DNA of 43,385 bases from a virus (taxonomy: Duplodnaviria > Heunggongvirae > Uroviricota > Caudoviricetes), in IMG/VR virus record IMGVR_UViG_2778261121_000005, positions 1 through 43,385 of that record; one strand, written 5' to 3'. Positions 1 to 43,385 of this stretch are shown in pieces. Both the position numbers and the translations under genes were made by a program. The notes beneath the pieces are model-generated. The model saw nothing but the letters and a program-made list of their open reading frames with translations. It did not search any database and had not been told where the DNA came from. How positions within the stretch are numbered: position 1 is the stretch's first letter; the number at the start of each line of letters is the position of its first letter.

Positions 1-1131
1 CTAAGCCGCGTGCTGCGATTCAGGGTTTACAGGCTCTCCGTGGGCTAACACTGCCAGCCCGGCAGCTTTAATATTACGTGCCGCGTTAATGTCGCGATCA
101 TGGTCTGCGCCGCATTCAGGGCAGTGCCATTTACGAACATTAAGAGGCATTTTTTGCATGGTGAAACCGCAGCAACTACAGCATTTTGAGGACGGTAAAT
201 ACTGGTCAATGGCGACCACTGACCGCCCGGCCCATTTGCCTTTGTACTGGAGCTGGCGAACAAGTTCGCTCCAGCCTGCGTCAGCTATTGCTTTAGACAG
301 CTTCGGGTTGCGGATCATGTTTTTCACCTTGAGGGATTCGACGCAAACAACTTGGTTTTCGTTAATCAGTTTGCGGGACAACTTGTGCAGATTGTCCATC
401 CGGCAATCGGCGATTTTCGCGTGGAGTCGGGCGACCTTTAAGCGGGCTTTAATACGGTTTCTTGAGCCTTTTTGCTTCCTGCTTAAACGTCGCTGTAGCA
501 GCGTTAATCGCTTCGCATATTTAGCGGTGTGGCGGGGATTGTCGGTTTTGAATCCGGTATCGGTGACGAATAAATCTTTTAAGCCCACATCAATGCCGAC
601 CGTTTTAGCGGTAACAGGCATTGATACAGGTTCAAACTCACACAGGCAGGAAACAAAGTACCTGCCAGCGCTATCTCTGGAAATGGTAACGGTTGACGGC
701 GCAGATGGTAATTCTCGACTCCAGCGAACATCCAGCGGCGACTTGCTCTTTGCTATATACAACTCGCCGTCACGGTGTTTAAACGCGCTGGCAGTGAACT
801 CAGCCACCTGTTTGTGCCGTTTGCTTTTGAAAGCCGGATATGCAGCTCGTCCGGCAAAGAAGTTAGCAAAGGCGGCTTGTTGGTGGCGCAACGACTGCTG
901 GAGGGGAACGCAGGAAACATCATTCAGCCATATGTATTCAGGCTCTTTTTTGAGCGCCGTAAGGCGAGCGTTGGCCTGTAGATAACCGATCTTTTCTTTT
1001 CGCTCGTAGTACGCATCGGTACGCCAACGAAGGATGGAATTGTAGACGAAGCGCACACAGCCAAACGTCTGAGCTAAAAGCTCAGCCTGCTCAGTTGTCG
1101 GGTAAAACCGGTATTTATATGCGCGTTTCAT
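1..1131 (-). CDS. tnpB: IS200/IS605-family TnpB (OrfB) RNA-guided nuclease-like protein, complete 376 aa
   Basis: Full ORF with stop at 1..3. C-terminal CxxC...CxxC zinc finger (CCSCCG...CPECG) followed by DRDINAARNI, and a GIDVGL aspartate motif typical of RuvC-like OrfB proteins. No tnpA between its start and ybhB. Confidence 0.85.
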   Translation of the reverse strand: MKRAYKYRFYPTTEQAELLAQTFGCVRFVYNSILRWRTDAYYERKEKIGYLQANARLTALKKEPEYIWLNDVSCVPLQQSLRHQQAAFANFFAGRAAYPAFKSKRHKQVAEFTASAFKHRDGELYIAKSKSPLDVRWSRELPSAPSTVTISRDSAGRYFVSCLCEFEPVSMPVTAKTVGIDVGLKDLFVTDTGFKTDNPRHTAKYAKRLTLLQRRLSRKQKGSRNRIKARLKVARLHAKIADCRMDNLHKLSRKLINENQVVCVESLKVKNMIRNPKLSKAIADAGWSELVRQLQYKGKWAGRSVVAIDQYLPSSKCCSCCGFTMQKMPLNVRKWHCPECGADHDRDINAARNIKAAGLAVLAHGEPVNPESQHAA

Positions 1132-1239
1132 GTGTTCACATACTAAAGAGGAAAATGTGATTATGCAAAGTACAGTTAGTCGGAAAACCGCCTCCTTTCC
1201 TCCCCGGTCTGAAGGCCGAGGTTTCCCGGAGGCATTCTA

Positions 1240-1716
1240 ATGAAACTCATCAGTAACGATCTGCGCGATGGCGATAAGCTGCCGCATCGTCATGTCTTTA
1301 ACGGCATGGGTTACGATGGCGATAATATTTCACCGCATCTGGCGTGGGATGATGTTCCTGTGGGAACGAAAAGTTTTGTTGTCACCTGCTATGACCCGGA
1401 TGCGCCAACCGGCTCCGGCTGGTGGCACTGGGTAGTTGTTAATTTACCCGCTGATACCCGCGTATTACCGCAAGGGTTTGGCTCTGGTCTGGTAGCTATG
1501 CCAGACGGCGTTTTGCAGACGCGTACCGACTTTGGTAAAACCGGGTACGATGGCGCAGCGCCGCCGAAAGGCGAAACCCATCGCTACATTTTTACCGTTC
1601 ACGCGCTGGATGTAGAACGTATTGATGTCGATGAAGGTGCCAGCGGCGCGATGGTCGGGTTTAACGTTCATTTTCACTCTCTGGCGAGTGCCTCGATTAC
1701 TGCGATGTTTAGTTAA
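1240..1716 (+). CDS. ybhB: PEBP/UPF0098-family protein, host gene flanking att-lambda
   Basis: 158 aa with PEBP motifs (DPDAP, GxHRY); sits next to the bacterial B' arm of the att site; SD GGAGG upstream. Confidence 0.85.
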   Translation: MKLISNDLRDGDKLPHRHVFNGMGYDGDNISPHLAWDDVPVGTKSFVVTCYDPDAPTGSGWWHWVVVNLPADTRVLPQGFGSGLVAMPDGVLQTRTDFGKTGYDGAAPPKGETHRYIFTVHALDVERIDVDEGASGAMVGFNVHFHSLASASITAMFS

Positions 1717-1806
1717 TCACTCTGCCAGATGGCGCAATGCCATCTGGTATCACTTAAAGGTATTAAAAACAACTTTTTGTCTTTTTACCTTCCCGTTTCG
1801 CTCAAG

Positions 1807-1821
1807 TTAGTATAAAAAAGC
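1807..1821. repeat. att core (O) copy at the tailspike-side junction, flanked by bacterial B' arm and phage P arm
   Basis: TTAGTATAAAAAAGC, reverse complement of the lambda core GCTTTTTTATACTAA; preceded by CGTTTCGCTCAAG (bacterial B' arm), followed by lambda-like P-arm sequence. Confidence 0.9.
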
Positions 1822-1980
1822 TGAACGTGAAACATTAAAAACCATTAATATCAATGTGTTATAATATCTTTAGTCTAAAAAATAGACTGCATAATGCTAC
1901 AAAACACAACATATCCAGTCACTATGAATCAACCACTTAGATGGTATTAGTGACCTGTAACAGAGCATTAGCGCAAGGTG
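1822..1980. promoter_or_regulatory. attP P-arm-like region (Int arm-type / IHF / Xis binding region)
   Basis: AT-rich sequence closely resembling the lambda P arm as I recall it (e.g. ...CAGTCACTATGAATCAAC...TTAGATGGTATTAGTGACCTGTAACAG). Confidence 0.6.
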
Positions 1981-2108
1981 ATTTTTTGTCTTCTTGCGCT
2001 AATTTTTTGTCATAAAAACATGTCGCACTCCAGAGAAGCACAAAGCCTTGCAATCCAGTGCAAAGCTTTGTGTACCTTAGTTTTGTTTCATAGGTAACTC
2101 TGTGTTAA

Positions 2109-2393
2109 CTACGATGCAAGAATCCATACCAATAAGCATCCGATAATTGGGAAAGAAAAATCCAACAAACTTCCCACATCCCACACGCGTGGATCAAAAC
2201 CTCCCCACCACGGCATGTTGACACGTTTCCCTTTCCCAAACTTTTCTATCCAGCGATATTCTGCCTGGGTGTGTTCACGCGCAATGAAGAACGTACAACC
2301 GGCTATCGCACCGTAAGCCCAGTTTCCGGTAAAAAATACCAACCAGTACCTGAGCCGCAAAAGCGCAAAGCGAGTGAAGAAATGGAGTGACAT
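2109..2393 (-). CDS. hypothetical hydrophobic protein between tailspike and att
   Basis: 94-aa ORF from ATG at 2393 (track ORF begins at a TTG at 2396); hydrophobic segments; no convincing SD; sits where P22-like phages carry lysogenic-conversion genes. Confidence 0.3.
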   Translation of the reverse strand: MSLHFFTRFALLRLRYWLVFFTGNWAYGAIAGCTFFIAREHTQAEYRWIEKFGKGKRVNMPWWGGFDPRVWDVGSLLDFSFPIIGCLLVWILAS

Positions 2394-2405
2394 CAATGCT
2401 CTTAA

Positions 2406-4463
2406 TCATGAAACTTCCCCATTGGTTGAAAATATGGCTCCTCCAACTCCAAGTGTATTTCGTGTTGTGCTCAACCTAAGAGGGCTGGAGTCAGAATTAG
2501 AATATCCTGTAGCAGAAATAAAAGATCCTCCACTAATAGTCAACTGCGGAACATCGGCTATATCTGAATAAGTTCTGTCAGCAACAGTATTATTTATAGC
2601 CACATGTGATCCAAAAAAACTTCTTATTGTTTGGTTTTTAACTTTACTTCCTTCAATGGTTATCCTACTACCACAGTCGGCAATAAATCCTGAATCTGCA
2701 TCCAGCGTTGCATTCATAAAAGAAGCTTCAGATCTCTCTACATCAATCCATCTAATATCTTTTGTGGGATTTGCACCAAATACATGACAAATATTAGAGT
2801 TAAACCTTACTCCATCTTGGAGGTGCATTAATTTTTTTATATCTGTACCCCATAGCCTTGGAAAATTAACAGATGCTCCTGCATGGCAATCAAATCCCAA
2901 CTCAGCCCCTGAGATATCTACAGCCTTTCCTGAAATAACAGCACCAGTGTCTGCATTAACGGCTGTTCCACAATTGCGCATATCATTACCAGCAACATCA
3001 ACACAACCCGCACCATCAATACGCACACCAAGTGCACATCCATAAAAACCTTTTTCAATATTTGGTTCAAGGACTTTACCACTTGTTTCTGCATCACTTT
3101 CTTCAACGTCATGTCGTCTTGCATCAACATATGCTGTATGAATGCAGGTTAATCCACGATATGAGCAATGTATAGTTTTATGGTCGCGTATATTAACATT
3201 TGAACCATCTCTTACATTCCACCCTATATAACAATAGCTTGCACTTGACCCCTGAAAATCTGCTTTAACATTATAAATACAATTAACTGACGCAACCGTA
3301 CTCTCTGTGCACCGTTCAAACTTGCTTACAGGCATTGATGCCTTGACATTATTTACCAGTTGCAGGGAAGAGTATCTGCTATAAGAAAAATCACATACGT
3401 AATACCCTTCTGGCATATATGCAGCAACACTTTCCTCATCAGGAGCACATCCGGTATGATATGCACTAATTTTTGCACCAAAACTACCATGAATTCCAAC
3501 GTAGAACTTTCGAGCACCTGAATACGGATAGAAATTAAGTTCAGCTTTTTGAGTTACAATAAATGCACAAACATCGCTATCATCTCTATTTTCTTCGATC
3601 TGAATAGCAAATACAGGACTTTTTGCTGCATCGCAAATGTAAAATAAATACTTGTATTCGTAATACGTTCTAACGGTTTTAGTAAACAAACGAGTGTCAG
3701 AGAAAACCACTGAGTCTTCTGATATTATTTTAATCCATGATAAGTCACATCCTGCTGAAATTTCTATTTGCTCATTGAGCACAAAACCGGAAAGAATTTT
3801 AATTATGCAAAAGCCAATGCCATTTTTCCATAGTGGACGCAGTGCAACAGCCGAGTTTAGAGCATCACTAATAGATTTAAAATTACCATATTCCCCAACT
3901 GTTATTGTGAATGCATACCTGGAATTAAATACTGCGGCACTATCTCCAGAGTTAATAGCTGCAGATATCATGTCATAATTTGATATAAAATCATTTGGCG
4001 TGATTATTTCTGCGTTTTTATTGTGCTGGGTTCTAAGTTTTGAATTTACATGAACACTTTTAACTGCAATACGGGAGTCGTCAACAAGTATTTCATTACC
4101 CTCTGTTGCTAACTCTTGTCTTAACTGATCCGGGTCATACTTCAGCACATTCGGAAAATAGAACTGCTGTGAACCATATGCATCATAAACAGCCATAGAA
4201 TGACCCTGCACAGTAACGAACTTGGCAATCTGTCCGTTATATACCGGATATCCAGCAGCGTTAATGATGATTGGTTGCGAAACAGGAACGTGAGAACCGT
4301 CTTCGTTTTCCACATAAACCTGAATCTGGTTTTCAGGATTTACCGGGTCAGTGTCAATTTTACCGATATAAATTTTTCCATTGGCTACGGCTTTAAAAGA
4401 ACGAGCCATAGTGAAGAGTTGCGAAGGCATACTCACTACAACATTGGCTGTAATGTCTGTCAT
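2406..4463 (-). CDS. tailspike protein with P22 gp9-type head-binding N-terminal domain and divergent receptor-binding domain
   Basis: N-terminal ~110 aa ([11 protein letters not shown]...[33 protein letters not shown]...[14 protein letters not shown]...NVLKYDPDQ) closely matches the P22 tailspike head-binding domain as I recall it; the rest differs from P22. Confidence 0.9.
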
Positions 4464-4595
4464 TTAATTTGCTCCAGATACAAGGAATCGCCGCAGCATG
4501 GCTACGGTTGGTATTTGTTGCATACCGAAATGGTACTATTGTTGATTTGTACAGTAGGTTTTACGATGCCATTCCACCCATTTGGTGAGGCATTG

Positions 4596-4853
4596 ATGAT
4601 GTACAGCAAATACGATGAGGCGCAGTTCCACTTGAGGCTTACGCACGAGTTGCACGCTAAGATTAAGCAACGTGCAAAAATGAATAACAGGTCTATCAAT
4701 TCCGAAATTGTGGCTACGATGGAAGAATCACTCTCCAAACCATCACCTGTAAGCGGGTATCGTGATGAAGAAGAGAGGCTGGCCTCATTAATCTCGGAAC
4801 GAGTAAAAGAAGTTGTGGCTGATATCCTTAGAAAAGAAAAAACCCGCGATTAA
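4596..4853 (+). CDS. mnt: Mnt-like ribbon-helix-helix repressor
   Basis: 85 aa; NNRSINSEIVATMEESLSKPSPVSGYRDEEERLA resembles P22 Mnt (NGRSMNSELLQIVQDALSKPSPVTGYRNDAERLA); SD GGTGAGG upstream. The track ORF extends upstream without support. Confidence 0.8.
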   Translation: MMYSKYDEAQFHLRLTHELHAKIKQRAKMNNRSINSEIVATMEESLSKPSPVSGYRDEEERLASLISERVKEVVADILRKEKTRD

Positions 4854-4867
4854 GCGGGTTTAGTTGG

Positions 4868-5089
4868 TTAGTTATCAAAAAGTCCGTACGTTTCTTCTTC
4901 TTCAGGTGTAAGGGGAAGAATCTCTACTCTATCTATAGATACCTTTTCAATGTACCCATGAGGTCTACTTAAAATTAAAGCTCTCTCATGCCACAGAACT
5001 CCAAGAATGTGATACCTTCCAGCATCGCCTTTTACCCTGGCCCTTCCTTTGATTCTTGGCGGCATAATGCCATATTTTTTCTTTGCCAT
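4868..5089 (-). CDS. hypothetical small protein (73 aa)
   Basis: ATG overlaps the stop of the upstream gene (TAATG), suggesting translational coupling in the ant operon. Confidence 0.5.
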   Translation of the reverse strand: MAKKKYGIMPPRIKGRARVKGDAGRYHILGVLWHERALILSRPHGYIEKVSIDRVEILPLTPEEEETYGLFDN

Positions 5090-5817
5090 TATGCAACATT
5101 ACTCCCATGAATCAGGTGTTGTAGTGCTTTAACACCTTCCGCATTGTAGCGGAATGCTTCCACCTGTTTGCTGGAATGCGCAGATTTATCCAGGAAGAAC
5201 TTACCGTACTGCTCAGTTTTGAGGTTGTTTGCGTTAGCAATGCGACCAATCTTGTTGGCCGTTACTCCAAGCTGCTCTGCAACCTCCCCTGCTGAGTAGT
5301 AATGCTCTTCTATTGCTGGAAGAGGTATTGCATTAAAACCAACGATCGGGTTGATTATGCTTGCTGCCGCAGTCTGCTTTGCTTCCGGCGCAAGATTTGG
5401 CATCAGATCGAACAGATTGGTAACAGCTTCAACCGTCATTTTCAGTGTTCGCGCTTGACGATACTCAATAAGTCCACTCGCTGATTTACCGCTTTTAATG
5501 TGCTCTTCTTGCATACTTTCAAGTTGGTCTACCAGTGAGCGGCGAACGGCTTTTGACTCGCGAGCGGCAACTCGCAATGCTTGCTTGATTGACATCTCAA
5601 TGATAACCATCGAAGTTTTGTTCGCTTTTTGCACTACACTTTTTGTGTAGTGCTCTCCATCCAATTCATCTTCAATTTTCTCGATGAATTTGTTATTACG
5701 AACCTCCGGCTCACCGCACTGTCTACGAGCCTGATTTACCATCTCAAGCAGGCGCTGGCTGTCAATGGTTTTATCCGTGACAACGGATCCGATGTTTGCT
5801 ACATTCTTCAAAGTCAT
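5089..5817 (-). CDS. antirepressor-like protein (Rha-like N-terminus, KilA-C/ANT-like C-terminus)
   Basis: 242 aa from internal ATG with SD AAGGAA; C-terminal segment YYSAGEVAEQLGVTANKIGRIANANNL resembles KilAC-type domains. Domain assignment is from memory. Confidence 0.5.
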   Translation of the reverse strand: MTLKNVANIGSVVTDKTIDSQRLLEMVNQARRQCGEPEVRNNKFIEKIEDELDGEHYTKSVVQKANKTSMVIIEMSIKQALRVAARESKAVRRSLVDQLESMQEEHIKSGKSASGLIEYRQARTLKMTVEAVTNLFDLMPNLAPEAKQTAAASIINPIVGFNAIPLPAIEEHYYSAGEVAEQLGVTANKIGRIANANNLKTEQYGKFFLDKSAHSSKQVEAFRYNAEGVKALQHLIHGSNVA

Positions 5818-5905
5818 TAGGCATTCCTTATGTGGTAGTAAGGGTGTGACATAGGCCGCCAGCAGCACACTGGCGGTTTTCTTTTTGCGCCGTCCGGCGC
5901 ACCAA

Positions 5906-6532
5906 TCAATGAATCCATTCCTCGCCGCGAAGTTTTGCCAGCATTGGCTGAGCGTTCTTTACGACAAAATTGTTGGTATCAAGATTCTTCATTTCACGAA
6001 GAAGTGATTTCTTGGTTTCTTCTGACATGTAGCGAGTCTCATATGCAATATCGTAAATCCTTCCTGAAAGCTCAGAACCAATTTGCTTCATTCCTGGGTA
6101 GATGTGTTTGCACATTTGTTGACTCTTCTCCATCCACAATTGTAAGTAGCAGAGATTAACCAGTTCTTCGTCAGTAAACTGTTTTGCAATCGGTGAGCAT
6201 TCTGCCTGCCGATCCAAAATATCCAGCACCCAGCGGCGGAACTCTTTGGCTACCGGAGTGCGAGCAAACATCGCGATTAGGTGGGCACCGCGTAGTGAGA
6301 AAACTCGCACTTTTTTGCGATAATTTCCTGAGGTACTCACTTCGAGTACCTGAGTCATTCCGGCGCTAAACTCATCGTTATACTTGTTATAAATCATTGT
6401 TACTGCACGACTATTTGCGTATTTAAGTGCAGATGCAATATTAGATGATGTAAACCAAACACCATGCATATCACGGGTGGGCACCAACTCAACTCCGTGG
6501 AAGTTGTAATCTGATTTTGCTACAATATTCAT
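5906..6532 (-). CDS. ant: antirepressor-like protein with Bro-N-type N-terminal domain
   Basis: 208 aa from ATG with SD AAGGAAA; N-terminus (NFHGVELVPTRDMHGVWFTSSNIASALKY) resembles Bro-N domains; immediately downstream of the arc-like gene as in P22 immI. Confidence 0.6.
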   Translation of the reverse strand: MNIVAKSDYNFHGVELVPTRDMHGVWFTSSNIASALKYANSRAVTMIYNKYNDEFSAGMTQVLEVSTSGNYRKKVRVFSLRGAHLIAMFARTPVAKEFRRWVLDILDRQAECSPIAKQFTDEELVNLCYLQLWMEKSQQMCKHIYPGMKQIGSELSGRIYDIAYETRYMSEETKKSLLREMKNLDTNNFVVKNAQPMLAKLRGEEWIH

Positions 6533-6605
6533 GTTAGTTTCCTTGCATACGGTTACTGACATAGAGGCCCGGTTTGTGTTCGCGCACTTCCGGGCTTCAC
6601 TATTT

Positions 6606-6779
6606 TTACTGGGCATTAGCTCTTTCCTCTCTCAGGCTTTTAGCCAGTCGCTGCACAATCGCAGAGTTGATAGAAATTCCATCCATTTCAGCAACACGTC
6701 TAATCTCCTCCTTCATTCGCGCTGGCAAACGAAGCTGGAAACTTTGACTTTTACGACCAGTGTAAAGCACATCTTTCAT
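6606..6779 (-). CDS. arc: Arc-like ribbon-helix-helix repressor
   Basis: 57 aa from ATG with SD GGGAGGA; FQLRLPARMKEEIRRVAEMDGISINSAIVQRL matches the RHH beta-strand/helix pattern. Confidence 0.7.
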   Translation of the reverse strand: MKDVLYTGRKSQSFQLRLPARMKEEIRRVAEMDGISINSAIVQRLAKSLREERANAQ

Positions 6780-6890
6780 AAGTAATCCTCCCACAATGAT
6801 ACCAACTTGGTTCTAGAACCAATTTAACACCATTTATTTTGATGTCAAGTTGGTGCTATTGTTTAGCGAACATCTTTACGTTGAGGTCAT

Positions 6891-7211
6891 ATGAGCAAGT
6901 TCCCTAGTCATGAAATGGATAGGTTCAATATCAGGCTTCCTGCAGGAATGCGGGATGCTATAGCTGAACGAGCCAAACGTAACGGCAGATCAATGAACTC
7001 AGAGATTGTTCAGATACTGGAAGATGCCTTGAATGCAGAAAATACACTCGGGGAAATAGCAGATAAAATCAACAGCGTCTCGGTTCCGCTAAATGTTGAT
7101 GCGCTAGTTCAACTTCAAGCCCAGGTTATCGCCATGCAAAAAGAAATACAGGAAAAGTTCAGAGAGCAGAACGAAAAGTTGAGAGAACTGCTAAACAAAA
7201 AACCCACCTGA
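6891..7211 (+). CDS. ribbon-helix-helix (Arc/Mnt/MetJ-type) transcriptional regulator, divergent from arc-ant
   Basis: 106 aa; FNIRLPAGMRDAIAERAKRNGRSMNSEIVQILEDAL is an RHH signature; C-terminal coiled-coil-like tail. Confidence 0.75.
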   Translation: MSKFPSHEMDRFNIRLPAGMRDAIAERAKRNGRSMNSEIVQILEDALNAENTLGEIADKINSVSVPLNVDALVQLQAQVIAMQKEIQEKFREQNEKLRELLNKKPT

Positions 7212-7236
7212 CGGTGGGTTAATTTTTGCCTTTTTT
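7197..7236 (+). terminator. rho-independent terminator (possibly bidirectional)
   Basis: AACCCACC-tgac-GGTGGGTT stem followed by T-rich run; A-run on the other side. Confidence 0.7.
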
Positions 7237-7309
7237 GGACCATATTGACTACTCATAAAATGAGATCAATATTTAATCGCCCAATAACGGGTGCATGTTG
7301 AGGTATATC

Positions 7310-7489
7310 ATGGCGAAAAAACCAGGTGAAAACACAGGAAAAAACGGCGGAATATACCAAGAAGTTGGCCCGCGCGGAGGTAAGAAAGACAATTTTGCCA
7401 CCGTCAAGGACAACGAAAGGCTTCCGCCAACAACAAAGCCAGGTCATGGCTGGGTATTAGATAAGCGAACTCCAGACAGCAAAAAGTAA
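7310..7489 (+). CDS. small hydrophilic Gly/Lys-rich protein (59 aa) with its own promoter and terminator
   Basis: SD GAGGT 5 nt before ATG; upstream TTGACT-N17-AATATT with inverted repeat CTCATAAAATGAG in the spacer; terminator right after the stop. Confidence 0.5.
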   Translation: MAKKPGENTGKNGGIYQEVGPRGGKKDNFATVKDNERLPPTTKPGHGWVLDKRTPDSKK

Positions 7490-7495
7490 TAATCA

Positions 7496-7519
7496 AGCCG
7501 GGTCACTCCGGCTTTTTGA
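7496..7519 (+). terminator. rho-independent terminator
   Basis: AGCCGG-gtcact-CCGGCT followed by TTTTTG. Confidence 0.65.
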
Positions 7520-7868
7520 TATGTCGCTCGCAGAACTCAACAAGCCTGCTCATTAAGTAGCAGTAAGTCTCGTTAGCTCTTCCTGGTTCAACATCAACGC
7601 CGACCCTTGAGCAGATATCGAATGCCATGTGAGCGCACTCATGGGCAATAGTAGATAGTTTGCCATTGAACACACCTATCACATGCAAAACACCATTCTC
7701 GCTGCTCATTGTATGAGACGCTCCGTTGGCATCCGAGTCCTGCACGTCCACGCCAAGTTTTTGATGCAGGCGTTGCCATTCTGGAAAGTCTCTGCAAAAC
7801 ACAATCGTACCGCTCTCAAAGAGCGGTACGAGCATCTTTGGTACGTTTCCAATGTTAACTTTTTTCAT
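7503..7868 (-). CDS. hypothetical protein with HExxH zinc-metallopeptidase-like motif
   Basis: 121 aa from internal ATG; contains IAHECAHMAF (HExxH) with downstream acidic residues. Confidence 0.5.
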   Translation of the reverse strand: MKKVNIGNVPKMLVPLFESGTIVFCRDFPEWQRLHQKLGVDVQDSDANGASHTMSSENGVLHVIGVFNGKLSTIAHECAHMAFDICSRVGVDVEPGRANETYCYLMSRLVEFCERHIKKPE

Positions 7869-7898
7869 GGTATCCTGCACAAAACTAAGGAGGTTGGT

Positions 7899-8126
7899 GT
7901 GAAGCGATGGTTCCTCATAATTACTGTTTTCGCGATCATTTACACTATTTTCCCTGCATTAAAAGCACCAATGCAAATAATTTCACTAGCAATAATTGCA
8001 ATTGGTGCTTTCATTGCAGTATCCGTACTTGTGTTTAAGGTTTTAAAGTTTTTAGTTTGGCTATCAAAAGATGATGGATGCAAAGTTCATCAAGAAAAAG
8101 AAGGCAAAATAACCAAAGTTGACTAA
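7899..8126 (+). CDS. small membrane protein (two predicted TM helices)
   Basis: GTG start 5 nt after a perfect AAGGAGG; hydrophobic stretches WFLIITVFAIIYTIF and IISLAIIAIGAFIAVSVLVF; converges on the ejection-protein gene with a 3-nt stop overlap. Confidence 0.55.
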   Translation: MKRWFLIITVFAIIYTIFPALKAPMQIISLAIIAIGAFIAVSVLVFKVLKFLVWLSKDDGCKVHQEKEGKITKVD

Positions 8127-10246
8127 CTGTCACTAACGAGCCATGTAATAATCCCAGTGCGAGCAATGGTTTTTGCTTCATCTGTTGATAGGGTTTTCTC
8201 CCATCTCTTAAATGCCCCAGATTGCATCAGTTTCCTTTCTATTGCGCGTCTCACTTCTGCTCTGTCTACTGGTGCGTTTTGCAGGCGAAATAACATTGAT
8301 TTAAACTCAGGAGAAGACAGTAGAGCATCAGCAGCCTTTATCCTGCTTGTTTTCCCTGACATCAATGCGGACGTTATCACCCCTGTAGCACCTACACCAG
8401 GAAGACCAGATAAGCTTGTAACACCTTCCGCCGCAGCAGCTTTTGAGGCTATTCCATAAATTTTTGCTAGACTACCCTTTTCCTTCAGAAAGTTATTAAC
8501 TTGCTGATCCACAAGGCTGCTAGCATACTGCTTACCAGTATTGAGTCTATTCATAGCCTTAGCTGCTTGATAAATCGTATCAAGGCGCTTTGATGCATCT
8601 GTGCCAATAGCATCACGGAGAGCCTTCATATTGGCCCCATTGCGTGACATTCCGTTATACCATTTTACAAATCCATCAACCCCTAATTGCTGACCTGGTG
8701 ATTTAGCATAGCTGGTAAATGCTTTATTCATTGAGGTGAGCGCAACTTCCTGCCGCATATCCTTTGGAATTGACTTCATTAATTGCCTAAAGTCACCACC
8801 GTTTCCTTTTGCCATATTAACAACGGCACTTTCAACTTTTGGAATTGCTGATTGCTGAAGTTTTCTACCCAAAACGGTTACGGCATCATCTTCAATGGAT
8901 TTTCGTTTTTTTACCAACTCCTTACCAAGCGTCCATAACTCCCCTGCGCCATATTTTTCTGCGACAGCCTGTTGGTCATCTGTTATGGCTGCATATAACT
9001 TTTTAAGAACACCTGTTTCTTCATCCTTGAATGGGCCAGAGCCTTTGCCAATAGCTTGCCCAACCTGCTTTCTAGCGAGATCTAAACGCCCATACGTTGG
9101 CAAGGTGTTTGGATCAAGTCGGTTCAATGTCCGCTTCATTATTGGAGATAATTCATCAATTCCACCTATGTCATCAGCAAAATCCTCTAAAAAATTCAAT
9201 GTATTGGTTGCCTCAATACGGTCTCTTACTGGAACCTTTTCGGCAATTTTGTTGTAGATGTTATCTGACTGATTTTGTAATGATGAAATGGTTTTATCAA
9301 AATTATCTGCAAGCCTGTCAGAAACCAGTTGCTTATCAAGGTTTCCCCCAAATGAAGTTATCATTTCATCAGCTTTTCTTCCTAATTCAGTAATAAAGCG
9401 CTTATGCGCCTCACTAATCTCTGTTCCAGGGAGACTTGCCACTGCATTATCAAGAGCCCTGACAGCAGGATTATTAGAGATCATTCCTGGAGTGGCATAA
9501 TTTTCCAGTTCTAGCTCACGGATGGCATTTATCGCGTTAAAATCAGGATTAACTTCATCAGCGAAACCTTGAATAGCTCGTTGCCCGCCAATAAATTTAT
9601 TATCCATTGCGCCAGCAGCTTTCTTTAACGTTGCTTTAGATGATTTACTCCCCATCCCTACGGATGAGCGATAAATATCCCCGGCACTATTTTTAATTTT
9701 TCCTGCAATCTTCCCAAGCGCTGGACCAACAATCTCTGCTACAGGGCCAGCCACAGCGCCAATAGCAGCGCCGGAAGCAACATCGCTATTTGTTCCATTG
9801 GCTACAATAGCCCCTTCTCCAGCACCAAGCCCTGCGGCGGCAGCCAGCCTTGCCGCCCCTTTCGGAACCTGAGAAATAATCCCACCACCACTAACAAATG
9901 GCGCTGCTTGTCCAACGAACTCACCAACATCTTGTGCGGTTGATGGTTTTGCCGCTAACTTCTGCTGTAGAGACTGAATTGCGGCTTGCTCTTCTGGTGT
10001 CATATCCTGAAATAGACCAACACCTTTACCAACATCCATCAATCCACTGAGAACGCCATACATAAAACGGTCGAAACCGTTAGCATTATTAACAACATTT
10101 TCCTGTCTGGAATTTTCCTCTGGTGAAACCAAAGGTGATTGCTGCTGCTCTGGTTGGGAATCAAGCACAAAACCATCAGGAAGCTGTGAGTTATCAGGCT
10201 GATTATCGAGAACAAATCCTTCGGGTAAACCTACATCGGTTGCCAT
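8123..10246 (-). CDS. ejection (DNA transfer) protein, P22 gp16-like by synteny
   Basis: 707 aa, last gene of the 7-20-16 type block downstream of gp20-like; Gly/Ala-rich segment; N-terminal tandem LP(E/D)GFVLD(N/S)QP repeats. Confidence 0.6.
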
Positions 10247-11574
10247 TGTCCGTTCCTATAAATGAGTTTCTGACCAGTTTTAGGGTTCGTTGCCGTCGCG
10301 CCTTCTGATATCCCACTTGGCGCAGCTTTTGTCTGCCCATTACCACCTTGTGGTGTAGGCTGCGCTGGGACATCGTCAAATAGCTTGGCCTTCCTTCTCC
10401 CTAAGCTTTTTTTCAGCCCTTGAGGAATAGTATCTCCATACGTATCCAGATATTCGTCTACCTGCTGGTTAAACTGCTGCCCCATAGCGTTGGCGTTAAT
10501 TTTGGCTGCGTTAACAATGTTATCCCTCGCTTCCTGTGACAAGCCATTCCCTGCATTAAGCTGGTCTACATATCCTTTTATCTGCCCCCATATGCCATCA
10601 GAGCGCATGACCTGAACCTGTTCACCTTCGCGAACAACTGACTGAGGGTCGAGAGACTTCATGTAATTAAAGATAATCCCAAGTTGGGCAGCGCCAGTAT
10701 TTACCTTGCTAAGGGCTTGCAGAGAGTTTGCCGCCGCTCTGACAGAGTTATAATTTTTGCCAAAATTGGTAATGTCAGAATTTAATCCCTTAATTAAGTC
10801 TGCTGACGGCTTACCTTTTTGCCCCAGCTCCATTAGCTTCAATCCCATCTCATCTGAGTGAATTTGTGCTCGCTGAGCCCTGTCTAGTTGAGCGTTCTGG
10901 ATATTTGCCCATCCTCTCGCGTTCTCCATGTCAGCCTGACGGATGCTTTCATCCAATCGCCCTTTCTCTAGTTGGCGACCAACCATCTTATCCTGATAAT
11001 CCAGCATTTTATCCGGACCAACAGCCCCTAGCGTCATAGTAGTCAGCATGTGTGATAGCTGCTCTGGATTCTGGATACCTGTCTGAATCATCCAGTCAGC
11101 ATTAGCACCAACGCGATTTAACCTGTCCTTGTTGTCAGTAATGAATTTACTGTAGGCTTCCGGTCCCTGAGAAAGAGCGACGTTAGCCCTCATGGCTAAA
11201 TCGCCCATATCGTTGCGTTGCTGCTCATTAAGACCGGAAAATGCCTGTTGTGCCTGTGCAACAAACGCTGGATTTTCCTGGGCAAACTTAAATAGTCCCG
11301 ATGGGTCACCAGAAGCCCATGCATCAGCGTGAACCTTATTGAACGCACTAATAGCTTTCTGTTGCTGTTCCTGATTGTAAATATCAGCAACTCCAGCCAG
11401 ACCACGTAACGCGGTCAGACCAACGTTATTTGCACCTGAGCGAGCCAGTTCATTGTTTTCGCGGATCAGACCAAGCGTTGCGTTAATGTCGCTTGCCTTT
11501 GGCGCATTCTCATTTTGCGTACCGATGCCAGCCAGAAAACCACCAGAATTAATACCCTGTTGCCACGTAGCCAT
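10231..11574 (-). CDS. ejection protein, P22 gp20-like by synteny
   Basis: 447 aa in the conserved gp7-gp20-gp16 order. Confidence 0.6.
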
Positions 11575-11583
11575 GATTACCCC

Positions 11584-12276
11584 TTAAAACAACGAGCCAA
11601 GCAGACCAAGACCAGCACCGATACCAGCACCCCACGGAGTTGATAGCTCGAGAGCACTGGCTATGCCACCACCCAAAAGCGCACCGGATGCAGCACCACT
11701 AACCCCCTGCTGCAATGCTGACGGTCGGTTGGCGTTTGCCGCAGCCAGCGCCGCGCTTTGCTGTGAAATCTGACTCATGTTGTTGGCATATGTTTGCCCG
11801 GCGTTTGCCTGCCCCTGAAGAGCGCCAAGACCGATATTTGCCAGGTTGTTGTAATTGTTCATTTGTCCAGATAGCCATTGCTGACCAAGCGTTGGTGCGA
11901 TTGTTGCTAACTGATTACTGGTTGCGGTGGAACCCAATCCACCTGTTGCTTCCGCTGCCGCCAGACTCTGATAGCGAGCCTGACCAGCAAGGTCTTTATA
12001 CTGCTGAGAGTTGTAATACTGGTTAAGTGCCTGACCTTGCCCCTCCAGAGACGATAAGTTCTCGAGGCTGCCGACATACTTCTCAGCCAGAGGAGTAAAC
12101 GGCTTCAGGTTGTTCATGATGGTGTTGAACTGCTGATTTTGCAGGTCTGCGGCATACTTCTGAGCTTCTGCTGCATACTTTGCGCTTTTATCAGAGCTGC
12201 CACCTTTCCCGCCTTTTTCAGGGCAATAAGGTTCCTCGCCGCGCAGTTTTCTGCCCAGCTTAAATGCATATAACAT
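11584..12276 (-). CDS. ejection protein, P22 gp7-like
   Basis: 230 aa (P22 gp7 is about the same size); Gly/Ala/Gln-rich with C-terminal hydrophobic segment; synteny. Confidence 0.65.
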   Translation of the reverse strand: MLYAFKLGRKLRGEEPYCPEKGGKGGSSDKSAKYAAEAQKYAADLQNQQFNTIMNNLKPFTPLAEKYVGSLENLSSLEGQGQALNQYYNSQQYKDLAGQARYQSLAAAEATGGLGSTATSNQLATIAPTLGQQWLSGQMNNYNNLANIGLGALQGQANAGQTYANNMSQISQQSAALAAANANRPSALQQGVSGAASGALLGGGIASALELSTPWGAGIGAGLGLLGSLF

Positions 12277-12278
12277 GG

Positions 12279-12734
12279 CTATCTCCCGTGATTCAGGAAG
12301 TCGATTAGTTCTTCGCGTGTGGCGCTGTAAAACGTCACGTCATCCACGCCTTTGAAGTATTTCTTGATGGTTCCTACACGCTTAAGGCCAATCATTGCGC
12401 AGTACATCTGACCGTGGCGGAATTTGCGCGCAGCGAACGATGTGACGCACTGAACGGTGGTGTTAGTCAGAATGTATCGCCAGAACGCCAGCCCGATTTC
12501 CTTGCTGAAGCCGCGAATCTCTGGCAGGTACATGGCGTGGCAATCGAATGTCAGCGGCTGAATCTCCTGATAGTAAACAATGCCGCCGAACTGCCCGTGC
12601 ACGTTCACCTCAAAGTAACGGCATTCAGGTTTGTAGTCGTATCCATCACCGTTGTTGCTACCAGCGATAATGTCAGGGTGATTTCCGACTGCTTCGATCA
12701 GGTCGATGTTTCGCGTTGGTTTGAATGTAATCAT
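12279..12734 (-). CDS. virion assembly protein, P22 gp14-like by synteny
   Basis: 151 aa between the tail needle and gp7-like genes. Confidence 0.55.
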   Translation of the reverse strand: MITFKPTRNIDLIEAVGNHPDIIAGSNNGDGYDYKPECRYFEVNVHGQFGGIVYYQEIQPLTFDCHAMYLPEIRGFSKEIGLAFWRYILTNTTVQCVTSFAARKFRHGQMYCAMIGLKRVGTIKKYFKGVDDVTFYSATREELIDFLNHGR

Positions 12735-13435
12735 CAGTCAATCAGCCCATGTAATCTAAGTGCCGTTTCAAGCGCCAGAATACGCTGCCGCGCCTGCTGC
12801 AAACCTGTAGCGAGAGCTGCGACTTCGGATTGTGTGTACGTAGTGCCGACAGTGTATGACTGGTTAGCGTTGAATGAGCCAAGAAGTGGCGTACCTGTGG
12901 CTGCAGTCCATCCGGTATTTCTTGCTCCAACAACCTGAATTCCATCAACTGAATATGATGTTTTTACATCCAGCGGTGACTCAAGAGACTGCAATTCGGT
13001 TACGGTTTTCGATACGTAATCACTCTTAATGCCAGAGACATCGTTTTCTACGTCATCCAGTCTTTGGTCAACAGTGACCAGATGCGCCTGAATATCGATA
13101 ACCTCATCCAGCAAGTAATCAACATCGCTACGCAGTACGACTATCTTCCCTTCGGCAGTTGTTAACCTGACCTCAAGGAGATTTATCGCTTTTGTGTTTG
13201 CGGAGATTCTTGCATCGTGGTCAGCCAGTTCGACATCCTGCTCATCGTTTTTTACCTGGGCATCATAGGCGCCCTGACCAGCCTGATTTGCCTTCCCGGC
13301 AATTGCGCCAACATCAGCACCCTGATTTATGACATACAGCAGGTAAGACTGGCTGAATATATTGCGTGGCAAAATTGAAGCATCAAGGCGCGTAGCCTGA
13401 ACCGCGACAGGATTATTCAGTGATGAATCCGCCAT
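12734..13435 (-). CDS. tail needle protein, P22 gp26-like
   Basis: 233 aa; N-terminus [68 protein letters not shown] matches P22 gp26 as recalled. Confidence 0.9.
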
Positions 13436-14853
13436 TACTCAATCCTTATCTGGCAGCCAGAAAGAGTGACAGGTGACTTCGTGATAACGCGCAATTTGAA
13501 GCCGACATTTTTCCTGATGCGCCCAACTCGCTTCCACAAAACGCGTTTGTCGTAAACGAACGGTTCATTCTGCTCAATCATCTGCTCACGCCCGTAATTG
13601 ATGCCATCAGTGGTTGCCGAGAGGAACAGGCGGTCGGCGTACTGAGCTACGCCAGTGGATGATTCCACCTCCAGATCGAAGCATCTGGCGTTATCCGCTT
13701 TGAACAGTGGAGTAAACAGCAGGTGTTCCTGTTGAAGCCCATACTGGCTGCTGATATCGAACTGCAATTTGCCAGTAACCGATTCCAGCTTATCGCCGCA
13801 CGTTATCTGATTGCCTTCGTAAATGAAGTCGATAGCGCGGTACACATCGTCATACAGGCCTGTTTTCAACACACACCATTGCGGACCATTGGCGCTTGAA
13901 GATGCGTCGTACACGAGAACATGGCGAGGAAGATGGATAATCAGCAACTCATGAGCATCAAACCGCAACGATTCCATCACGCCATCAGCCAGTTCATCAG
14001 CAGTGTAGGAGCGGAGGATTCTCTCAATGCTCGCACTGGCGATTGGTGACACCTGACCGGAGCCGATGATGTATACAGACGGCGCACCCGTTGCCGGATT
14101 GCTGATGAACGCATACGAATCAGCAAACGGCGTTTTGCAGTAAGTCCCGGCGATGCCTTTTTGCACCATCAGTGATGGCTGTGCGACATACAAAGCAGCA
14201 CCAACGGTGGTTGCGCCAGTCAGGGAGAAATATTCAATAGTCGATGAACCAAAGCAGACGATGAAGTCTCGCCATGTCCCGATACCGATGATGCCGTCCG
14301 GCTGAGACTCGGCACGATATTGTGCGCTGTAACGGTCAGGATGCGATTCGTCTTCAAGGTCAGTGATAAACCATGAATCAGTGCCGTCTTTTGACCACGC
14401 ATAACGCCCACGCAAGCGCGTAATGTCGCGAACTGAACCTAACTCGTACTGTGTGAATCCGCTGTCTGTAGGCCAGTTTGAGACGGTTTTAACCGTGCCA
14501 TCATAGCGATACTCGACCAGTTGACCATTAACGCCTACTGCCTGTGATGTCCTACCGTGTGCCATTGATACGCGACCACTTCCGGCAACATCACCGACCT
14601 CGCTTTCGCCCTTATACAGCTTGCCTCCGCACACGCGATATACAGCATTCTGCGCCATGTTGTACTCGACGCCTCGCGATACGCCGTTCACGTCAGAGCG
14701 TTTGGCAATGCCCGGGAATGAGCGAAGATATCCGCTGCTGTTCAGGATTTCTTTGGGTGTAGCCAGCATATTCACTGGCAGATAGTCGATATAGTCGGCA
14801 TTTCGGAAGTCTTTGCCGACACCTTTCATGAGCGGAAGTTGCTGAATCGGCAT
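13435..14853 (-). CDS. tail hub protein, P22 gp10-like
   Basis: 472 aa, same length and position as P22 gp10. Confidence 0.8.
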
Positions 14854-14862
14854 TTATTCACC

Positions 14863-15324
14863 TCACGTACTCGGATCATCTTTCTCGATGTAAAACCGAT
14901 TCCACGTAAACGCGCTTTTGTTACCACTACCGCGAGGCATGTCATTTCGCCGCTCAAGTGGTGGTATTTTGGTTAAAGCGATACAGATTGTTTGATATGC
15001 ACTGTCAGCAGCGGTAAGGAGAGCGTCTGACGGCTGAATGACGTTATCCATGCACACTTGCACAGCGAGTTTCAAAGCGACGCCATCATTTGCCCATGCA
15101 GGGATACCTGAATCATCGTCAGGTAACGGCATGATGCCGTTTTCTGTATCAGCAAACTGATATCCAAGCTCGATACCTTTAGCCTGCCATGCTGCCATCA
15201 TGTCTTCGAGGTCATTAATGGCATCTTCAATTGCCTGAGGGTCAGCATCTGTCAACGTGGCATTGGAATACAGCCCGGCTTTTCGTAAAGCCTTTAGAAC
15301 GAGATCACCCTTCGTTTTTGCCAT
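14863..15324 (-). CDS. head-to-tail adaptor protein, P22 gp4-like
   Basis: 153 aa directly after coat and the small ORF, before gp10-like. Confidence 0.7.
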   Translation of the reverse strand: MAKTKGDLVLKALRKAGLYSNATLTDADPQAIEDAINDLEDMMAAWQAKGIELGYQFADTENGIMPLPDDDSGIPAWANDGVALKLAVQVCMDNVIQPSDALLTAADSAYQTICIALTKIPPLERRNDMPRGSGNKSAFTWNRFYIEKDDPST

Positions 15325-15493
15325 CTTCTTCCGCCTTAGCCACTTTTTGCTTCGTTGCGGTTTCTTCAGGAGTTTTTACCCAACCTTTTTTCAGGTGAGA
15401 TTTAACTTCTTCGTCATCAACAATGATGTAATCGACAGCAAACTGACCACAGGTGATCATGTTGCCCGGCTTATAGAGCATTGTTCGTGCCAT
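15305..15493 (-). CDS. hypothetical small protein (62 aa) between coat and gp4-like genes
   Basis: Internal ATG with SD GGGAGAAG; a small ORF at this position is common in P22-like phages. Confidence 0.45.
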   Translation of the reverse strand: MARTMLYKPGNMITCGQFAVDYIIVDDEEVKSHLKKGWVKTPEETATKQKVAKAEEDGKNEG

Positions 15494-15534
15494 TGTCTTC
15501 TCCCAATAAAAATGGGGCCGAAGCCCCACCTAAA

Positions 15535-16788
15535 TTACTGCCCGGCAATAACGATGCCCGTATATTCAGGAACCAGTACAGAGCAACCGTACAGAGTGGT
15601 GAAACGCGCAGTGGTTACGCCTTTGATGTGGTCGAAGGCGTAAGACATGATCAGCGTAGCGCCCTGCTCGGTGGTTGCTGTCATTACCTGTGGACCCTGA
15701 CCAGTAGGGAACGCCAGTTTGCCGTACATCAGTTCAACAGAACCATCAGCCCAGAACAGGTTAGCCGGTGCGGCATTTTTGTTGAGAATGGTGATTGCTG
15801 CGCTACTTGCCGCATTAGCATCAACGTTTGCATATGGTCGGCTGGCGACATCCGCGTTGTCAGGCGGCAGAATTTTCGGGGAGATAGTTACTGTCGTTCC
15901 GCTTACTGCCAGAACGCGGAATACCTGCGGCTGCCCGGTGGTATCTTTGGTGATCTGGTGTACAGAATTCACCCCTGCGATGGTAAACGCATCGCCAACC
16001 TGCAAACCTTCAGCAGATACCGTAATGGTCCCCTGTCGGTTATCCACTGGCATATCGTTAGCATCTTTCGCTTCAACCTTGTGCGCAGGTGCTGCTGCCA
16101 GCGTAATGGAAGTTGCTGTACCCTTCGGAACACGACCAGAAATATCGGTCTTGTAGCTATCGAAGGACGCAACCGGAGGGATTTGCGCTTTTTCGTATGC
16201 TGTCAGGGTTGCGCCCTGAGCATAGGCACGGTGACCAAGCTCGCCAGCAAGGTCTTTGTAGTTGAAGGGGTTCCAGAAAGAGCGACGGTTGATACCCTGA
16301 GGTACACCAATCGCCGTCATGGTGGCATCAATACCTGCCGCACAGTTCCACAAATCACGGCCCTGTGAACCTGTGGTTGAGTCAGCCATCGTGATCACGT
16401 TAGTAGCACGCTGCGTGACCATGGAAATCAGGTCAGAGTCAATCTGTGCAGCAAGGCGCATACCTGCGGCTCGACCAGCTTCAGTTTTATGTTCCGGGTC
16501 ACGCATTTCACGCGCATCCAGAGTGTACAGAATGTTTTTCGGCTCCTTGAACACAGAAGGAACAAGGCGCTGAACCAGTGCTGTTGGCGTTTTGCTGCTG
16601 AGGTCGAGGCCTTCCTCAATATTCATGTGGTAATGCTGCGGACGATACAGAACATCACCTGCTCGCTGCATTGCTGTATCACCGGGACGGAATTTTTTAG
16701 CGTTACGGGAAACTACGCAGGCGGCCTCAAAGCCTTCAACGTAGTTTTCGAACATGATTTCAAGGTCTTTTGCTAATTGGTTAGCCAT
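15535..16788 (-). CDS. major coat protein, P22 gp5-like
   Basis: 417 aa; several segments resemble P22 coat (e.g. KKF.PGDTAMQR and NLFWADGSVELM); follows the scaffold gene. Confidence 0.85.
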   Translation of the reverse strand: MANQLAKDLEIMFENYVEGFEAACVVSRNAKKFRPGDTAMQRAGDVLYRPQHYHMNIEEGLDLSSKTPTALVQRLVPSVFKEPKNILYTLDAREMRDPEHKTEAGRAAGMRLAAQIDSDLISMVTQRATNVITMADSTTGSQGRDLWNCAAGIDATMTAIGVPQGINRRSFWNPFNYKDLAGELGHRAYAQGATLTAYEKAQIPPVASFDSYKTDISGRVPKGTATSITLAAAPAHKVEAKDANDMPVDNRQGTITVSAEGLQVGDAFTIAGVNSVHQITKDTTGQPQVFRVLAVSGTTVTISPKILPPDNADVASRPYANVDANAASSAAITILNKNAAPANLFWADGSVELMYGKLAFPTGQGPQVMTATTEQGATLIMSYAFDHIKGVTTARFTTLYGCSVLVPEYTGIVIAGQ

Positions 16789-16806
16789 GCTTAATGCTCC
16801 GATAGG

Positions 16807-17700
16807 TTATTTTTTTGCCTTTTTAGCGGCGAAATACGGCGTCCAGTCACCAGTTTCCAGCGCCTTGGCTTTCAGTTTGTCGAGGTTGTTGATTACTGCG
16901 CCGTTGCTCCCCTTAACTGTCGGGGTTGTGGCTGCCGTGGTTTTTGCTTTTGGCATGATTCTGGCCTTCGATTCGATACGTTCCAGCAGACGACCAATTG
17001 CTACGGGGTTGGTAGCTTCTGCCAGTTGCTTGCGCAGTTCAGCGTTGCGACCGAGCGCCAGAACAACGATTTCCGGCTTCTCTGACTCAAACAGGATCGC
17101 GTTTTGTGTCTCGAAGGGGATTTCCTCGAGTACGGCCTGTTCTGCTTCCTGATAGCCAGGAACCTTGAGAGCCTTAACACGTTGCTGATATTTGGATAAT
17201 CGCTCTTGATAAGCAGCCTGAAGCTCCTGCTCCTTCTGCTTGCGAGCCATCTCCTGTTGCTGGTACTTTCCGTTATCCTCTGCCCACTTAGCCATGCGTT
17301 GCTGATAGATTTCTTCATCGAAACCGATATCCTCATCATCCAGTTTTGGCATTCGCGGTGGTTGAGTGATTGCCGGCTGCTGCTCGACGGGTTTCTGAGA
17401 CTGACGCATCAGCTCTTTCAGCTCGCGGTCTTTCTCTTTAATCGTCTTGCGCAGGTGTTTTACCAGTCCATGCTCAGCGCCATCTTCGCTGGTTGGCGAA
17501 TCCAGCTTTTCGTCACCAAAGTAGAATTCCTGTTCTGATTCGTCGTCATCAGTTTCAGTAGCCTCCTCTGCATCATTGCCTGAGGACTCACTACCATCTT
17601 CTGTTTCGACTTCTTCAGCCAGTTCGACATCATCAGGAATCTGCTCTGACGCGTCGGTTTCGATTTCAACTTCTGGTGTGTTTTCTGCCATCTGGTCCAT
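16807..17700 (-). CDS. scaffolding protein, P22 gp8-like
   Basis: 297 aa, very acidic N-terminus, coiled-coil-like Glu/Lys-rich centre; between portal and coat. Confidence 0.8.
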   Translation of the reverse strand: MDQMAENTPEVEIETDASEQIPDDVELAEEVETEDGSESSGNDAEEATETDDDESEQEFYFGDEKLDSPTSEDGAEHGLVKHLRKTIKEKDRELKELMRQSQKPVEQQPAITQPPRMPKLDDEDIGFDEEIYQQRMAKWAEDNGKYQQQEMARKQKEQELQAAYQERLSKYQQRVKALKVPGYQEAEQAVLEEIPFETQNAILFESEKPEIVVLALGRNAELRKQLAEATNPVAIGRLLERIESKARIMPKAKTTAATTPTVKGSNGAVINNLDKLKAKALETGDWTPYFAAKKAKK

Positions 17701-17790
17701 TTGTTACCCCTGTTTACTCGATGTTCAGCCCATCGGAAGGCAATAGGGTGCCAGGCCTCATAAAGACAGCCATTGCACGTTATGGGTTAA

Positions 17791-19989
17791 TTACTGCTGT
17801 GGTTGTTGCTGAGTTGATTTTTGCAGGATGCTGCTGATGTCCATGCGCTGCGCATGGCCCTGCGCCTGACTTTTCAGGACAAGCTCTGCATCAGCACGGG
17901 CATTATCTCCTTGCTGTTGCTGGAACTGTCCGAGCAGTTTCAGCGCCTCACGGATATCAGATTTTTGCTGGCTATCGGCAGATGCGAGGATTTTCACAAC
18001 ATTTGCCGCAGCAACCTGAGCATCCGTCTGTGCCTGGAATGCTTTAACCTGAATGGCTGCTTGTTCGTTCTGCGCTTTCTGCAATTCAGCCTGACCAGCA
18101 AGAAGCTGACCTTGCGCTGCAATCATAGCCGGATCCGGCTGACTGGCCTGTTGTTGTTTCGCCTGCTCAACCATCTGCTGCTCTTCTGGCGTTCTCGGCT
18201 TGATAACTCCAGACAGAAGCAACTGATTGCGGTTGTATTCTTTAAGGTCATCCATCCCTTCGCCGTCCATATTGTCGAGAATCATCGACGATACAAGGTC
18301 GTGCTTCGGCGTTCCTGGTGGGATAAGTGCCAGCATGGAAAGTAACGACTTAACCGTTGCATCACGGCGAGTAGCGAACGACTGACCGACATCGACAGTC
18401 ACTTCATAGTTACCCTGCGAAAGGTCGTTAAGCGCGATAACCTGGCCTGTCTGACGGTCAACCACTTCACCAGTCATCAGCGCCACGTCATCGCTGCCGT
18501 CCTCATTAACGATACGCATCGGCGTATCGCTGCCATAGACTTCACGAGCCATAGAAAGCCACACAACGCCAGCGCGACGCATGGATTTAGCCATGTTGTC
18601 CATGTAGATATAGGACTGCGTATCCATCCGGTTAAAGATGCTATCAACGGTATCGGTAGCAACGTTGCTCGGCATGTTCTCAAGCTGCGACGCGCCTGTA
18701 ATTTGCTGAATAGCCGTTCCGGTGTACTGCAATAGCCCGGCAAGAGCAGGAGGCATTTGTGTCGGAGGTGTATAACTGCTGACCTGAGCCTGCGCAGTAA
18801 TATCTCCGTTTTTGTTTTTCAGACTGACCATCGGCAGGAACGCCGGGCGCTTTTTGTTGCGCTCCGCCCAATGAGTGGCGAGAGGACCAGGAATCATGTC
18901 AACATCAACTACAGGAATGCCATCGCCGCCAGCCTGAGTGGCGTTATCTGCAATCATGGAAACCATCAGGTTCTCAAGACGCTGTGCATCCATCGCTTTT
19001 GCTGCGTGGCCTTCGATTCGCTCCTGATTATCAACAAATGAACGACGCCCATATACCGGGATGAGAGGAATATGTTCGCCCGGAATACGCTTCGGTTCTT
19101 CCAGCCATTCAGCGCCAGACAGAAGACCGCAATAAACTCGGCGTTTCTTCACTGTCCGCTCACCAATCAGTTCGAATGCGCCATCGGTCAGCTCGTCGAC
19201 AATATCTTTGATTTGATCTTCATCATAGATTGCCGTTTCTCCGCTAACAGGGTTACGCCATGCTGTGAGCTTCACCTTCTCTACGCGAACTTCGTAGTAG
19301 CGACCAACATAGATAGCATCAGGAGTTGACCAGTCATATTGAGTACCAGTGTCATCACGAGAAAGGCTTGCCGCAATGGAATCAGGGTATTCAGCCTCGA
19401 ACGCTTTAGGCGTCATGGAAAACATTTCCATAGCCCACATAGCATCAGAGCGGTCATATTGCTTGCTGTCCTGATCGAAGAAGACGCATGTCGCTGGGTC
19501 GTAAACAGGAAGAAGACTGATGCGTCGCTGCTCGTTACTCGGATCCATTTCATCTTCGTAATCGGCACACATGCGGAAACAACCGAATCCGCCCGTTACA
19601 GCATCATCAAATGCGTTATCACACGCTTCGCCACCGGATGTTTCCTGATAGTCAGCGCGGAATTTGCCGTTCATCTTTTCGGCTAACGCTTCCGATGCCT
19701 TATCGTCCTTCGGCCTGAATTTAACGCTGATGCGATTCTGTCGATACTCGCCAATGATGCGATCACATTCACGGGCAATCTTATTCAGTTCAAAACGCGG
19801 ATAATGCTCGAACCTGCCTTCATCAAATGAGTAACCAGCGTTTGTGCTGCCTTCCCACTGTGCGCCGGATACCCGGACGAAACGTTGAGCCTCAATAATC
19901 TGCTCACGCATATCCTGCGTTGCTGACCAGGCATTATCAAAGTTGCACAGCACCTTGCGATGCCAGTCAGTCATCTTTTTTTCTGCCAT
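17791..19989 (-). CDS. portal protein, P22 gp1-like
   Basis: 732 aa immediately downstream of the large terminase; Gln/Ala-rich C-terminal barrel-like tail. Confidence 0.85.
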   Translation of the reverse strand: MAEKKMTDWHRKVLCNFDNAWSATQDMREQIIEAQRFVRVSGAQWEGSTNAGYSFDEGRFEHYPRFELNKIARECDRIIGEYRQNRISVKFRPKDDKASEALAEKMNGKFRADYQETSGGEACDNAFDDAVTGGFGCFRMCADYEDEMDPSNEQRRISLLPVYDPATCVFFDQDSKQYDRSDAMWAMEMFSMTPKAFEAEYPDSIAASLSRDDTGTQYDWSTPDAIYVGRYYEVRVEKVKLTAWRNPVSGETAIYDEDQIKDIVDELTDGAFELIGERTVKKRRVYCGLLSGAEWLEEPKRIPGEHIPLIPVYGRRSFVDNQERIEGHAAKAMDAQRLENLMVSMIADNATQAGGDGIPVVDVDMIPGPLATHWAERNKKRPAFLPMVSLKNKNGDITAQAQVSSYTPPTQMPPALAGLLQYTGTAIQQITGASQLENMPSNVATDTVDSIFNRMDTQSYIYMDNMAKSMRRAGVVWLSMAREVYGSDTPMRIVNEDGSDDVALMTGEVVDRQTGQVIALNDLSQGNYEVTVDVGQSFATRRDATVKSLLSMLALIPPGTPKHDLVSSMILDNMDGEGMDDLKEYNRNQLLLSGVIKPRTPEEQQMVEQAKQQQASQPDPAMIAAQGQLLAGQAELQKAQNEQAAIQVKAFQAQTDAQVAAANVVKILASADSQQKSDIREALKLLGQFQQQQGDNARADAELVLKSQAQGHAQRMDISSILQKSTQQQPQQ

Positions 19990-19990
19990 A

Positions 19991-21406
19991 TCAACCTACA
20001 CCACAAGGAATTGAGTAACTGGAATAGTCGGGTTGCGCAGCCGACTCCGGGCAATGCATACACATCATCAGCGCATCAGCCAGGTTAGGAGATGGGATAC
20101 CGAGCTTCTGCTTCATTTCGACCTTAGTCATAAGCTCCAGCTTCCCGTTGTTATTGAATTTGCGCTGAATCTGCGTAAGTTCTGCAAACAGCTTCTCCAG
20201 CATCTTCTCGCCTATCGCTTCTTTGTCGAAACTCAGCATGTCGTCGGGGTCTGCATACTCACCGTGAACAACCGCCCGATATGTCAGATACAGTCTGTCA
20301 GCCAGCGCGTAATAGAATTGCGCTCGCTTATTGCGGAATACATCGCCAATAGTGCGAACGTTGTCACCCTGTACGACTTCATCAGCCCATGCTCCGGCCT
20401 GATACGGCGCATCTTCATCGAATGGCGATTCGCTACCCTTGAACATCGTGGCGGTGATTTTCTTGCCGGAGAACGCTTCCGTTGTCTGTCTGCGTAGCCC
20501 CGCACCGACGCCATCACCATCCCACAGGTAATGGTCAGCGCCGTCTTCAATCGCCAGCGAAGTAGCCCAGTCAGCACCCTCGTTGATGTCCATCAGCAGG
20601 CCTTCGGCAATGCGCTTAACAACCGAACCGTGACGCGATGCATAACCTTTAGCATCTGGCCCTGTATCTGATGGGTCATGCGCAGAGACAACAGCGCCTT
20701 TCGCTTTCCATCCGAGTTTCTTGTGCGCATCGGTTGCGGCTTCAAGCCATTCACGTTTGATGATTGCCATATCACTTGCGCTTACCGGCTCACCCAGCCA
20801 GATGTGACGATACAGTGTCGGATTTCTGCGTTTGCACTCTTCCATCTCCAGACGGAGAACTTCAGGAAAGTGCGGGTTGTCGGTGTAGTTCACCGTCAGC
20901 AGACAAATATCATCGGGAGGATTTACGACGAATCGCTGATAGGTATCGTCGAGGATGTTCTTCGGGTTAAAGCTCACCCATATTTCAGAGAACGGCTTAC
21001 GGATGGTTGGTATCAGGATATCCCATGATTCCTTTGTTACCGCTTCCGCTTCTTCCACCCAGCAGATATCAATGCCTTCGAGCGATTTAATCTTCGTCGG
21101 GTTGTTTTTGATGCCGTAGAACATGAACTCAGCATTCGTTCCGAGATGACGAATCATGGAACGCTGAATTTCAAACTCAGCCGAATACCCTTCACGCTCG
21201 ATAGTGTCTTCAAGCAACCGGATTACCGAATCGCTGATACTGTTTTGCAGTTCACGAGCGCAGAGAATACGCACAGGCTGCCGACGCGCCGCTTCAACAA
21301 GCAGCCTCGCAATTGCCCATGATTTGCCGCTACCTCGACCGCCTTTGGCGACTTTGTAGCGATGCGCCTCAATGAACGGTTCAAAGATAGGATTAATCGA
21401 GGTCAT
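19991..21406 (-). CDS. terminase large subunit
   Basis: 471 aa; Walker A GGRGSGKS near the N-terminus; overlaps the small-subunit gene. Confidence 0.9.
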   Translation of the reverse strand: MTSINPIFEPFIEAHRYKVAKGGRGSGKSWAIARLLVEAARRQPVRILCARELQNSISDSVIRLLEDTIEREGYSAEFEIQRSMIRHLGTNAEFMFYGIKNNPTKIKSLEGIDICWVEEAEAVTKESWDILIPTIRKPFSEIWVSFNPKNILDDTYQRFVVNPPDDICLLTVNYTDNPHFPEVLRLEMEECKRRNPTLYRHIWLGEPVSASDMAIIKREWLEAATDAHKKLGWKAKGAVVSAHDPSDTGPDAKGYASRHGSVVKRIAEGLLMDINEGADWATSLAIEDGADHYLWDGDGVGAGLRRQTTEAFSGKKITATMFKGSESPFDEDAPYQAGAWADEVVQGDNVRTIGDVFRNKRAQFYYALADRLYLTYRAVVHGEYADPDDMLSFDKEAIGEKMLEKLFAELTQIQRKFNNNGKLELMTKVEMKQKLGIPSPNLADALMMCMHCPESAAQPDYSSYSIPCGVG

Positions 21407-21843
21407 TTTCCGAACAGAGTGCTCATCGGTGATGTTTCAATCTGGATTGCGCCTCCGTCTTTGCCTGTTAGCTCGTGATCAACCTTGTCGCGCCATTTAT
21501 CCTTCTGTCTGTTCTTAAGCCAGAAGATGGCAGCTGTTGTATCAGGCGGGTAATACTTCTCAAGCGGAGTTTCGACAATTCTGTTTTCAATAACACGAAT
21601 ATCGATGTCTGGAGCCACGAAGCCCATAGCGCGTTGATAAAGACGGTCACTAACTTCTGCATCAGCAACGGCCTTACCCTTTTTTATGGACTCCGAAAAC
21701 TCAGGATAATCAAGCTTCCACTTGTTAATAGTTGACTCACTGACTTCGAAGAAATCAGCAAGCTCTGCATCGGTGTAGCCCAGCAAGCACAGTTTGCGTG
21801 CCTGTTCGGCGTACGCCTCTTGATACTTTGTTGGGCGCGCCAT
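21403..21843 (-). CDS. terminase small subunit
   Basis: 146 aa; HTH-like GYTDAELADFFEVSESTINKW; translationally coupled to the large subunit. Confidence 0.8.
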   Translation of the reverse strand: MARPTKYQEAYAEQARKLCLLGYTDAELADFFEVSESTINKWKLDYPEFSESIKKGKAVADAEVSDRLYQRAMGFVAPDIDIRVIENRIVETPLEKYYPPDTTAAIFWLKNRQKDKWRDKVDHELTGKDGGAIQIETSPMSTLFGK

Positions 21844-21845
21844 GT

Positions 21846-22088
21846 TTATGCTCCGGTAGTGAACAGGTCTAACGCTTCCTTCGATTTACGCACCGCTTCG
21901 ATTGTGCGGGTCGTGATATCTGAATTAGCGCCGCCTGACTGGAAGTGAATTTTGAATAGCTCAAGCTTCAGTTCGTCAGTGCCGATGAATTGAAATGCTT
22001 CTTCTGCGGCTGCGTTCTGGTTCATGACCAGCTTGTAAATCTCTAACTGGAATTTCTGTTCTTCAGTCATGGGAATAATCTCTGCCAT
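21846..22088 (-). CDS. hypothetical protein (80 aa) upstream of terminase small subunit
   Basis: ORF ending 3 nt before the terS start; no recognisable motif. Confidence 0.45.
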   Translation of the reverse strand: MAEIIPMTEEQKFQLEIYKLVMNQNAAAEEAFQFIGTDELKLELFKIHFQSGGANSDITTRTIEAVRKSKEALDLFTTGA

Positions 22089-22191
22089 TGTTGGCTCCGT
22101 TTATCCGTTAAAAGGGATATCAGTTAAGTTATCCCGTGTAGGGTATAAGCCATTATCAAAGCCACTCTGTAGGGAATGGCTTTTGTAATAA

Positions 22192-22572
22192 CTACTGTTC
22201 GCTTAACTTCTGCTTCAGCAAGTAACCTTCGAGCATCCAGATTTTGTTTACAGCATTCTGCCGGGCAATCTTCCGACCAATTTCTGCATCAAAATTTTCC
22301 GGACTTGCACAGGCACTCTCGCCGGTGACGGTGAAGCCATTCTTCAGCACCAGTACGCAGAAAGTGAGCAACTTCAATGGTGATAAATCACGATCGCCTT
22401 CTTCTGGTTTTTCCCTGCCACAATATTCGTTGCTGGAAATGGCACCATTTCGTCCATCATAAGCAGTAAAGTAATGCTCGCTTTTAATCACGTCTTCGAT
22501 GTGCTGCGGGGTGATTCGCGGAGCGGTTTTGCCTTTCTCAACGATTTCTTTTTCGATTTGCTGGTCGTTCAT
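22192..22572 (-). CDS. hypothetical protein, possibly N4 gp49 / Sf6 gp66 family
   Basis: 126 aa; family assignment from memory of similar proteins between lysis and terminase genes in P22-like phages. Confidence 0.45.
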   Translation of the reverse strand: MNDQQIEKEIVEKGKTAPRITPQHIEDVIKSEHYFTAYDGRNGAISSNEYCGREKPEEGDRDLSPLKLLTFCVLVLKNGFTVTGESACASPENFDAEIGRKIARQNAVNKIWMLEGYLLKQKLSEQ

Positions 22573-22805
22573 AATTATGACCCTGTAGAGTGGTTGCTTG
22601 ATTAGGATGTCTTTCCATCAGTCCGCCACCACAAAGAATCTTTTTTGCCATAAGGCTGGAGGTTCATCTTTCAGTGGCTGCCGGTGTTATTTCCCCACTT
22701 ACTGGCTTGGGTTGCTTCGTGGTACTGCCGTAACTGGTTGCCAAGAATAAATTCCGGTTTCATTATCAAGCCCACCCGTTGATGGGCTTTGTAATGACTA
22801 CATGG

Positions 22806-23285
22806 TTAAATGATTTGCCAGTCTTCAGCCATCAGGTCGCCAATGGATGGAACCCATGTAGCAAGGCGGTTCTGTGAGTTTTTCAATACAAGCGTGTCAT
22901 TGAAAGTTGGCTCGCCAACATATTCGCCAAAGCCATAACCCAACGCAGACGCTAATTTTTCCCCTTTCATGAGATAAACAAACTGGTCTTTCCCATTCCA
23001 TCCTGCCCGCTGCAAACTTTTGCCCTGTTTTAACGCTTCCATGGCAAGGCCGAAACTTAGTCCTGATACCGGACGATAAGCCCTTTCGAATACTTCTTTT
23101 GGACTCCAGCTAACGTAGCCATCAAAGCGATCGGTGTTAGGTTTTCCGCCATCCAGATATTCAACCAGATAGCCTTCGTCCTCGCCGTTTTCTCCGGCAG
23201 GAAGCTGCCAGCCACGAAAATCGTTATATGCCTGTCTCGTCATCGGAAAGGCGTTAATCAGTTTTACGCCAATATGCTGGGTCAT
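22806..23285 (-). CDS. hypothetical protein with DUF2829-like C-terminal half
   Basis: 159 aa; C-terminal segment (AMEALKQGKSLQRAGWNGKDQFVYLM) resembles DUF2829 proteins common in phages. Confidence 0.45.
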   Translation of the reverse strand: MTQHIGVKLINAFPMTRQAYNDFRGWQLPAGENGEDEGYLVEYLDGGKPNTDRFDGYVSWSPKEVFERAYRPVSGLSFGLAMEALKQGKSLQRAGWNGKDQFVYLMKGEKLASALGYGFGEYVGEPTFNDTLVLKNSQNRLATWVPSIGDLMAEDWQII

Positions 23286-23506
23286 AAAATCACCTATGGA
23301 GTTGGGAATAAAAAACCCCGCGAATGCGAGGCTAAATCCTGGTATTTGTAATGACTGGCTCTTATCTCAACGCAGCCCCTTACCGCGCGCCAGATGCTCA
23401 ATATCAAGCATCAGCAATGAGATGTTTAATCTGGATTCACTCCAGAAGTGATCACCACCCTGTCTACAGAGCCAGATGTGAAGGATGATGAGTAAAATTA
23501 TCGCTA

Positions 23507-23944
23507 TCATCGAAGGCATTGCGTCCTGATGTATTCCTGCAGGTAGTTAACCTGCGCGGTTATCCTGTCGATTCCACTTCTGAGACGGTAATAATTGAGT
23601 TCAGCATCTGCTGTAAGTCTTGGGCTTTCTCCATCGCCCATGCTGCTGGCTCCGGTCGTTGACTTTGCACAGGTGGCGGCGACTTGCAGGCGCTTACGCC
23701 CAGCAGAAACATCAGCACGGAGACTTTCGATAGTCGCGTTAGCATCAGCAAGTTCCTTTGTATATCTTGCGTCGAGTTCTGCTACATCACGTTGACGCTT
23801 CTGCATGTCAGCGATTGTGGATGTGGCTTTATCGCGCTGTTCTTTGTAGGCGATGGCGTTATCACGGTAATGATTAACCGCCCATGACAGGCAGACGATG
23901 ATGCAGATAACCAGAGCGGAGATAATCGCGGTTACTCTGCTCAT
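23507..23944 (-). CDS. Rz: i-spanin Rz
   Basis: 145 aa; N-terminal TM segment then coiled coil; immediately after the endolysin; contains the embedded Rz1 ORF. Confidence 0.85.
23560..23751 (-). CDS. Rz1: o-spanin Rz1 lipoprotein, embedded in the +1 frame of Rz
   Basis: 63 aa; lipobox LLGVSAC followed by proline-rich [14 protein letters not shown]; C-terminus resembles lambda Rz1. Confidence 0.8.
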
Positions 23945-24417
23945 ACCTCAATCTCTCTGACCGTTCCACCTGCTTCTTTGAATTTTGCAATCAGGCTGTC
24001 TGCCTTATGCTCGAACTGACAATAACCAGCACCCGGCAGTGAAGCCCAGATATTGCTGCAACGGTCGATTGCCTGACGGATATCGCCGCGATCAATCATC
24101 GGTAAAGCGCCACGCTCTTTAATCTGTTGCAGTGCCACAGCGTCCTGGCTTTTCGGAGAGAAGTCTTTCAGGCCAAGCTGCTTACGATAGGCATCCCACC
24201 AACGGGAAAGAAGCTGGTAACGTCCGGCTGCTGTTGATTTGAGTTTGGGGTTTAGCGTGACAAGTTTGCGAGGGTGATCGGAGTAATCAGTGAATAGCTC
24301 TCCGCCAACAATGACGTCATAACCATGATTTCTGGTTTTCTGCCGTCCGTTATCAGTTCCCTCTGACCACGCCAGCATATCGAGGAACGCCTTACGTTGA
24401 TTATTGATTTCCACCAT
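23941..24417 (-). CDS. R: endolysin (lambda R lytic transglycosylase)
   Basis: 158 aa, near-identical to lambda R as recalled ([52 protein letters not shown]...). Confidence 0.95.
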
Positions 24418-24724
24418 CTTCTACTCCGGCTTTTTTAGCAGCGAAGCGTTTGATAAGCGAACCAATCGAGTCAGTACCGATGTAGCCGATGAACACGCTC
24501 GTTATATAAGCGAGATTGCTACTTAGTCCGGCGAAGTCGAGAAGGTCACGAATGAACCAGGCGATAATGGCGCACATCGTTGCGTCGATTACTGTTTTTG
24601 TAAACGCACCGCCATTATATCTGCCGCGAAGGTACGCCATTGCAAACGCAAGGATTGCCCCGATGCCTTGTTCCTTTGCCGCGAGAATGGCGGCTAACAG
24701 GTCATGTTTTTCTGGCATCTTCAT
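24401..24724 (-). CDS. S: holin/antiholin (lambda S)
   Basis: 107 aa beginning [35 protein letters not shown] with dual-start Met1-Lys2-Met3, as in lambda S107/S105. Confidence 0.95.
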
Positions 24725-25122
24725 GTCTTACCCCCAATAAGGGGATTTGCTCTATTTAATTAGGAATAAGGTCGATTACTGATAGAACAAATCCAGGCTA
24801 CCGTGTTTAGTAATCAGATTTGTTCGTGACCGATATGCACGGGCAAAACGGCAGGAGGTTGTTAGCGCAACCTCATGCCACCCGCTTTCACGAAGGTCAT
24901 GTGTAGAAGGCCGCAGCGTAACTATCACTGATGAATTCAGGATAGCCAGTGGCTACGGCTCAGTTTGGGTTGTGCTGTTACTGGGCGGCGATGACGCCTG
25001 TACGCATTTGGTGATCCGGTTCTGCTTCCGGTATTCGCTTAATTCAGCACAACGGAAAGAGCACTGGCTAACCAGGCTCGCCGACTCTTCACGATTATCG
25101 ACTCAATGCTCTTACCTGTTGT

Positions 25123-25170
25123 GCAAACAAAAAAGCCACCGTTGCAACTTAAGAGTCACTAACGGCAGCT
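25123..25170 (-). terminator. late-leader terminator (tR'-like) directly downstream of candidate pR'
   Basis: On the minus strand an imperfect hairpin (GCCGTTAG...CAACGGTGGC) followed by TTTTTTGTTTG. Confidence 0.55.
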
Positions 25171-25174
25171 TATG

Positions 25175-25212
25175 CGAATAGTGTTGCTCATTTGCTCAAT
25201 GATGTCAACACG
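25175..25212 (-). promoter_or_regulatory. candidate late promoter pR' / Q-utilisation region
   Basis: On the minus strand TTGACA (25209..25204) just after the Q stop; -10 element is not clear-cut (AACACT/CACTAT). Confidence 0.4.
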
Positions 25213-25214
25213 TT

Positions 25215-25703
25215 CTATGCTACATGTTTAATTTTCTCTACACGTTTCCGGTTTTTAAACGCACTATCCAGAACCGGGTAAATCATAAACAACGAAGCAT
25301 TGAGGATTTCGTCAACTTCCCGGCGACAGGTTGCGAGCGATGGTTTTTGAATACGCCCGCCGCCCCGGCATAACATCTTGCGAGGTCTTGCGACACGATG
25401 ATAGTAAGATGCAATGGCATGCTTGGAAGATCCATGAGCGTAGTAGCTGAGGAGGATGCCAAAGGCTTTCTTGTCAATGTACATGACGGAATCGACGACC
25501 TGAGAAATCAACATTCCATCATCATCATTACACATTGGCCTTGTCATAACTCTTCCCGGCTCTACGCTCTCCATGAACTTCGCTATTACGCTGCTCATGC
25601 GCTTTTCCAGACGACCTGAATAAACCCATGCGCCCCACAGTTCAAGCCAGCCATTCAGCCACTCATGCTGTTCTTTGGTGAGGTTTAGTTCTCTTATGCC
25701 CAC
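25215..25703 (-). CDS. Q: late antiterminator Q (non-lambda Q family)
   Basis: 162 aa at the Q position between the nin-region phosphatase and the late promoter; [11 protein letters not shown] resembles a motif I recall from other prophage Q proteins; not similar to lambda Q. Confidence 0.7.
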
Positions 25704-26365
25704 GCGCCTTCTCCCTGTACCTGAATCAATGTGAGGTTTCCGCAGAACACTGCGCCGGTATCGATATACATTTGGTTGGCAAATTTAAGTGGTTTCACTG
25801 CTGGCGTATGACCAAAGATAAACGTGTCCGCGCCTTTGATTTCTTTTACGATCCCGTCTTGTGAGTTGCTGATTCGTTCGCGGTTCCAGATTACCTGCTG
25901 ATGATCAACTGGCTTTCCAAACTCGTATTCGTCACAAGGATAATCGGCGTGGCAGATGACATATTTTTTATCTTTGCTCACCAGTTCGATGATTAACGGA
26001 AGTTCATCTGCTTTATGGGCAAGAGCTTTAGCCAGAATTTCTTTGTCGTAATCGAGATTAAAGAACCAACTACCGCCATTAAGCAGCCAGTGATTGACGT
26101 TTCCGCGCTCTGATAAGCCATCAATCATCATTTGCTCATGGTTTCCACGTACAGCTCTGAACCAGGGGAATGTGATTAATTCCAGGCATTCAACGTTCTC
26201 TGTACCGCGATCGACCAAATCGCCAACCGAGATAAGCAGGTCTTTTTTGGTGTCGAATCCTATCGTCTCCAGTTTTTTCATCAGGTTCGTGTAGCATCCG
26301 TGCAGATCGCCAACTACCCAAATATTTCGGTATTTGCTGCCATCAATTCTTTCGTAATAGCGCAT
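25694..26365 (-). CDS. Ser/Thr protein phosphatase (lambda PPase / NinI-like)
   Basis: Near-identical to lambda phosphatase as recalled ([29 protein letters not shown]...GNHE); metallophosphatase GDLHG/GDLVDRG/GNHE motifs; start chosen at MRYYE. Confidence 0.9.
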
Positions 26366-26549
26366 CTCTTTCACTCCATCCGCGATGAACCATGAGAACG
26401 TCGTTGACTATGGCGTGCATTTTCCCGTCTTTATCATCAACGTATTTTCTGACCGTACCGCGACTACATTTCAGTCTGCGTGCCACTTCTGTCTGGTTTC
26501 CGTATGCTTCAACGAGCATGTCTGGAATGGTTTTTACTGAGAACGTCAT
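26343..26549 (-). CDS. ninH: NinH
   Basis: 68 aa, matches lambda NinH as recalled; HTH-like. Confidence 0.85.
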
Positions 26550-27157
26550 GCGGCCTCACTTCTGCTATTTCGCAGGTCTTTGAGTTTCTGTTGGTACTCT
26601 GCCTTGATCGCCTTGCACTCTTCGACAGTCCAGCGATGGCGGTTATGGTTTGATTCGATTTCGTCTACTGCTTCCTGCCCGATTCGGTTAATCAGTTCGA
26701 CGCGATACGGAACGAGATTTCCGCTTTTATGCTGGTTGCACACCACGCATTGCTTGTGAATATTGCGTTCATCAAATCGGAGTTGAGGTGCCGCAGCAGT
26801 TGTCCGGTAATGTCCAGCATCCCACTGAGCAGACGTGAGCGTTCCGCACGAGATACATGGTAAGTCGCGGTCTCTTTCTCTGATGAAGGCGTTTACGGCT
26901 TGTTGGGCTTGTTTAATCCAGTAACTGCGGGGCTTTAAGGCGAGTTTTCGAATCTTAAGTTTATCTTTCTGTTTCTGCTCCTCTCGTCGTCGTTTCTTCT
27001 CTGCTGCCTTTTCCGCTTTTTCGCGTTCTTTGCTTCGTCGTTCGAGTGCTATCTTGGTTCCACACTCTGGAGAGCACCACCACTGATTGGCGAATGCAGG
27101 GTGAAACCATTCCCGACATTCATCGTTTTTACATCGTCTTCGCGCTGGTTTAGCCAT
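26546..27157 (-). CDS. ninG: NinG (Rap recombination endonuclease)
   Basis: 203 aa; cysteine-rich N-terminus ([12 protein letters not shown]...WCSPEC) and HNH-like core; lambda NinG-like. Confidence 0.85.
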
Positions 27158-27320
27158 CGTCTTCTTCCTCGTGCATCGAGCTATTCGGATCGCTCATCAG
27201 TTCTGCGCAGCAGTGCTCACACACGTGAACTTCCAGCACATGCAGCTTCTGACCGCAGTTAGCGCACGTTAAAGCTCGCTCGACACTTCCTTGTTCGTAA
27301 CTTCGATTTTGGTCAATCAC
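27150..27320 (-). CDS. ninF: NinF
   Basis: 56 aa from GTG ([56 protein letters not shown]), matches lambda NinF; not in the ORF track (no ATG start, under 60 aa). Confidence 0.75.
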
Positions 27321-27499
27321 CTTGTTTTCCTCGCACGTTCTCTAAGCCACCGGATATCCCACAGGTGAGCTGTGTAATTGAAGGTTTTTACGTCAGATTC
27401 TTTTGGGATTGGCTTGCGTTTATTTCTGGAGCGTTTCGTTGGAAGGTATTTGCAGTTTTCGCAGATGATGTCGGTGATACTTCGTCGCTGTCGTCTCAT
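27317..27499 (-). CDS. ninE: NinE
   Basis: 60 aa [60 protein letters not shown], matches lambda NinE; track ORF extends upstream without support. Confidence 0.8.
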
Positions 27500-28023
27500 G
27501 CCGCCCTCCTGACACCCCGCCCGATCGCCATCAATGCCGCTTTGGATACGGTAGTAAACATCCGTCGAGGACTGATGAACGGTCGCCAAATCAGCAGCAT
27601 GGAGCCTTTGCTGTTTCCCTTCTTCTCCAGCCCTGTCGATGGTTCGATAAAATTAATCCGTCCATCAGTGATGATGCGAACTTCGTCGACACTCTCCAGA
27701 GCCTTGCTGAACCATCCGACTGACATATCCTCTGGCACAAGCATAACTACCGTCTGTCGCTGTTGTATGCACTGCTCAGCGGCTTTTTCCACCCACGGCC
27801 TGATATTGCTGTACGGTGGGTTATTCCAGATTGCACCGTGGCTTATCCACTCAGAATTGAGTGCGTCGTCGGCCTCAGTTAGCCAGTGAGCGCACAGAGC
27901 ATTTTTGTCGCTCGCTGCCGAATCCAGCCAGAATCCAAACTCAATATCCAGTGCATCAAAAAGCCAAAGCGGCGTTTGCCAGCAGTCCTTGTCGTGTGCT
28001 GCCGTATTTGATTTGATAGTCAT
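27496..28023 (-). CDS. phage DNA N6-adenine methyltransferase (Dam-like, orphan)
   Basis: 175 aa from ATG with SD GGGGAGA; catalytic NPPY motif (IWNNPPYS); no adjacent restriction endonuclease gene. Confidence 0.8.
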
Positions 28024-28460
28024 GCAGCCCGATCTCCCCATCGCGCTTTCCATTCGAGAGCTAGTCGCGCTTCGTCTGACCACTTAACGCCACGCTCTGT
28101 ACCGAATGCCTGTATAAGCTCTAATAGCTCCGCAAATTCGCTTACACGCATCCTGCTGGTTGACTGGCCTATTACCACAAAGCCATTCCCGGCAAGGTTA
28201 GGAACAACGTCCTGCTGCTTTAATGCTGCGGTAAACACACACTTCCAGCTTTCTGCATCCAGCCAGCGACCATGCCATTCAACCTGACGCGAAACGTCAC
28301 CAAGGCAAGCCCAAAGCTTCCGATTTTGGTCTAAGCTGCGGTTGCGCTCCTGAATGGTTACTACGATTGGTTTGGTTGGGTCTGGAAGAATTTGCTGTAC
28401 CGCGTGAATAGCGTTTTGCTGATGTGCTGGAGATCGAATTTCAAAGGTTAGTTTTTTCAT
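28020..28460 (-). CDS. ninB: NinB (Orf-family recombination mediator)
   Basis: 146 aa, same length and nin-region position as lambda NinB. Confidence 0.8.
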   Translation of the reverse strand: MKKLTFEIRSPAHQQNAIHAVQQILPDPTKPIVVTIQERNRSLDQNRKLWACLGDVSRQVEWHGRWLDAESWKCVFTAALKQQDVVPNLAGNGFVVIGQSTSRMRVSEFAELLELIQAFGTERGVKWSDEARLALEWKARWGDRAA

Positions 28461-28477
28461 GACTTCCCTCTACCCCA

Positions 28478-28512
28478 AATAAAAAGGCCTGCGATTACCA
28501 GCAGGCCTGTTA
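28478..28512 (-). terminator. rho-independent terminator between helicase and ninB (tR2-like)
   Basis: Perfect 8-bp stem AGGCCTGC/GCAGGCCT with 8-nt loop, followed on the minus strand by TTTTTATTT. Confidence 0.7.
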
Positions 28513-28533
28513 CAAGCTCAGTGATGTAGATGG

Positions 28534-29910
28534 TCATACGTCAGCCCCTTGTGCATATCGTCTGCCACGTGCAGCAGGTGTATTTGATGTTGTGCAAATC
28601 TGTCTGGCTTCATCCTGGTCACATGCAACAAAGTGTCCGTTGCAGAACCGCTGGTAAACCGTACCAAGCGAGCCAAAACGGTTTTTCGTTACGATGATTT
28701 CAGCAAATGGCGCGGCGCTACTGTTCTCGTCATATACCGCTTCCCGATAGAGCATGATGATTGAGTCTGCGTCCTGTTCAATGCTTCCTGAATCACGCAA
28801 ATCTGCGTTTGTCGGGCGTTTGTTTGGTCGCTTCTCAACATCGCGCGAAAGCTGACTCAGGGAGATAACGGGCGTTTTCAGGTCTTTCGCCATCGCCTTC
28901 AGGCTTCCGGAGATGTGAGCAATTGCGAGGTCGTTGCGGTCTGCTTTCGGCTTCTCAATCAGGCCAAGATAATCCACCATGATGAGTGAGAGGTTTGGAT
29001 TTTCCTGTTTGTGCCGTTCTGCGATTGAGCGTATTTCTTCGACCGATAACCGCGAGGCATCGACTACCCATACATCCAAATCTGCAAGCTGACTCATGCC
29101 GTTAGCAACGCGCGCCCAGCCTTCGTCATCCATCGCTGCAGGATTTCGCAGCACACTAACCGACATCCTCCCGGCGTTGGCAATGCTTCGCTCTGCAATC
29201 TGCAATGCGCTCATTTCCATTGAGAAAATCAATACCCCGCGCCGGACGTCAGAACCAGGAATAACGCGGCTTGCAACGCCTTCGGCAATCTTCAGCGCCA
29301 GTTCGGTTTTCCCCATACCAGGACGAGCAGCGATTATCACCAGGTCTTCCGCGTTCATCCCTCCGGTGATGGCATCAAGTTCTTCGATTCCGGTCTTCAG
29401 GGTATCGGACTCTTCTCCGTTCCTCAGACGCCTGTCAAGCGTGTCAGTGTAGTCAGTAATGATTTCCCCTAACCGTACAGGTTTAACCTCGTCACGGGGC
29501 TTTCTGATGGCTGAAAGACGTTTTACAAGCTCATCCATCGCCTGACTCGATGCGTCGATGGTTCCGCTCTGAATTGGTTCACGCATTTCATCCATGATTT
29601 CCAGCACCAGACGGCGGTGATAGTTATCCGCGACCATTCCGGCATATCCCTTCAGGTTTGCGGCACTCGGGCAGTTTTTGCTGGTCATCAGGATTGACGT
29701 GAAATGCTCCTCTCCGCACGCCTCGGCAACCATCAGCGCATCGATTAGGTTTCTGTTTCTCGCCTGCTTGCGGATAACCTCGAAGGCTTTCCGGTAGAGC
29801 GGAATTGAAAACGCTTCCGGCTCCAGCGTTGCCAGAACGTCGCTGGCGGTTGGTGTTAATCCACCAATCAGCAGGCCACCGATAACGCTCGCTTCGATAT
29901 CCTGTCTCAT
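28534..29910 (-). CDS. replicative DNA helicase (DnaB family; P22 gp12-like)
   Basis: 458 aa; Walker A ARPGMGKT; DnaB-like N-terminal domain; downstream of the replication initiator. Confidence 0.9.
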
Positions 29911-30728
29911 GCAATCCCCCTGTCTGCAAACTTCCCTTCCCGTACTCCCGTTAACGAATCTTCCCTCAGCAGGTAATCAAAATCAGCTGTCCAGCCCGTG
30001 TCGTTGTCTCCGAAGTAAAACGGCTTGGCCTGATGCACAAACGCCCTGACATACGCTCTGAAACCGTCCACGTTTGGCGTTTTCAGTTGCGGGATGATTT
30101 TCTTCAGGCGGCGTTTGCGTTTCTCGTTGACCGCAACAGCGTGTGGCAGTCTGTCACCGACTTCGGTGTTGTAGGCGTTCAGGAAGGATTCGTAGTCGAT
30201 TCGTTCTGCCTTGCGACGTTCAGGTTTAACCTGCCCATCGCCACCCCCGTTAGGGGGTAAGGGGGTATTTGTATTTATTGTCTTTTGTATATTGTCTTTT
30301 GTGTTTAGCTGACTTGGCTTATACCCATTAGCCGACTTGGCTAATGTTTTATTAGCTGTTTTAGCTAATGTTAAGCTGTCCTGGCTAATCCACTGAGAAA
30401 CCACCTTGTTCACTCCGATTTTCACGCCATCAGCAATGAGGAATTTACGCTCGATAAGCTGGCGCTTGGCAGCGCAAACATGAGTGTGATGAATACCTGT
30501 CATGGCTGCTATCTGCGTGTTTGTGAGTCGATCCATCGGCTTATTGAATCCGTATGTCTTGCGCATGATAGCGAGCATCACCTTCAACTGCCGGACGGTT
30601 AAATCAGCCATCAGCAGACTGTCGGTAATCTCGTTAGCAACGCGCATGAAACCATCTTCGGTATCTGCCACGCGATGCTCCACGACCTCAAGTTGAGGCC
30701 TGTAATCAGCTAACTTAACGACGCCCAT
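29907..30728 (-). CDS. replication initiation protein (lambda O / P22 gp18-like) containing the origin
   Basis: 273 aa; N-terminal O-like DNA-binding region; iteron-bearing linker encoded at 30240..30380. Confidence 0.8.
30276..30372. repeat. candidate replication origin iterons inside the initiator gene
   Basis: Tandem ATTGTCTTTTGT x2 (30278..30303), TTAGCTGACTTGGCT / TTAGCCGACTTGGCT (30305..30319, 30328..30342), repeated TAGCTAATGTT motifs; adjacent G-rich CCCCCGTTAGGGGGTAAGGGGG. Confidence 0.65.
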
Positions 30729-30876
30729 GTTTCACTCCTGCTTTGGCTAGTCTGTAAACACCAACAAGGCGCTCTGCGAACGCCCTGTTATTTGCTGCGG
30801 CTACCACTAATCCCTCAGGTGAATCAGGGTGTCGAATCTCTTCTTTTTCCTGGTATTTCTTACGACGTTTTGTCAT
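30715..30876 (-). CDS. hypothetical small basic protein (53 aa) between cII-like and initiator genes
   Basis: ATG with SD AGGAG at 6-nt spacing; stop overlaps the initiator start; not in ORF track (under 60 aa). Confidence 0.4.
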   Translation of the reverse strand: MTKRRKKYQEKEEIRHPDSPEGLVVAAANNRAFAERLVGVYRLAKAGVKHGRR

Positions 30877-30908
30877 AATTACTCCTGTGGATTGATCCAG
30901 TAATTCCC

Positions 30909-31205
30909 TCAGAATTGCATATCAATTTGCTTAAAATCCTCGGCGGCCACCGGGGATTTTTTCTTTGTGATTTCATCAAGCGCATACTTAAAAGCCCTGC
31001 TAATCGGACTGATGTCTGATGCCATTCCGAAAGCACACAAGACCGAAGCAATAAATCTCCAGTCCGTTCTGCTTATCTTCGATTCATGACAGCCAATCAT
31101 CTTTGCCAGACCGCGCTGGGTAAGCGTTGACAGGTTGATAAGTAAATCTGTTTCTGCGCGATCAACGTCGCGCTGTGATAGTTTGCTGTAACTTGTTTGT
31201 TCCAT
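30909..31205 (-). CDS. cII: CII-like transcriptional activator
   Basis: 98 aa immediately downstream of cro and nutR; HTH segment ...GLAKMIGCHESKISRTDWRF... analogous to lambda CII. Confidence 0.75.
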   Translation of the reverse strand: MEQTSYSKLSQRDVDRAETDLLINLSTLTQRGLAKMIGCHESKISRTDWRFIASVLCAFGMASDISPISRAFKYALDEITKKKSPVAAEDFKQIDMQF

Positions 31206-31269
31206 TTCTTATGATTTCCATAGGTAAATAATCACTAATACTCATCTTTCGATGAGCGATTAATTAGTT

Positions 31270-31304
31270 ACCGCGTTGTCGGCGGTGCAGATTGATAAAG
31301 AGCG
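31270..31304 (-). promoter_or_regulatory. nutR (boxA + boxB)
   Basis: On the minus strand boxA CGCTCTTTA, then boxB hairpin ACCGCCGACAACGCGGT, between cro and cII. Confidence 0.75.
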
Positions 31305-31314
31305 GATCCGCTTA

Positions 31315-31530
31315 TTAAGCGGCTTTGTGTTCCGGCGGGAACACGTCATCAAGACTGACTTTTGCGCCTAACTTGTTTAGGCACGCAACAAGAGCACGGC
31401 ATGTTTTAAGGTCTGGGAAGCGACGACCAGATTCCCAATGTCCGATAGCTCCCTGTGTGCATCCAACCGCCTTAGCAAGTGTTGTTTGAGAGATATTCAG
31501 TGACTCTCGATATTTTCGTAGGTTGCTCAT
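31315..31530 (-). CDS. cro: Cro-like repressor (HTH)
   Basis: 71 aa from internal ATG with SD GGAGGG; HTH QTTLAKAVGCTQGAIGHWESG; divergent from the repressor gene. Confidence 0.8.
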   Translation of the reverse strand: MSNLRKYRESLNISQTTLAKAVGCTQGAIGHWESGRRFPDLKTCRALVACLNKLGAKVSLDDVFPPEHKAA

Positions 31531-31554
31531 ATGCCCTCCATAGTAACCATGAAA

Positions 31555-31631
31555 CAATAATACGATATGTACTTTTGGAATGCAAACAAAAAATACATCT
31601 TGTGCATGGATGGTTTTAGTACATAGCGTAA
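31555..31631. promoter_or_regulatory. right operator/promoter region (OR, PR, PRM) with GTAC-type operator sites
   Basis: Inverted near-identical 12-mers TACGATATGTAC (31561..31572) and GTACATAGCGTA (31619..31630); minus-strand PR candidate TTTGCA-N18-TATTAT overlapping the first site. Confidence 0.6.
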
Positions 31632-31641
31632 TAATAAGGAT

Positions 31642-32301
31642 ATGAAAATGAAATGGTATGAACTGGCTAGATCCAGAATGAAAGAGCTCGGCATAACTCA
31701 AGAGAAGTTAGCTGAAGAGCTTGGTATGACGCAGGGTGGAATTGGTCACTGGTTGCGCGGATCTCGTCATCCATCTCTTGACGAGATTGGTGTGGTGTTT
31801 AAATACCTTGGTATTGATAACGTCTCATTCAACCACGACGGTACATTTTCACCTGCTGGCGAATACTCATCTGCCCCCGTTAAAAAACAATATGAGTACC
31901 CTGTTTTTTCTCATGTTCAGGCCGGGATGTTCTCGCCTGAGCTTAGAACCTTTACCAAAGGTGATGCGGAGAGATGGGTCAGCACAACCAAAAAAGCCAG
32001 TGATTGTGCGTTTTGGCTTGAAGTTGAAGGTAATTCCATGACCGCACCAACAGGATCCAAGCCAAGCTTTCCTGACGGAATGTTAATTCTCGTTGACCCT
32101 GAGCAGGCTGTTGAGCCAGGAGATTTCTGCATAGCCAGACTTGGCGGTGACGAGTTTACCTTCAAGAAACTGATCAGGGATAGCGGTCAGGTGTTCCTAC
32201 AACCACTAAACCCGCAATATCCAATGATCCCATGCAATGATAGCTGTTCCGTAGTAGGGAAAGTTATCGCCAGCCAGTGGCCTGAAGAGACATTTAGTTA
32301 A
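31642..32301 (+). CDS. cI: prophage repressor (CI / P22 C2-like, LexA-type S24 peptidase domain)
   Basis: 219 aa; N-terminal HTH ([25 protein letters not shown]); C-terminal domain resembles P22 C2 ([13 protein letters not shown]...LVDPE...FKKL...PLNPQYPMI). Confidence 0.9.
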
Positions 32302-32332
32302 CAGCCTCACCACTCTAAAACACACAACAATA

Positions 32333-32361
32333 ACCCGACCTTAGCGTCGGGTTTTCTTTTT
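32333..32361 (+). terminator. rho-independent terminator after the repressor gene
   Basis: ACCCGAC-cttagc-GTCGGGT followed by TTTCTTTTT. Confidence 0.7.
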
Positions 32362-32426
32362 CCAAAATATAAATCAATAAAATACAAAGTGTTATAAAAA
32401 ACCAACCACATTTAGAACATTTTGTA

Positions 32427-32455
32427 TTGACTCAATAAAGTACACATCGTACTAT
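32427..32455 (+). promoter_or_regulatory. PL promoter with overlapping OL operator
   Basis: TTGACT-N17-TACTAT; operator-like AGTACACATCGTACT (32439..32453) shares the GTACA.A.CGTA pattern with the OR sites. Confidence 0.65.
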
Positions 32456-32501
32456 TTAGCCATCAGCAGGAAGCTGGAAGCCAAACGGAACAGATTGGCA
32501 G

Positions 32502-32535
32502 GCTCTTTAACTTCGATGGGGCGCTGACAAAGCGC
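32502..32535 (+). promoter_or_regulatory. nutL (boxA + boxB)
   Basis: boxA-like GCTCTTTAA then boxB hairpin GCGCTGACAAAGCGC (matches P22 boxB as recalled). Confidence 0.75.
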
Positions 32536-32654
32536 AAACAGATACCAAACGAGATGGGTTTGGCGGTGATGTGAATTGCAGCTGCAACGACAGCAACCAG
32601 AAGATCAGCACCTGGCGCATCACCACCAAAGCCATTTCACATGAGGAAAATATC

Positions 32655-32963
32655 ATGACGGTAATCGTGTACGGAAAATCAACATTTGCAGGAAATGCCA
32701 AAACTCGCCGTCATGAGCGGCGCAGAAAGCTGGCTATCGAGCGTGATGCTATATGCAACATCATCGATTCGATCTTCGGCACAGACAGTGAGGAACCTGT
32801 TCAGGAAGCCCCGAGAAAGCGTTTAAGCATTTCTGAAAAAGCAATATCACTCGGCATCATTAGCAAATCAAATACAGATGCGAATAGCGGAAGCGTTTGT
32901 TTGCCTGAAGTCGCACTGTATGCTGCTGGTTACAGAAGGCAAAAACTAATTACAGCGAGGTAA
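32655..32963 (+). CDS. N-type antiterminator (P22 gp24-like)
   Basis: 102 aa MTVIVYGKSTFAGNAKTRRHERRRKLAIERDAICNIIDSIFG...; arginine-rich motif; SD GAGGAAAA. Confidence 0.85.
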   Translation: MTVIVYGKSTFAGNAKTRRHERRRKLAIERDAICNIIDSIFGTDSEEPVQEAPRKRLSISEKAISLGIISKSNTDANSGSVCLPEVALYAAGYRRQKLITAR

Positions 32964-32965
32964 AA

Positions 32966-33244
32966 ATGAAGCCTAGCATAACAATCAAGCCAGCGAGAGA
33001 TAATAGCAGGAACCGCCGCAGAGAGGCCAGGAAGGCAGAAAGAGCAGAGAAGGAAAACAAGAGCCGGGAGGAGAGAAAGGCAGAGATTTTGGAAAAAGGA
33101 GGATTGGCTGCCGTGAGGGGTGAAAAAGCAGCTGAATTAGCAGTAGCTCACGAAAAGACAGAGATTGACAATAATTCTGGTGGAGATGCAATGTTTAAAG
33201 TTGTCAATCACGCCCATCAACGAAACCCCAAAAAGAAATGGTAA
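32966..33244 (+). CDS. hypothetical Lys/Arg/Glu-rich protein (92 aa)
   Basis: ORF starting 3 nt after the antiterminator stop; highly charged; followed by a terminator. Confidence 0.45.
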   Translation: MKPSITIKPARDNSRNRRREARKAERAEKENKSREERKAEILEKGGLAAVRGEKAAELAVAHEKTEIDNNSGGDAMFKVVNHAHQRNPKKKW

Positions 33245-33246
33245 TC

Positions 33247-33270
33247 AACCCGTCCAAGACGGGTTTTTTA
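33247..33270 (+). terminator. rho-independent terminator in the early-left operon
   Basis: CCCGTC-caa-GACGGG followed by TTTTTT. Confidence 0.7.
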
Positions 33271-33371
33271 TTGCAAGCAAACCACTTATTTGAGGTGAGA
33301 TATGGAAGAAGAATTTGAAGAGTTCGAAGAGCATCCGCAGGATGTGATGGAACAATACCAGGACTATCCGT

Positions 33372-33572
33372 ATGACTACGACTATTGATAAAAATCAATG
33401 GTGTGGACAATTCAAGCGATGCAATGGATGCAAGCTGCAATCGGAATGCATGGTTAAGCCTGAAGAAATGTTTCCTGTAATGGAAGATGGGAAATATGTC
33501 GATAAATGGGCAATACGAACGACGGCAATGATTGCCAGAGAACTTGGTAAACAGAATAACAAGGCTGCCTGA
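33372..33572 (+). CDS. ral: restriction alleviation protein Ral
   Basis: 66 aa MTTTIDKNQWCGQFKRCNGCKLQSECMVKPEEMFPVMEDGKYVDKWAIRTTAMIARELGKQNNKAA, matches lambda Ral as recalled. Confidence 0.85.
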   Translation: MTTTIDKNQWCGQFKRCNGCKLQSECMVKPEEMFPVMEDGKYVDKWAIRTTAMIARELGKQNNKAA

Positions 33573-33599
33573 TGGTGGCCTTTATTTTTAAGGTGCTAT

Positions 33600-33842
33600 A
33601 TGAAAATTAAAACTATGGGCGCAAGCCCATTAAGCGGTCGTATTTTTCAAGGAACATTAAACACTGAAAAAGGAATGTGGGTAGGAAAGAAAGAAGATGT
33701 CACCGAACAGGCAGTTAAGGCAGTAGCTGAACACCTGATGATAAAAGACCAGAAATACGCATACGAAACGAAGGATGGCAAATGGCTGATAATAAGCCAT
33801 CAACTGGTTGATAAATTACCAGAAGATTTTATTGCTGATTAA
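33600..33842 (+). CDS. hypothetical protein (80 aa)
   Basis: ORF between ral and cIII; no recognisable motif. Confidence 0.45.
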   Translation: MKIKTMGASPLSGRIFQGTLNTEKGMWVGKKEDVTEQAVKAVAEHLMIKDQKYAYETKDGKWLIISHQLVDKLPEDFIAD

Positions 33843-34060
33843 AATTTTTTTGGCATAAACAACAGAATAAACACTGCACTGTGTATTCATTCCAACGAGT
33901 GAATACACGGAGCAATGTTGCTCGTAACTAAACAGGAGCCGACTTGTTCTGATTATTGGAAATCTTCTTTGCCCTCCAGTGTGAGGGCTTTTTTATATGC
34001 ATACCAATAACGCTTCACTCGAGGCGTTTTCGTTATGCAATCAAATATAAGGAGTTACCC

Positions 34061-34195
34061 ATGATGCACTTTCAGCTCGCGGGTAGCGGCGTCATGTCCG
34101 CTTTCTACCCGCACGAATCTGAATTATCACGCCGAGTTAAACAATTAATCAGAGCAGCAAAGAAACAACTGGAGGCGTTATGCGCAATGAAATAG
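34061..34195 (+). CDS. cIII: CIII-like protein (FtsH inhibitor)
   Basis: 44 aa from ATG with SD AAGGAG; ...LAGSGVMSAFYPHESELSRRVKQLIRAAKK parallels the lambda CIII amphipathic region. Confidence 0.7.
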   Translation: MMHFQLAGSGVMSAFYPHESELSRRVKQLIRAAKKQLEALCAMK

Positions 34196-34332
34196 CCATT
34201 AATCACCAGATGCTTCGTGCTGCACAGAACAAAGCAGTAATAGCCCGATTTATTGGTGATTCAAAAATGTGGCTTGAAGCAAATAAAGCGATGAAATCAG
34301 CTATCAACCTTCCGTGGTATCGCAGGAAATGA
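34180..34332 (+). CDS. kil: Kil-like host division inhibitor
   Basis: 50 aa; ARFIGDSKMWLEANKAMKSAI resembles lambda Kil; overlaps the cIII end; not in ORF track (under 60 aa). Confidence 0.6.
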   Translation: MRNEIAINHQMLRAAQNKAVIARFIGDSKMWLEANKAMKSAINLPWYRRK

Positions 34333-34413
34333 GTTTTACAGATAACTGGTCAGACGAAGAATTCATTCGTCAGATGAAAGAAATGCTCAATCAGCACAAA
34401 GAACAGGAGAAAG

Positions 34414-34725
34414 ATGATGATTCTGACTCTGAATGATAAGCGTGAAATATCGCAAATAATCGCAAGTTTTACTGATGAAGATTACGAACGAATCAACAGT
34501 GAAGTTGATCGCCTCTGCAAACGTTGCGACCCAATAAGCGAAATGCTTCGCTCATATAAACCAGATGAACACACTAAGGACGCTATCGACTGGCTGGAAG
34601 ATGATGACTGTAACTATCAGGAAAAAGCCGCTGAATGGTTCTGGGATGCAATAACCGAAAGAGTTAAGGCTGAATATGCCTTCGCAATATTCAAACGCAG
34701 ACACATTTTTGGAGAAGCTGCATGA
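34414..34725 (+). CDS. hypothetical acidic protein (103 aa) upstream of recT
   Basis: Stop overlaps the recT start (ATGA); acidic, Trp-rich. Confidence 0.5.
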   Translation: MMILTLNDKREISQIIASFTDEDYERINSEVDRLCKRCDPISEMLRSYKPDEHTKDAIDWLEDDDCNYQEKAAEWFWDAITERVKAEYAFAIFKRRHIFGEAA

Positions 34726-35633
34726 GCAATATCGTTGAATTCGTTAAACAGCAGGAGCAGTTATTCTGCGGAGCATTGACTGAACAGACGGTGACATGGG
34801 CTAAGGAAAGCCAGTTTGCAATTCAGTATTTCCAGAAAAACGATTACCTGGCTAAAACAGCACTGGCAAATCCAACCAGCGCACAGAACGCCATCATCAA
34901 TGTTGCGGCGATCGGCATCACCTTAAACCCGGCCAGCAAACTGGCTTATCTGGTTCCTCGCGACGGCATGGTGTGCCTTGATATCAGCTATATGGGATTG
35001 CTCCATATTGCAATGGAGTCTGGTGTTATCTCATGGGGTCAGGCAAAACTTGTTCATGCTAACGATACCTATGAGTCAAACGGGCTTGATAAAGCACCAA
35101 CCCATAAATACAACGCCTTCGGTGACCGTGGTGATATCGTTGGCGTTTACTGCACAGTTAAGACGCCAGCAGGTGATTATCTAACGGAAGAGATGAGTCT
35201 GGCTGAAATTGAGGCTGTAAGGAAAACAAGCAAGGCAGCATTCAGCGATAAAGGACCATGGGTAAATCACTGGAATGAGATGGCGCGAAAGACGGTCGTA
35301 AAGCGTGCAAGCAAGTATTGGCCTAAGGCATCACGCCTTGATAGTGCTATTCACGTACTAAACGAAGAAGAAGGCGTGTGGACCGAACCAGTTATGCCGC
35401 ACAAATCAGAGGAAGATATCCGCGAAGATGAACGGAAACGCCAGCAGGAAATAATGGATAAAGCACAACTTCTTTGCGATGAAATGGCTCAGGCAGAAAA
35501 CATGGATGATTTGAAGCGATATTTTGCAGAAGCATATCGCCTGACATCTGGAATGAAATTGCAGCAGAACGTACAAGCCATTTACATAGAATGCAAAGCG
35601 AAACTGGAGGTTGCCAGTGAGCAAACTGTATGA
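34722..35633 (+). CDS. recT: RecT-family single-strand annealing recombinase
   Basis: 303 aa; GPWVNHWNEMARKTVVKRASKYWP matches the conserved RecT segment. Confidence 0.85.
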   Translation: MSNIVEFVKQQEQLFCGALTEQTVTWAKESQFAIQYFQKNDYLAKTALANPTSAQNAIINVAAIGITLNPASKLAYLVPRDGMVCLDISYMGLLHIAMESGVISWGQAKLVHANDTYESNGLDKAPTHKYNAFGDRGDIVGVYCTVKTPAGDYLTEEMSLAEIEAVRKTSKAAFSDKGPWVNHWNEMARKTVVKRASKYWPKASRLDSAIHVLNEEEGVWTEPVMPHKSEEDIREDERKRQQEIMDKAQLLCDEMAQAENMDDLKRYFAEAYRLTSGMKLQQNVQAIYIECKAKLEVASEQTV

Positions 35634-36099
35634 AATTGCCAATGAATACGCAAAATTGATGGATTCAGATTTAGAACCAGAGATGATTGCTGACACAATA
35701 GAAGGCATGGAAGGAGAATTTACCGATAAAATAGAGCAACTTCTTGCCATTATTAAAAATGAATCTGGTTATGCTGAACGCCTCAAGGAAGAGGCAAAGT
35801 CACTGAATGAGCGAGCCGCAGTAATTCAAAATAAGATTGGCAGCATTATGGCGTATATAGCGTCATCGCTTGAAATGGTTGGCAAGAAAAAGATTAGAGC
35901 AGGTATTCACCAGGTAACAATCCGCAAACCGTCAGAAACTGTAGAAATCATCGACTCAAGCGCCCTTCCTCCTGAATACGTTGAGTTTGAAACGACAATT
36001 AAAGCCGACAAACTGGCAATCAAACACCAACTAAAAGCAGGAATAAATATCCCCGGCGCTCAACTCAAAGTTGGGAAACCTTCACTTCTTATCAAATAA
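35611..36099 (+). CDS. hypothetical protein, possibly Siphovirus Gp157-like
   Basis: 162 aa, acidic N-terminal half; family assignment from memory; start overlaps the recT end. Confidence 0.45.
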   Translation: MPVSKLYEIANEYAKLMDSDLEPEMIADTIEGMEGEFTDKIEQLLAIIKNESGYAERLKEEAKSLNERAAVIQNKIGSIMAYIASSLEMVGKKKIRAGIHQVTIRKPSETVEIIDSSALPPEYVEFETTIKADKLAIKHQLKAGINIPGAQLKVGKPSLLIK

Positions 36100-36110
36100 C
36101 GGTATCGCCT

Positions 36111-36425
36111 ATGAAAAAGACTCCATGGGAGAAATGGGAAGTCGATTTCTTGCGCGAAGTGGCGGCGACAATGCCAGTTGAAGTTATCGCTGAAAAACTG
36201 GAAAGGACTGAAAAAGCAGTAATGGCGAAAGCAACAAGGATTGGCGCTGACATTGTTAGCCGACTTCGTGGAAGACGCTGGACAAGAGCCGAAGTATCAC
36301 TTTTCGGTAAGTTCTCCGCAGAAGAAATAGCAATTGCAACCTGCCGCTCAATTTATTCAGTAAGAGCTATGCGATACAAGCTAAAAAAACTCGATGAAGA
36401 AAGAGCAGGCATACGAATAAATTAA
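36111..36425 (+). CDS. hypothetical protein with two internal HTH-like repeats
   Basis: 104 aa; repeated W-x2-E-V-x2-L ... IA ... R pattern ([10 protein letters not shown]...[12 protein letters not shown] and [10 protein letters not shown]...[12 protein letters not shown]). Confidence 0.45.
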
Positions 36426-36441
36426 CAAAGAGGAATTTACA

Positions 36442-36606
36442 ATGAGAGGACTTGCATACAATCCCGGCATTCTTCCGGCAGAAATGATTATTCGCCAACG
36501 CGTAAAGCCAATGCCATCGAGAGAGGAATTGCTTAAAAGAAAGAGTTTCGGTTCTGTTAATGACAACAAATATCTGAATGCGATGTGGCGGAGTGGGAAG
36601 AAATGA
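36442..36606 (+). CDS. hypothetical small protein (54 aa)
   Basis: SD AAAGAGGAA upstream; stop overlaps the next start (ATGA); not in ORF track. Confidence 0.4.
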
Positions 36607-37274
36607 AACAAATGTCACTAATTGAGATGGATGGTTTTCTGAAAGGTAAATGCATCCCAAGTGATTTAAAGGTTAACGAAACAAACGCTGAATATCTGGT
36701 GCGTAAATTTGCTGAAGCGGAGGCCAAGATTTCGGCTCTGTCCGAAGACCACCAGAGAGCGATTGAGTCAATTAAGCAGGCTGATGCGGCTGTTAAGTTG
36801 GCACACGAGAAGTTTTCGGCTCTGGCTGCTGAGAATGCTCGCTACTCAATGTCAGCAGGGCAAGCAGACCAAAGAATGTCGGAGTCGTGCGCAGTTCGGG
36901 AGGCACTTGGGTTTAATCGGTCAGCTGACGACGTGTCACCATCTGACCTGGTAGATAAAATCAAATCTATCATAGCTGAATGTGATGCTATCCGTAGCGC
37001 ACACCCTCAACCACTTGGCCCTGTAATGGATGCTGCAATCGATGCATTTAATGCAGAGGAGATGCCTGAAACCGGAATGCTTAACGCGTACTTCATCCTG
37101 CGTGACAGCATCACGGTGCAAACTCCGTCCACTGACGCCTTCCTGGCTGAAGTGCGGGCGCGTGGTGTGGAGATGTTTGCTGCCAGCCTGAAGGTTGTTG
37201 GTGGTCAAGAGCATCCATATTCATCGTTGGCTCACGAGTTCGCAACCCAGCTTCGCAAAGGAGGCAACCAGTGA
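36603..37274 (+). CDS. hypothetical protein (223 aa)
   Basis: ATG overlapping the upstream stop; coiled-coil-like N-terminal half. Confidence 0.5.
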
Positions 37275-37714
37275 GCAAGATTGATTATCAAAAGCTTCGT
37301 GAAATCGCTGAAAAAACAAAAATTGCTGGTGAAGCACCTGTAATGCCTTTCGATCAGCGAATTAATGCGCTTAACGATTTTATGAAGCACTTTTCGCCAG
37401 ATATCGCGCTGGTATTGTTGGATGAACGGGAAAGAAACCAGCAATACATCAAATCCCGCGACCAGGAGAACGAGGATATTGCGCTAACGGTAGGGAAGTT
37501 GCGCGTTGAGCTTGAGGCAGAAAAACAGCGGGCAAAGGATCTGTTTATGGAAAATGCTCGGCTTAAGTCAGGTATAGCCGGTCTGATACACCTCGGTATT
37601 CGATATGCAGATGTTGATGTCATGAAAATTGCTGGAGATGCCCAGCTTTCTACCCCATGCACTGACAGCATCATAAACAGCATTGCAACAGGCATTCGCA
37701 TCAAAGGAGAGTGA
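37271..37714 (+). CDS. hypothetical protein, possibly Ead/Ea22-like
   Basis: 147 aa beginning [15 protein letters not shown]; coiled-coil middle; typical position in the lambdoid early-left accessory region. Confidence 0.5.
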   Translation: MSKIDYQKLREIAEKTKIAGEAPVMPFDQRINALNDFMKHFSPDIALVLLDERERNQQYIKSRDQENEDIALTVGKLRVELEAEKQRAKDLFMENARLKSGIAGLIHLGIRYADVDVMKIAGDAQLSTPCTDSIINSIATGIRIKGE

Positions 37715-37715
37715 T

Positions 37716-37925
37716 ATGGCTATCGCTGCAAGTTACACCATGCATCTCTATTGTGACTGCCGCCAGTGTACGGAAGGTGTATATCCAGTGCCAGACTTCG
37801 GTGAGTATATCGGTACGTCATGGTCTGGTTGTGCAAAAGAGGCCCGTAAAGACGGGTGGCGAATAAGTAAAGACAAAACACGTGCTTTTGCGCCCGGGCA
37901 TAAAGTTTTGAGGATTAACAAATGA
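37716..37925 (+). CDS. hypothetical Cys-containing small protein (69 aa)
   Basis: Internal ATG after SD AAAGGAGAGTGAT; CDCRQC motif. Confidence 0.45.
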   Translation: MAIAASYTMHLYCDCRQCTEGVYPVPDFGEYIGTSWSGCAKEARKDGWRISKDKTRAFAPGHKVLRINK

Positions 37926-38284
37926 CCACTATTACCAAAGAACGTATCGAATTATTCATTAAAAATCCGCTTGATAACGGGCTTACCCGTGGCGAACAAA
38001 TGGAACTGGCACGAATTGCGCTGGCATCACTGGAAGCCGAACCGGTTGCAGTAAACGACGACATGGCTTACGCATTCCATCACGCATTGTCAGATTCATC
38101 GCTAGGCGCTGATGAAGTAGAGGAAATTAAGGCCGGTTTGCGTGCTGCCTTTGCCAACGTCACTATCCAACCAGAGCCGGTAGTGCCGGATGAAATCGAG
38201 CCAGACGATAGCAATACGTTTGATTATGTTGATGGCTGGAACGCCTGCCGCGCTGCCATGCTTCAGGGTAAGGGAGGTGAGTAA
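37922..38284 (+). CDS. hypothetical protein sharing an N-terminal module with the 39159..39698 gene
   Basis: 120 aa; ITKER...ELARIALASLEAEPV shared with the downstream paralogue at protein and DNA level. Confidence 0.5.
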   Translation: MTTITKERIELFIKNPLDNGLTRGEQMELARIALASLEAEPVAVNDDMAYAFHHALSDSSLGADEVEEIKAGLRAAFANVTIQPEPVVPDEIEPDDSNTFDYVDGWNACRAAMLQGKGGE

Positions 38285-38460
38285 TGCGTGTGGCATTTTT
38301 CGGCTTGTTACCGTACCCGACTCGTTTTTGGGCTTCTGCGCTAATTGCAAAGCCACATGTCCTGATGGCTGACAACATCATCCCGGCACCAAAGCGCCGC
38401 CATACCGGTATTGCAGCGGCACGACGAGCAGCAAAGAGACGCAGGAGAGCAAAGCGATGA
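38284..38460 (+). CDS. hypothetical small, highly basic protein (58 aa)
   Basis: SD GGGAGGTGA; ATG overlaps upstream stop (TAATG); C-terminus RRHTGIAAARRAAKRRRRAKR; not in ORF track. Confidence 0.4.
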   Translation: MRVAFFGLLPYPTRFWASALIAKPHVLMADNIIPAPKRRHTGIAAARRAAKRRRRAKR

Positions 38461-38645
38461 AAAACCGTAAAGCAAAGATTCTGTTAGTTCGTAGAAACGC
38501 TCCTGGCGTCTGGCAGTGGGTGAGACTCAGCAACCGACGGATGGGGTTGATGAAATATTACGGGATGATGGATTGTGGTTTTTGCAAAAAGCCCAGCGCG
38601 GCGCAAAACCGCTGGAAAAACCACTTGCGCACTAAAGGAGAGTGA
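38457..38645 (+). CDS. hypothetical small protein (62 aa)
   Basis: ATGA overlap with the upstream ORF; Cys/Trp-containing. Confidence 0.4.
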   Translation: MKNRKAKILLVRRNAPGVWQWVRLSNRRMGLMKYYGMMDCGFCKKPSAAQNRWKNHLRTKGE

Positions 38646-38646
38646 T

Positions 38647-39162
38647 ATGGCGTTAACACACCGCGAACTCTGTCAGATTGCGTATAAGTTCCTTAAGCGT
38701 AACGGGTTCAAGGTTTGTTTTCATGACCGCTTTATAGCTGTAACCAGTACCGGAGAACAGCCAGATGCTATGGGATTCAGAAATTCAGCATCATGCCTGA
38801 TAGAGGCGAAGTGTTCTCGTGCTGACTTGTTGGCAGATAGAAAAAAGCGTTTTCGTAAAAATCCATCTCTTGGAATGGGCGACTGGCGATTCTTTATTAG
38901 TGAGCCGGGAATTATTTCAGTTGAGGATTTACCACCTGGCTGGGGATTACTTCACGTTGTTAACGGAAGAGTACGGAAAGTACATGGGTGGCCCAAGGGT
39001 AATTGCTGTTGGGGTAATCCTGACGATAAGCCATTTACTGGAAATAAGCAGGTTGAATGCGATTACATGTTATCTGCATTAAGGCGCATGGAGTTGAGAG
39101 GGCACCTTAATGAAATATATGACGGTGTAATTGTTAATAAGAAAGAAGGAAACGCGGCATGA
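38647..39162 (+). CDS. hypothetical protein with PD-(D/E)xK nuclease-like motif
   Basis: 171 aa from ATG after SD AAAGGAGAGTGAT; ...GEQPDAMGF...CLIEAKCSR fits a PD...(D/E)xK core. Confidence 0.5.
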   Translation: MALTHRELCQIAYKFLKRNGFKVCFHDRFIAVTSTGEQPDAMGFRNSASCLIEAKCSRADLLADRKKRFRKNPSLGMGDWRFFISEPGIISVEDLPPGWGLLHVVNGRVRKVHGWPKGNCCWGNPDDKPFTGNKQVECDYMLSALRRMELRGHLNEIYDGVIVNKKEGNAA

Positions 39163-39698
39163 TCACTATTACCAAAGAGCGACTGCTGACAATCAAGCAG
39201 TGGCGCGAAACATACGGACCGGGTAGCAACGTTGTACTGCCAGCAGAAGAAGCGGAAGAACTGGCACGAATTGCTCTGGCATCGCTGGAAGCAGAGCCTG
39301 TAAACCAAACTTACAACTTACCAGAATTAATCGAAGGCATGGAAGTTTCCATTGATGTAAGCACTTGTGATGCTGATTTAGGTAATCGCTATTTCGGCAC
39401 CGTCACCGAGGCGTTAGAACTTGATACAGCCAAGAATGGTTACATCCTCCTGGTTCAGGACGCAGAGCCAAACTTCGATGTAAATGGCAACTCTCCGGTA
39501 ACTCCGGATGGCTGGATAAGCTGTAGTGAGCGAATGCCCCCTCAAGATGATTGGATTTTAATTTATTCAAAGCACGGCGAGTATATGGCAGGACAGGTAC
39601 AAGGGGAATACGTGGAGTTGAGCGACGGCACTTTATCGTGGTTAGGGAACGCCTTGTTCTGGATGCCGCTACCAGAACCGCCGCAGGAGGCGAAATGA
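39159..39698 (+). CDS. hypothetical protein, possibly DUF551-type C-terminus
   Basis: 179 aa; N-terminal module paralogous to 37922..38284; C-terminus (GWISCSERMPPQDDWILIYSKHGEYMAGQ...WMPLPEPP) recalled as DUF551-like. Confidence 0.5.
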   Translation: MITITKERLLTIKQWRETYGPGSNVVLPAEEAEELARIALASLEAEPVNQTYNLPELIEGMEVSIDVSTCDADLGNRYFGTVTEALELDTAKNGYILLVQDAEPNFDVNGNSPVTPDGWISCSERMPPQDDWILIYSKHGEYMAGQVQGEYVELSDGTLSWLGNALFWMPLPEPPQEAK

Positions 39699-39955
39699 TG
39701 GATGTAAAAGAGAAGGTTTTGCAGGTGATGCGTTCCCGGGCTGCCCTGCAAGATAAAGCTCTCGGCGGGGAATATCCATTCAGGATGGCAACCTGGAATC
39801 TGCGGTTGGCAATGGAGAAGGAATTTCCTGATGAAGAATGGCGTTCGGCAGATTTGCGCAAAATTCTTATGGAGCTGGCTAAAGACGGAACAGTATCCAA
39901 AGATACCCATGCCAGCCGGATTGGTCAGGCGGTATGGAGACTGGAGGTGAGGTAA
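39695..39955 (+). CDS. hypothetical protein (86 aa)
   Basis: ATGATG start overlapping the upstream stop; continues the coupled gene chain. Confidence 0.45.
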   Translation: MMDVKEKVLQVMRSRAALQDKALGGEYPFRMATWNLRLAMEKEFPDEEWRSADLRKILMELAKDGTVSKDTHASRIGQAVWRLEVR

Positions 39956-40239
39956 TGGCTAACCTGCAACTTGCCGTTAAAGGTGAATACTTCGATGCCA
40001 TGATTCGCGGAGAGAAAACGGAAGAGTATCGCTTGTGTAATGACTACTGGAATAAGCGAATTATGTTCCGTGAGTATGACCTCCTGATTATCACAAAGGG
40101 ATATCCGAAGCGCGACGATTCCAGCCGTAGAATTGATGTTCCGTATGATGGATATGAAATCAAGACAATCACACATCCCCACTTCGGCGATAAACCGGTA
40201 AAGGTATTCGCGATAAAGGTAAATATCGGCAATAAATAA
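39955..40239 (+). CDS. hypothetical protein, possibly ASCH-domain (PUA-like)
   Basis: 94 aa from ATG after SD GGAGGTGAGG; MIRGEKTEEYR fits the GxKxxExR signature of ASCH domains. Confidence 0.5.
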   Translation: MANLQLAVKGEYFDAMIRGEKTEEYRLCNDYWNKRIMFREYDLLIITKGYPKRDDSSRRIDVPYDGYEIKTITHPHFGDKPVKVFAIKVNIGNK

Positions 40240-40310
40240 CAATCCTCGCACTCGCGGGGATTTCTTTTATCTGAACTCGCTACGGCGAGTTTTGTTTTAT
40301 GGAGATGATT

Positions 40311-40610
40311 ATGGCCTGTTCAACATTCAACCCTCTAACGTTACAGAAATACCAGCCAGACCCTGAAGATTTATGCTCACTGTGTGGCGGAAATCATGGC
40401 AAAGCCGCCATGATCGAATGTAAGGACAAAATCCACATTTGCCTTAATTGCGTTGATGTCCTCGTTGATATCAAAAATGAGAGAGAAGATAAAAAGCGTA
40501 GCGAGGCTGTTCGCGCCTTAGATTCATGGATGCGAGATGGGTATAGTGCTGCGCAAATTTATGACTTAGCAATATCAAAAGGCGAAATACCAGGAGTGCG
40601 CATCGAATAA
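40311..40610 (+). CDS. hypothetical Cys-rich protein (zinc-ribbon-like)
   Basis: 99 aa from ATG with SD GGAG (alternative ATG at 40299); CSLCGG...HICLNC cysteine pairs. Confidence 0.5.
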   Translation: MACSTFNPLTLQKYQPDPEDLCSLCGGNHGKAAMIECKDKIHICLNCVDVLVDIKNEREDKKRSEAVRALDSWMRDGYSAAQIYDLAISKGEIPGVRIE

Positions 40611-40649
40611 GACGTAACCAATATTCGAATTGAAGAACTGAAAGAACAC

Positions 40650-40676
40650 CAAGCCGCCTGATGGCGGTTTTTTCTT
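40650..40676 (+). terminator. rho-independent terminator upstream of xis
   Basis: CCGCC-tgat-GGCGG followed by TTTTTTCTT. Confidence 0.7.
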
Positions 40677-40700
40677 GCGTGTAATTGCGGAGACTTTGCG

Positions 40701-40919
40701 ATGTACTTGACACTTCAGGAGTGGAACGCACGCCAGCGACGCCCAAGAAGCCTTGAAACAGTTCGTCGATGGGTACGCGAGTGCAGGATATTCCCACCAC
40801 CGGTTAAGGATGGAAGAGAGTATCTGTTCCACGAATCAGCAGTAAAGGTTGACTTAAATCGACCAGTAACAGGTAGCCTTTTGAAGAGGATCAGAAATGG
40901 GAAGAAGGCGAAGTCATGA
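40701..40919 (+). CDS. xis: excisionase (lambda Xis)
   Basis: 72 aa MYLTLQEWNARQRRPRSLETVRRWVRECRIFPPPVKDGREYLFHESAVKVDLNRP..., near-identical to lambda Xis as recalled. Confidence 0.95.
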   Translation: MYLTLQEWNARQRRPRSLETVRRWVRECRIFPPPVKDGREYLFHESAVKVDLNRPVTGSLLKRIRNGKKAKS

Positions 40920-41967
40920 GCGCCGGGATTTACCCCCTAACCTTTATATAAGAAACAATGGATATTACTGCTACAGGGACCCAAGGACGGGTAAAGAGTT
41001 TGGATTAGGCCGAGACAGGAGGATAGCAATCACTGAAGCTATACAGGCCAACATTGAGTTATTTTCAGGACACAAGCACAAGCCTCTGACAGCGAGAATC
41101 AACAGTGATAATTCTGTTACGTTACATTCATGGCTTGATCGCTACGAAAAAATCCTCGCCAGCAGAGGAATCAAGCAGAAGACACTCATAAATTACATGA
41201 GCAAAATTAAAGCAATAAGGAGGGGTCTGCCTGATGCTCCACTTGAAAACATCACCACAAAAGAAATTGCGGCAATGCTCAATGGATACATAGACGAGGG
41301 CAAGGCGGCGTCAGCCAAGTTAATCAGATCAACACTGAGCGATGCATTCCGAGAGGCAATAGCTGAAGGCCATATAACAACAAACCCTGTCGCTGCCACT
41401 CGCGCAGCAAAATCAGAGGTAAGGAGATCAAGACTTACGGCTGACGAATACCTGAAAATTTATCAAGCAGCAGAATCATCACCATGTTGGCTCAGACTTG
41501 CAATGGAACTGGCTGTTGTTACCGGGCAGCGAGTTGGTGATTTATGCGAAATGAAGTGGTCTGATATCGTAGATGGATATCTTTATGTCGAGCAAAGCAA
41601 AACAGGCGTAAAAATTGCCATCCCAACAGCATTGCATGTTGATGCTCTCGGGATATCAATGAAGGAAACACTTGATAAATGCAAAGAGATTCTTGGCGGA
41701 GAAACCATAATTGCATCTACTCGTCGTGAACCGCTTTCATCCGGCACAGTATCAAGGTATTTTATGCGCGCACGAAAAGCATCAGGTCTTTCCTTCGAAG
41801 GGGATCCGCCAACCTTTCACGAGTTGCGCAGTTTGTCTGCAAGACTCTATGAGAAGCAGATAAGCGATAAATTTGCTCAACATCTTCTCGGGCATAAGTC
41901 GGACACCATGGCATCACAGTATCGTGATGACAGAGGCAGGGAGTGGGACAAAATTGAAATCAAATAA
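40897..41967 (+). CDS. int: tyrosine integrase (lambda Int)
   Basis: 356 aa, near-identical to lambda Int as recalled (MGRRRSHERRDLPPNLYIRNNGYYCYRDPRTGKEFGLGRDRRIAITEAIQAN...); overlaps xis. Confidence 0.95.
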   Translation: MGRRRSHERRDLPPNLYIRNNGYYCYRDPRTGKEFGLGRDRRIAITEAIQANIELFSGHKHKPLTARINSDNSVTLHSWLDRYEKILASRGIKQKTLINYMSKIKAIRRGLPDAPLENITTKEIAAMLNGYIDEGKAASAKLIRSTLSDAFREAIAEGHITTNPVAATRAAKSEVRRSRLTADEYLKIYQAAESSPCWLRLAMELAVVTGQRVGDLCEMKWSDIVDGYLYVEQSKTGVKIAIPTALHVDALGISMKETLDKCKEILGGETIIASTRREPLSSGTVSRYFMRARKASGLSFEGDPPTFHELRSLSARLYEKQISDKFAQHLLGHKSDTMASQYRDDRGREWDKIEIK

Positions 41968-42040
41968 TGATTTTATTTTGACTGATAGTGACCTGTTCGT
42001 TGCAACAAATTGATAAGCAATGCTTTTTTATAAGGCCAAC

Positions 42041-42055
42041 TTAGTATAAAAAAGC
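42041..42055. repeat. att core (O) copy at the int-side junction, flanked by phage P' arm and bacterial B arm
   Basis: TTAGTATAAAAAAGC, identical to the copy at 1807..1821; preceded by lambda-like P' arm, followed by AGGCTTCA (reverse complement of bacterial TGAAGCCT). Confidence 0.9.
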
Positions 42056-42101
42056 AGGCTTCAACGGATTCATTTTTCTATTTCATAGCCCGGAGCAACC
42101 T

Positions 42102-43385
42102 GTGAACACATTTTCAGTTTCCCGTCTGGCGCTGGCATTGGCTTTTGGCGTGACGCTGACCGCCTGTAGCTCAACACCGCCCGATCAACGTCCTTCTGAT
42201 CAAACCGCGCCTGGTACCTCTTCGCGCCCGATTCTGTCGGCAAAAGAAGCGCAGAATTTCGATGCTCAACACTATTTTGCATCCCTGACACCAGGTGCGG
42301 CAGCGTGGAATCCTTCCCCGATTACCCTGCCTGCGCAACCTGACTTTGTTGTCGGCCCGGCGGGTACTCAAGGTGTAACGCATACCACGATTCAGGCGGC
42401 GGTAGATGCGGCAATTATCAAGCGTACCAACAAGCGCCAGTATATTGCCGTGATGCCTGGTGAGTATCAGGGAACGGTGTATATCCCTGCCGCTCCGGGT
42501 GGAATTACTCTATACGGTACAGGTGAAAAACCGATTGATGTGAAGATTGGGCTTTCCCTTGATGGTGGCATGAGCCCTGCCGACTGGCGTCACGACGTCA
42601 ACCCGCGCGGCAAATATATGCCAGGTAAACCGGCGTGGTATATGTACGATAGCTGCCAGAGTAAACGCAGCGACAGTATCGGTGTTCTCTGCTCTGCGGT
42701 CTTCTGGTCACAAAACAATGGCCTGCAACTGCAAAACCTGACCATCGAAAACACGCTGGGCGATAGCGTAGATGCGGGTAACCATCCGGCGGTGGCACTG
42801 CGTACTGATGGCGACAAAGTGCAGATCAATAACGTCAACATTCTCGGTCGTCAGAACACCTTCTTTGTCACCAACAGCGGTGTGCAGAACCGTCTGGAAA
42901 CGAATCGTCAGCCGCGTACGCTGGTGACCAACAGCTATATTGAAGGGGATGTGGATATCGTTTCTGGTCGCGGCGCAGTGGTGTTCGATAACACCGAATT
43001 CCGCGTGGTGAACTCCCGTACCCAGCAAGAAGCGTATGTGTTTGCACCGGCTACGCTGTCCAACATTTACTACGGTTTCCTCGCCGTAAACAGCCGTTTC
43101 AATGCTTCCGGTGATGGCGTGGCGCAACTGGGCCGCTCGCTGGATGTTGATGCCAATACCAACGGTCAGGTAGTGATCCGTGATAGCGCCATCAACGAAG
43201 GTTTTAACACAGCCAAACCGTGGGCTGATGCGGTGATCTCTAATCGTCCATTTGCGGGTAACACCGGCAGCGTTGATGATAACGACGAAGTACAGCGCAA
43301 TCTGAATGACACTAACTACAACCGCATGTGGGAATACAATAACCGCGGCGTGGGTAGCAAAGTGGTTGCAGAGGCGAAGAAGTAG
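42102..43385 (+). CDS. ybhC: pectinesterase-fold outer-membrane lipoprotein, host gene flanking att-lambda
   Basis: 427 aa, complete; lipoprotein signal with lipobox LTAC; on the host side of the att junction. Confidence 0.8.
   Translation: MNTFSVSRLALALAFGVTLTACSSTPPDQRPSDQTAPGTSSRPILSAKEAQNFDAQHYFASLTPGAAAWNPSPITLPAQPDFVVGPAGTQGVTHTTIQAAVDAAIIKRTNKRQYIAVMPGEYQGTVYIPAAPGGITLYGTGEKPIDVKIGLSLDGGMSPADWRHDVNPRGKYMPGKPAWYMYDSCQSKRSDSIGVLCSAVFWSQNNGLQLQNLTIENTLGDSVDAGNHPAVALRTDGDKVQINNVNILGRQNTFFVTNSGVQNRLETNRQPRTLVTNSYIEGDVDIVSGRGAVVFDNTEFRVVNSRTQQEAYVFAPATLSNIYYGFLAVNSRFNASGDGVAQLGRSLDVDANTNGQVVIRDSAINEGFNTAKPWADAVISNRPFAGNTGSVDDNDEVQRNLNDTNYNRMWEYNNRGVGSKVVAEAKK

Follow-up and report, generated by a model that had tools for sequence, protein, structure and literature searches.

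ISDra2 of Deinococcus radiodurans, with its own tnpA and the motif TTGAT, has a guide RNA that overlaps both tnpB, at its 3' end, and the right end of the transposon. Its guide is the right-end flank and its TAM, 4-5 nt long, equals the transposon target. The element described here resembles ISDra2 in the full-length homology of its TnpB, with the D/E/D triad and the zinc ribbon, in the position of its predicted guide RNA and the source of the guide, and in a target motif that would also serve as the TAM. In contrast to ISDra2, it lacks a tnpA, its motif is (T)TCAT, and its activity is predicted.

IS1341-type elements, which have been catalogued in E. coli genomes (PMC9956272), and IS608, which serves as their mechanistic model, have subterminal hairpins at both ends, lack terminal inverted repeats and target duplications, and insert 3' of a short motif. 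The present element shares these properties. It differs in belonging to an enterobacterial clade for which no partner TnpA has been identified, in its strong tendency to lie at start codons, and in the GGAGG found in the left end (LE) of its closest subgroup. The right end (RE) of IS608 finishes in TCAA, as does that of the present element. A further point of comparison is the RAGATH-18 family (RF03064), RNAs derived from which are known TnpB guide RNAs (PMC11061315). Two nested stems, a GGAG...UGAA internal loop and a position across the tnpB stop codon are common to this family and to the RNA of the present element. However, the latter is not a member by the Rfam gathering score, and the family was described with IS607-type TnpBs.

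The tnpB gene is, as judged by its sequence, the gene published as E. coli gipA. Its homologue GipA of the Salmonella prophage Gifsy-1 (86.4% identity over 376 aa, tblastn against phage genomes) is annotated as a "Peyer's patch-specific virulence factor". The LF82 genome paper reports gipA in LF82, CFT073, 536 and E2348/69 (PMC2941450). Reviews describe the gene as induced by bile salts and in macrophages, with induced transcription in LF82, and as supporting Peyer's patch colonization (PMC7279240), and several Salmonella and AIEC PCR surveys score it as a virulence marker. According to the review literature, its link to AIEC failed to be reproduced and probably reflects phylogeny (PMC7205867). 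GipA was recognized as TnpB-like in 2013 (PMC3627910). Thus the literature on Gifsy-1 GipA and LF82 gipA describes a virulence factor, whereas the anatomy presented below is that of an insertion-element nuclease gene. The element itself is already known, being annotated in RefSeq and published as gipA, and is an ordinary kind of mobile element; what the present analysis adds is confined to its interpretation as a full TnpB/omega-RNA element whose guide is defined.

Anatomy, boundaries and insertion site

The window, that is, the whole analysed stretch of 43,385 nucleotides, stops at the tnpB stop codon because IMG/VR provirus contigs end there: 18 such contigs carry an identical tnpB and each terminates exactly at this codon. 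Both tnpB and ybhB are host flank and not phage. The remainder of the window is occupied by a P22-like prophage of 40.2 kb, bounded by two copies of the lambda att core (Table 1), with about 95-96% identity to JEP4, CUS-3 and Sf101 over ~50-64% of a 20-kb query (1750-22000).

The sequence past the window edge was supplied by CFT073, which is 100% identical to the window over positions 1-1800 and has the gene order bioBFCD, bioA, tnpB (on the opposite strand), ybhB, ybhC. The initial annotation had placed the right end and the guide at or beyond position 1, and both were recovered from this identical locus. The boundaries were set by comparing CFT073 with the empty sites of K-12 and SCU-124, the bioA-ybhB spacer of SCU-124 being near-identical. 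This comparison with the uninterrupted junction, which had been proposed from the outset as a way of finding the insertion limits and a target motif, defined both, the motif being (T)TCAT. The element is 1291 bp long and consists of window positions 1-1239 and 52 bp past position 1.

Read on the element strand (a caret marks each junction), the locus is TTTCAT^TAGAATGCC...(tnpB)...TAG + 52 nt...GCCGTCAA^GAGCCCTCCTTTCTTG, or in short form TTTCAT^TAGAATGCC...GCCGTCAA^GAGCCCTCC. In the host reading, the empty site is AAGGAGGGCTC^ATGAAACTC and the occupied site is AAGGAGGGCTC^TTGACGGCTCCCC ... GGAGGCATTCTA^ATGAAACTC. There is no target-site duplication, the empty TTTCAT^GAGCCC corresponding to TTTCAT^TAGAATG...GTCAA^GAGCCC in the occupied site. 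The element has no tnpA: the 108 bp from the LE terminus to the tnpB ATG and the 52 bp from the stop codon to the RE terminus leave no room for one. The spacing to ybhB, estimated earlier as about 108 bp without an intervening tnpA, is therefore exactly 108 bp. The anatomy and the boundaries of the element are direct observations.

Table 1. Coordinates of the features in the window
Feature	Position	Strand	Details
Omega RNA scaffold (predicted), 5' 73 nt	1-73	-	overlaps tnpB 3' end; remaining 52 nt and guide past position 1
Scaffold helix 1	50-66	-	within window
Scaffold helix 2, 5' arm	42-44	-
Scaffold helix 3, 5' arm	32-36	-
Scaffold helix 4	21-24 with 1-3 and the base just outside the window	-
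Scaffold helix 5	6-9 with 15-18	-	within window
tnpB (E. coli gipA)	1-1131	-	complete ORF, 376 aa; stop codon at 1-3
Left end (LE)	1132-1239	-	108 bp; boundary 1239^1240 by empty-site comparison; 1239 is the last element base
Promoter-like sequence	1135-1164	+	TTCACA-18-GATTAT (TG-extended); points out of LE toward ybhB; weak lead
LE outer repeat	1190-1195 / 1228-1233		GCCTCC / GGAGGC; outer stem around LE hairpin
LE inner hairpin, IS200/IS605 type	1202-1221		CCCCGGTC-TGAA-GGCCGAGG
GGAGG in LE	1228-1232	+	7 nt upstream of ybhB ATG; candidate replacement Shine-Dalgarno
Target and putative TAM motif TTCAT (core TCAT)	1240-1244	-	directly 5' of LE; reverse complement of ybhB start ATGAA
ybhB	1240-1716	+	ORF; PEBP-family "kinase inhibitor"; Pfam PBP E 1.4e-41; CFT073 RefSeq annotation
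Lambda att core TTAGTATAAAAAAGC	1807-1821 and 42041-42055		prophage bounds
Integrase	40897-41967
ybhC	42102-43385

The insertion point lies exactly between the ybhB Shine-Dalgarno sequence AAGGAGGG and the ybhB ATG, the empty sites of K-12 and SCU-124 reading AAGGAGGG(T/C)TC^ATG. Insertion has moved the native AAGGAGGG ~1.3 kb upstream while leaving ybhB intact, with its start codon adjoining the element. This position, the part of the guide RNA scaffold that lies inside the window, and the identity with gipA were all absent from the initial annotation.

The two ends carry similar subterminal imperfect hairpins, CCTCGGCC-TTCA-GACCGGGG in the LE and CCCCGTC-ATTCA-GGGCGGGG in the RE; terminal inverted repeats are absent. 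The hairpin consensus at both ends is CCTCGSCC-TTNA-GGSCGGGG, with compensatory changes among relatives (in the RE this hairpin is helix 6 of the RNA described below). The GCCTCC...GGAGGC repeat, earlier suspected of being the left-end hairpin, does belong to the LE and encloses the second, inner hairpin. In CFT073 the inner hairpin has one mismatch, a T at window position 1208 where relatives have C, which might impair recognition by TnpA. The LE is kept in relatives up to the boundary between 1239 and 1240, past which the flanks are unrelated. The promoter-like sequence directed out of the LE is not significant by itself, since a consensus scan found 2 sites against 1.3 +/- 1.3 by chance. 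A tnpB promoter read by hand, TTGCAT-17-TAGTAT, failed the criteria of the scan and was discarded.

In all likelihood the element belongs to the IS1341 type of the IS200/IS605 family and is a non-autonomous insertion sequence that carries tnpB but lacks tnpA. The clade is assigned to this tnpB-only group because every copy lacks tnpA. The proposal of a solo-tnpB IS200/IS605 element abutting ybhB is thereby upheld and given a type.

The TnpB protein and its guide RNA

The gene encodes the complete 376-aa TnpB, with zinc ribbon and RuvC motifs, that had been read from the ORF. Three Pfam domains exceed their curated cut-offs: HTH_OrfB_IS605 (PF12323, residues 1-45), OrfB_IS605 (PF01385, 172-274) and the Cas12f1-like_TNB zinc ribbon (PF07282, 287-354). 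The NCBIfam model guided_TnpB (NF040570) scores 369 bits, the cut-off being 100, and the narrower NF038281 "IS200_TnpB" scores 400, just short of its cut-off of 425. The protein aligns end to end with the ISDra2 TnpB structures 8bf8, 8exa and 8h1j (E about 9e-75, 39% identity). A degenerate RuvC site had been considered possible; on alignment the triad is intact, D181/E265/D347 corresponding to ISDra2 D191/E278/D361, and the D/E/D residues are present in 10 of 10 compared genes, that is, also in nine relatives that include Gifsy-1 GipA. Nor is the element end disrupted, as had also been envisaged: the right end is intact in CFT073. Compared with the nine relatives, tnpB has a dN/dS of 0.07-0.15 and is under purifying selection. 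It is very probable, going by these alignments, that TnpB is a catalytically intact RNA-guided nuclease, its cleavage activity being predicted from the conserved residues.

The structure of the omega RNA was derived from the last 200 nt of 21 elements (alignment A4), which RNAalifold folds into six helices extending from ~117 nt upstream of the right-end terminus to the terminus. Standard pairs occupy 95.2% of the cells, as against 39-50% when the partners are slid by 1-3 columns, and 20 of the 31 pairs show changes on both sides, as against 6-11 in the slid controls. The observed pairing score was reached by none of 500 column shuffles. A single-sequence fold of the tnpB 3' region was no better than shuffles (z -1.5), so that the support for the structure rests on covariation. 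Synonymous divergence in the last 87 nt of tnpB is mostly 2-3 fold lower (seven of nine comparisons), which is expected because this sequence also encodes the RNA structure. A long-range pairing between the HDRD codons and GUCA (A4 columns 53-56 with 204-207), also proposed by RNAalifold, was dropped, these columns being invariant for coding reasons.

A covariance model of 125 positions (R1), built from 22 sequences, found one full-length match downstream of each tnpB tested, including loci outside the training set. A search of this kind for the TnpB-associated RNA had been put forward earlier. In the window, R1 matches positions 1-73 on the minus strand with 71.6 bits (E 5.6e-20); the match takes in the first 73 of the 125 model positions (about 58%) and is cut on the 3' side. 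Thus the earlier statement that the guide is unreadable in the window was correct for the guide and the last 52 nt, which lie past position 1, and not for the 5' 73 nt of the scaffold, which lie inside. Rfam at gathering thresholds matched no family anywhere in the window. In CFT073 a RAGATH-18 match lies across the tnpB stop codon and is sub-threshold (29 bits against a gathering score of 44.9, E 0.006). The only other match of the permissive Rfam search on the extended locus, to a snoRNA, is due to chance, and a tRNA scan found none.

We infer that the guide is 5'-GAGCCCUCCUUUCUUG(UUUG), taken from the flank beyond GTCAA, and that the TAM would be (T)TCAT. Both TTCAT and TTTAT are documented as TnpB TAMs (10.1101/2023.03.14.532601). 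Together with TTCAT, the guide is a perfect match to the SCU-124-type empty site; against the K-12 allele (GAACCC) it has a single mismatch, which falls on guide position 3. No other combination of TAM and guide target is present in the window at up to 3 mismatches. The guide appears to be flank-derived throughout the group, since sequences diverge straight after GTCAA and are different at each locus.

Relatives and insertion at start codons

Relatives were collected from 79 distinct loci, in a scan of one genome per species, and 57 further ones from viral contigs. A conserved ...GGGGAGCAGTCAA, with an RE of ...GGGGAGC(A/C)GTCAA, closes the 3' untranslated region of ~30 intact relatives. Unrelated sequence follows this conserved end, which identifies GTCAA as the right-end terminus and the copies as independent insertions. 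The motif flanking the LE is NTCAT in the subgroup of the window element (~25 related insertions) and TTAT or TTAC in the sister subgroups. The multicopy relatives of Endozoicomonas have TTAC/TTAT flanks and add no TCAT-type sites. Pseudogenes are found among the relatives at loci L010, L020, L022, L026, L063, L064, L072 and L074.

In E. coli, tnpB is present as a single copy in about 342 of 5426 complete genomes, at bioA-ybhB only. The identity to the window over positions 1-1800 is 100% not only in CFT073 but also in Nissle 1917, LF82, ATCC 25922, NU14 and many other strains. Named carriers are CFT073, Nissle 1917, LF82, 536, NC101 and an O127:H6 strain. The strains in which gipA was published agree with this distribution: LF82, CFT073, 536 and one O127:H6 strain each carry the bioA-ybhB locus in one copy, O127:H6 being the serotype of E2348/69. 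A ~81% nucleotide-identical copy occurs on 45-47 plasmid records; pMB9880_2, the one plasmid examined, looks like a phage-plasmid going by its neighbouring genes.

No partner element with the same LE was found in the 5426 E. coli genomes beyond the bioA-ybhB copy, apart from weak plasmid matches. About 140 related loci were searched for Y1 transposases with an approximate IS200 TnpA sequence as the probe, and only two ORFs were obtained, each from Endozoicomonadaceae, in which the elements occur in multiple copies. The search found no Y1-like ORF within about 3 kb of the enterobacterial relatives. The element appears to be immobile in E. coli, stranded without a transposase, because it is single-copy at one chromosomal site and no other DNA has the same left end.

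In about 22 of the 25 TCAT-type insertions, some of which may occupy orthologous and not independent sites, the CAT beside the LE is the reverse complement of a host start codon. Insertions were counted as positive if this CAT coincided with the ATG of an ORF that points outward and has 127 or more codons. Positive sites are 12 of 14 genome loci, ybhB in the window (1/1), the MazG-like gene of plasmid pMB9880_2 (1/1), all three annotated phages (Gifsy-1, at the gpU homologue, Klebsiella phage RSU-F4K5 and Pseudomonas phage 5399), and five of six further viral contigs. In Gifsy-1 the element has gpZ on one side and the gpU homologue, at whose ATG it sits, on the other, and runs antisense to the tail operon; the E. 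coli copy sits at the ATG of ybhB. Pfam matches show nine of ten start-codon ORFs to encode genuine proteins, among them Tex, BcsB, a heptosyltransferase and TrbI; the ATG of Tex is the true N-terminus, since the Pfam match begins at residue 3.

Among the ATGA occurrences of the same DNA, only 5.6% provide the first ATG of an ORF that is >=140 codons long, and 17% fall anywhere within a frame of this kind. For the first 16 sites, 14 of which were positive, the binomial P is 1e-9 to 3e-16, or 3e-7 against a generous null of 25%. In the sister subgroups with TTAT or TTAC flanks no such outward ORFs were found. The TCAT target is the complement of ATGA.

On the host-gene strand, the LE of the closest subgroup reads GGAGGCATTCTG^ATG. 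Its GGAGG has the ideal spacing of a Shine-Dalgarno sequence and would replace the displaced one. Copies in Zobellella and Pseudomonas are without GGAGG and are still at start codons. The pattern may reflect target choice, the survival of harmless insertions, or a real adaptation. It is conceivable, though we lean slightly against it, that the GipA clade (TCAT-flanked, tnpB-only) is specialized for the gap between ribosome binding site and ATG of host and phage genes, the GGAGG of the LE, and possibly an outward promoter, restoring expression downstream. If so, insertion into tight operons such as phage tail operons would be near-neutral, and each guide RNA would be antisense to the displaced 5' untranslated region and Shine-Dalgarno sequence of the host gene. 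In the literature searched, no publication describing the start-codon pattern was found, and it could be new.

Proposed mechanism and alternative explanations

The element would have inserted 3' of TTCAT, without target duplication, in an ancestor of the carrier strains. An omega RNA of ~125 nt would start in the last ~73 nt of tnpB and run through the 52-nt right end, with its terminal GTCAA, into the flank. Judging from its homology to ISDra2 and the Geobacillus elements, TnpB with this RNA would then cut the uninterrupted bioA-ybhB junction, TTTCAT^GAGCCCTCCTTTCTTG, in an excised or naive allele. The occupied site would be protected because GTCAA replaces the TAM. Cutting of the empty site would allow the element to be restored or retained by recombination after excision, as has been described for other TnpBs, whose cutting favours retention (10.1101/2023.03.14.532601). 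Mobilization would depend on a Y1 TnpA supplied in trans. This scheme presumes that the RNA is transcribed and processed, that the nuclease is active and uses the TAM, and that mobilization occurs in trans. The role in homing and retention may never be exercised in E. coli, because no cognate tnpA is known there.

The same gene might instead be a domesticated TnpB, with GipA serving as a host factor for Peyer's patch colonization or macrophage survival, for instance by RNA-guided binding or regulation. Such a role agrees with publications that describe the Gifsy-1 homologue and its LF82 counterpart as a Peyer's patch-specific virulence factor, with induction in macrophages and by bile salts (PMC2941450, PMC7279240). 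It also agrees with the purifying selection on the clade and with the fixation of one copy at a single locus, the ORF being intact in 342 genomes. However, unlike nuclease-dead TldR-type exaptations, the protein has its RuvC triad intact and its C-terminus complete; all transposon parts are kept; and the guide is plain flank that differs from locus to locus. A dedicated virulence role is made less likely by the occurrence of an identical gene in the probiotic Nissle 1917, and the link to AIEC could not be reproduced and is regarded as phylogenetic (PMC7205867). A gipA deletion could, moreover, act through ybhB, whose Shine-Dalgarno sequence is now within the element. Domestication is therefore regarded as quite improbable. 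Its particular form as a TldR-type repressor was rejected, the triad being intact, the protein full length and the guide an insertion flank and not a host promoter.

Stranding without a transposase could also mean that the element is an inert relic, its TnpB and RNA unexpressed or non-functional in E. coli and its loss merely rare. The absence of tnpA in or near all enterobacterial copies, the one copy per genome with no other copy of the LE in 5426 genomes, the pseudogenes among several relatives and the single mismatch in the LE hairpin would all be consistent with decay. Yet the ORF, the catalytic residues, the omega RNA helices and both ends are intact, and gipA transcription is reported to be induced in LF82 (PMC7279240), so that an inert relic is considered very unlikely. 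We are left with good confidence in an intact IS1341-type element with a catalytically intact TnpB and an omega RNA whose guide is taken from the flank.

With a TAM and a guide now stated, the element lends itself to direct activity tests in a tractable host. The use of gipA as a virulence marker and the phenotypes of its deletion deserve to be read again, because the gene is that of an insertion-sequence nuclease and is also present in Nissle 1917. If the clade is indeed specialized for start codons, the "virulence" phenotypes of gipA could be polar effects, on ybhB in E. coli and on gpU and the tail genes in Gifsy-1, or effects of the RNA-guided nuclease. The start-codon pattern, if adaptive, would represent an unrecognized way for a minimal transposon to enter dense genomes while leaving the downstream gene unsilenced.

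Insertion at start codons

Of the sites occupied by TCAT-flanked elements, the group that includes the element of the window, about 22 of 25 lie precisely at the start ATG of a genuine host or phage gene; the background is 6-17%. The pattern concerns the window (1228-1244) and the related loci L007-L010, L014, L016, L019, L024, L028, L063, L064, L084-L086, L105, L111, L129, L130 and L133. Elements of the closest subgroup provide, in their left end, a GGAGG situated 7 nt from the ATG of the gene. No comparable pattern was found for the sister subgroups that have TTAT or TTAC as flank.

The insertion boundary also bears on the annotation of Klebsiella phage RSU-F4K5 (L085, 2382-2513), in which the deposited CDS starts at 2403 and 2513 fall within the left end of the element. 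The boundary suggests that the true start of the tail-to-head joining gene is the ATG at 2380-2382.

Plasmid copies and Endozoicomonas relatives

A copy that is about 81% identical in nucleotide sequence and 86% in protein is borne by 45-47 E. coli plasmid records, among them pMB9880_2 (L004), with which loci L127, L128 and L136 are grouped. The pMB9880_2 copy is inserted directly after GTCAT at the ATG of an NTP pyrophosphohydrolase gene of 339 codons, and its left-end hairpin looks degenerate. Its neighbours encode a large methylase, a lysozyme and ssb, suggesting that pMB9880_2 is a phage-plasmid.

Related elements that consist of tnpB only and have TTAC or TTAT as flank are present in more than 15 copies in Endozoicomonas genomes (L033-L059, L068, L073), where they have an additional hairpin within the guide-RNA 3' region. 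Only two Y1 transposase ORFs were found near any of the relatives, both in the Endozoicomonas group (L058, 6357-6884; L079, 2494-2937).

The left end, the window edge and the prophage

Position 1208, in the inner hairpin of the left end, is T in the window and C in the close relatives L007, L014, L016 and Gifsy-1, so that the hairpin stem contains a single mismatched pair (GACC versus GGCC, in element orientation). This mismatch might weaken recognition of the hairpin by a transposase. On the strand opposite to the promoter-like site at 1135-1164 (+), the left end carries TTGCAT-17-TAGTAT, a pattern-level match of chance frequency, 7-9 nt ahead of the tnpB ATG. No Shine-Dalgarno sequence precedes this ATG, and the two features together hint at a leaderless tnpB mRNA.

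In 18 IMG/VR provirus contigs (L087-L104), 14-47 kb long, tnpB is identical and its stop codon forms the very end of the contig. In all probability the window is a provirus call of the same kind that swallowed the host ybhB and tnpB; the apparent cutting off of the element is therefore an artefact of boundary calling at a gene edge.

The prophage is P22-like, having about 95-96% identity to phages JEP4, CUS-3 and Sf101 across roughly 50-64% of a 20-kb query. It is integrated at the lambda attB, between ybhB and ybhC, and an exact copy of TTAGTATAAAAAAGC marks each of its two boundaries. E. coli CFT073 has no prophage between these genes.

Features in the window and on plasmid pMB9880_2
Feature	Sequence	Position	Strand	Remark
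Promoter-like site TTCACA-18-(TG)TGATTAT	window	1135-1164	+	outward from left end to ybhB; pattern-level, chance frequency
P22-like prophage	window	1807-42055		40.2 kb
Tailspike-like ORF	window	2406-4463
Integrase	window	40897-41967
Plasmid copy of the element	NZ_CP103764.1	3972-5266		L004

gipA and ybhB

The tnpB gene of the window (1-1131) is 86% identical to GipA of Gifsy-1 (L084, 2501-3631) and identical to the gene of LF82. Judged by these comparisons, it is the published "virulence factor" gipA; the probiotic strain Nissle 1917 carries the same gipA sequence. A mechanical ORF listing also gives a 298-codon ORF antisense within tnpB (89-985, + strand), which nothing marks as a gene.

Deletion of gipA could disturb ybhB, the putative ribosome-binding site of which is now situated inside the element.

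Follow-up and report, generated by a model that had tools for sequence, protein, structure and literature searches.

A lambdoid prophage with a P22-type virion module and a lambda-type integration module at att-lambda

The window analysed here, a 43,385-nt stretch of DNA, carries phage genes between two host flanks. On the left, outside the prophage, lies a solo tnpB of the IS200/IS605 family (positions 1–1131, minus strand; 376 aa), which matches the Pfam OrfB_IS605, Cas12f1-like TNB and HTH families and scores 369 bits against NCBIfam guided_TnpB; a tnpB beside ybhB is annotated as InsQ/TnpB in CFT073 and other genomes. It is followed by the host gene ybhB (1240–1716, plus strand), a PEBP-family member on the bio side of att-lambda, identified by Pfam PBP and by the RefSeq annotation of matching genomes. 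The opposite flank holds host ybhC (42102–43385, plus strand), which encodes a pectinesterase-like lipoprotein on the gal side of att-lambda (Pfam Pectinesterase; RefSeq annotation).

Phage genes of the P22 type occupy the left half of the interval. A 95-aa hydrophobic ORF (2109–2396, minus strand; phrog_1443) fills the conversion slot between the tailspike and attP, a position that is also filled in JEP4 (JEP4_21) and EC332; Pfam and NCBIfam searches gave no match for it. The adjoining tailspike (2406–4463, minus strand; 685 aa) has a P22-type N-terminal head-binding domain (Pfam Head_binding, 224 bits; phrog_5662 at full length) and is 97–98% identical in DNA to the tailspikes of JEP4 and EC332. 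Next comes an immI-like region (4500–8126, no single strand), with Mnt/Arc-like repressors in the C-terminal part of the ORF at 4200–4853 and at 6606–6794 and 6891–7211, two antirepressors (5089–5868 and 5906–6616) and small ORFs without assigned function; positions 7195–7901 share 97% DNA identity with P22 13828–14535. The virion assembly operon (8123–21843, minus strand) encodes TerS, TerL, portal, scaffold, coat, gp4, gp10, the gp26 needle, gp14 and the ejection proteins gp7, gp20 and gp16, nearly all as full-length PHROG matches, with 95–96% DNA identity to the Lederbergvirus phages E212, CUS-3, Kapi1 and JEP4. By PHROG and Pfam assignment, these genes and the head-binding tailspike stand in P22 order. 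Among the 60 prophage ORFs scanned, none was assigned to a long tail (tape measure, tail tube or sheath), and DNA homology to lambda is confined to regions outside the lambda head and tail genes. The original prediction of a podovirus-type virion thus agrees with a full P22-type gene set.

Genes for lysis and regulation follow. The lysis cassette and Q (23507–25703, minus strand) comprise Rz (23507–23944), endolysin (23941–24417), holin (24401–24724) and the Q antiterminator (25215–25703), and the cassette is 93% identical in DNA to lambda S-R-Rz. Farther along, a nin region, an N6A-methyltransferase, replication genes and CII (25694–31205, minus strand) include a DnaB-like helicase (28534–29910), an O-like initiator (29907–30728) and a CII-like activator (30909–31205). 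In the immunity region (31315–32301, no single strand), cro (about 31315–31532, minus strand) faces a cI-type LexA-like repressor (31642–32301, plus strand), the C-terminal half of which has 94% DNA identity to lambda cI. A PL-like promoter, nutL and N (32428–32963, plus strand) were read from the sequence as a TTGACT-17-TACTAT element (32428–32456), boxA (32503–32511), a P22-type boxB GCGCTGACAAAGCGC (32521–32535) and an N gene (phrog_271) with a P22 gp24-type arginine-rich motif. The early region shows the mosaic make-up usual for lambdoid phages. The repressor gene, cro, cII, N with nutL, Q and the genes for replication, lysis and packaging are all full length and match their JEP4, EC332 and P22 orthologues in length, and neither IS elements nor frameshifts were seen in the 60-odd ORFs checked against PHROG profiles or relatives. 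The prophage is apparently intact, as judged from its gene content.

The integration module lies at the right end. The int gene (40897–41967, plus strand; 356 aa; Pfam Arm-DNA-bind_1 and Phage_integrase) encodes the heterobivalent layout of an N-terminal arm-binding domain joined to a catalytic domain. Its product is identical to lambda Int at 353 of 356 residues (the changes are D118N, H164P and I248V), and the catalytic residues R212, K235, H308, R311, H333 and Y342 are all kept. The preceding xis (40701–40919, plus strand; 72 aa; Pfam Exc) differs from lambda Xis by a single change, G59S, with 71 of 72 residues identical. These full-length genes, at 99% identity to lambda, bear out the expectation that Int and Xis are intact. 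The TTGC-N6-TTGC box of the PI promoter (40675–40688, plus strand) sits just upstream of the xis start, overlapping it, within a lambda-like block (40610–42055) of 98.4% identity to lambda. The resident CII shares only 33% identity with its counterpart in lambda; its activation of PI is assumed here because CII-type boxes occur at the PRE position (TTGC-N6-TTGT) and antisense in Q (TTGC-N6-TTGC).

The ends of the element are marked by the 15-mer TTAGTATAAAAAAGC, the reverse complement of the lambda att core GCTTTTTTATACTAA. As had been predicted, it occurs at 1807–1821 and 42041–42055 and nowhere else in the window, as a direct repeat with one copy at each prophage end; there are no further one-mismatch copies in the window, and none turned up in 100 shuffles. 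Exact identity between the ends is limited to these 15 bp on both sides, and the next four bases, CAAG versus CAAC, differ once, corresponding to the B' versus the C' half-site. The attR core region (P-O-B' in the lambda convention; 1803–1823, minus strand), delimited by repeat search and alignments to empty sites, is made up of the B' half-site (1803–1809), the 7-bp overlap (1810–1816) and the C half-site (1817–1823), with the common core at 1807–1821. Repeat search and motif coordinates place the attL core region (B-O-P') at 42037–42057 (minus strand), with the C' half-site at 42037–42043, the overlap at 42044–42050, the B half-site at 42051–42057 and the common core at 42041–42055. The span 1807–42055 is therefore 40,249 bp long; 40,234 bp of this are phage DNA and the other 15 bp are the duplicated core.

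Could the two 15-mers be a chance or unrelated repeat, with the true junctions elsewhere, as in a larger composite island or in tandem elements? Exact direct repeats of 15–17 bp do arise by chance in 43 kb: simple arithmetic gives about 0.9 pairs of 15 bp, and other exact 17-mers are also repeated in the window. The repeat is significant not by its length alone but because it is the lambda core, is flanked outside by attB and restores an empty site. The outer flanks, CGTTTCGCTCAAG running into one core and AGGCTTCA leading out of the other, are exactly the attB arms that the original prediction had quoted for the two sides. Joined by deletion of the exact interval, they give the empty ybhB-ybhC site, with 100% identity over 1227 bp to E. 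coli LF82, NRG857C and GPEC1186, and 3493 of 5426 complete genomes carry the reconstructed attB without interruption. Alignment to the empty site, proposed earlier as a check, also locates the breakpoint: left-junction alignments to empty-site genomes end at query position 322, which is window position 1821, the final base of the core. The inner flanks, when joined, form the attP of a known phage, JEP4, and the interval holds a single phage gene set, with no second int or further core found in it. Empty-site identity, the JEP4 attP and the breakpoint at 1821 lead us to reject the chance repeat, whose probability we regard as negligible. We hold instead, with high confidence, that 1807–42055 is one lambdoid prophage with a P22-type short-tailed virion module, placed at att-lambda by lambda-type tyrosine-recombinase integration. 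At the level of sequence, these junctions establish the structure of the prophage and where the crossover took place.

Lambda 27471–29169 is collinear with the reconstructed attP, at 98.4% identity on the int side and 88.7% on the P-arm side, and the free phage JEP4 carries the attP as one continuous sequence, with the core at 20227–20241. The inner flanks had been described as lambda-like P and P' arms, and the known protein-binding sites can be located in both. The P arm (1822–1956, minus strand; aligned to lambda 27583–27723 and the JEP4 attP) contains the H2 IHF site (1849–1861), X2 (1879–1893, a 2-nt variant that overlaps the Fis site), X1 (1901–1913), P2 (1916–1925), H1 (1927–1939) and P1 (1946–1956); the sites are as defined in the lambda att literature and by the int-binding features in GenBank. 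The P' arm (41964–42040, minus strand) contains P'3 (41964–41974), P'2 (41975–41984), P'1 (41985–41994) and the H' IHF site (42003–42015), and is identical to that of lambda save one base, GGCA to GGCC, adjoining C'. The arm-type Int sites P1, P2, P'1, P'2 and P'3 and the core-type sites C, C', B and B' all stand at lambda-equivalent positions, and the predicted IHF sites AATCAACCACTTA (1927–1939), TATCAATGTGTTA (1849–1861) and TATCAATTTGTTG (42003–42015) fit the consensus used for H1, H2 and H', WATCAANNNNTTR. X1 is exactly that of lambda. X2 has two mismatches to lambda and diverged flanking sequence: the X2/Fis stretch reads TATGTAGTCTGTTTT in lambda and TATGCAGTCTATTTT here, and the spacer around H2 differs as well. 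Just inside the P arm, the tI/sib hairpin followed by a T-run (1968–2002, plus strand) is identical to lambda bar a 1-nt insertion and is strongly predicted to fold (z = -5.75 for 1960–2100); it is apart from int in the prophage and would be reunited with int in the excised circle.

These parts suggest a lambda-like cycle. Int and host IHF will have synapsed phage attP (P arm, C-O-C', P' arm) with bacterial B-O-B', and strand exchange within TTTATAC, the 7-bp overlap in the common 15-bp core, yielded attR (P-O-B', 1803–1956) and attL (B-O-P', 41964–42057). SOS induction would lead to cleavage of the LexA-like cI repressor, and transcription from PL, with the P22-type N acting at nutL as antiterminator, would extend into xis and int. 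Recombination between attL and attR by Int and Xis, together with IHF and Fis, would then release a circle with attP as it stands intact in JEP4. From the intact parts and the relatives, we infer that the prophage is probably competent for excision; induction and particle production are likewise to be expected rather than observed features of this element.

Two other readings accept these bounds and differ on function. The prophage may be defective (cryptic), failing to excise or to form plaques through point mutations in essential genes, through regulatory mismatch within the mosaic (such as a non-lambda CII acting with the lambda PI, or a P22-type N with foreign terminators) or through the X2/Fis variant. 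The two changes in X2, the diverged H2-proximal spacer and the low identity of CII to its lambda counterpart would fit, as would the coverage of the mosaic itself: no complete-genome or phage record covers at least 80% of either prophage half or of the left-end 4.6 kb, and the exact mosaic therefore has no isolated counterpart among these records. Against this stand the full-length, uninterrupted ORFs, an Int and Xis that are essentially those of lambda, and a 40.2-kb length within the P22-like genome range of 38–46 kb. The variant P arm, moreover, is present in JEP4, and three further isolated P22-like phages match the same prophage end, so that we consider a defective prophage distinctly unlikely.

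Alternatively, excision may be late or poor by design and the element mainly a platform for lateral transduction. In that case pac headful packaging would begin in situ at the gene for the small terminase subunit and, with the prophage still integrated, would proceed across the late genes and attR into ybhB-bio. The late operon does face attR and ybhB, so that packaging is expected to proceed in that direction, and lateral transduction has been reported for the P22-like phages phiHS3, which inserts upstream of ybhC (bioRxiv 10.64898/2026.05.19.726188), and phiHS4. Nothing in the sequence, however, points to delayed excision. When Int and Xis of the lambda type are expressed from PL, excision is as a rule early, and we judge the transduction platform unlikely. 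Less probable still, and put forward as speculation, is that the diverged P-arm stretch of approximately 80 bp (X2/Fis and the H2 surroundings) represents a functionally distinct attP allele, which could alter Xis/Fis dependence and the timing of excision. For a P22-like phage that packages from pac, such an allele could make in-situ packaging and lateral transduction of the neighbouring bio region more likely. The P arm has matches of approximately 95% identity over the matched stretch in many E. coli prophages, which suggests that the diverged version is widespread among E. coli prophages at att-lambda.

A prophage with a P22-type virion and a lambda integration module at att-lambda is a common and already documented arrangement. 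A lambda-int prophage junction at ybhC is present in about 28% of complete E. coli genomes, and the P22-type end of the present prophage in at least 29 of them. That lambdoid phages swap integration modules as part of their mosaicism has been known for decades. The original prediction saw in this combination a measure of the extent of module exchange; the exchange is real, but it is normal for lambdoid phages, as JEP4, Huey, 720R6 and Gally (on the P-arm side) and phiHS3 illustrate, and not notable in itself. The value of the locus is chiefly one of annotation, in the exact prophage ends and the anatomy of attL and attR. It also offers a clean example of a P22-type virion carrying the lambda integration module, illustrates how commonly natural E. 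coli have an insertion at att-lambda, and sets the P arm of lambda itself apart from the version found here, in JEP4 and, at approximately 95% identity, in many prophages at this site. Current understanding is unchanged.

Several known systems are close to this element. Lambda (NC_001416, 27471–29169) has the same 15-bp core, core-type half-sites, arm sites, IHF sites, X1, tI/sib and PI box, and the same chromosomal target between ybhB and ybhC; it differs in the P-arm stretch (lambda 27640–27720) and in the base beside C', and the prophage lacks lambda head and tail genes and has cII, N, replication and recombination genes that are not those of lambda. P22 (NC_002371) shares the virion gene order and families, with gp10, gp26, gp14, gp7 and gp20 at 81–83% DNA identity, the N/nutL type, the DnaB-like helicase and an attP likewise placed between tailspike/conversion genes and int. 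Its Int, however, belongs to another tyrosine-recombinase lineage (24% identity over 152 aa) with another attP core and target, and it has gtrABC where the prophage has the 95-aa ORF. The EC332 P22-like prophage (NZ_AP039429, 1,573,080–1,612,430) has the same insertion site, int, xis, attL, attR, tailspike and 95-aa ORF, with most virion genes 95–98% identical, but its early region carries a Rad52-type recombinase, a toprim primase and other immunity, and its ybhB has no neighbouring tnpB. The P22-like podovirus phiHS3 (proposed genus Hueyvirus) is likened here by description, its attP and int identity being assumed; it forms lysogens by insertion upstream of ybhC, shows spontaneous excision and is inducible by mitomycin C (bioRxiv 10.64898/2026.05.19.726188), and it has an O-antigen-ligase-like conversion gene in place of the 95-aa ORF. 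JEP4 (MT740315, Lederbergvirus), Huey, vB_EcoP-720R6 and Gally, all P22-like and deposited as phage isolates, match the lambda-type P-arm end, and JEP4 and Gally match the int side too. Approximately 55% of the prophage aligns to JEP4, whose terminase, gp16/gp20, immI, immunity and recombination modules are distinct; many virion genes are nevertheless common to the two, the tailspike and the small ORF downstream of it are 97% identical, and the JEP4 attP is intact with the same variant P arm, including the 2-nt change in X2/Fis.

The P22-like prophage occupies positions 1807–42055 (40,249 bp), between Escherichia coli ybhB and ybhC at att-lambda, and its ends carry a duplicated lambda att core. 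As the original prediction had it, the window (43,385 bp) contains two and only two copies of the 15-mer TTAGTATAAAAAAGC, at 1807–1821 and 42041–42055. Reverse-complemented, this 15-mer gives the lambda att common core GCTTTTTTATACTAA, which is annotated at lambda 27724–27738. The window holds no further copy with one mismatch, and 100 shuffles yielded none. In both copies the exact match ends at 15 bp on either side, and the next four bases after the core, CAAG versus CAAC, correspond to a B′ versus a C′ core-type half-site.

A repeat of this length could in principle be fortuitous: simple arithmetic gives about 0.9 chance pairs of 15-bp direct repeats in 43 kb, and other exact 17-mers are present in the window. 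Because such a repeat is not rare, the evidential weight lies in the identity of the core and in its flanks rather than in the repeat alone. Nor is this an att site within an RNA gene, since a gathering-threshold Rfam scan and a tRNA scan of the whole window both returned no matches. We also considered a tandem or composite element and rejected it, as there are one int, one gene set and two cores only.

The outer flanks read ...CCCGTTTCGCTCAAG before the core at the left end and AGGCTTCAACGG... after the core at the right end, in exact agreement with the bacterial attB arms quoted in the prediction. They lead into ybhB (1240–1716) on the left and ybhC (42102–43385) on the right, an orientation opposite to that of the usual K-12 map, and GC content is 46.9% in the prophage versus 51.8% in the flanks. 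The empty site reconstructed by joining 1240–1821 to 42056–42700 (1227 bp) is 100% identical, in one piece, to the ybhB–ybhC region of E. coli LF82, NRG857C and GPEC1186, and of 5426 complete E. coli genomes, 3493 contain it without interruption. When the left junction (1500–2420) was used as a query, genomes with an empty site aligned only as far as query position 322, which corresponds to window position 1821, the final core base. This alignment to the empty att-lambda site, which the prediction had called for, places the crossover within the 15-bp core.

Directly upstream of ybhB (gap 1132–1239) lies a solo IS200/IS605-family TnpB of 376 aa (1–1131, minus strand), a member of an RNA-guided endonuclease family, with no tnpA beside it within the window. 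Because the window starts at the TnpB stop codon, a possible omega-RNA region would lie outside it. The gene is missing in EC332 (NZ_AP039429), an E. coli genome that carries a related prophage and in which ybhB adjoins bioA, and is found in CFT073 and many other genomes.

Joined and reverse-complemented, the inner flanks are collinear with lambda 27471–29169, which bears out their description as lambda-like P and P′ arms. By the lambda naming convention, attR (P-O-B′) is at the left end of the window and attL (B-O-P′) at the right. The int side (40610–42055; 98.4% identity to lambda) holds P′3, P′2, P′1, H′, C′, int, xis and the PI box TTGCGTGTAATTGC (40675–40688), and its P′ arm shows a single base change from lambda. 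On the P-arm side (1803–2076; 88.7% identity), P1 (1946–1956), H1 (1927–1939), P2 (1916–1925) and X1 (1901–1913) are conserved, H2 (1849–1861) keeps the IHF consensus, X2 (1879–1893) has two changes and the spacer from X2 to the core has diverged. The tI/sib hairpin (1968–2002) is conserved, with a strong predicted fold. Site names and consensus sequences are those established in the lambda att literature, and the binding-site features of the GenBank lambda record agree with them.

The P-arm stretch around X2/Fis and H2 (1822–1900, against lambda 27640–27720) is clearly diverged, and the same variant occurs in the P22-like phage isolate JEP4 (MT740315). The JEP4 genome carries the same attP uninterrupted, variant stretch included, with its core at 20227–20241, and many E. 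coli genomes with att-lambda prophages match the left-junction query through the P arm at ~95% identity. Given its presence in JEP4 and these matches, the variant P arm is apparently a natural allele of wide distribution, and the P arm of lambda itself may be the minority allele.

Int and Xis were predicted to be intact, and they are. The int gene (40897–41967) encodes 356 aa, 353 of them identical to lambda Int (D118N, H164P, I248V), with the lambda arm-binding and catalytic Pfam domains and all of R212, K235, H308, R311, H333 and Y342 retained; xis (40701–40919) encodes 72 aa, 71 of them identical to lambda Xis. The integrase of P22 shows next to no relationship to this Int (24% identity across 152 aa, E = 0.001). 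Both genes end the plus-strand early-left operon, upstream of which lie a PL-like promoter, boxA, boxB and then N, which has the P22 gp24 arginine-rich motif; the boxB, GCGCTGACAAAGCGC, is identical to that of P22 nutL. The resident CII-like protein has 33% identity to lambda CII. No exact TTGC-N6-TTGC was found at the cII start, the PRE position, where a TTGC-N6-TTGT box lies instead (about 31183–31196); a TTGC-N6-TTGC box runs antisense within Q (25378–25391, plus strand), comparable to lambda paQ. Because these PRE-like and paQ-like boxes are present, it is plausible that the divergent CII-like activator still recognises the lambda/P22-type tetranucleotide repeat.

A 92-aa arginine-rich ORF directly downstream of the P22-gp24-type N gene (32966–33244, plus strand) matches the PHROG family 'Nun-like transcription termination factor' (E = 1.5e-29), and its C-terminal end, FKVVNHAHQRNPKKKW, resembles the HK022 Nun C terminus. 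By tblastn it had no counterpart in the phage collection, probably through low-complexity filtering. In a DNA search, the block formed by N and this ORF was 99.5% identical in DH5alpha, a strain that carries phi80-derived DNA; in RefSeq its label is hypothetical only.

The virion was predicted to be of podovirus type alongside a lambda-type integration module, and this is supported by 60 prophage ORFs scanned against PHROG and Pfam. The virion genes form a full set of P22 type, arranged as in P22: TerS, TerL, portal, scaffold, coat, gp4, gp10, the gp26 needle, gp14 and the ejection proteins gp7, gp20 and gp16, together with a tailspike of 685 aa that bears the head-binding domain of P22. None of the 60 ORFs was recognised as a gene for a tape measure, tube or sheath. 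The late and early-right regions encode a lambda-type lysis cassette, Q, a nin region, an N6A methyltransferase, a DnaB-like helicase, an O-like initiator, cII, cro and a LexA-like cI, and the early-left region encodes N, ral, cIII, RecT, a Mu-Gam-like protein and Ea-type small genes. The immI region contains Arc/Mnt-like repressors and two antirepressors; at 4200–7211 we count three repressor ORFs, and the antirepressors differ from each other (259 and 236 aa). At the P22 sieA position (7683–8126) there is an unknown 75-aa ORF, with a PHROG match limited to residues 73–147. ORF lengths agree with those of orthologues in JEP4, EC332 and P22, and the prophage is free of IS insertions.

Between the tailspike and attP, where P22 has the gtrABC O-antigen conversion genes, the prophage instead has a 95-aa hydrophobic ORF (2109–2396, minus strand; phrog_1443), conserved in JEP4 (JEP4_21) and EC332. 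Pfam and NCBIfam searches with it gave no match; it may act in lysogenic conversion or exclusion.

The sequence shows the structure expected to remain after lambda Int-mediated recombination between attP and attB, and this structural reading is very probably right. After an SOS response, cI cleavage would permit PL transcription antiterminated by N, and Int, Xis, IHF and Fis would excise the prophage, the behaviour expected with all parts present. We consider the observation and interpretation in the original prediction correct. The element is likely to be excision-competent, the main uncertainties being the X2/Fis variant, regulatory compatibility across modules and undetectable missense defects. 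This is textbook biology, of use mainly for annotation.

Some 6.7 kb of the prophage align to lambda (att/int/xis, lysis genes, nin, part of cI and ral) and ~10.5 kb to P22, while the best whole-genome relatives, E212, CUS-3, Kapi1 and JEP4, cover at most ~60% of the prophage half queried; on these alignments it is a typical lambdoid mosaic. Among 5426 complete E. coli genomes, no record covers at least 80% of the 4.6 kb at the left end, nor does any phage record reach 80% coverage of either prophage half, so the exact mosaic is absent from the collections searched, which to our knowledge holds for most lambdoid prophages. The int–attL–ybhC junction is at least 80% covered in 1543 of the 5426 genomes, and the ybhB–attR–P arm–95-aa-ORF junction, typical of the P22-like end, is present in 29, including EC332. 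An exact 44-mer of the P′ arm found 19 loci in GTDB representative genomes, most on low-coverage contigs (several of ~48.4–48.5 kb) or very short contigs. Such loci occur in Shewanella, Pseudomonas, Oceanobacillus, Bradyrhizobium and other assemblies, and we read those in unrelated genera as contamination of public genomes by lambda control DNA or cloning vectors. Only two Escherichia matches look like real prophages, and the scan thus says little about host range.

At 98–99% identity, the integration module is that of lambda itself; the virion module is of the type found in the Lederbergvirus/'Hueyvirus' group. The P22-like prophage of EC332, also inserted at this site, shares int, xis, the tailspike and most virion genes with the present one and differs in its early region. 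The isolates JEP4, Huey, vB_EcoP-720R6 and Gally match at the P-arm end, and JEP4 and Gally on the int side too. The lambda site is already listed as a heavily used intergenic hotspot in a study that also reports P22-like prophages from about five sites in E. coli (Bobay et al., PMC3603311). A 2026 preprint groups the P22-like podovirus phiHS3 with CUS-3, JEP4 and 720R6 in one clade and shows that it lysogenises upstream of ybhC, excises spontaneously and is induced by mitomycin C; phiHS3 is also reported to perform lateral transduction (bioRxiv 10.64898/2026.05.19.726188). The combination of lambda-type integration with a P22-type virion is already known from isolated phages and dozens of sequenced prophages.

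Follow-up and report, generated by a model that had tools for sequence, protein, structure and literature searches.

A P22-type tailspike with an exchanged, predicted beta-helix module in an Escherichia coli prophage

The spikes of P22-like phages share a gene position, after immI and the ejection-protein genes, and a swap point, the YDPDQ hinge. Those of P22 (gp9), Sf6 (gp14), HK620 (gp9), and CUS-3 (an endosialidase spike) have N-terminal head-binding domains like that of the protein described here (78-97% identity over residues 1-113/118). An O-antigen-specific enzyme is the rule for the characterized P22-type spikes (P22, Sf6, and HK620); most solved phage beta-helix spikes are enzymes, and tailspike hydrolases typically use Asp/Glu pairs. 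A more remote point of comparison is gp15, the receptor-binding protein (RBP) of the Staphylococcus epidermidis phage Andhra (PDB 8egr), i.e., a phage with a Gram-positive host. The N-terminal attachment of gp15 consists of a loop and a coiled coil. Its presumed ligand is teichoic acid; the Andhra authors describe gp15 as a teichoic-acid-binding RBP and note only a predicted homology to alginate lyases. Here we compare a tailspike gene from a 43,385-nucleotide window (the whole stretch of DNA that was analyzed) with these systems.

The tailspike gene and its prophage setting

The window holds a complete P22-like prophage of E. coli that has ybhB (1240-1716) on one side and a pectinesterase gene resembling ybhC (42102-43385) on the other, an insertion site that we take to be the classical lambda attachment region on the K-12 map. 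A lambda-type integrase with an arm-DNA-binding domain is located at the far end of the prophage (within 40897-43385). Upstream of the tailspike are found Arc/Mnt-type repressors, an Ant/BRO antirepressor (P22_AR_C/Bro-N), gp16 (Inj_translocase), and DUF2824, and the tailspike gene itself stands after the ejection-protein and immI genes, as in P22-like genomes. An IS200/IS605-type TnpB (with OrfB_IS605, Cas12f1-like TNB, and HTH domains; 1-1131, minus strand) adjoins ybhB, in the position that bioA takes in L010, a P22-like prophage whose spike differs; a tnpA gene was not seen anywhere in the window. In strain PCP07083, a related prophage apparently occupies a different chromosomal position.

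The tailspike gene (2406-4463, minus strand) is a single uninterrupted open reading frame (ORF) with an ATG start, 685 codons plus stop, and no frameshift, and is matched over its full length by phrog_5662 ("tail fiber protein"). Residues 1-113 of the 685-aa product (4125-4463, minus strand) constitute a P22-type head-binding (tail-attachment) domain, covering all 113 model positions of PF09008 (Head_binding) at E 3.1e-67 (Pfam cut-off 24 bits), and are identical to P22 gp9 at 88 of 113 positions (78%) and to Sf6 gp14 at 106 of 113 (94%). In phmmer searches against the PDB, P22 gp9 (8tvr, 2xc1, and 2vky) aligned over residues 1-116 only and Sf6 gp14 (7sg7) over residues 1-160, weakly past 113. 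Past residue ~116 the same search gave no alignment with P22 gp9, i.e., no homology to its endorhamnosidase receptor-binding domain, and residues 120-685 matched no model in Pfam or NCBIfam. A first-pass annotation, made from the DNA letters, had proposed that the first ~110 residues are P22-type and that the remainder is unlike the P22 receptor-binding region, and both proposals hold. Between the two parts, profile alignments and the structural model place a linker, a neck motif, and the N-terminal capping helix of the beta-helix in residues 114-185 (3909-4124, minus strand), and profile alignments show the neck motif to be common to this tailspike, Sf6 gp14, and CBA120 TSP3. By its head-binding domain, its P22-like gene setting, and its predicted beta-helix C-terminal part, the protein is a P22-type tailspike.

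Upstream of the gene, an untranslated gap of ~376 nt (4464-4840) separates the start codon from a terminator-like hairpin (4840-4861, minus strand; an 8-bp stem with five GC pairs followed by a T run, a consensus match only). In CUS-3 (L011), a "boundary sequence" (bsq1) is annotated in the equivalent position before the spike gene. Homology shared with other P22-like prophages ends 45 nt upstream of the tailspike ATG.

Boundaries and spread of the exchanged cassette

In blastn comparisons, homology to L010 and to CUS-3 was confined to positions 4106-4508 and ≤2396, and therefore the cassette exchanged relative to other P22-like prophages spans 2397-4105 (minus strand), i.e., codons 120-685 plus 9 nt. 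It starts just after the YDPDQ hinge and has a GC content of 37.5%, versus 49.2% for the prophage at 8000-31000. The gene as such is already known, being nearly identical in the deposited phages HZ41 (99.3% identity over the whole protein) and JEP4 (97.2%), which is also a pointer to viability. Because the protein occurs in deposited phages and spike exchange is well documented, any novelty lies in its membership of a poorly studied family.

The receptor-binding module recurs in tail fiber proteins of phages 92CQ (96.9% identity), HEMP4 (89.4%), and VEc3 (47%), which have the same module but other N-terminal adaptors and other phage backbones. In the 130-kb myovirus 92CQ the module (L002, 5045-6687) matches the window at 2393-4035 with 98.6% DNA identity, follows another adaptor, and adjoins baseplate genes; this phage carries several further fiber or spike genes. 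A second prophage type, found beside yfgI (L001), matches the window at 2150-3778 with 98.3% DNA identity and encodes a 729-aa protein with a different N-terminus. Sixteen of 5426 complete E. coli genomes carried the module, seven on the P22-type adaptor and nine on the other, and the cluster of identical proteins counts 190 members. In three strains (NZ_CP146687.1, NZ_AP039429.1, and NZ_CM142789.1) two separate places match the module, and these strains may harbor a second, possibly partial, copy in another prophage. As judged from these comparisons and from its low GC content, the cassette has been horizontally acquired and is mobile between three unrelated phage backbones, and the 98.6% DNA identity between a temperate P22-like prophage and 92CQ points to a very recent exchange across phage lifestyles.

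A small ORF begins 9 nt downstream of the tailspike gene (2109-2396, minus strand; 95 aa from a TTG start, with a ~75-aa conserved core) and encodes a predicted membrane protein that is matched by phrog_1443 (E 1e-42) and by no Pfam model. Homologues of ~80% identity are located just after the tail fiber/spike genes of many lambdoid and P22-like coliphages, with weaker ones in Aeromonas phages, and the ORF is co-linear with the module in the prophages beside yfgI, where the 98.3% match includes it. We considered it as a module-specific partner and rejected this, as it is kept beside different spikes (L010) and there is no DNA match after the module in 92CQ, whose "membrane protein" is unrelated. 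The ORF may be a moron, or else serve superinfection exclusion.

The predicted beta-helix and its conserved polar center

Structure prediction was carried out on a monomer of residues 113-685, with an alignment of 22 collected homologues (A1), and gave a model with a mean pLDDT of 92.7 and a pTM of 0.87. On its N-terminal side the model has two short helices plus a capping helix (helical segments at construct residues 34-40 and 50-63). From residue ~186 onward, rungs of two strands each follow regularly up to the C-terminus, so that residues 186-685 (2409-3908, minus strand) are predicted to form a right-handed parallel beta-helix receptor-binding domain, in line with the fold suggested at first pass. 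The accompanying mention of an abundance of Gly/Ser/Asn/Ile repeats fits only in a loose sense. Residues 120-685 contain 10.6% Ser, 8.7% Ala, 8.1% Ile, 8.0% Gly, 7.8% Val, 6.7% Asp, and 6.4% Asn, a moderate enrichment in the first four, and what recurs is a structural rung pattern and not a sequence unit. Structural likenesses listed for the C-terminal part include the autotransporter Vag8 and the tailspike of cyanophage Pam1, and Foldseek searches against viral models returned uncharacterized phage proteins and "pectate lyase superfamily" proteins. With depolymerases of the latter superfamily (K1 lyase 7w1c, K64-1 S2-4, the AlgE4 epimerase, PL6 lyases, and CBA120 TSPs) the resemblance is at the level of the fold, at 8-14% identity, and no catalytic motif could be verified as common to both.

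Seventeen cysteines (3%) occur in the receptor-binding part (residues 120-685; window 2409-4105, minus strand), and close-family alignments show some to be invariant (construct C107, C321, C364, and C386). It is uncommon for an extracellularly exposed virion protein to have so many, and these residues may form a cysteine ladder or bind metal.

Profile searches with the tailspike protein reached no Pfam glycosidase, lyase, or esterase model and gave no PF13229 (Beta_helix) match above the gathering score; distant relatives score marginally against the latter (17-27 bits, cut-off 25.9 bits). The SGNH/GDSL hydrolase domain (PF13472 and PF00657 in Pfam) that characterizes SGNH-esterase (deacetylase) tailspikes, e.g., G7C gp63.1, was likewise not found in this protein. 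Direct PDB searches with the protein and with a close-family profile recovered only the N-terminal adaptor and neck, and no solved helix. A word-indexed search gave 24 clusters for the close family and an exhaustive one gave 12 clusters at 50% identity, which makes it a small family; the more distant relatives, at 20-26% identity, are named only "hypothetical protein" in cluster look-ups. A scan of species-representative genomes yielded one distant locus, on a "Mycoplasma sp." MAG contig, which is uninformative on host range. Among the homologues the same helix is combined with four N-terminal adaptors (PF09008, PF18668, PF12571, and PF03906). Two of them (P0014 and P0018) add a C-terminal SGNH/GDSL esterase after the helix (columns ~1225-1392 of A1), and a distant relative (P0033) adds a GDPD glycerophosphodiester phosphodiesterase at the same end, a domain that hints at phosphate-containing ligands of the teichoic-acid type for some family members.

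When the profile was widened to include distant relatives (alignment A2), it matched Andhra gp15 at E 2.7e-59. Thus, the structural resemblance to this protein, which has the same fold over the whole helix, reflects homology detectable by profile, and on this basis we place the beta-helix in a small, uncharacterized family homologous to Andhra gp15.

The 38 family members in A2 (Gram-negative-type and metagenomic sequences), which range down to ~21% identity, have only five invariant charged residues, R418, D419, R426, H442, and R449 (R306, D307, R314, H330, and R337 in construct numbering). According to the alignment and the model, these make up a conserved polar center on two adjacent rungs (3117-3212, minus strand), flanked by D427, H428, R450, H451, and D452. 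Judged from strand periodicity, D419 and H442 would occupy equivalent positions on successive rungs, as would R426 and R449. In Andhra gp15 the His and Arg of an H...AR motif align locally, but global hmmalign shifts the register by about two rungs; owing to this conflict, the global mapping was left out of residue-level claims. We regard a functional site here as likely. That the cluster is retained in hosts so far apart suggests either catalysis or binding of an invariant and probably anionic chemical group, although the cluster could instead be a feature of the trimer interface.

The helix might be a non-catalytic adhesin that binds the receptor only, with enzymatic help from elsewhere, and the additional SGNH esterase and GDPD domains of some homologues agree with this to the extent that the helix itself could be only a binding scaffold. 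However, five charged residues that stay invariant across Escherichia, Aeromonas, Pseudomonas, and Gram-positive-type relatives are hard to square with the binding of different glycans, and an adhesin would depart from the enzymatic nature of most solved phage beta-helix spikes, so we regard a purely adhesive role as possible but rather doubtful.

The reading we prefer, and consider probable, is that of a functional P22-like tailspike with a foreign beta-helix, trimeric, polysaccharide-binding and perhaps polysaccharide-cleaving or -modifying, and mobile as a cassette. Like their counterparts in P22, Sf6, and HK620, residues 1-113 would attach the spike to the phage tail, and past the conserved YDPDQ hinge the foreign cassette (codons 120-685) would supply the neck and a right-handed parallel beta-helix of ~500 residues. 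All solved proteins of this architecture suggest, by analogy, that the helix trimerizes and serves host recognition. It would bind a cell-surface polysaccharide along a groove and probably cleave or modify it, allowing the virion to advance to the outer membrane. For the enzymatic step taken by itself, i.e., processing of the polysaccharide by the helix, the case is evenly balanced. The cassette would pass between unrelated phage backbones via recombination at the adaptor/neck junction.

Host serotype and candidate receptors

The first-pass annotation had gone further and expected an O-antigen-specific glycosidase or deacetylase, with the domain swap setting the serotype that can be infected. 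Such an enzyme would follow the rule for characterized P22-type spikes, the cassette boundary coincides exactly with the hinge at which spikes of this type are exchanged, and the conserved polar center is compatible with catalysis. On the other hand, the module is without an esterase domain (Pfam), and its invariant set (three Arg, a His, and an Asp) differs from the Asp/Glu pairs typical of tailspike hydrolases. Lysogens carrying the module also differ in their O-antigen clusters: O5 in FORC_082, O7 in PCP07083, O11 in MS 198-1, O15 in 118UI, ECO_1_S, ECO_2_R, EECO1006, and MSB1_7C, and an unnamed rfbBDAC+glf cluster in EC332, with module copies at 98.5-99.2% DNA identity. Among O5 genomes, one of 35 carries it. 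With at least five different O-antigen clusters among its lysogens, the module is not tied to a single serogroup. For a control we took the spike module of L010, which comes from an O5 lysogen and is present in 37 genomes, O5, O7, and O15 strains included. Given that this control module is equally scattered, lysogen serotype is a poor discriminator and no proof of a non-O receptor. The scatter agrees with the report by Pas et al. 2023 of several RBP subtypes occurring across several serogroups, for which other receptors or point-mutation drift were suggested. Of the expectation of a serotype-specific O-antigen enzyme, the modular beta-helix swap at the hinge thus stands and the serotype link is unproven; as a whole, we consider it somewhat unlikely, on a par with the adhesin.

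In three of five carriers examined, the O-antigen cluster has insertion sequences at its galF end, i.e., IS1 in FORC_082 (L003, 12763-13460), IS4 inside galF in MS 198-1 (L009, 25658-27004), and two ISAs1 copies in 118UI (L008, 8956-11189); in FORC_082, wcaJ is also frameshifted. Going by their sequences, O-antigen or colanic acid might be poorly expressed in these three strains.

Alternatively, the module may recognize a serotype-independent anionic envelope polymer (e.g., enterobacterial common antigen, LPS core, or a shared exopolysaccharide), giving a host range across O serogroups. The heterogeneous O types of the carriers, the Arg/His-rich conserved site, and the homology to Andhra gp15, with its presumed teichoic-acid ligand, all favor this, as does the proposal of non-O receptors for other multi-serogroup RBP subtypes (Pas et al. 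2023), but the control module shows equal serogroup scatter. Phage JEP4, which forms plaques on 32 of 67 diverse isolates (PMC8425383), would be a further argument in favor; however, these host-range data may belong to another phage. The JEP4 paper (PMC8425383) describes a large myovirus whose tail is contractile and whose head measures ~106 nm, a morphology at odds with the deposited 39-kb, P22-like genome, and therefore we give its host range little weight; the deposited sequence may be that of an induced prophage of the propagation host and not of the phage that was imaged and host-ranged. Colanic acid in particular is disfavored as the target, as 92CQ carries a separate "colanic acid degradation protein", and in literature searches on VEc3, HEMP4, 92CQ, and HZ41 we found nothing on receptors. 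Altogether, we hold a shared polymer to be unlikely, more so than an O-antigen-specific enzyme. The broadest version, in which the Andhra-like beta-helix is a cross-phylum module whose Arg/His/Asp center recognizes, and perhaps cleaves, such a serotype-independent polymer, is the least probable of these readings, and we put it forward as speculation. If true, it would mean adsorption to E. coli that ignores the O serogroup, and would explain both the lysogens of O5, O7, O11, and O15 types and the module's recent passage among temperate podoviruses and a large, lytic myovirus.

With the preferred reading, of a P22-like tailspike with a foreign, probably polysaccharide-binding beta-helix, a typical mosaic tailspike is soundly annotated and no new principle emerges; its module is rare yet highly mobile (~98% DNA identity). 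Tailspike modules decide which bacteria can be attacked, and they are the parts swapped in phage engineering and used as depolymerase reagents. A serotype-independent adsorption device, if that is what the module proves to be, would be useful for broad-host-range phages, and identifying the receptor would provide an annotation for every family member in one step.

Follow-up and report, generated by a model that had tools for sequence, protein, structure and literature searches.

A canonical ant moron and a solitary mnt module lie side by side near the tailspike gene of a P22-like Escherichia coli prophage

Introduction

Does a locus with three ribbon-helix-helix (RHH) genes around two antirepressor-like genes control its antirepressors in a new way, or does it combine control units that are already known? 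The question is raised by positions 4470–7240 of a 43,385-nt stretch of DNA (the window). The original prediction regarded this region as one rearranged immI, in which the protein most like P22 Mnt lies at the far end of the ant operon and implies a different wiring of antirepressor control. The element that carries it is a P22-like E. coli prophage. Hypervariability of this region in P22-like phages was published in 2008, and 'boundary sequences' for recombination have been recognised in the slot (PMC2629481). The layout in which mnt lies next to gene 9 is on record for L/ST64T, ST160 and Sf101 (PMC8022706, PMC2629481). We report here that the region consists of two juxtaposed modules, probably both immI-derived, and is not a single rearranged immI.

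Results

The region contains three genes of the Arc/Mnt family of RHH proteins, a Bro-N/P22AR_C antirepressor gene, and an antirepressor-like gene with a coupled 73-codon ORF (Table 1). Every gene that had been predicted was found at the same place or a few bases off, with its orientation and family correctly assigned, and all three RHH proteins matched Pfam Arc (PF03869). Gene families, sar homology and covariation, co-variation of operators with RHH N-termini, synteny and purifying selection were computed; protein–site pairings, promoter activity, RNA expression, and antirepressor activity and targets are what we infer. The operators were assigned by position, symmetry and co-variation over a modest number of operator types.

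Table 1. Features of the window in and around positions 4470–7240 (values after family names are E-values; z, RNA fold score)
Feature	Position	Strand	Evidence or remark
Tailspike gene (context)	2406..4463	-	P22-type head-binding N-terminal domain, Pfam Head_binding 3.1e-67
Private operator of the Mnt homologue, CATACCGAAATGGTACT	4521..4537		Core RTACC-N5-GGTAY; predicted
Pmnt-like promoter, TTGTTG-17-TACGAT	4539..4567	+	Predicted; homology to annotated P22 Pmnt
Solitary Mnt homologue, 84 aa	4599..4853	+	RHH domain and Mnt-type C-terminal domain; Pfam Arc 9.9e-15 (4596/4599–4853)
Bidirectional hairpin terminator	4840..4861		z -3.9; predicted
orf73, 73 codons	4868..5089	-	PHROG 4977 5.5e-54
ant2, 242-aa two-domain antirepressor-like protein	5089..5817	-	PHROG and predicted fold
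sar2, candidate second sar-like antisense RNA	5777..5889	+	Promoter GTGACA-17-TACATT, extended TG, 5777–5805
ant, antirepressor homologue	5906..6532	-	Bro-N N-terminal (Pfam 2e-10) and P22AR_C C-terminal (7.8e-14) domains
sar RNA homologue	6518..6607	+	Extended -10 TGcTACAAT 6518–6526; RNA about 6533 to 6607; alignment and fold
Arc-like RHH, 57 aa, first ant-operon gene	6606..6779	-	Pfam Arc 1.1e-11 (as 6606–6794)
O_L, ATACCAAcTTGGTTC	6799..6813		15-bp palindrome; predicted operator
Pant-like promoter, TTGACA-16-TAAATT, extended TG	6821..6848	-	Predicted
Candidate Arc-like half-site CACCATT	6828..6834		Within Pant spacer, 8 nt from -35
O_R, ATGTCAAgTTGGTGC	6842..6856		Overlaps Pant -35, abuts RHH106 promoter -10; predicted operator
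Extended -10 TGcTATTGT of RHH106 promoter	6854..6862	+	Read from sequence; predicted
RHH106, 106-aa Arc-family repressor	6891..7211	+	Pfam Arc 1.6e-20; PHROG 1287 2e-47
Bidirectional terminator after RHH106	7201..7220		z -3.3; predicted
orf59a homologue (context, marks P22-homologous flank)	7295..7489	+	PHROG 3202 1.3e-31; 96.5% DNA identity to P22

The larger module, module A (about 4862–7230), is a canonical, mobile 'ant moron' that comprises RHH106, two 15-bp palindromic operators, a Pant-like promoter, the Arc-like gene, the sar homologue, ant, the sar2 candidate, ant2 and orf73. RHH106 occupies the canonical mnt position, as had been predicted for a different RHH protein. Its identity to P22 Mnt (54%) is confined to the 37-aa RHH core, and its C-terminal half, coiled-coil-like by eye, is unrelated to Mnt and its tetramerisation domain. 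The last 17 nt of the gene, together with the DNA downstream, are 96.5% identical to the 3' end of P22 mnt and orf59a. We propose that RHH106 is a functional analogue of Mnt. The Arc-like protein at the head of the operon is 42% identical to P22 Arc; its start was corrected to give 6606–6779, where an ATG has GGGAGGA ahead of it.

The Pant-like promoter is the top promoter match between 4300 and 8200 (10/12), and its architecture parallels that of P22 Pant. O_L and a third half-site, GAACCAA, span 6799..6822 and together create a perfect 16-bp palindrome, TTGGTTCTAGAACCAA (6807–6822), which overlaps the -10/+1 region of Pant. The generic promoter scan did not detect the RHH106 extended -10 at 6854..6862; the loci L004 and L017 have a -10-like element where it sits. 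The CACCATT motif or a near-identical one recurs at equal spacing in L004/5, SPN3UB and an O157 prophage, which combine related Arc-like proteins with different palindromes, and this tentatively suggests that it could be a half-site for the Arc-like protein.

The predicted operators around Pant have counterparts elsewhere. Left and right operator pairs analogous to O_L/O_R are present in SPN3UB, Salmonella L017 and an O157 prophage, and their half-sites vary along with the RHH N-terminus. The palindromes change with the N-terminal reading strand of the RHH protein in the mnt position while the Arc-like protein is unchanged (L004/5), and they also change while the Mnt homologue stays the same (L004/5, L007, JEP4). 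L149/L163 retain O_L, O_R and the RHH N-terminus MDRFNIRLP exactly despite diverged flanks, and the DNA fetched for them has no Mnt homologue. The O157 prophages have a mosaic joint directly past the β-strand codons of this RHH gene, at window position 6937. That the operators co-vary with the N-terminus of the RHH106 class, and with neither the Mnt homologue nor the Arc-like protein, argues against the different wiring of ant that was proposed.

The ant product belongs to the antirepressor family as predicted, matching PHROG 245 'anti-repressor Ant' (1e-66) in addition to the Pfam domains; its identity to P22 Ant (29%) covers the C-terminal 69 aa only. Antisense to the ant ribosome-binding site and the arc–ant spacer lies a true homologue of P22 sar, with expression predicted. 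As in P22, its terminator extends over the arc stop codon; it folds into the two hairpins of annotated P22 sar (z -5.1 vs -4.9), and compensatory changes occur at 10 of 21 pairs in five sequences. An Rfam search returned no match for it.

The prediction that 5089..5817 encodes a Rha-like/KilAC-like antirepressor held in part. No Pfam or NCBIfam family was matched, and Rha/KilAC membership by profile was not obtained. The product matches PHROG 1726 'anti-repressor' across its full length (3.5e-99) and a Foldseek BFVD search with the AlphaFold model found structural similarity to KilAC/antirepressor/KilA proteins (E 6e-9 to 1e-7); therefore, 'antirepressor-like' holds by fold and family label. 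The C-terminal domain probably folds as a MerR-like winged helix, and a KilA-N/APSES-like character of the N-terminal α/β region is at most suggested. Complementary to the ant2 ribosome-binding site and start codon is the candidate sar2 RNA (about 5812 to 5889; z -2.1), whose terminator hairpin at 5853–5879 precedes a T-run. It shares the Psar box TTGCTAyAnT with P22 and is kept in Proteus, Serratia and Salmonella loci, with three compensatory pairs in the terminator stem, and we infer that it may be expressed as an antisense RNA. The predicted coupling of orf73 to ant2 was seen as a TAATG overlap with the upstream stop. Differences in orf73 between loci are nine synonymous to two non-synonymous, and the ORF has only eight protein clusters in a large protein database.

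Module B (4464–4861) is a solitary mnt of the L/ST64T, ST160, Sf101 and VSe13 type beside the tailspike gene, made up of the 84-aa Mnt homologue, Pmnt, a private 17-bp operator, and a decayed Pant remnant toward the tailspike gene. Its product was rightly singled out as the best homologue of P22 Mnt (48% identity in 73 aa that take in the C-terminal tetramerisation region), and its top PDB match is 1mnt (E 7.9e-17). The gene is convergent on the ant operon and divergent from the tailspike gene, again as predicted. Its start is probably at 4599 rather than the 4596 first given, because the ATG there is kept in VSe13 and the RefSeq annotation is 84 aa. Synonymous to non-synonymous differences of 31:7 against VSe13 and 35:11 against Salmonella L018 indicate purifying selection on the gene. 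The hairpin at its end would be a strong terminator on the minus strand, where the ant operon ends (tail TTTTTTCTTTTC), and a weak one on the plus strand, where the Mnt homologue ends.

The private operator is the positional homologue of P22 Omnt. It lies 58 bp upstream of the tailspike ATG, with the Pmnt-like -35 1 nt away. It aligns with AGGTCCACCGTGGACCT of P22 and AAGACCACGGTGGTCTT of phage L, and lies equally 29 nt from the Pant -35 remnant. That remnant is degenerate (-10 CAAATC, 2/6; -35 ATGGCA). Pmnt itself is homologous position for position with those of P22 (TTGAGA-17-TATCAT) and phage L (TTGTGG-17-TATGAT), and scores below the 9/12 threshold of the generic promoter scan. The perfect RTACC-N5-GGTAY core has this single match in the window. 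The DNA-reading strand is QFHLR in the 84-aa protein vs HFNFR in P22 Mnt, and strand and core appear to go in pairs: QFHLR with TACC, QFNLR of phage L with GACC, and HFNFR of P22 with GTCC. Every QFHLR-type locus has one perfect core site before the gene; L and 720R6, which have QFNLR-type Mnt, have none. In all 41 P22-like IMG/VR loci that an operator scan with CATACCNAAANGGTAC brought up, the operator lies before the phage's own mnt gene. The core is conserved inside divergent flanks and, with Pmnt, is kept in E. coli, Shigella and Salmonella phages. Having its own promoter and operator, the Mnt homologue does not fit the proposed rewiring of ant.

The two modules also occur apart. Thirteen complete E. 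coli genomes, 55989 among them, have the full arrangement, and the block of Mnt homologue, orf73, ant2 and ant is found with different head regulators in 61 genomes and phage JEP4, the latter having everything except the regulator pair heading the ant operon. Other phage types have the RHH/arc/ant unit, with ant2 or lacking it, and no Mnt homologue: an O157:H7 lambdoid prophage (a cassette that lacks ant2), Salmonella SPN3UB, and Proteus and Serratia siphovirus prophages; L155, L160 and L162 (IMG/VR) have the unit and no Mnt homologue in the DNA fetched. A solitary mnt beside the tailspike gene is the common layout (L, ST160, Sf101, 720R6, VSe13). A convergent antirepressor-type gene always comes after the subtype in the window (97–100% identity class), and the Sf101 subtype is truly alone.

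Discussion

The most probable account, in our view, is that the locus is a composite formed by mosaic recombination in the hypervariable 'ant moron' slot between gene 16 and the tailspike gene, with module A a self-sufficient P22-like switch and module B a solitary mnt. Module A shares with P22 immI the slot, an RHH repressor gene that diverges from the operon, an Arc-family gene at the operon's head, the two-hairpin sar, the Ant C-terminal domain, and a flank that matches the mnt 3' end and orf59a. It differs in the C-terminal half of the mnt-position protein, of which only the RHH core is shared, in its Bro-N Ant N-terminal domain, and in two palindromes that flank Pant where P22 has adjacent Omnt and Oarc. 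Its operon also runs on into a further antisense unit with ant2 and orf73, and past the operon terminator there is another Mnt homologue, this one full-length.

Module A also resembles the RHH/arc/ant cassettes of O157:H7, SPN3UB, Proteus and Serratia in the left/right palindrome architecture and a related Arc-like protein. The O157 RHH has the C-terminal two-thirds of the 106-aa protein in common (96% DNA identity), and the Proteus and Serratia cassettes have the pair of Bro-N ant and PHROG-1726 ant2 and the sar2 element. These cassettes differ in phage type and insertion site (tail-gene clusters of lambdoid prophages), in having no adjoining Mnt homologue, and in N-terminal reading strands and operators unlike those of the window. 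In P1 and P7 immI, c4 antisense RNA controls icd and ant1/ant2, and two Ant proteins come from the operon; in P1 one gene yields both proteins in frame, and the regulator is a single processed RNA. The likeness is one of logic, an antisense RNA limiting translation of a two-antirepressor operon, and the window differs in having two separate genes, each with its own candidate antisense RNA.

Module B agrees with the solitary mnt of L/ST64T/ST104, ST160/SE1, Sf101, 720R6 and VSe13 in position and orientation, in a homologous Pmnt, and in an operator equally far from the Pant -35 remnant (described in PMC2629481, PMC8022706); it differs from that of phage L in reading strand and operator core. 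The CUS-3 ant moron is similar in that several Mnt-type RHH paralogues beside ant were already recorded in this slot (PMC2629481), and differs in having two tandem mnt genes on one side of ant, with no arc or second ant annotated.

One could envision other roles for the Mnt homologue. It may be retained not for the resident ant but as a roadblock to non-antiterminated read-through in the lysogen, or as a repressor of Pant in incoming relatives that have this operator. We consider this unlikely. In 41/41 P22-like loci the operator sits between the ant-operon terminator and the tailspike gene, on the sole transcriptional path into the latter; the operator core is retained while its flanks diverge, and purifying selection acts on mnt even in phages without any ant (Sf101, VSe13). 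However, late transcription is expected to be antiterminated, as is established for P22, and the decay of the Pant remnant leaves no obvious promoter for the Mnt homologue to repress. None of the P22-like loci fetched from the first 120 scan matches has this operator type controlling a live arc–ant operon, which removes an obvious target in trans. Published remarks are nonetheless in its favour: the ant moron may influence tailspike dosage, and phage L mnt 'could have acquired another function' (PMC2629481, PMC8022706).

Another scenario, which we hold to be quite improbable, is that the Mnt homologue also represses the ant operon at O_L, so that both RHH repressors must be removed before antirepressor is made. 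O_L (ATACCAACTTGGTTC) matches RTACC-N5-GGTAY with one mismatch in ten specified positions and lies at the P22 Omnt position relative to the arc leader CACAAT, so cross-binding is possible in this lineage; 6798–6814 is identical to the private operator at 12 of 17 positions, and the window is enriched in sites with one mismatch or none (7 seen vs 1.6 expected). Linkage is also tight, as ant/ant2/orf73 are present in 61 of the 64 E. coli genomes carrying the Mnt-homologue module, a pattern that would fit a functional link and not just shared ancestry. However, the mismatch falls in the TACC core, invariant across all private operators seen; the Pant regions of L004/5, L007 and JEP4, with an identical Mnt homologue and other head regulators, have no such site; and every base of O_L is conserved in L149/L163 and L155/L160/L162, where the fetched DNA has no Mnt homologue. 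That the Mnt homologue no longer functions and is left over from an older immI, a possibility raised for L mnt (PMC8022706) and suggested by its decayed partner promoter Pant and the N-terminally truncated copy in phiKp_30, is very hard to reconcile with an intact ORF under selection and a promoter and operator core conserved over E. coli, Shigella and Salmonella phages.

We return to the composite of two modules. The immI parts are complete and canonically ordered around RHH106, and the unit stands alone elsewhere without a Mnt homologue; therefore, RHH106 most likely controls ant in the canonical way, and the different wiring first proposed is not supported. In the lysogen, RHH106 would bind O_L and O_R bracketing the Pant-like promoter and keep the operon off. 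On infection Pant would be active until the Arc-like protein from the first gene turned it off again, two constitutive antisense RNAs, the sar homologue opposite ant and sar2 opposite ant2, would limit translation, and transcription would stop at the strong terminator (4861–4840). Ant and Ant2 presumably bind and inactivate CI/C2-type repressors, for which the S24-type repressor at 31642–32301 is the obvious candidate target. The solitary Mnt would most likely regulate itself in cis only, though it may act in trans or as a roadblock. The locus is a mosaic of known module types and not a rewired circuit.

Gene order between the ejection gene and the tailspike gene

The prophage in the window is P22-like; its genes include those for an integrase of the lambda type and an S24/HTH immC repressor (31642-32301). 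The PEBP (ybhB-like) and pectinesterase-like flanks (1240-1716 and 40897-43385), together with the integrase, which carries an Arm-binding domain, suggest that the prophage sits at a lambda attB-like integration site. Outside the prophage, beside the ybhB-like gene, is an IS200/IS605-type TnpB ORF (1-1131, - strand) with OrfB_IS605, Cas12f1-like TNB and HTH_OrfB domains; no tnpA partner for it is visible within the window.

The genes listed below were read along late transcription. By synteny with P22, the region between the gp16 homologue and the tailspike gene is the immI slot. The adjoining P22 sieA slot (7503-8126) is filled instead by a 125-aa gene (PHROG 1365, a homologue of orf64 of SE1/ST160) and a predicted membrane ORF of 75 aa (7899-8126, + strand), and no Pfam family was found for either.

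Features of the prophage region, in the direction of late transcription (- strand)
Feature	Position	Strand	Remarks
Pectinesterase-like gene	42102-43385		one flank of prophage
gp16-like ejection gene	8123-10246	-	PHROG 6704 and 770, "DNA transfer protein"
125-aa gene	7503-7880	-	
orf59a homologue	7295-7489	+	
RHH106 gene	6891-7211	+	Arc-family
O_R, predicted operator	6842-6856		ATGTCAAgTTGGTGC; 15-bp palindrome, -35 side of Pant
Pant-like promoter	6848-6821	-	promoter scan
O_L, predicted operator	6799-6813		ATACCAAcTTGGTTC; 15-bp palindrome, +1 side of Pant
Arc-like gene	6606-6779	-	57 aa
sar homologue (predicted RNA)	6533-6607	+	alignment with annotated P22 sar
ant	5906-6532	-	Bro-N/P22AR_C antirepressor gene
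sar2, putative sar-like unit	5777-5889	+	
ant2	5089-5817	-	242 aa
orf73	4868-5089	-	73 codons, coupled to ant2
Hairpin terminator	4861-4840		strong
Mnt homologue gene	4599-4853	+	84 aa
Private operator, predicted	4521-4537		CATACCGAAATGGTACT; P22 Omnt-homologous position, next to Pmnt
Tailspike gene	2406-4463	-	Head_binding domain
ybhB-like PEBP gene	1240-1716		one flank of prophage

Three ribbon-helix-helix proteins with distinct reading strands

The 84-aa protein is, as originally predicted, the one closest to P22 Mnt. The two share 48% identity over 73 aa, the C-terminal tetramerization domain included, and the best solved relative of the 84-aa protein is 1mnt (E 7.9e-17; Mnt residues 3-75). 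It has both a ribbon-helix-helix (RHH) N-terminal domain and an Mnt-type C-terminal domain, the latter being what makes Mnt tetrameric. RHH106, the 106-aa protein, matches Mnt only over the 37-residue RHH core (residues 12-48; 54% identity); the similarity stops there, homology to the Mnt tetramerization domain being absent from the C-terminal half of RHH106, and the PHROG that it matches best is 1287, of unknown function, rather than 795, which contains Mnt. The ant operon begins with the gene for the Arc-like protein, which matches Pfam Arc at 1.1e-11 and shows 42% identity to P22 Arc.

When the three proteins were aligned with Arc and Mnt of P22, an RHH core was found in each, and the β-strands that correspond to the DNA-reading strands proved distinct: QFHLR, SFQLR and RFNIR in the window, compared with HFNFR in P22 Mnt and QFNLR in P22 Arc. 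Because the strands differ, and because it is this β-strand that reads DNA in Arc and Mnt, three operator specificities would be expected of the window proteins.

Palindromes flanking the Pant-like promoter

No sigma-70 match in the region is better than the one in the 111-bp spacer between the Arc-like and RHH106 genes (TTGACA-16-TAAATT, extended TG); this Pant-like promoter is directed into the Arc-like gene. Palindromes of the same type, O_L and O_R, lie one on either side of it, and O_L together with a third half-site makes up a perfect 16-bp palindrome (TTGGTTCTAGAACCAA, 6807-6822). The prediction that a different RHH protein occupies the canonical mnt position is borne out. The RHH106 gene diverges from the ant operon, and the predicted operators O_L and O_R overlap the +1 and -35 regions of Pant.

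The ownership of these putative operators was judged from comparative loci rather than from symmetry. In two E. coli loci (L004 and L005), the Arc-like protein is 96% identical to that of the window, and identical from residue 8 on, and there is no change in the Mnt homologue; the RHH protein at the mnt position has a different N-terminus (ERFTVRMP), and the spacer palindrome is also different (TGACATCAccaTGATGTCA). The palindromes as Arc-like operators were rejected, since they are wholly different in these two loci while the Arc-like reading strand is unchanged. In L007 and in phage JEP4, the head pair of the operon is swapped for a C2-like HTH repressor and an unrelated small protein, with the Mnt homologue the same. 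The left/right architecture recurs in SPN3UB, a Salmonella locus (L017) and O157 prophages, in which the half-sites vary along with the RHH N-terminus. Finally, two IMG/VR loci (L149 and L163) have diverged flanks, a P22-type ant and no Mnt homologue, and in both O_L, O_R, a CACCATT motif and the N-terminus MSKFPSHEMDRFNIRLP are all kept exactly. From these comparative loci, we conclude that the predicted O_L and O_R belong to the RHH106 class, which would act as an Mnt analogue.

The O157 prophages share window positions 6937-7211 at 96% identity and are diverged upstream of 6937, which suggests a recombination joint at this position, just after the reading-strand codons, so that the operators and the strand may move as one cassette. 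RHH operator specificity appears to be exchangeable as a small cassette consisting of the operators and the first ~15 codons.

The CACCATT motif (6828-6834) lies within the Pant spacer and recurs, equally far from the -35, in loci that have related Arc-like proteins and different palindromes; it is a weak candidate for an Arc-like site. In O157:H7 lambdoid prophages (L023, 2955-3275), the C-terminal two-thirds of RHH106 is present at 96% DNA identity, joined to another N-terminus and other operators.

Antirepressor-like genes and their putative antisense RNAs

The 208-aa ant product scored above the gathering thresholds for both Bro-N (41.6 bits, cut-off 25.6; 2e-10) and P22AR_C (52 bits, cut-off 22.4; 7.8e-14), and this homology points to the antirepressor family to which the original prediction had assigned it. 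All of the family assignments made there hold except that of the 242-aa ant2 product, described as a Rha/KilAC-like antirepressor. For this protein, Pfam and NCBIfam gave no match better than E 0.019, KilAC, Rha and ANT profiles included, a PDB sequence search gave no family, and there were no precomputed Pfam domains among 120 listed homologues. It does match PHROG 1726 at 3.5e-99. The 242-aa protein may be called antirepressor-like only by the PHROG 1726 label and, probably, by its predicted fold; the Rha/KilAC part of the claim found no curated profile. Homologues of the coupled orf73 (PHROG 4977) make up only 8 near-identical clusters in a set of 5.8 billion proteins; most of the differences between loci are synonymous, and the Salmonella and siphovirus operons of this type lack the ORF.

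An evident homologue of P22 sar, predicted to start inside the 5' end of ant, spans the arc-ant spacer. As in P22, its extended -10 lies inside the first ant codons, and it folds into the two hairpins of P22 sar with a z of -5.1, compared with -4.9 for the annotated P22 sar. Compensatory changes occur in 10 of the 21 pairs among P22, the window, an O157 prophage, a Serratia prophage and another E. coli locus. An Rfam scan of 2000-10500 at E ≤ 1 gave no match, the clear sar homologue being missed as well; we did not read this null as absence.

Between ant and ant2 is a second unit of sar-like design, sar2, for which there is likewise no Rfam match. Its predicted promoter, GTGACA-17-TACATT with a TG, lies within the opening codons of ant2 and has an extended -10 like that of Psar; the predicted start is opposite the start codon and ribosome-binding site of that gene, and a terminator hairpin with a T-run follows at 5853-5889. 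Loci of Proteus, Serratia and Salmonella have a conserved copy of the unit where ant meets ant2, and in Proteus the stem is kept through three double changes. Because sar2 lies opposite the 242-aa gene, this gene may be under control of the kind that acts on ant; as far as context goes, this is the best argument that the gene encodes a second effector of the switch. A near-perfect palindrome (TGCGCCGtcCGGCGCA, 5886-5901) comes just after the T-run of sar2, 5 nt ahead of the ant stop; JEP4 and phiKp_30 have this palindrome, Serratia has it in part, and it is absent from Proteus and the Salmonella locus L017.

The solitary Mnt homologue next to the tailspike gene

In alignment, the DNA 5' of the Mnt-homologue gene corresponds, position by position, to the mnt-arc spacer of P22 and also to the mnt-gene 9 spacers of L, 720R6, Sf101, VSe13 and JEP4. 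A Pmnt-like promoter (TTGTTG-17-TACGAT) is retained, and beside it is a predicted 17-bp dyad operator, the private operator, which is conserved and changes in step with the reading strand: the sequence at the Omnt position is AGGTCCACCGTGGACCT in P22, AAGACCACGGTGGTCTT in phage L and CATACCGAAATGGTACT in the window. A remnant of the Pant -35 is found 29 nt beyond it. The gene is under purifying selection, as judged from synonymous/non-synonymous differences of 31/7 against VSe13 and 35/11 against a Salmonella prophage.

The private operator core, RTACC-N5-GGTAY, has one perfect occurrence in the window; it occurs once before the gene in each of ten QFHLR-type loci and not at all in L and 720R6. 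A scan of IMG/VR with the operator pattern gave at least 120 matches; of the first 120, 41 were in P22-like loci and 79 in unrelated viruses. Among these matches, all 41 P22-like loci have the site between an Mnt homologue and a P22-type tailspike N-terminus; in none of them does an arc-ant operon diverge from the Mnt-homologue gene, or the operator control a canonical (live) arc-ant operon. Repression of an adjacent arc-ant Pant by the Mnt homologue finds no counterpart in the window either, where what remains of the adjoining Pant has degenerated and points towards the tailspike gene. A live tailspike-directed promoter under the Mnt homologue was rejected, given the decayed -10 (CAAATC) and -35 (ATGGCA) of this remnant and the blank promoter scan there.

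One possible alternative is that the ant switch and the solitary mnt module are linked, the Mnt homologue cross-binding the distant O_L. The O_L palindrome differs from the private operator core at one position, and the Mnt homologue is nearly always accompanied by the ant block in E. coli. However, the argument from the single difference is weakened because O_L is kept where the Mnt homologue does not exist, and the co-occurrence in E. coli may be mere common descent.

Several other observations were made in this part of the region. TGTACAG repeats near the start of the Mnt homologue (4548 and 4600) were dismissed as being at chance level, and phiKp_30, at first sight a separate setting in which the Mnt homologue occurs with ant2, was rejected as such because it is a truncated fragment of the same block. 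JEP4 (L001, 3322-3510) has a different tailspike gene, yet keeps the first codons of the P22-type tailspike (ATGACAGAT) and the leader; this vestige, ~190 bp upstream, marks the recombination joint. Four unrelated viral contigs in IMG/VR (L035, L042, L080 and L096) carry CATACCNAAANGGTAC twice, exactly 515 bp apart; they have no homologues of any gene of this region and probably share some unrelated repeat.

Discussion

At a coverage of at least 80%, the whole arrangement is present in 13 of 5426 complete E. coli genomes, 55989 among them; 61 of the 5426 have the block from the Mnt homologue to ant, and 64 have the Mnt-homologue module. Phage JEP4 has the block with a different head pair. Ten types of this slot, named the "ant moron", were recognized in sixteen genomes by Villafane et al. 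(2008), who also recorded mnt genes standing alone and ant genes that lack arc (PMC2629481). The layout in which mnt diverges from the tailspike gene is in print as well (PMC2629481, PMC8022706); L/ST64T, ST160, Sf101 and 720R6 have it without arc or ant in between, as in the solitary mnt module of the window, and CUS-3 has two mnt genes in tandem. In view of the documented types and the CUS-3 tandem, the window region is one more variant of a known hypervariable region, and current understanding, which already includes this hypervariability and solitary mnt genes, is not upset. Three items appear to be undescribed so far: the private operator of this Mnt subtype, the RHH106 class as a swappable Mnt analogue, and the second sar-like unit. 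In our literature searches, neither a second sar-like RNA nor the JEP4 immI was found to be described.

The binding, transcription and antirepressor activities proposed here we infer from homology, position and co-variation. On the best-supported reading, RHH106 would hold Pant off in the lysogen; after infection, the Arc-like protein would provide negative feedback, while sar and the second antisense RNA would throttle translation of both antirepressors in an operon ending at 4861-4840. The Mnt homologue would regulate itself. It may be that in the tandem sar-ant units each of two different antirepressors is checked by its own cis-antisense RNA. The private operator lies on the path into the tailspike gene, and the Mnt homologue could act as a roadblock that gates the tailspike or in trans-immunity against relatives. 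A broader proposal, that antirepressor genes travel as sar-ant units, two of them in tandem here, and that the solitary Mnt homologue is a selected regulator, strikes us as rather unlikely to be right in both its parts.

Automated annotation of this stretch gives "Arc family" three times and "hypothetical"; our analysis shows how the region can be read. It yields testable candidates for a second sar-type antisense RNA and for the role of the long-puzzling solitary mnt by the tailspike gene. If true, the roadblock or trans-immunity would explain why mnt persists beside gene 9 in many P22-like phages that lack ant. Our prediction of the repressor that keeps the antirepressor operon in check is of relevance to prophage induction and to cross-talk in E. 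coli lineages like 55989.

What the first reader, a model, noticed from the sequence alone, without database searches (positions are those of the whole stretch)
7250..8126. Self-contained accessory island at the sieA position: promoter/operator-driven small protein, HExxH mini-protein and a two-TM membrane protein
Between the last ejection-protein gene and the immI region, where P22 carries superinfection-exclusion genes, there are three unrelated small genes. One is a 59-aa Gly/Lys-rich protein (7310..7489) with its own promoter-like element, a palindrome (CTCATAAAATGAG) inside the promoter spacer, and its own terminator. One is a 121-aa protein with a clear HExxH motif (IAHECAHMAF) on the opposite strand. 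One is a 75-aa two-TM membrane protein with a perfect AAGGAGG Shine-Dalgarno and GTG start. Independent transcription signals inside a structural operon are the signature of morons. A putative metallopeptidase plus a small membrane protein could be an exclusion or abortive-infection pair, or an antirepressor protease. I do not recognise any of the three as a characterised protein.
Basis: partly seen in the sequence, partly recalled or inferred. Interest (0 to 1): 0.72.

Follow-up and report, generated by a model that had tools for sequence, protein, structure and literature searches.

The report
Three unrelated accessory genes, P22 sieA region
The flagged segment is not one island but three separately inherited accessory units of a P22-like E. 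coli prophage, all real genes, none with a demonstrated function: the known P22 gene orf59a, an uncharacterised late-strand mini HExxH protein that usually travels with it, and a small two-pass membrane protein sitting in the slot where P22 carries its exclusion gene sieA.

Summary
The spacer palindrome is at chance level.

Window 7200-7901 is 97% identical to phage P22, from the mnt 3' end to the sieA start codon.
- **ORF1** is P22 orf59a. It belongs to the YjzC-like family and has a promoter conserved across lineages plus its own terminator.
- **ORF2** (121 aa) is not annotated in the P22 reference records. It belongs to PHROG 1365 (551 clusters). Across 80 representatives only H76, E77, H80 and E100 are invariant, and the predicted topology is zincin-like. 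It always points with the late operon. Its usual home is between the lysis and terminase genes.
- **orf59a and ORF2** form a convergent pair in at least 8 diverged lineages, but the pairing is not obligatory.
- **ORF3** (75 aa, two transmembrane segments) replaces sieA exactly at the start codon, downstream of a conserved about 25-bp linker. That linker precedes 11 unrelated envelope-protein genes in other P22-like genomes.

No function is shown for any of the three. Interest is moderate.

The parts
7201..7236 (+). Intrinsic terminator hairpin plus T-run. It overlaps the stop codon of the 106-aa Mnt-like (Arc-family) gene at 6891..7211 and isolates orf59a from mnt transcription.
   Evidence: -16.1 kcal/mol, z -3.5. 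The P22 version of the hairpin is imperfect.
7245..7273 (+). orf59a promoter-like element, TTGACT-17-AATATT.
   Evidence: The -35 TTGACT and the -10 region CAATATT are conserved in Rosenbergiella and Morganella loci while the spacer varies.
7252..7264 (.). Palindrome CTCATAAAATGAG in the promoter spacer. Judged to be a chance feature, not an operator.
7278..7293 (+). Small 5'-UTR inverted repeat, CGCCC-N6-GGGTG. Its role is unknown.
   Evidence: One search shows a compensatory change in Morganella (GCTC...GAGC). Folding energy alone is not significant (z -0.5).
7310..7489 (+). orf59a: a 59-aa basic, Gly/Lys-rich protein of the YjzC-like family (PHROG 3202), predicted to be all-beta.
   Evidence: 98% identical to P22 orf59a. 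Pfam YjzC gives 19.4 bits against a cut-off of 25. It aligns without breaks to PF14168-positive proteins. AlphaFold pLDDT is 86.
7495..7514 (.). Hairpin between the convergent orf59a and HExxH genes. It is a good terminator for orf59a (followed by UUUUUGAU) and a poor one in the late direction. It corresponds to the P22 feature annotated as the mnt terminator.
7503..7868 (-). A 121-aa HExxH protein of PHROG 1365. H76-E77-x-x-H80 is encoded at 7629-7643 and E100 at 7569-7571. Predicted to be a minimal zincin/gluzincin-like metallopeptidase, co-oriented with the late operon.
7805..7831 (-). Perfect 12-bp-stem hairpin inside the HExxH ORF, across the codons for VPLFESGT. It is specific to this lineage.
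   Evidence: -20.6 kcal/mol here, -12.3 in P22, absent in distant homologues.
7869..7892 (+). Conserved linker core GGTATCCTGCnCAAAACTAAGGAG. TGgTATCCT (7868-7876) looks like an extended -10 element, and the Shine-Dalgarno AAGGAGG lies at 7887-7893. On the other strand the same bases supply the Shine-Dalgarno (CAGGAT) and ATG of the HExxH gene.
   Evidence: The P22 record places its annotated sieA promoter (PsieA; called putative in PMC10883804) just upstream, equivalent to window 7839-7869.
7899..8126 (+). A 75-aa protein with two transmembrane segments (PHROG 7294). It is the cassette occupying the sieA slot, and its stop overlaps the stop of gene 16 by 4 nt.
8123..10246 (-). A 707-aa allele of ejection-protein gene 16. 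It accompanied the 75-aa gene in every context examined.
   Evidence: In two E. coli genomes this gene is cut short next to an IS3 element.

Best explanation
The segment is a mosaic junction in the hypervariable accessory region between ejection gene 16 and immI of a P22-like E. coli prophage. It holds three separately inherited units.

**(a) orf59a.** This is a moron-type unit made of its own sigma-70 promoter, a short 5' UTR, a 59-aa YjzC-family small basic beta protein, and an intrinsic terminator. It lies on the strand used by the prophage-expressed genes mnt and sieA. I infer that it is made in the lysogen.

**(b) The 121-aa PHROG-1365 gene.** It has an invariant HExxH followed by a Glu 20 residues later, and I infer that it is a soluble minimal zinc metallopeptidase. 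It has no promoter of its own and is read as part of the late operon, on the transcript that runs from gene 16 on to the tailspike gene. It would therefore be made only during lytic growth and cut a specific, still unknown, protein target. It is an accessory gene, not an essential one. In several diverged phage lineages it travels with orf59a as a convergent pair sharing one hairpin. That suggests, but does not prove, that the small protein is its regulator, inhibitor or substrate.

**(c) The 75-aa protein with two transmembrane segments.** It is expressed from a conserved linker of about 25 bp that supplies an extended -10-like element, the Shine-Dalgarno sequence and the start position. The same linker drives sieA in P22 and at least nine other unrelated envelope-protein genes elsewhere. 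I infer that it is a prophage-expressed inner-membrane protein that, like SieA, acts at the cell envelope, most plausibly against DNA delivery by incoming P22-like phages.

**Shown:** gene identities, conservation, motif invariance, orientation, linkage patterns and recombination joints.

**Inferred:** expression timing, zinc binding and proteolysis, and the exclusion role.
For: **Identity with P22**
- Window 7200-7901 is 97% identical to P22 from the mnt 3' end through orf59a, the mnt terminator and PsieA to the sieA start. The identity ends at the GTG.

**orf59a**
- It falls in PHROG 3202 and aligns with PF14168 members.
- Its promoter hexamers are conserved across genera while the spacer is free to vary. 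It is flanked by terminators.

**HExxH gene**
- There are 32 close homologues and 551 clusters at 50% identity.
- In 80 representatives at 22-44% identity, the only invariant columns are H76, E77, H80 and E100. All 80 match PHROG 1365.
- The AlphaFold model (pLDDT 83) has the order strand-strand-helix-strand-strand, then a helix carrying HExxH, then a helix starting at E100.
- It is co-oriented with late genes in every context examined: P22-like, Klebsiella and Rosenbergiella tail modules, Xenorhabdus downstream of the lysis genes, and about 20-39 contigs with the order holin, lysozyme, Rz/Rz1, HExxH gene, DUF2560 or PF18894, terminase.

**Pairing with orf59a**
- 73 of 80 IMG/VR contigs carrying an orf59a-like gene have the HExxH gene convergent within 150 bp. 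One of the other seven ends 3 bp after the gene.
- The paired lineages diverge to 56%, 40% and 19% identity in the HExxH protein, while the small protein stays at 61-81%.

**Slot**
- The linker is conserved in the window, P22, E212, ST160 and E. coli prophages, with different coding sequences after it.
- It precedes 11 unrelated ORF families in 74 of 80 contigs. Ten have an N-terminal hydrophobic peak (mean hydropathy at least 1.6 over 17 residues) that reads as a signal peptide, lipobox or transmembrane segment; the eleventh (99 aa, MKRWVIGAFCFLISGLAQSQ) peaks at 1.38 but also starts with a signal-peptide-like sequence.

**Literature**
[quoted passage not shown] - Another exclusion determinant, STnc6030, maps to the same gene 16 to gene 9 interval in BTP1 (PMC7067206).
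Against: - No expression data were available for any of the three genes.
- The orf59a fold matches nothing.
- The pairing is not obligatory. 75 of 77 distant PHROG-1365 genes have no YjzC neighbour. HK620 has a nonsense codon in orf59a beside an intact HExxH gene. About 10 of 80 P22-like contigs replace orf59a with a 74-aa membrane ORF. Some orf59a-like genes stand alone.
- The 75-aa protein has no similarity to SieA and no homologues below about 82% identity. Substitution counts are too few to show purifying selection.
- Its constant linkage to one gene 16 allele is explained by the overlapping stop codons. Other slot cassettes mix freely with gp16 types.
Confidence: 0.6

Rival explanations
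1. The segment is one self-contained island in which the HExxH metallopeptidase and the membrane protein work together as an exclusion or abortive-infection pair.
For: The two genes are adjacent and divergent, only 30 bp apart. Both are uncharacterised, and the locus is known for exclusion genes (PMC10883804).
Against: - The HExxH gene is found next to 11 different slot genes, and the 75-aa gene fills the slot in only 6 of 74 contigs.
- The 75-aa gene occurs without the HExxH gene in E212, EC.P3, E. coli LC-1302-2020 and the very common P0038 arrangement.
- The two genes lie on opposite strands with opposite expected timing.
- The combination seen in this window occurs in only 4 of 5,426 E. 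coli genomes.
Confidence: 0.04
2. The HExxH protein and orf59a form a true two-component module. Either a late-made protease destroys a lysogen-made small protein (self-immunity for a prophage-expressed factor), or a protease is held in check by a cognate small inhibitor, in the manner of a toxin-antitoxin pair.
For: - The convergent adjacency, with a gap of 13-30 bp and a shared hairpin, is kept in at least 8 diverged lineages and at three different genomic positions.
- The small partner is much better conserved than the HExxH protein.
- Phage-borne orf59a-like genes almost always have the partner: 73 of 80 contigs, one of the seven exceptions being cut at the contig end.
- Paired members fall on several deep branches of a neighbour-joining tree.
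Against: - Most PHROG-1365 genes have no such neighbour (75 of 77).
- HK620 keeps an intact HExxH gene beside a nonsense-mutated orf59a.
- orf59a is swapped for an unrelated gene in about 10 of 80 contigs.
- Tight physical linkage alone could keep two adjacent genes together.
- The YjzC family is widespread in bacteria without this partner.
Confidence: 0.3
3. The 121-aa protein is not a peptidase. The conserved His/Glu residues bind a metal for another purpose, such as a structural zinc site, a different hydrolase, or a nucleic-acid-directed enzyme like the SprT/Wss1 group.
For: There is no significant match to any peptidase family or fold. Weak hits also include non-protease HExxH families, for example TIGR04267 in 9 of 80 members. 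The nearest Pfam family, SprT-like, acts on DNA-bound proteins (PMC4559962).
Against: The invariant set is exactly H-E-x-x-H plus a Glu 19-20 residues downstream. By established knowledge of thermolysin-type zincins (not tested here), that is the gluzincin catalytic and metal-binding signature. The catalytic Glu next to the first His is also invariant. The predicted secondary-structure order fits the zincin core.
Confidence: 0.2
4. The 75-aa membrane protein has a role other than exclusion of incoming phage. It could be a holin or antiholin-like lysis modulator, or a lysogenic-conversion factor that changes host envelope physiology.
For: It has the size and two-transmembrane topology of class II holins, with a very weak PHROG holin hit (E 0.06). 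Other slot cassettes include YobH-like and lipoprotein genes with no known exclusion role.
Against: It is not in the lysis cassette. It lies on the prophage-expressed strand, in the slot of a proven exclusion gene, behind the same expression linker. The holin hit is far from significant.
Confidence: 0.3
5. The HExxH protein is an immI-linked protease that cleaves Mnt, Arc or the main repressor, in the manner of ImmA/IrrE.
For: It lies next to the immI genes in P22-like phages. ImmA-type proteases also carry HExxH.
Against: - The gene is intact in HK620, where the tailspike gene starts about 420 bp downstream of it with no mnt gene between.
- In other phages its usual site is between Rz/Rz1 and terminase.
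- Only 1 of 80 family members gives even a weak Peptidase_M78 hit, at E 0.099.
- It has no adjacent Xre-type partner.
Confidence: 0.03

Closest known systems
Phage P22 orf59a (BK000583 / NC_002371; NP_059640)
   Same: ORF1 is the same gene: 98% protein identity, the same position after mnt and the same downstream hairpin.
   Different: Here the upstream repressor gene is a different, 106-aa Mnt-like allele followed by a stronger terminator. The P22 record assigns the downstream terminator to mnt and annotates no separate orf59a promoter. No function is known.
YjzC-like protein family (Pfam PF14168)
   Same: About 60 aa, with the shared core PG...G.YQEVGPRGG...TV...LPPT..PG. The alignment to PF14168-positive proteins has no breaks. 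UniRef names homologues at 76-81% identity 'YjzC family protein'.
   Different: The Pfam score is 19.4 bits, below the cut-off of 25. The phage branch is usually paired with the HExxH gene, whereas the bacterial family is not. The family itself has no known function.
Gluzincin and minigluzincin metallopeptidases (thermolysin-type HExxH plus a downstream Glu; minimal scaffolds; SprT/Wss1 group, PMC4559962)
   Same: An invariant HExxH plus a Glu 19-20 residues later at the start of the next helix. It is small (about 120 aa) and soluble, with the strand and helix order of the zincin core. Its weak recurrent similarity is to SprT-like.
   Different: There is no significant sequence or fold match. 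It is a separate family, PHROG 1365. Zinc binding, activity and substrate are all unknown.
P22 SieA superinfection exclusion protein (PMC10883804)
   Same: The 75-aa gene occupies the same slot between genes 16 and 9, on the same strand. It shares the upstream sequence, the Shine-Dalgarno and the GTG start, and is also predicted to be a membrane protein.
   Different: There is no sequence similarity. It has 75 aa and two transmembrane segments, against 164 aa and about four in SieA. It lacks the FxRYPxEAxxFNK motif and belongs to a different PHROG. No exclusion phenotype has been tested.
Morons such as HK97 gp15 (PMC3594210)
   Same: orf59a and the slot gene are small units with their own signals, inserted among late-region genes on the opposite strand. 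Both are variable between related phages. By recollection (not tested here), HK97 gp15 is a small membrane protein that blocks DNA entry.
   Different: Expression in the lysogen was not tested here. The HExxH gene does not fit the moron definition, because it has no signals of its own and is in late orientation.
PhageMetallopep (Pfam PF18894), putative phage metallopeptidase
   Same: It is another small phage HExxH protein, and it lies directly next to PHROG-1365 genes in about 20 distant contigs and in metagenome locus L009.
   Different: It is not homologous. A profile comparison aligns only the 10 residues around HExxH, with probability 1.4%.

Membership tests
YjzC-like (PF14168), for orf59a | Pfam score at or above the gathering threshold of 25 bits | tested here: not met
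   19.4 bits, E 0.0013.
YjzC-like (PF14168), for orf59a | Length of about 60 aa and the conserved core motif, continuous with accepted members | tested here: met
   The homologue series runs without a break into PF14168-positive proteins. G6, G14, G20, P21, R22, G23 and P39 are invariant in 50 sequences.
Zincin/gluzincin metallopeptidase, for the 121-aa protein | HExxH motif conserved in the family | tested here: met
   H76, E77 and H80 are invariant in 21 close homologues and in 80 distant representatives.
Zincin/gluzincin metallopeptidase, for the 121-aa protein | Third metal ligand Glu on the following helix, about 18-25 residues after the motif | tested here: met
   E100 is invariant at +20, or +19 in the Xenorhabdus homologue, and lies at the start of helix 100-116.
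Zincin/gluzincin metallopeptidase, for the 121-aa protein | Zincin fold, meaning significant structural similarity to a solved zincin | tested here: inconclusive
Zincin/gluzincin metallopeptidase, for the 121-aa protein | Zinc binding and peptide-bond hydrolysis | not testable with these tools
   This needs purified protein.
SprT-like (PF10263) | Pfam match at the family threshold | tested here: not met
   The window protein has no hit. 13 of 80 relatives give weak hits, with a best E-value of 1e-4.
ImmA/IrrE (Peptidase_M78) anti-repressor protease | M78 domain, together with an adjacent cognate Xre-type repressor | tested here: not met
   1 of 80 members hits at E 0.099. The neighbours are orf59a and slot genes, or lysis and terminase genes.
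SieA family, for the 75-aa protein | Sequence homology to SieA types A-C, including the FxRYPxEAxxFNK motif (PMC10883804) | tested here: not met
   It falls in PHROG 7294, not 7745, and does not align beyond the start codon.
SieA family, for the 75-aa protein | Position between genes 16 and 9, on the prophage-expressed strand | tested here: met
SieA family, for the 75-aa protein | Blocks DNA injection by P22-like phages | not testable with these tools
   This needs a plating assay.
Moron (PMC3594210), for orf59a | Own promoter and terminator; presence varies between related phages | tested here: met
   Promoter hexamers are conserved across genera. Terminators lie on both sides. orf59a is replaced or absent in some relatives.
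Moron (PMC3594210), for orf59a | Expressed from the repressed prophage | not testable with these tools
   No per-gene transcript data were reachable. PMC8575938 holds only figures.
Type II toxin-antitoxin pair, for HExxH plus orf59a | Co-directional operon, with the toxin not tolerated without the antitoxin | tested here: not met
   The genes are convergent. HK620 has a stop codon in orf59a beside an intact HExxH gene. Most family members have no partner.
Class II holin, for the 75-aa protein | Located in the lysis cassette, with a significant match to a holin family | tested here: not met
   The gene lies outside the lysis cassette at 23507-24417. The only holin hit is PHROG 14607 at E 0.06.

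The most novel reading that the evidence does not exclude
The late-made mini metallopeptidase and the lysogen-made YjzC-like protein could form a convergently transcribed two-state switch that is present in P22 itself. In that reading the prophage makes a small factor that acts on the host or on incoming phages, and the phage removes or neutralises it with a dedicated protease when it enters lytic growth. Such a protease-based self-immunity module has not been described. Separately, the conserved linker may be a natural plug-in expression slot through which P22-like phages exchange many unrelated envelope proteins that exclude rival phages.
Probability: 0.12. Interest if true: 0.75.

Novelty: new member of a known kind. 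Interest (0 to 1): 0.4.

Why it matters
- **An unannotated gene in a model phage.** P22 is one of the best-studied phages, yet its reference records leave a conserved 121-aa ORF with a textbook metal-site signature unannotated. That ORF defines a family of several hundred phage protein clusters with no known role.
- **A cheap genetic test.** Its frequent pairing with orf59a gives a concrete hypothesis that can be tested in P22 genetics.
- **A list of candidate exclusion genes.** The sieA position turns out to be a slot with a conserved expression linker and at least 11 interchangeable envelope-protein genes. This gives a ready list of candidate exclusion or envelope-modifying proteins to test against P22-like phages. 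It also extends the picture of SieA diversity in PMC10883804.
- **Limits.** None of this overturns current understanding, and no function is shown.

Tried and rejected
- **Known families for the three proteins.** Pfam, NCBIfam and PADLOC gave nothing significant except the sub-threshold YjzC hit.
- **PDB sequence searches with family profiles.** None or only marginal hits.
- **Homology between the 121-aa family and PF18894.** Rejected.
- **The P22 pid ORFan locus as the identity of the unannotated ORF.** Rejected: pid lies between orf25 and orf80 (PMC8835761).
- **Per-gene P22 transcript data.** Not held (PMC8575938).
- **The spacer palindrome as an operator.** Rejected: chance level and not conserved.
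- **The 12-bp hairpin inside the HExxH ORF as a conserved element.** Rejected: it is lineage-specific.
- **dN/dS for the 75-aa ORF.** Too few substitutions. The differences cluster in the first 17 codons and remain hydrophobic.
- **Functional coupling of the 75-aa gene to its gp16 allele.** The linkage is better explained by the overlapping stop codons, since other cassettes mix with gp16 types.
- **BTP1 record.** Not in the collection, so the STnc6030 idea could not be checked.
Full report
**What the window is.** The window is a complete P22-like (Lederbergvirus-type) prophage with its late operon on the minus strand. The order on that strand is terminase, portal, coat, the ejection genes 7, 20 and 16, then the tailspike gene at 2406..4463. 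Its nearest relatives are the E. coli phages E212, EC.P3, JEP4 and HK620. Only 4 of 5,426 complete E. coli genomes hold at least 80% of window 6880-8400 in one stretch. The best, strain SBF22, is 98.9% identical.

**The observation.**
- PGAP annotates all three ORFs as hypothetical proteins in SBF22: WP_001085430 (59 aa), WP_000757526 (121 aa) and WP_000832789 (75 aa).
- Hydropathy confirms two hydrophobic segments in the 75-aa protein.
- The consensus scan finds TTGACT-17-AATATT at 7245-7273. It also finds terminator-like hairpins at 7201-7220 and 7495-7514, both with folding z-scores of about -3.5.
- The palindrome in the promoter spacer is the weak point. Such palindromes are not enriched in the region. 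The P22 and HK620 copies carry a mismatch. In Rosenbergiella and Morganella homologues the -35 and -10 are kept while the spacer is entirely different.

**Identity with P22.**
- Window 7200-7901 is 97% identical to phage P22, from the last codons of mnt through orf59a, the hairpin annotated as the mnt terminator and the annotated sieA promoter (PsieA) to the sieA start codon.
- ORF1 is therefore P22 orf59a, with 98% protein identity.
- ORF2 lies in a stretch where the P22 reference records BK000583 and NC_002371 annotate no gene. Other P22-like records do annotate it, for example as SE1 orf64 or an ST160 hypothetical protein.
- All three proteins fall in existing PHROG families of unknown function: 3202, 1365 and 7294.

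**orf59a.**
- Its homologue series (108 hits) runs continuously into proteins that carry Pfam PF14168 (YjzC-like). UniRef labels relatives at 76-81% identity 'YjzC family protein'. The window protein itself scores just under the Pfam cut-off.
- The conserved promoter hexamers and the terminators on both sides fit the moron definition (PMC3594210). The gene lies on the same strand as mnt and sieA. The YjzC family has no known function.

**The HExxH protein.**
- This is a real and large family. There are 32 close homologues, down to 43% identity, and 551 clusters at 50% identity in the exhaustive profile search. Nearly all members are stand-alone proteins of 110-140 aa.
- In an alignment of 80 representatives at 22-44% identity to the window protein, the only invariant columns are H76, E77, H80 and E100. 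The Xenorhabdus homologue, at 19% identity, also keeps HECxH with a Glu at +19.
- From established knowledge of thermolysin-type zincins, HExxH with a Glu about 20 residues downstream is the gluzincin metal-site signature. This point rests on recalled knowledge and was not tested here.
- The AlphaFold model (pLDDT 83) has two strands, a helix and two more strands, followed by a helix carrying HExxH and a helix starting at E100. That is the order of the zincin core.
- None of this is significant, and Foldseek found nothing. I therefore call the protein zincin-like and do not file it in any peptidase family.

**Context of the HExxH gene.**
- Its start codon sits back to back with the slot gene's start, 30 bp away, so it has no room for a promoter of its own.
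- It is co-oriented with late genes wherever it was found:
  - between gene 16 and immI in P22-like prophages of Salmonella, E. coli and Morganella;
  - between the tail-chaperone region and the tape-measure gene in Klebsiella and Rosenbergiella prophages;
  - after the lysis cassette in Xenorhabdus.
- In the bulk of distant family members the order is holin, lysozyme, Rz/Rz1, the HExxH gene, then DUF2560 or the PF18894 'PhageMetallopep' gene, then small and large terminase and portal.
- It is intact in HK620, where no mnt gene lies between it and the tailspike gene. This argues against an antirepressor-protease role. Many P22-like phages lack it altogether, so it is accessory.

**The pair.**
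- Every diverged homologue I looked at first was followed, after 13-30 bp, by a convergent 59-60-aa gene that is an orf59a homologue. These were from Klebsiella, Rosenbergiella, a metagenome contig, Morganella and Xenorhabdus.
- In IMG/VR, 73 of 80 contigs with an orf59a-like gene have the HExxH gene convergent within 150 bp; one of the other seven ends 3 bp after the gene. They fall into three lineages, with HExxH identity of 100%, 56% and 40%.
- The small protein is always the better conserved of the two.
- The linkage is asymmetric and not obligatory. 75 of 77 distant HExxH genes have no such neighbour. HK620 carries E18-to-stop in orf59a beside an intact HExxH gene. About 10 of 80 P22-like contigs replace orf59a with a 74-aa membrane ORF. 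Some orf59a-like genes stand alone.
- A simple toxin-antitoxin model is therefore rejected. A looser functional link, as regulator, inhibitor or substrate, stays open at about 0.3. Hitch-hiking of two tightly adjacent genes is the alternative.

**The sieA slot.**
- Aligning the window with P22, E212 and ST160 shows a shared stretch, TGGTATCCTGC(A/T)CAAAACTAAGGAGGTTGG(T/C)GTG. After it each genome has a different coding sequence.
- In E212 and in E. coli prophages the sequence upstream of this linker also differs. The linker is therefore a recombination joint on both sides.
- In 74 of 80 IMG/VR contigs the core GGTATCCTGCnCAAAACTAAGGAG is followed by one of 11 unrelated ORF families:

| Slot ORF family | Contigs |
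|---|---|
| 161-aa lipoprotein | 18 |
| 109-aa single-transmembrane coiled-coil type A (as in ST160) | 10 |
| 129-aa exported protein | 10 |
| 109-aa single-transmembrane coiled-coil type B (as in HK620) | 8 |
| SieA | 8 |
| 75-aa protein (this window) | 6 |
| 62-aa protein | 4 |
| 106-aa protein | 4 |
| YobH-like protein | 2 |
| 99-aa protein | 2 |
| 149-aa protein | 2 |

- Each starts with a signal-peptide-like, lipobox or transmembrane sequence; ten of the eleven reach a mean hydropathy of at least 1.6 over 17 residues, and the 99-aa family peaks at 1.38.
- TGgTATCCT fits the extended -10 pattern. This is my reading of the consensus and is untested. P22's annotated PsieA lies just upstream.
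- The 75-aa protein is confined to E. coli and Salmonella at 82% identity or more. It accompanies the 707-aa gene 16 allele in every context examined, and their stop codons overlap. Other cassettes mix with several gp16 types, so this linkage is probably physical rather than functional.
- The literature bears on function. [quoted passage not shown] Only a third of P22-like phages carry sieA (PMC10883804). In BTP1 a different exclusion determinant, STnc6030, maps to this same interval (PMC7067206).
- An envelope-acting, exclusion-type role for the 75-aa protein is therefore the most plausible reading. It rests on position and topology only.

**Verdict.**
Its central interpretation, that one island holds a metallopeptidase-plus-membrane-protein pair, is not supported.
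- The segment is a mosaic of three accessory units in a known hypervariable region.
- The points worth following up are:
  - the unannotated mini-zincin gene in P22;
  - its recurrent pairing with orf59a;
  - the linker-driven cassette slot.

Noticed in passing
window 7805-7831 (-): A perfect 12-bp-stem hairpin (-20.6 kcal/mol) followed by UUGUGUUU lies inside the HExxH ORF, across the conserved VPLFESGT codons. It is weaker in P22 and ST160 and absent in distant homologues. It could pause or terminate late transcription when antitermination is off.
   Followed up: partly
L039 (HK620) 4380-4560, equivalent to window 7310-7489: The orf59a copy in HK620 carries a GAA-to-TAA change at codon 18, a premature stop. 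The adjacent HExxH protein is 100% identical to the window's.
   Followed up: yes
L028 4380-4604 (-), and about 9 other IMG/VR contigs: In these P22-like contigs orf59a is replaced, exactly from its stop codon onwards, by an unrelated 74-aa ORF with two hydrophobic segments (MISAILSVLLASLFIGVV...). The orf59a position is therefore a second small cassette site.
   Followed up: partly
L109-L184, e.g. L127 3376-4026, L130 3240-3617: In distant lambdoid contigs the PHROG-1365 gene sits between Rz/Rz1 and the terminase genes. It lies directly next to a DUF2560 gene and/or a second HExxH protein of Pfam PF18894 (PhageMetallopep), so two different putative metallopeptidases occur in tandem.
   Followed up: partly
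window 5089-7211: The immI region here differs from that of P22. It has a 106-aa Mnt-like Arc-family protein (83 aa in P22), a 62-aa Arc-like protein, a Bro-N/P22_AR_C antirepressor of 236 aa, and a further 259-aa ORF with no family match.
   Followed up: no
L020, L021, L022 (E. coli prophages), between mnt and gene 16: The same interval carries other cargo in other prophages. Examples are a PIN-domain protein with a 239-aa partner, a YafO toxin with a neighbouring gene, and a ClpP-like protease with a P63C-domain protein.
   Followed up: no
L005 5603-6816 and L020 4630 onwards: In E. coli strains SBF22 and LC-1302-2020 an IS3-family element lies next to a truncated or pseudogene copy of the 707-aa gene 16 allele, so those prophages are probably defective for DNA delivery.
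   Followed up: no
L023 3420-3728 (the commonest variant of the 75-aa gene): The most widespread form (P0038, listed in more than 1,000 collection blocks) starts with ATG and differs only in its first 17 residues, all hydrophobic swaps. It lacks the linker and follows a co-directional array of mnt, a 92-aa gene and a 186-aa gene. A second recombination joint seems to lie inside the first transmembrane segment.
   Followed up: partly
Literature: BTP1 STnc6030 (PMC7067206): The 786-nt 'non-coding' exclusion RNA of BTP1 lies in this same gene 16 to gene 9 interval. Its escape mutations change the gp16-homologue protein, and ORFs were screened only above 60 aa. It might encode a small membrane protein like the slot cassettes seen here.
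   Followed up: no
window 7278-7293: A short inverted repeat just downstream of the orf59a -10 (CGCCC-N6-GGGTG) keeps its pairing through a compensatory change in Morganella (GCTC...GAGC) and in shorter form in Klebsiella. It could be an RNA stability hairpin or a protein-binding site.
   Followed up: partly

Follow-up and report, generated by a model that had tools for sequence, protein, structure and literature searches.

The region between the nin genes and the lysis gene S of this P22-like genome is very probably a complete late-control cassette of the phage 21 type set in a lambda-like backbone, as judged from sequence comparison. The window that we analysed, a stretch of 43,385 nt, is as a whole a P22-like mosaic of Sf6/CUS-3/JEP4-like virion genes and lambda/HK97-like early genes, and no full-length close relative of it was found in the phage collection. 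Its late region reads on the minus strand, with the ORFs in the order ninI (26374..25694), Q (25703..25215), S (24724..24401) and R (24417..23941). The cassette consists of the Q21 gene with an internal antisense promoter (paQ), the late promoter pR'21, two Q-binding repeats, a sigma-dependent pause element and the terminator tR'21. The backbone around it consists of lambda-like nin genes, a lambda-like late leader and the lysis genes S-R-Rz. This is ordinary lambdoid mosaicism: a module swap of a well-known kind, with the same joint present in other prophages. The genes concerned, and the promoter inside Q, are:

25694..26374, minus strand: ninI-type Ser/Thr phosphatase gene (Pfam Metallophos), the end of the lambda-like nin block
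25215..25703, minus strand: Q21 late-gene antiterminator, 162 aa, GTG start (protein identity, Pfam and DNA alignment)
25378..25410, plus strand: putative antisense promoter paQ inside Q, with CII box TTGCGAGGTCTTGC at 25378..25391 and -10 box TAAGAT at 25405..25410, transferred from the phage 21 annotation via a gap-free alignment
24401..24724, minus strand: S, lambda-type holin/antiholin, 107 aa, dual start MKM (Pfam PF05106; 99% identical to lambda S)

The Q protein is 100% identical over 162 aa to the phage 21 Q of the solved structures PDB 6JNX and 6P18, and it is assigned to Pfam PF06530 (E = 8.8e-25). Lambda Q belongs to PF03589, and comparison of the two proteins gave no detectable similarity (BLASTP E = 4.5). 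The first-pass annotation of this DNA had proposed a Q of a non-lambda family among lambda-like S and nin genes, and both halves of that proposal hold, with S at 99% and the nin region at 97.2% identity to lambda up to 25701.

The change of parentage is abrupt at both ends of the cassette. BLAST of window positions 26800..23400 against lambda (NC_001416) and phage 21 (OL657228) divided the region into three segments:

26800..25701: nearest relative lambda, 97.2% identity
25716..25129: nearest relative phage 21, 98.1% identity, no gaps
25134..23828: nearest relative lambda, 96.6% identity, no gaps

Neighbouring segments overlap by just 16 and 6 bases. Because identities of 96-98% extend over hundreds of bases, chance is not at issue. 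Diagnostic bases in the alignments define the two joints as follows:

25700..25716, minus strand: left joint, the linker AGGGAGAAGGCGCRTG, made up of the ribosome-binding site and start codon of Q and present alike in lambda, phage 21 and the window
25123..25126, minus strand: right joint, phage 21-type to lambda-type sequence

At the left joint, 16-17 bases are shared, and in a three-way alignment the window is lambda-like upstream of them and phage 21-like downstream. The ninI/Q boundary is marked as a recombination site in lambda's own record. At the right joint, the final base that is of the phage 21 type and not of the lambda type is 25126, and the earliest base that is of the lambda type and not of the phage 21 type is 25123. 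The switch thus falls 1-3 bases past the terminator U-tract, where a U-tract followed by TG is shared (phage 21, GGTGGCTTTTTTTATTTGGGTCAG; lambda, CGGGATTTTTTATATCTGCACAAC; window, GGTGGCTTTTTTGTTTGCACAAC) and where lambda's own tR' and tR'21 have their U-tracts in register. A mosaic joint had been predicted at 25100..25125, and alignment with the lambda and phage 21 late regions places it at the upper edge of that interval, together with the left joint at the Q start codon. Left and right, the nearest relative switches abruptly beside a short sequence shared by both parents, the pattern by which lambdoid module boundaries are recognized, and two boundary sequences, bsq4 and bsq3, are annotated at the equivalent positions in the CUS-3 record. 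The exchanged unit runs from the Q start codon to the end of tR', about 575 bp. The left joint, at the Q start codon, matches the right one, so that the exchange took in a complete cassette. At 25128 the window has a G that is of neither the phage 21 type nor the lambda type but is shared with JEP4 and CUS-3, which argues against phage 21 and lambda themselves as the direct parents.

Within the exchanged unit, every regulatory element annotated in phage 21 is conserved. The DNA of the window is 98.1% identical to OL657228 from 13 nt upstream of Q to the U-tract. We took the regulatory features from the curated annotation of that record, which cites the original paper on the phage 21 late region; because the alignment is gap-free, they transfer directly:

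25180..25208, minus strand: constitutive late promoter pR'21, base-for-base identical to phage 21, features as in OL657228
25208..25203, minus strand: pR'21 -35 box TTGACA, 6 nt past the Q stop codon
25200..25193, minus strand: Q-binding repeat 1, ATTGAGCA, 8 bp, exact phage 21 sequence
25192..25185, minus strand: Q-binding repeat 2, AATGAGCA, 8 bp, exact phage 21 sequence
25185..25180, minus strand: pR'21 -10 box AACACT, identical to phage 21
25173, minus strand: predicted transcription start, A, its position carried over from the phage 21 annotation
25172..25166, minus strand: putative sigma-dependent pause element TAAGCTG, assigned by its identity to the annotated phage 21 element
25171..25135, minus strand: hairpin of the intrinsic terminator tR'21, with the U-tract TTTTTTGTTT at 25134..25125 (span transferred from phage 21, 25171..25124), assigned from fold and identity

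The two direct repeats (25200..25185) sit between the -35 and -10 boxes of pR'21; the Q-binding element and its 8-bp subsites have been described [bioRxiv 10.1101/651190 and 10.1101/2020.10.05.325894]. The tR'21 hairpin folds at -20.2 kcal/mol as RNA, compared with -11.3 for shuffled sequences (z = -3.4), and UUUUUUGUUU then follows. Its stem contains a bulge and is identical in phage 21, Sf6, JEP4 and CUS-3; a terminator is annotated here in the phage 21 and Sf6 records. A scan of 24300..25800 for consensus promoters and terminators called neither pR'21 nor tR'21. Such a simple scan is uninformative for these two elements because the -10 box is weak (AACACT agrees with the consensus at 3 of 6 positions) and the stem is bulged. 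The start site, pausing and termination would carry over to the window by its identity with phage 21, and an RNA terminated at tR'21 would be about 45-50 nt long, counted from the predicted start at 25173. A TTGACA-containing promoter region after Q and a terminator about 50 nt downstream had both been noticed from the sequence at the outset, and both are borne out by the comparison with phage 21.

The lambda counterpart of the cassette is absent. In lambda (NC_001416, 43886..45186), identity to the window is 96.6-97.2% in two stretches: the nin genes as far as the Q start codon, and the sequence that begins at the U-tract of tR' (44776) and takes in the leader, S and R. In contrast, lambda Q, its promoter, its qut site and the 194-nt 6S RNA are replaced in the window by the phage 21-type cassette. 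A lambda 6S probe found no match in the window within 3 mismatches, and no lambda-type Q cassette (PF03589 Q with 194-nt 6S RNA) was detected there.

Outside the cassette, phage 21 differs from the window. Downstream, phage 21 has tRNA-Asn, tRNA-Thr, the S21 pinholin and a SAR-endolysin, and upstream its ninH is truncated and ninI is missing. In the window, the leader, S/R/Rz and ninH-ninI are instead all of the lambda type. This architecture has been described before. For example, the Sf6 record annotates "21-like Q, late promoter, qut, tR'" and then "lambda-like S, R, Rz", and Sf6, CUS-3 and related P22-like phages also have virion genes related to those of the window. However, the Q genes of Sf6, HF4s, CUS-3 and HK75 have diverged from that of the window (about 85% DNA identity; Sf6 Q, 86% protein identity), and their Q-binding repeats differ in kind, being of the TTAGCCAT type in Sf6 and CUS-3 and of the TGAGCA type in the window. 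Co-variation of Q allele and binding repeats has already been discussed for phage L [bioRxiv 10.1101/2020.10.05.325894]. Sf6 and HF4s also keep the tRNA pair of phage 21, and CUS-3 has a leader allele of the JEP4 type. Escherichia phage JEP4 (MT740315) and Salmonella phage S.Inf 5-2 have the true Q21 allele with its promoter (97.9%), the junction TTTTTT(T)GTTTGCACAACAGGTAAGAGCATTGA and the same S gene as the window. They differ from it between about 25102 and 24975, where their LPR2-type hairpin region is a divergent allele. Past the terminator, the window, JEP4, S.Inf 5-2 and CUS-3 agree in the first 22 nt of the lambda-type sequence. The Q-to-S region might have derived whole from a single known phage, but no record in the phage collection carries it in one collinear piece.

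The leader downstream of the joint is of the lambda type, as had been proposed: from 25134 to the S start at 24724 it is 97.1% identical to lambda 44776..45185 (410 nt). It is itself a mosaic, with the following parts:

25054..25116, minus strand: 63-nt hairpin holding the sequence of the lambda LPR2 sRNA, beginning 7 nt past the joint (fold and probe match)
24975..25123, minus strand: lambda-specific part of the leader (alignments)
24725..24974, minus strand: common S-proximal leader, annotated as bsq3 in CUS-3 and shared at 95-99% by lambda, Sf6, JEP4, CUS-3 and others

The northern probe P844 for LPR2, the sequence of which is given in the supplement of bioRxiv 10.1101/2024.10.31.621285, matches 25060..25094 exactly. 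In lambda, LPR2 is an Hfq-bound sRNA of about 63 nt from the late operon [bioRxiv 10.1101/2024.10.31.621285, which concerns lambda only]. Given this match and the missing match to 6S, the prophage should keep LPR2 and exchange 6S for the short phage 21-type RNA. JEP4 and CUS-3 have, at the LPR2 position, a hairpin that agrees with this one at its base but differs in its interior. Further joints lie near 25102, 24974/24965, 24905 and 24895. The joint at 24974/24965 is the end of the JEP4 allele and of the Sf6 tRNA module, that at 24905 is the end of a 61-nt piece that phage 21 retains, and that at 24895 is the start of homology to HK022, HK97 and mEp213. The 250 nt adjoining S are common to phages with different modules upstream. 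Tandem terminators were reportedly found downstream of lambda tR' by Luk and Szybalski in 1983, and some of the leader hairpins could be accounted for by these.

The simplest history is a single cassette replacement. A lambda-type Q/6S/tR' cassette would have been replaced by one of the phage 21 type, through recombination at short shared sequences, in an ancestor whose descendants are now widespread. The reverse history would begin with a late region like that of phage 21 or Sf6, in which a lambda-type LPR2 segment displaced the tRNA module and which gained the lambda-like nin block in a separate step. It takes at least two events, and we consider it rather improbable, though worth weighing. 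The slot at 24975..25123 is occupied by tRNA-Asn and tRNA-Thr in phage 21 and Sf6, so that the tRNA pair takes up exactly the place of the lambda segment in the window, and right after its tRNAs phage 21 retains a 61-nt piece (window 24965..24905, 98.4%) of the common leader. JEP4 and CUS-3 have a third, divergent allele at this slot, which indicates that the slot between tR' and the S-proximal leader has been exchanged independently of Q. The window itself has no tRNA genes anywhere (ARAGORN), and thus no tRNA module of the phage 21/Sf6 type after tR'. However, the flanks of the cassette are both lambda-like, at similar identity (97.2% and 96.6%), and the U-tract of lambda tR' lines up with the joint in register. 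One double crossover into a lambda-like backbone is thus a more economical account than the reverse history.

A different question is why the joint lies past the terminator. It might be that the terminator travels with Q21 for its own sake, if the short pR'21-tR'21 RNA were a functional sRNA, like StxS in Stx phages. There is precedent, in that the short terminated pR' RNAs of Stx phages are Hfq-dependent sRNAs and similar short RNAs are made from phage 21 [PMC7547250]. In addition, phage 21, the window, JEP4, Sf6 and CUS-3 all have the same hairpin sequence despite the diverged Q gene and binding repeats of Sf6 and CUS-3. Nonetheless we think this explanation unlikely. The short RNA of phage 21 is not known to have a function. 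The hairpin could equally well be conserved because the 5' arm of its stem overlaps the pause element and because the lysogen needs to terminate transcription efficiently.

The right joint is not private to the genome of the window; other E. coli chromosomes and IMG/VR contigs carry it. The whole 979-nt stretch is collinear, at 96-97%, in six complete E. coli chromosome records: AW1.7 (two assemblies), DETEC-S589, G749 and CB7286 (two records). The AW1.7 prophage (NZ_CP073624), for example, is collinear with the window from Q to S, including the joint, at 97.4% over 979 nt. Unlike the window, it has a Q pseudogene with an internal stop, different upstream nin genes and the U-tract variant TTTTTTTATTTG. 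A scan for the exact junction pattern found the tR'21/lambda-leader joint in 15 IMG/VR contigs, likewise collinear with the window from Q to S, a third of which (5) have a diverged Q allele and a 690-bp insertion between the promoter and tR'21; the exact-junction scan of species-representative genomes gave no matches. Lambdoid prophages do share long near-identical stretches able to mislead assemblers, but an assembly chimera of two co-resident prophages is so improbable as to be negligible, given that the joint recurs in those closed chromosomes, with AW1.7 assembled twice independently, and in the IMG/VR contigs.

By analogy with phage 21, the cassette may be expected to work as follows. In the absence of Q, RNA polymerase would start near 25173, pause at the pause element and stop at tR'21, releasing an RNA of about 45-50 nt. 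When Q21 is present, two protomers bound to the direct repeats would load onto the paused polymerase. Loaded Q21 would form a torus, or "nozzle", that narrows the RNA exit channel, such that the pause and terminator hairpins could not form, and transcription would pass tR'21 and continue along the lambda-type leader to S, R, Rz and the virion genes. This loading and nozzle mechanism is described in bioRxiv 10.1101/651190. Since loaded Q acts regardless of the downstream sequence, everything past the loading site is freely exchangeable, and a joint there is functionally neutral. The first-pass annotation had argued from the specificity of Q for its cognate site that the joint "must" lie past the terminator. 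The joint is indeed found there, but the necessity was overstated: Q specificity needs just the binding repeats and the pause element alongside Q. A study of gene co-transfer in lambdoid phages (PMC9836094) contains nothing on Q and its site.

The S-proximal part of the leader may also have a function of its own. As RNA it folds far below shuffled sequences (z = -5.67), and two structures can be drawn in it:

24743..24894, minus strand: candidate RNA structure, with P1 pairing 24894..24888 with 24829..24823, P2 at 24885..24839 and P4 pairing 24794..24783 with 24754..24743
24731..24744, minus strand: stem-loop CCCC-TTATT-GGGGG just upstream of the S dual start, assigned from sequence, its stem varying on both sides across holin leaders

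We take the second of these to be the lambda sdi structure that governs the dual start of S; the 3' arm of P4 overlaps it by two bases. A core of about 115 nt is kept at 73-80% identity in P22, g341c and HK620 and occurs in many IMG/VR contigs, and pattern scans recovered more than 100 distinct variants of the element. It is found in lambdoid and P22-like phages, always 56-65 nt upstream of the first late ORF. The ORF at that place encodes a holin of the lambda-S type (PF05106), the HP1-like class II type (PF16080) or the LydA type (PF16083), or else it belongs to one of two unassigned types of small ORF.

Comparison of these variants is consistent with base pairing. The model of P1, P2 and P4 pairs 93.5% of cells in 62 non-redundant, mutually related sequences, compared with 35-43% when the partners are slid, in a set where several helix arms were fixed by the search patterns and the scans took in only sequences resembling the element. 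Ten pairs change on both sides, none of them in P1. The covariation score is 0.152; slid controls score 0.02-0.08 and shuffles 0.111, with none of 500 shuffles attaining the value of the model. Within the 10-bp core of P4, both variable positions change from U-A to U-G, which is compatible with pairing on the sense RNA only. An alternative pairing, P3 (GAACAAATC with GGATTTGTTC), is weaker than P4, with one pair broken in 52 of the 62 sequences and 83% versus 94% of cells paired. A small protein encoded in the leader (ORF 24928..24776, 50 aa) was also considered; HK97 has a 2-nt deletion and P22 has +1 and -1 indels in the conserved core, and with indels of 1-2 nt the coding explanation is excluded. 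Rfam returned nothing at the gathering threshold for the whole window and nothing at E <= 10 for 24650..25260. It is possible, though we hold it only tentatively, that the 175 nt nearest to S (24898..24722) act in cis as a conserved RNA, in which P1 encloses P2 in a closed two-hairpin domain followed by a P4 of 10-12 bp.

In lambdoid phages, Q moves as a unit with the promoter-proximal loading site and the terminator that belong to it, and recombination occurs at short sequences shared at the edges of modules. The exchange described here adds very little that is new to this textbook rule, of which it is a clean case resolved to the base. Its value is mainly for annotation: the late genes of this prophage would be under control of the Q21 type, not of the lambda type, and in the lysogen a pR' RNA of about 45-50 nt should take the place of lambda 6S RNA, while the lambda LPR2 sRNA should be kept. 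The observations made beside it, of LPR2 right after the joint and of a conserved structured leader before diverse holin genes, could matter more if confirmed. Translation of the holin sets the timing of lysis. If the structure is real, the leader would be of a kind not described before, adjusting holin/antiholin translation and hence lysis timing, and its conservation would also supply the homology for swapping holin genes and Q cassettes.

The window (1..43385) is a P22-like mosaic. Its virion genes are 95-96% identical to those of JEP4, CUS-3 and E212, and, over many short pieces, its early genes resemble those of HK97, lambda and HF4s; none of the phage records compared with the two halves of the window covers more than ~60% of either half.

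The Q gene starts with GTG (25701..25703), as do the Q genes of JEP4 and Sf6. The corresponding codon in phage 21 and lambda, within the linker that both share with the window, is ATG. The closest collinear relative over the whole Q-to-S stretch is a prophage of E. coli AW1.7, in which Q (L006:1500..1988) is interrupted by an internal stop and annotated as a pseudogene. This prophage is probably unable to turn on its late genes.

Relatives with an Sf6-type Q allele carry an insertion between the late promoter and the phage 21-type terminator hairpin, tR'21:

L010:5062..5790, region with an insertion of ~690 bp; also in L012, L013, L014, L018 and E. coli AVS0578 (H151)

A 170-aa open reading frame in the insertion has HNH_3 and AP2 domains and resembles a homing endonuclease gene. 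The insertion also brings its own terminator-like hairpin, and the late leader of these loci thus has two tandem terminators.

Within the lambda-type leader of the window, the direct repeat GCACAAC (25118..25124 and 24969..24975) lies on either side of a lambda-specific segment of ~150 nt. In the predicted fold, this segment is closed by the 9-nt stems GUUGUGCUG and CAGCACAAC (25053..25045 with 24977..24969), and the JEP4 allele retains this predicted long-range stem with one compensatory change. Phage 21 has a 61-nt piece of the lambda-type S leader (L004:2237..2297) that is 98.4% identical to 24905..24965 of the window and lies between its tRNA-Thr gene and S21. This slot seems to have undergone an exchange before, of which the piece would be a remnant.

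Closer to S is a conserved element (24722..24898, minus strand) with a predicted structure of three helices (P1, P2 and P4) followed by a stem-loop at the S start. It has some compensatory changes, and it had no match in Rfam. L022, L023, L024 and many IMG/VR loci have this element too. The gene that starts 56-65 nt downstream of it is a holin gene, from one of at least three Pfam families, or an ORF of one of two unassigned types. The leader pattern also matches other contigs (L146, L164, L173 and others): low-coverage ones of ~48.4-48.5 kb in assemblies labelled Pseudomonas and Shewanella, and shorter ones in many other non-enteric taxa. These contigs look like contamination with lambda control DNA rather than true hosts.

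Seven nucleotides past the joint between phage 21-type and lambda-type DNA, a hairpin begins (25054..25116, minus strand) in which the northern probe for LPR2 of lambda matches exactly; the probe for lambda 6S RNA has no match in the window. LPR2 is a late-operon sRNA of ~63 nt that is bound by Hfq (bioRxiv 10.1101/2024.10.31.621285). The hairpin that JEP4 and CUS-3 have at this position shares its stem base with that of the window but differs in its interior, and thus an sRNA with targets other than those of LPR2 might be made from it.

Follow-up and report, generated by a model that had tools for sequence, protein, structure and literature searches.

A lambdoid orphan N6-adenine methyltransferase gene in the nin region of a P22-like prophage and its probable role in lytic growth

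The window analysed here (the whole stretch of 43,385 nucleotides) is a P22-like prophage inserted beside ybhC, and its early region is lambdoid. Its nin region contains a gene for a 175-aa phage N6-adenine DNA methyltransferase (dam, 27496..28023, minus strand, with the ATG at 28023..28021 and the TGA at 27498..27496), an orthologue of orf32 of phage VT2-Sakai. Upstream of dam lies ninB (28020..28460, minus strand), encoding the Orf recombination mediator (PF05772, E 1.1e-54; 95.4% identical to lambda ninB), and directly upstream of ninB a tR2-like intrinsic terminator was recognized from its hairpin, T run and lambda homology (28485..28508, minus strand). Downstream of dam, ninE (27317..27499, minus strand; PF05322, E 3.2e-43) is followed by the rest of the nin operon (25215..27320, minus strand), comprising ninF, ninG (Rap), ninH, a Ser/Thr phosphatase gene and the gene for the Q antiterminator (PF05810, PF05766, PF06322, PF00149 and PF06530, respectively). 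The restriction alleviation gene ral, which the initial annotation had named as a second anti-restriction function of this prophage, does co-occur with dam; it was found at 33372..33572 on the plus strand (PF11058, E 1.6e-48, full length), in the pL operon and outside the dam module.

The longest open frame for dam encodes 195 aa from a GTG at 28083, but the added N-terminal part, which shares 64 nt with ninB, falls outside the Pfam and NCBIfam family profiles. The evidence favours the ATG at 28023 as the start, since the profiles cover residues 2-169, homologues are 175 aa long from the same methionine, and the codon overlaps the ninB stop. This overlap, formed by the ninB TGA and the dam ATG, reads ATGA at 28023..28020; the dam TGA and the ninE ATG overlap in the same manner at 27499..27496, and the AGGAGG Shine-Dalgarno sequence of ninE is located inside the 3' end of dam. 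ATGA overlaps on both sides of a gene are the classic signature of translational coupling, which is thus predicted for dam with both ninB and ninE. Some database proteins are apparent fusions of Dam with NinE (PF05869 and PF05322, 233-235 aa) or with NinB (PF05869 and PF05772) (P0001, P0014, P0024, P0113); they probably arose from frameshifts or wrong gene calls where the ATGA overlaps occur and are not genuine fusions.

The tR2-like terminator is a strong one, with an 8-bp stem that has 6 GC pairs and is followed by the T run. It is situated inside the block homologous to lambda 40567-41084, and phage Lahn3 bears the annotation "tR2, early terminator" at the corresponding stretch. Because the terminator precedes ninB, the genes ninB-dam-ninE belong to that part of the pR operon which depends on antitermination. 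In the BLASTN comparison with lambda, window positions 28537..28020 matched lambda 40567-41084 (95.4% identity), the homology ending at the ninB stop; the match restarted seven bases into ninE, where window positions 27492..25701 corresponded to lambda 42097-43888 (97.3% identity). Between these blocks, 527 bp with no lambda counterpart stand in place of lambda ninC and ninD (1012 bp). The flanks thus bear out the earlier proposal that the methyltransferase gene replaces the lambda genes between ninB and ninE, and, as read from these alignments, the exchange of ninC/ninD for dam is a clean cassette swap at gene boundaries.

Several other features of the early region were observed. A second cassette swap was found in the same operon, where lambda homology runs out together with the phosphatase gene (25701) and restarts at 25134..25000; the Q gene located between these points (25215..25703, minus strand; 162 aa, PF06530) is a different allele from lambda Q. 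Upstream of ral, a 92-aa Arg-rich ORF (32966..33244, plus strand) matched PHROG 5632, "Nun-like transcription termination factor" (E 1.5e-29), better than the N-like PHROG 271, and presumably encodes the N-type antiterminator of the prophage, an allele other than lambda N. Lar-like restriction-alleviation genes (PF14354) were observed near dam in VT2-Sakai (L003, 2793..3035) and in Providencia prophages (L007, 4448..4633, and L008, 4258..4443), which suggests that this part of lambdoid early-right operons is a preferred place for anti-restriction genes; in the window, there is no space for a Lar-like gene between the helicase gene and ninB. In a closely related prophage, that of E. coli strain 998, the interval from the repressor region to cIII holds a gene (L001, 14942..15565) for an "Nmad5 family putative nucleotide modification protein".

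The dam product matched the Pfam family PF05869 (DNA N-6-adenine-methyltransferase, Dam) with an E-value of 5.6e-64 and 215.3 bits against a cutoff of 28.1, residues 4-169 being aligned with profile positions 1-167 out of 169, that is, over the full length of the profile. It also matched the NCBIfam equivalog TIGR01712 (phage N-6-adenine-methyltransferase) over residues 2-168, with 261.7 bits against a cutoff of 97.05. The PHROG match was phrog_111 (DNA methyltransferase), and the top PADLOC matches were orphan methyltransferase (oMTase) models. Judged by these profile scores, membership in PF05869/TIGR01712 is far past chance. The tetrapeptide NPPY, catalytic motif IV of N6-adenine methyltransferases, occupies residues 68-71 (codons at 27811..27822, minus strand) and was identified by the motif screen, the alignment and the structural model; it is the sole [DNS]PP[YFWH] motif in the window among ORFs of at least 70 aa. 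The initial annotation, which had described an NPPY N6-adenine methyltransferase at 27496-28023, was correct both in the exact CDS coordinates, which it gave with no strand, and in the class of enzyme.

Residue conservation was judged on an alignment of 43 homologues. All 42 columns that are invariant among them are kept in dam, including T17, P18, L33, D34, A36, N68-S72, D99, D113, E114, R116, K139, G140 and W146-P148; all four residues of the NPPY motif (N68, P69, P70, Y71) therefore belong to the invariant set, and W15 and Q16 are conserved in at least 90% of the homologues. The N-terminal W-x-T-P and L-D-x-A motifs form a putative AdoMet-binding region, for which a role in cofactor binding may be proposed. 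The three differences from VT2-Sakai orf32 (A8P, I60V and R169Q) all fall in variable columns. By its family residues, then, the dam ORF is intact, and the loss of catalytic residues that the initial annotation had named as grounds for abandoning its assignment was not seen in the alignment.

A PDB sequence search with dam returned nothing significant, and no member of PF05869 with a solved structure was found. The AlphaFold2 model, built with 43 homologues, had a pLDDT of 87.9 and a pTM of 0.86, and NPPY followed the strand formed by residues 64-68. The best fold matches of the model in PDB were all N6-adenine methyltransferases, the similarity being at the superfamily level only: the RNA cap adenosine methyltransferase PCIF1/CAPAM was the best match (score 10.4, Foldseek E 1.7e-4), followed by M.TaqI (9.7), M.BseCI (9.3), MmeI (9.0), E. 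coli Dam (8.9), CamA (8.6) and T4 Dam (7.9). Depending on the match, 104-148 of the 175 residues could be aligned structurally, with identities of 8-17%. The spacing between LD-x-A and NPPY is only about 30 residues, and the modelled protein is essentially a bare single-domain class I methyltransferase fold, with no separate target-recognition domain predicted.

The genes flanking dam encode NinB and NinE, neither of which is a restriction-type nuclease. No restriction-enzyme families were found by PHROGs among ten early-left ORFs of unknown function, and PADLOC gave no match to restriction endonuclease models among ten proteins (seven of these early-left ORFs together with Dam, NinB and NinE). 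Orthologues of dam with 66-78% identity were found in different contexts in prophages of Providencia (behind a replication gene), Yersinia (early-left arm, near int) and Pectobacterium (between the genes for DUF1367 and NinG). In these three contexts, neither a nuclease nor NinB is encoded beside the orthologue. The absence of an adjacent nuclease both here and beside the diverged orthologues identifies dam as an orphan methyltransferase, in agreement with the claim that it has no partner endonuclease; this call is blind to uncharacterised nuclease families, and for the late-region ORFs it relies on assignment by DNA similarity to P22-like phages only. The motif screen found no second methyltransferase in the window.

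Two candidate partners were considered and rejected. NinB could be regarded as an obligatory partner or a surrogate recognition module of the methyltransferase, given the ATGA coupling and the reported link of the Orf family to base flipping, but this was ruled out by the orthologues that occur in contexts without NinB. The other candidate was the 171-aa product of an ORF among the early-left accessory genes (38647..39162, plus strand), in which a D...ExK-like motif ("DAMGF...LIEAKCS"), noticed by eye, recalls PD-(D/E)XK nucleases. This protein had no match in Pfam, NCBIfam, PADLOC or PDB sequences and matched only PHROGs 9263 and 631, both of unknown function. As the ORF is located 11 kb from dam and in the opposite operon, it was not treated as a hidden cognate nuclease.

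The gene is already known and very common in lambdoid phages. Of the phage records, 425 contain the ninB-dam-ninE DNA at 90-99% identity, among them 434, SfI, HK140, mEp043, Sf101 and many Stx1 and Stx2 phages, and 1897 encode a homologue of the protein. Among 5426 complete E. coli genomes, 1566 carry dam at no less than 95% DNA identity, with up to five copies per genome, all uniformly annotated as "phage N-6-adenine-methyltransferase". The PF05869/TIGR01712 family as a whole forms 8741 clusters at 50% identity in a large protein library. Hence dam is a routine part of lambdoid-phage mosaics that standard pipelines already name.

The closest characterized relative comes from VT2-Sakai, where orf32 (NP_050531.1), likewise located between ninB and ninE, is identical to dam at 172 of 175 residues (98%). 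The VT2 Dam enzyme is said to have been cloned by Radlinska and Bujnicki in 2001 (pmid 11720311). M.EcoVT2Dam is listed as an orphan methyltransferase with the stated target GATC (PMC6602927, citing Radlinska & Bujnicki 2001), and VT-2 and HP1 are mentioned among the phages with Dam-like genes (PMC7556043). Since orf32 is the sole annotated methyltransferase in the 60.9-kb genome of VT2-Sakai, we infer that it corresponds to M.EcoVT2Dam. Given its 98% identity to this only annotated methyltransferase, the window dam is in turn predicted to target GATC.

We consider it very probable that dam is a lambdoid orphan N6-adenine methyltransferase, an allele of the VT2-Sakai enzyme, that is expressed as a delayed-early gene in lytic growth and methylates GATC in phage DNA. 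Transcription of the gene would start at pR and, with antitermination, read through tR2, and its translation would be coupled to those of ninB and ninE. Its place behind the tR2-like terminator in the pR operon points to lytic rather than lysogen expression, the protein being presumably made as a delayed-early product in lytic growth and not while the prophage is repressed. In dam+ cells, lambda DNA becomes GATC-methylated only in part. Replicating phage DNA would accumulate faster than the limited host Dam can modify it; the phage enzyme could methylate the GATC adenine on this DNA, and the packaged genomes would then be fully methylated. The likely gains would be protection from restriction enzymes cutting unmethylated GATC, and escape from MutH cleavage and SeqA binding on unmethylated or hemimethylated DNA. 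Both the anti-restriction and the gene-regulation roles suggested initially are plausible for such an enzyme.

It is not obvious what a second GATC enzyme would add, because in STEC lysogens about 99.9% of the GATC sites on the chromosome are methylated by host Dam as it is (PMC6602927, Table 4). Moreover, strong avoidance of GATC was observed in the prophage, although it encodes a putative GATC methyltransferase. Positions 1..42000 of the window contain 75 GATC sites, compared to 163 expected from base composition and 212 expected from a Markov model (observed to expected ratios from 0.46 to 0.35); the ratio of 0.35 is similar to that of CTAG (0.36) and lower than that of every other 4-bp palindrome in the same interval. 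This avoidance leaves fewer targets for dam. Avoidance of GATC in enterobacterial phages and prophages was known earlier, according to PMC6602927, which cites Henaut et al. (1996). What is gained from a second GATC enzyme when the hosts all have Dam and the phage avoids GATC, and how a 175-aa enzyme with no recognition domain reads a 4-bp site, are questions of the family and not of this copy.

Other readings of the gene assign its activity to a different phase of the phage life cycle or to a different substrate, or deny it any activity. The enzyme might have its main function in the lysogen, where it would regulate host or prophage expression, or induction frequency, epigenetically. Expression of a putative phage Dam, CM2, was detected in cultures of Phi24B lysogens, and its authors propose that it may supplement host Dam in keeping lysogeny (PMC3342100); the same paper cites Murphy et al. 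(2008) for the need of host Dam in stable 933W lysogeny. However, CM2 may be a gene other than the nin-region dam, and lysogen cultures include spontaneously induced cells. In addition, the window dam lies behind the tR2-like terminator in an operon that is shut off by the repressor in a lysogen, and methylation of GATC by host Dam is near-complete (PMC6602927). A main role in the lysogen is thus unlikely. The inactive remnant that might have been carried along by nin-region mosaicism is harder still to reconcile with the data. Lambda can do without its nin region, and the activity of dam would duplicate that of host Dam. Nevertheless, the ORF is full-length with every invariant family residue kept, it is intact at 95% DNA identity or higher in 1540 genomes, its coupled start is well formed and its predicted fold is confident. 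Such a degree of conservation would, for practical purposes, exclude an inactive remnant, and we see hardly any chance of it.

At native expression level, the substrate could also be something other than duplex GATC, with relaxed specificity, with methylation of single-stranded DNA (replication or recombination intermediates) or RNA, or with targeting directed by a partner. The model of dam, a bare catalytic domain that lacks a recognition domain, is compatible with such substrates, the enzyme that matches it best in structure, PCIF1, methylates RNA cap adenosine, and no solved structure of PF05869 exists for comparison. There is also a precedent in an MT-A70-type enzyme of an Stx prophage, which was annotated as a Dam for GATC but has 16S rRNA as its preferred substrate once it is bound to PNB-2, a case in which specificity deduced from over-expression of a "Dam-like" protein has misled (PMC10810198). 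That enzyme, however, belongs to a different family (DPPW, MT-A70) and is encoded near int, not in the nin region. The neighbours of dam differ among its orthologues, so that no obligatory partner is apparent. The near identity to the only annotated methyltransferase of VT2-Sakai, whose Dam is reported to be GATC-specific, also argues for GATC, as does phage HP1, whose Dam gene was cloned as well and which encodes a member of the same family. A substrate of another kind therefore seems very unlikely, and delayed-early methylation of GATC on phage DNA is retained as the preferred interpretation.

Comparison with known systems separates dam from other enzymes that bear the same name. The MT-A70-type enzyme of Stx prophages (M.EcoGV / M.EcoPA8orf6770P) is likewise prophage-borne, has no restriction partner and is annotated as a GATC Dam homologue in STEC, but it has the DPPW motif of the MT-A70 family, is encoded near int, needs PNB-2 and prefers 16S rRNA (PMC10810198). 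The window dam has NPPY in place of DPPW, is flanked by ninB and ninE rather than by a co-transcribed gene for a winged-helix partner, and has no MT-A70 match in Pfam; nor did the motif screen find an MT-A70-like motif anywhere in the window. Its identity with the rRNA methyltransferase of Stx prophages (Gong et al., 2023), which is an MT-A70/DPPW enzyme at another locus, was thereby ruled out. The precedent of that rRNA methyltransferase means that annotations of prophage "Dam homologues" deserve a direct test.

Canonical Dam enzymes (E. coli, T4, DpnM; alpha class, MethyltransfD12) have no sequence-family tie to the window dam, whose only Pfam match is PF05869, and they align with it structurally at about 8-10% identity. 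They are about 260-280 aa long and include a dedicated DNA-recognition domain, whereas the window dam, at 175 aa, has neither the alpha-class family match nor a recognition domain between motifs I and IV. The window dam resembles them in chemistry and reported target only, so that their relation would be convergence on GATC and not membership in one family. By contrast, orf13 of the Haemophilus phage HP1 (173 aa) belongs to the same Pfam family, is 38% identical to dam and shares with it the DKD-W-TP, LD-x-A and NPPYSN motifs. No other DNA methyltransferase is annotated within the first 12 kb of the HP1 record, and orf13 is taken to be the cloned HP1 Dam. The context differs, HP1 being a P2-like phage with orf13 at the end of its early operon. 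Small phage Dam proteins of the PF05869/TIGR01712 family also occur in Drexlerviridae, Webervirus, Vibrio and Lactococcus phages, at a divergence of at least 60%.

In lambda itself, the nin region has flanks 95-97% identical to those of the window (tR2/ninB on one side, ninE through the phosphatase gene on the other), but it carries ninC (PAPS-reductase-like) and ninD where the window carries the dam cassette, the two being swapped exactly at the gene junctions. The closest counterpart remains M.EcoVT2Dam/orf32 of VT2-Sakai, reported to be GATC-specific, which shares with dam both the position between ninB and ninE and 172 of the 175 residues. The same gene as orf32 is found in 933W-type Stx phages and in phages 434, SfI, HK140 and mEp043. 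The copy described here differs from that of VT2-Sakai by three conservative substitutions and by its carrier, which is a P22-like prophage at ybhC and not an Stx phage.
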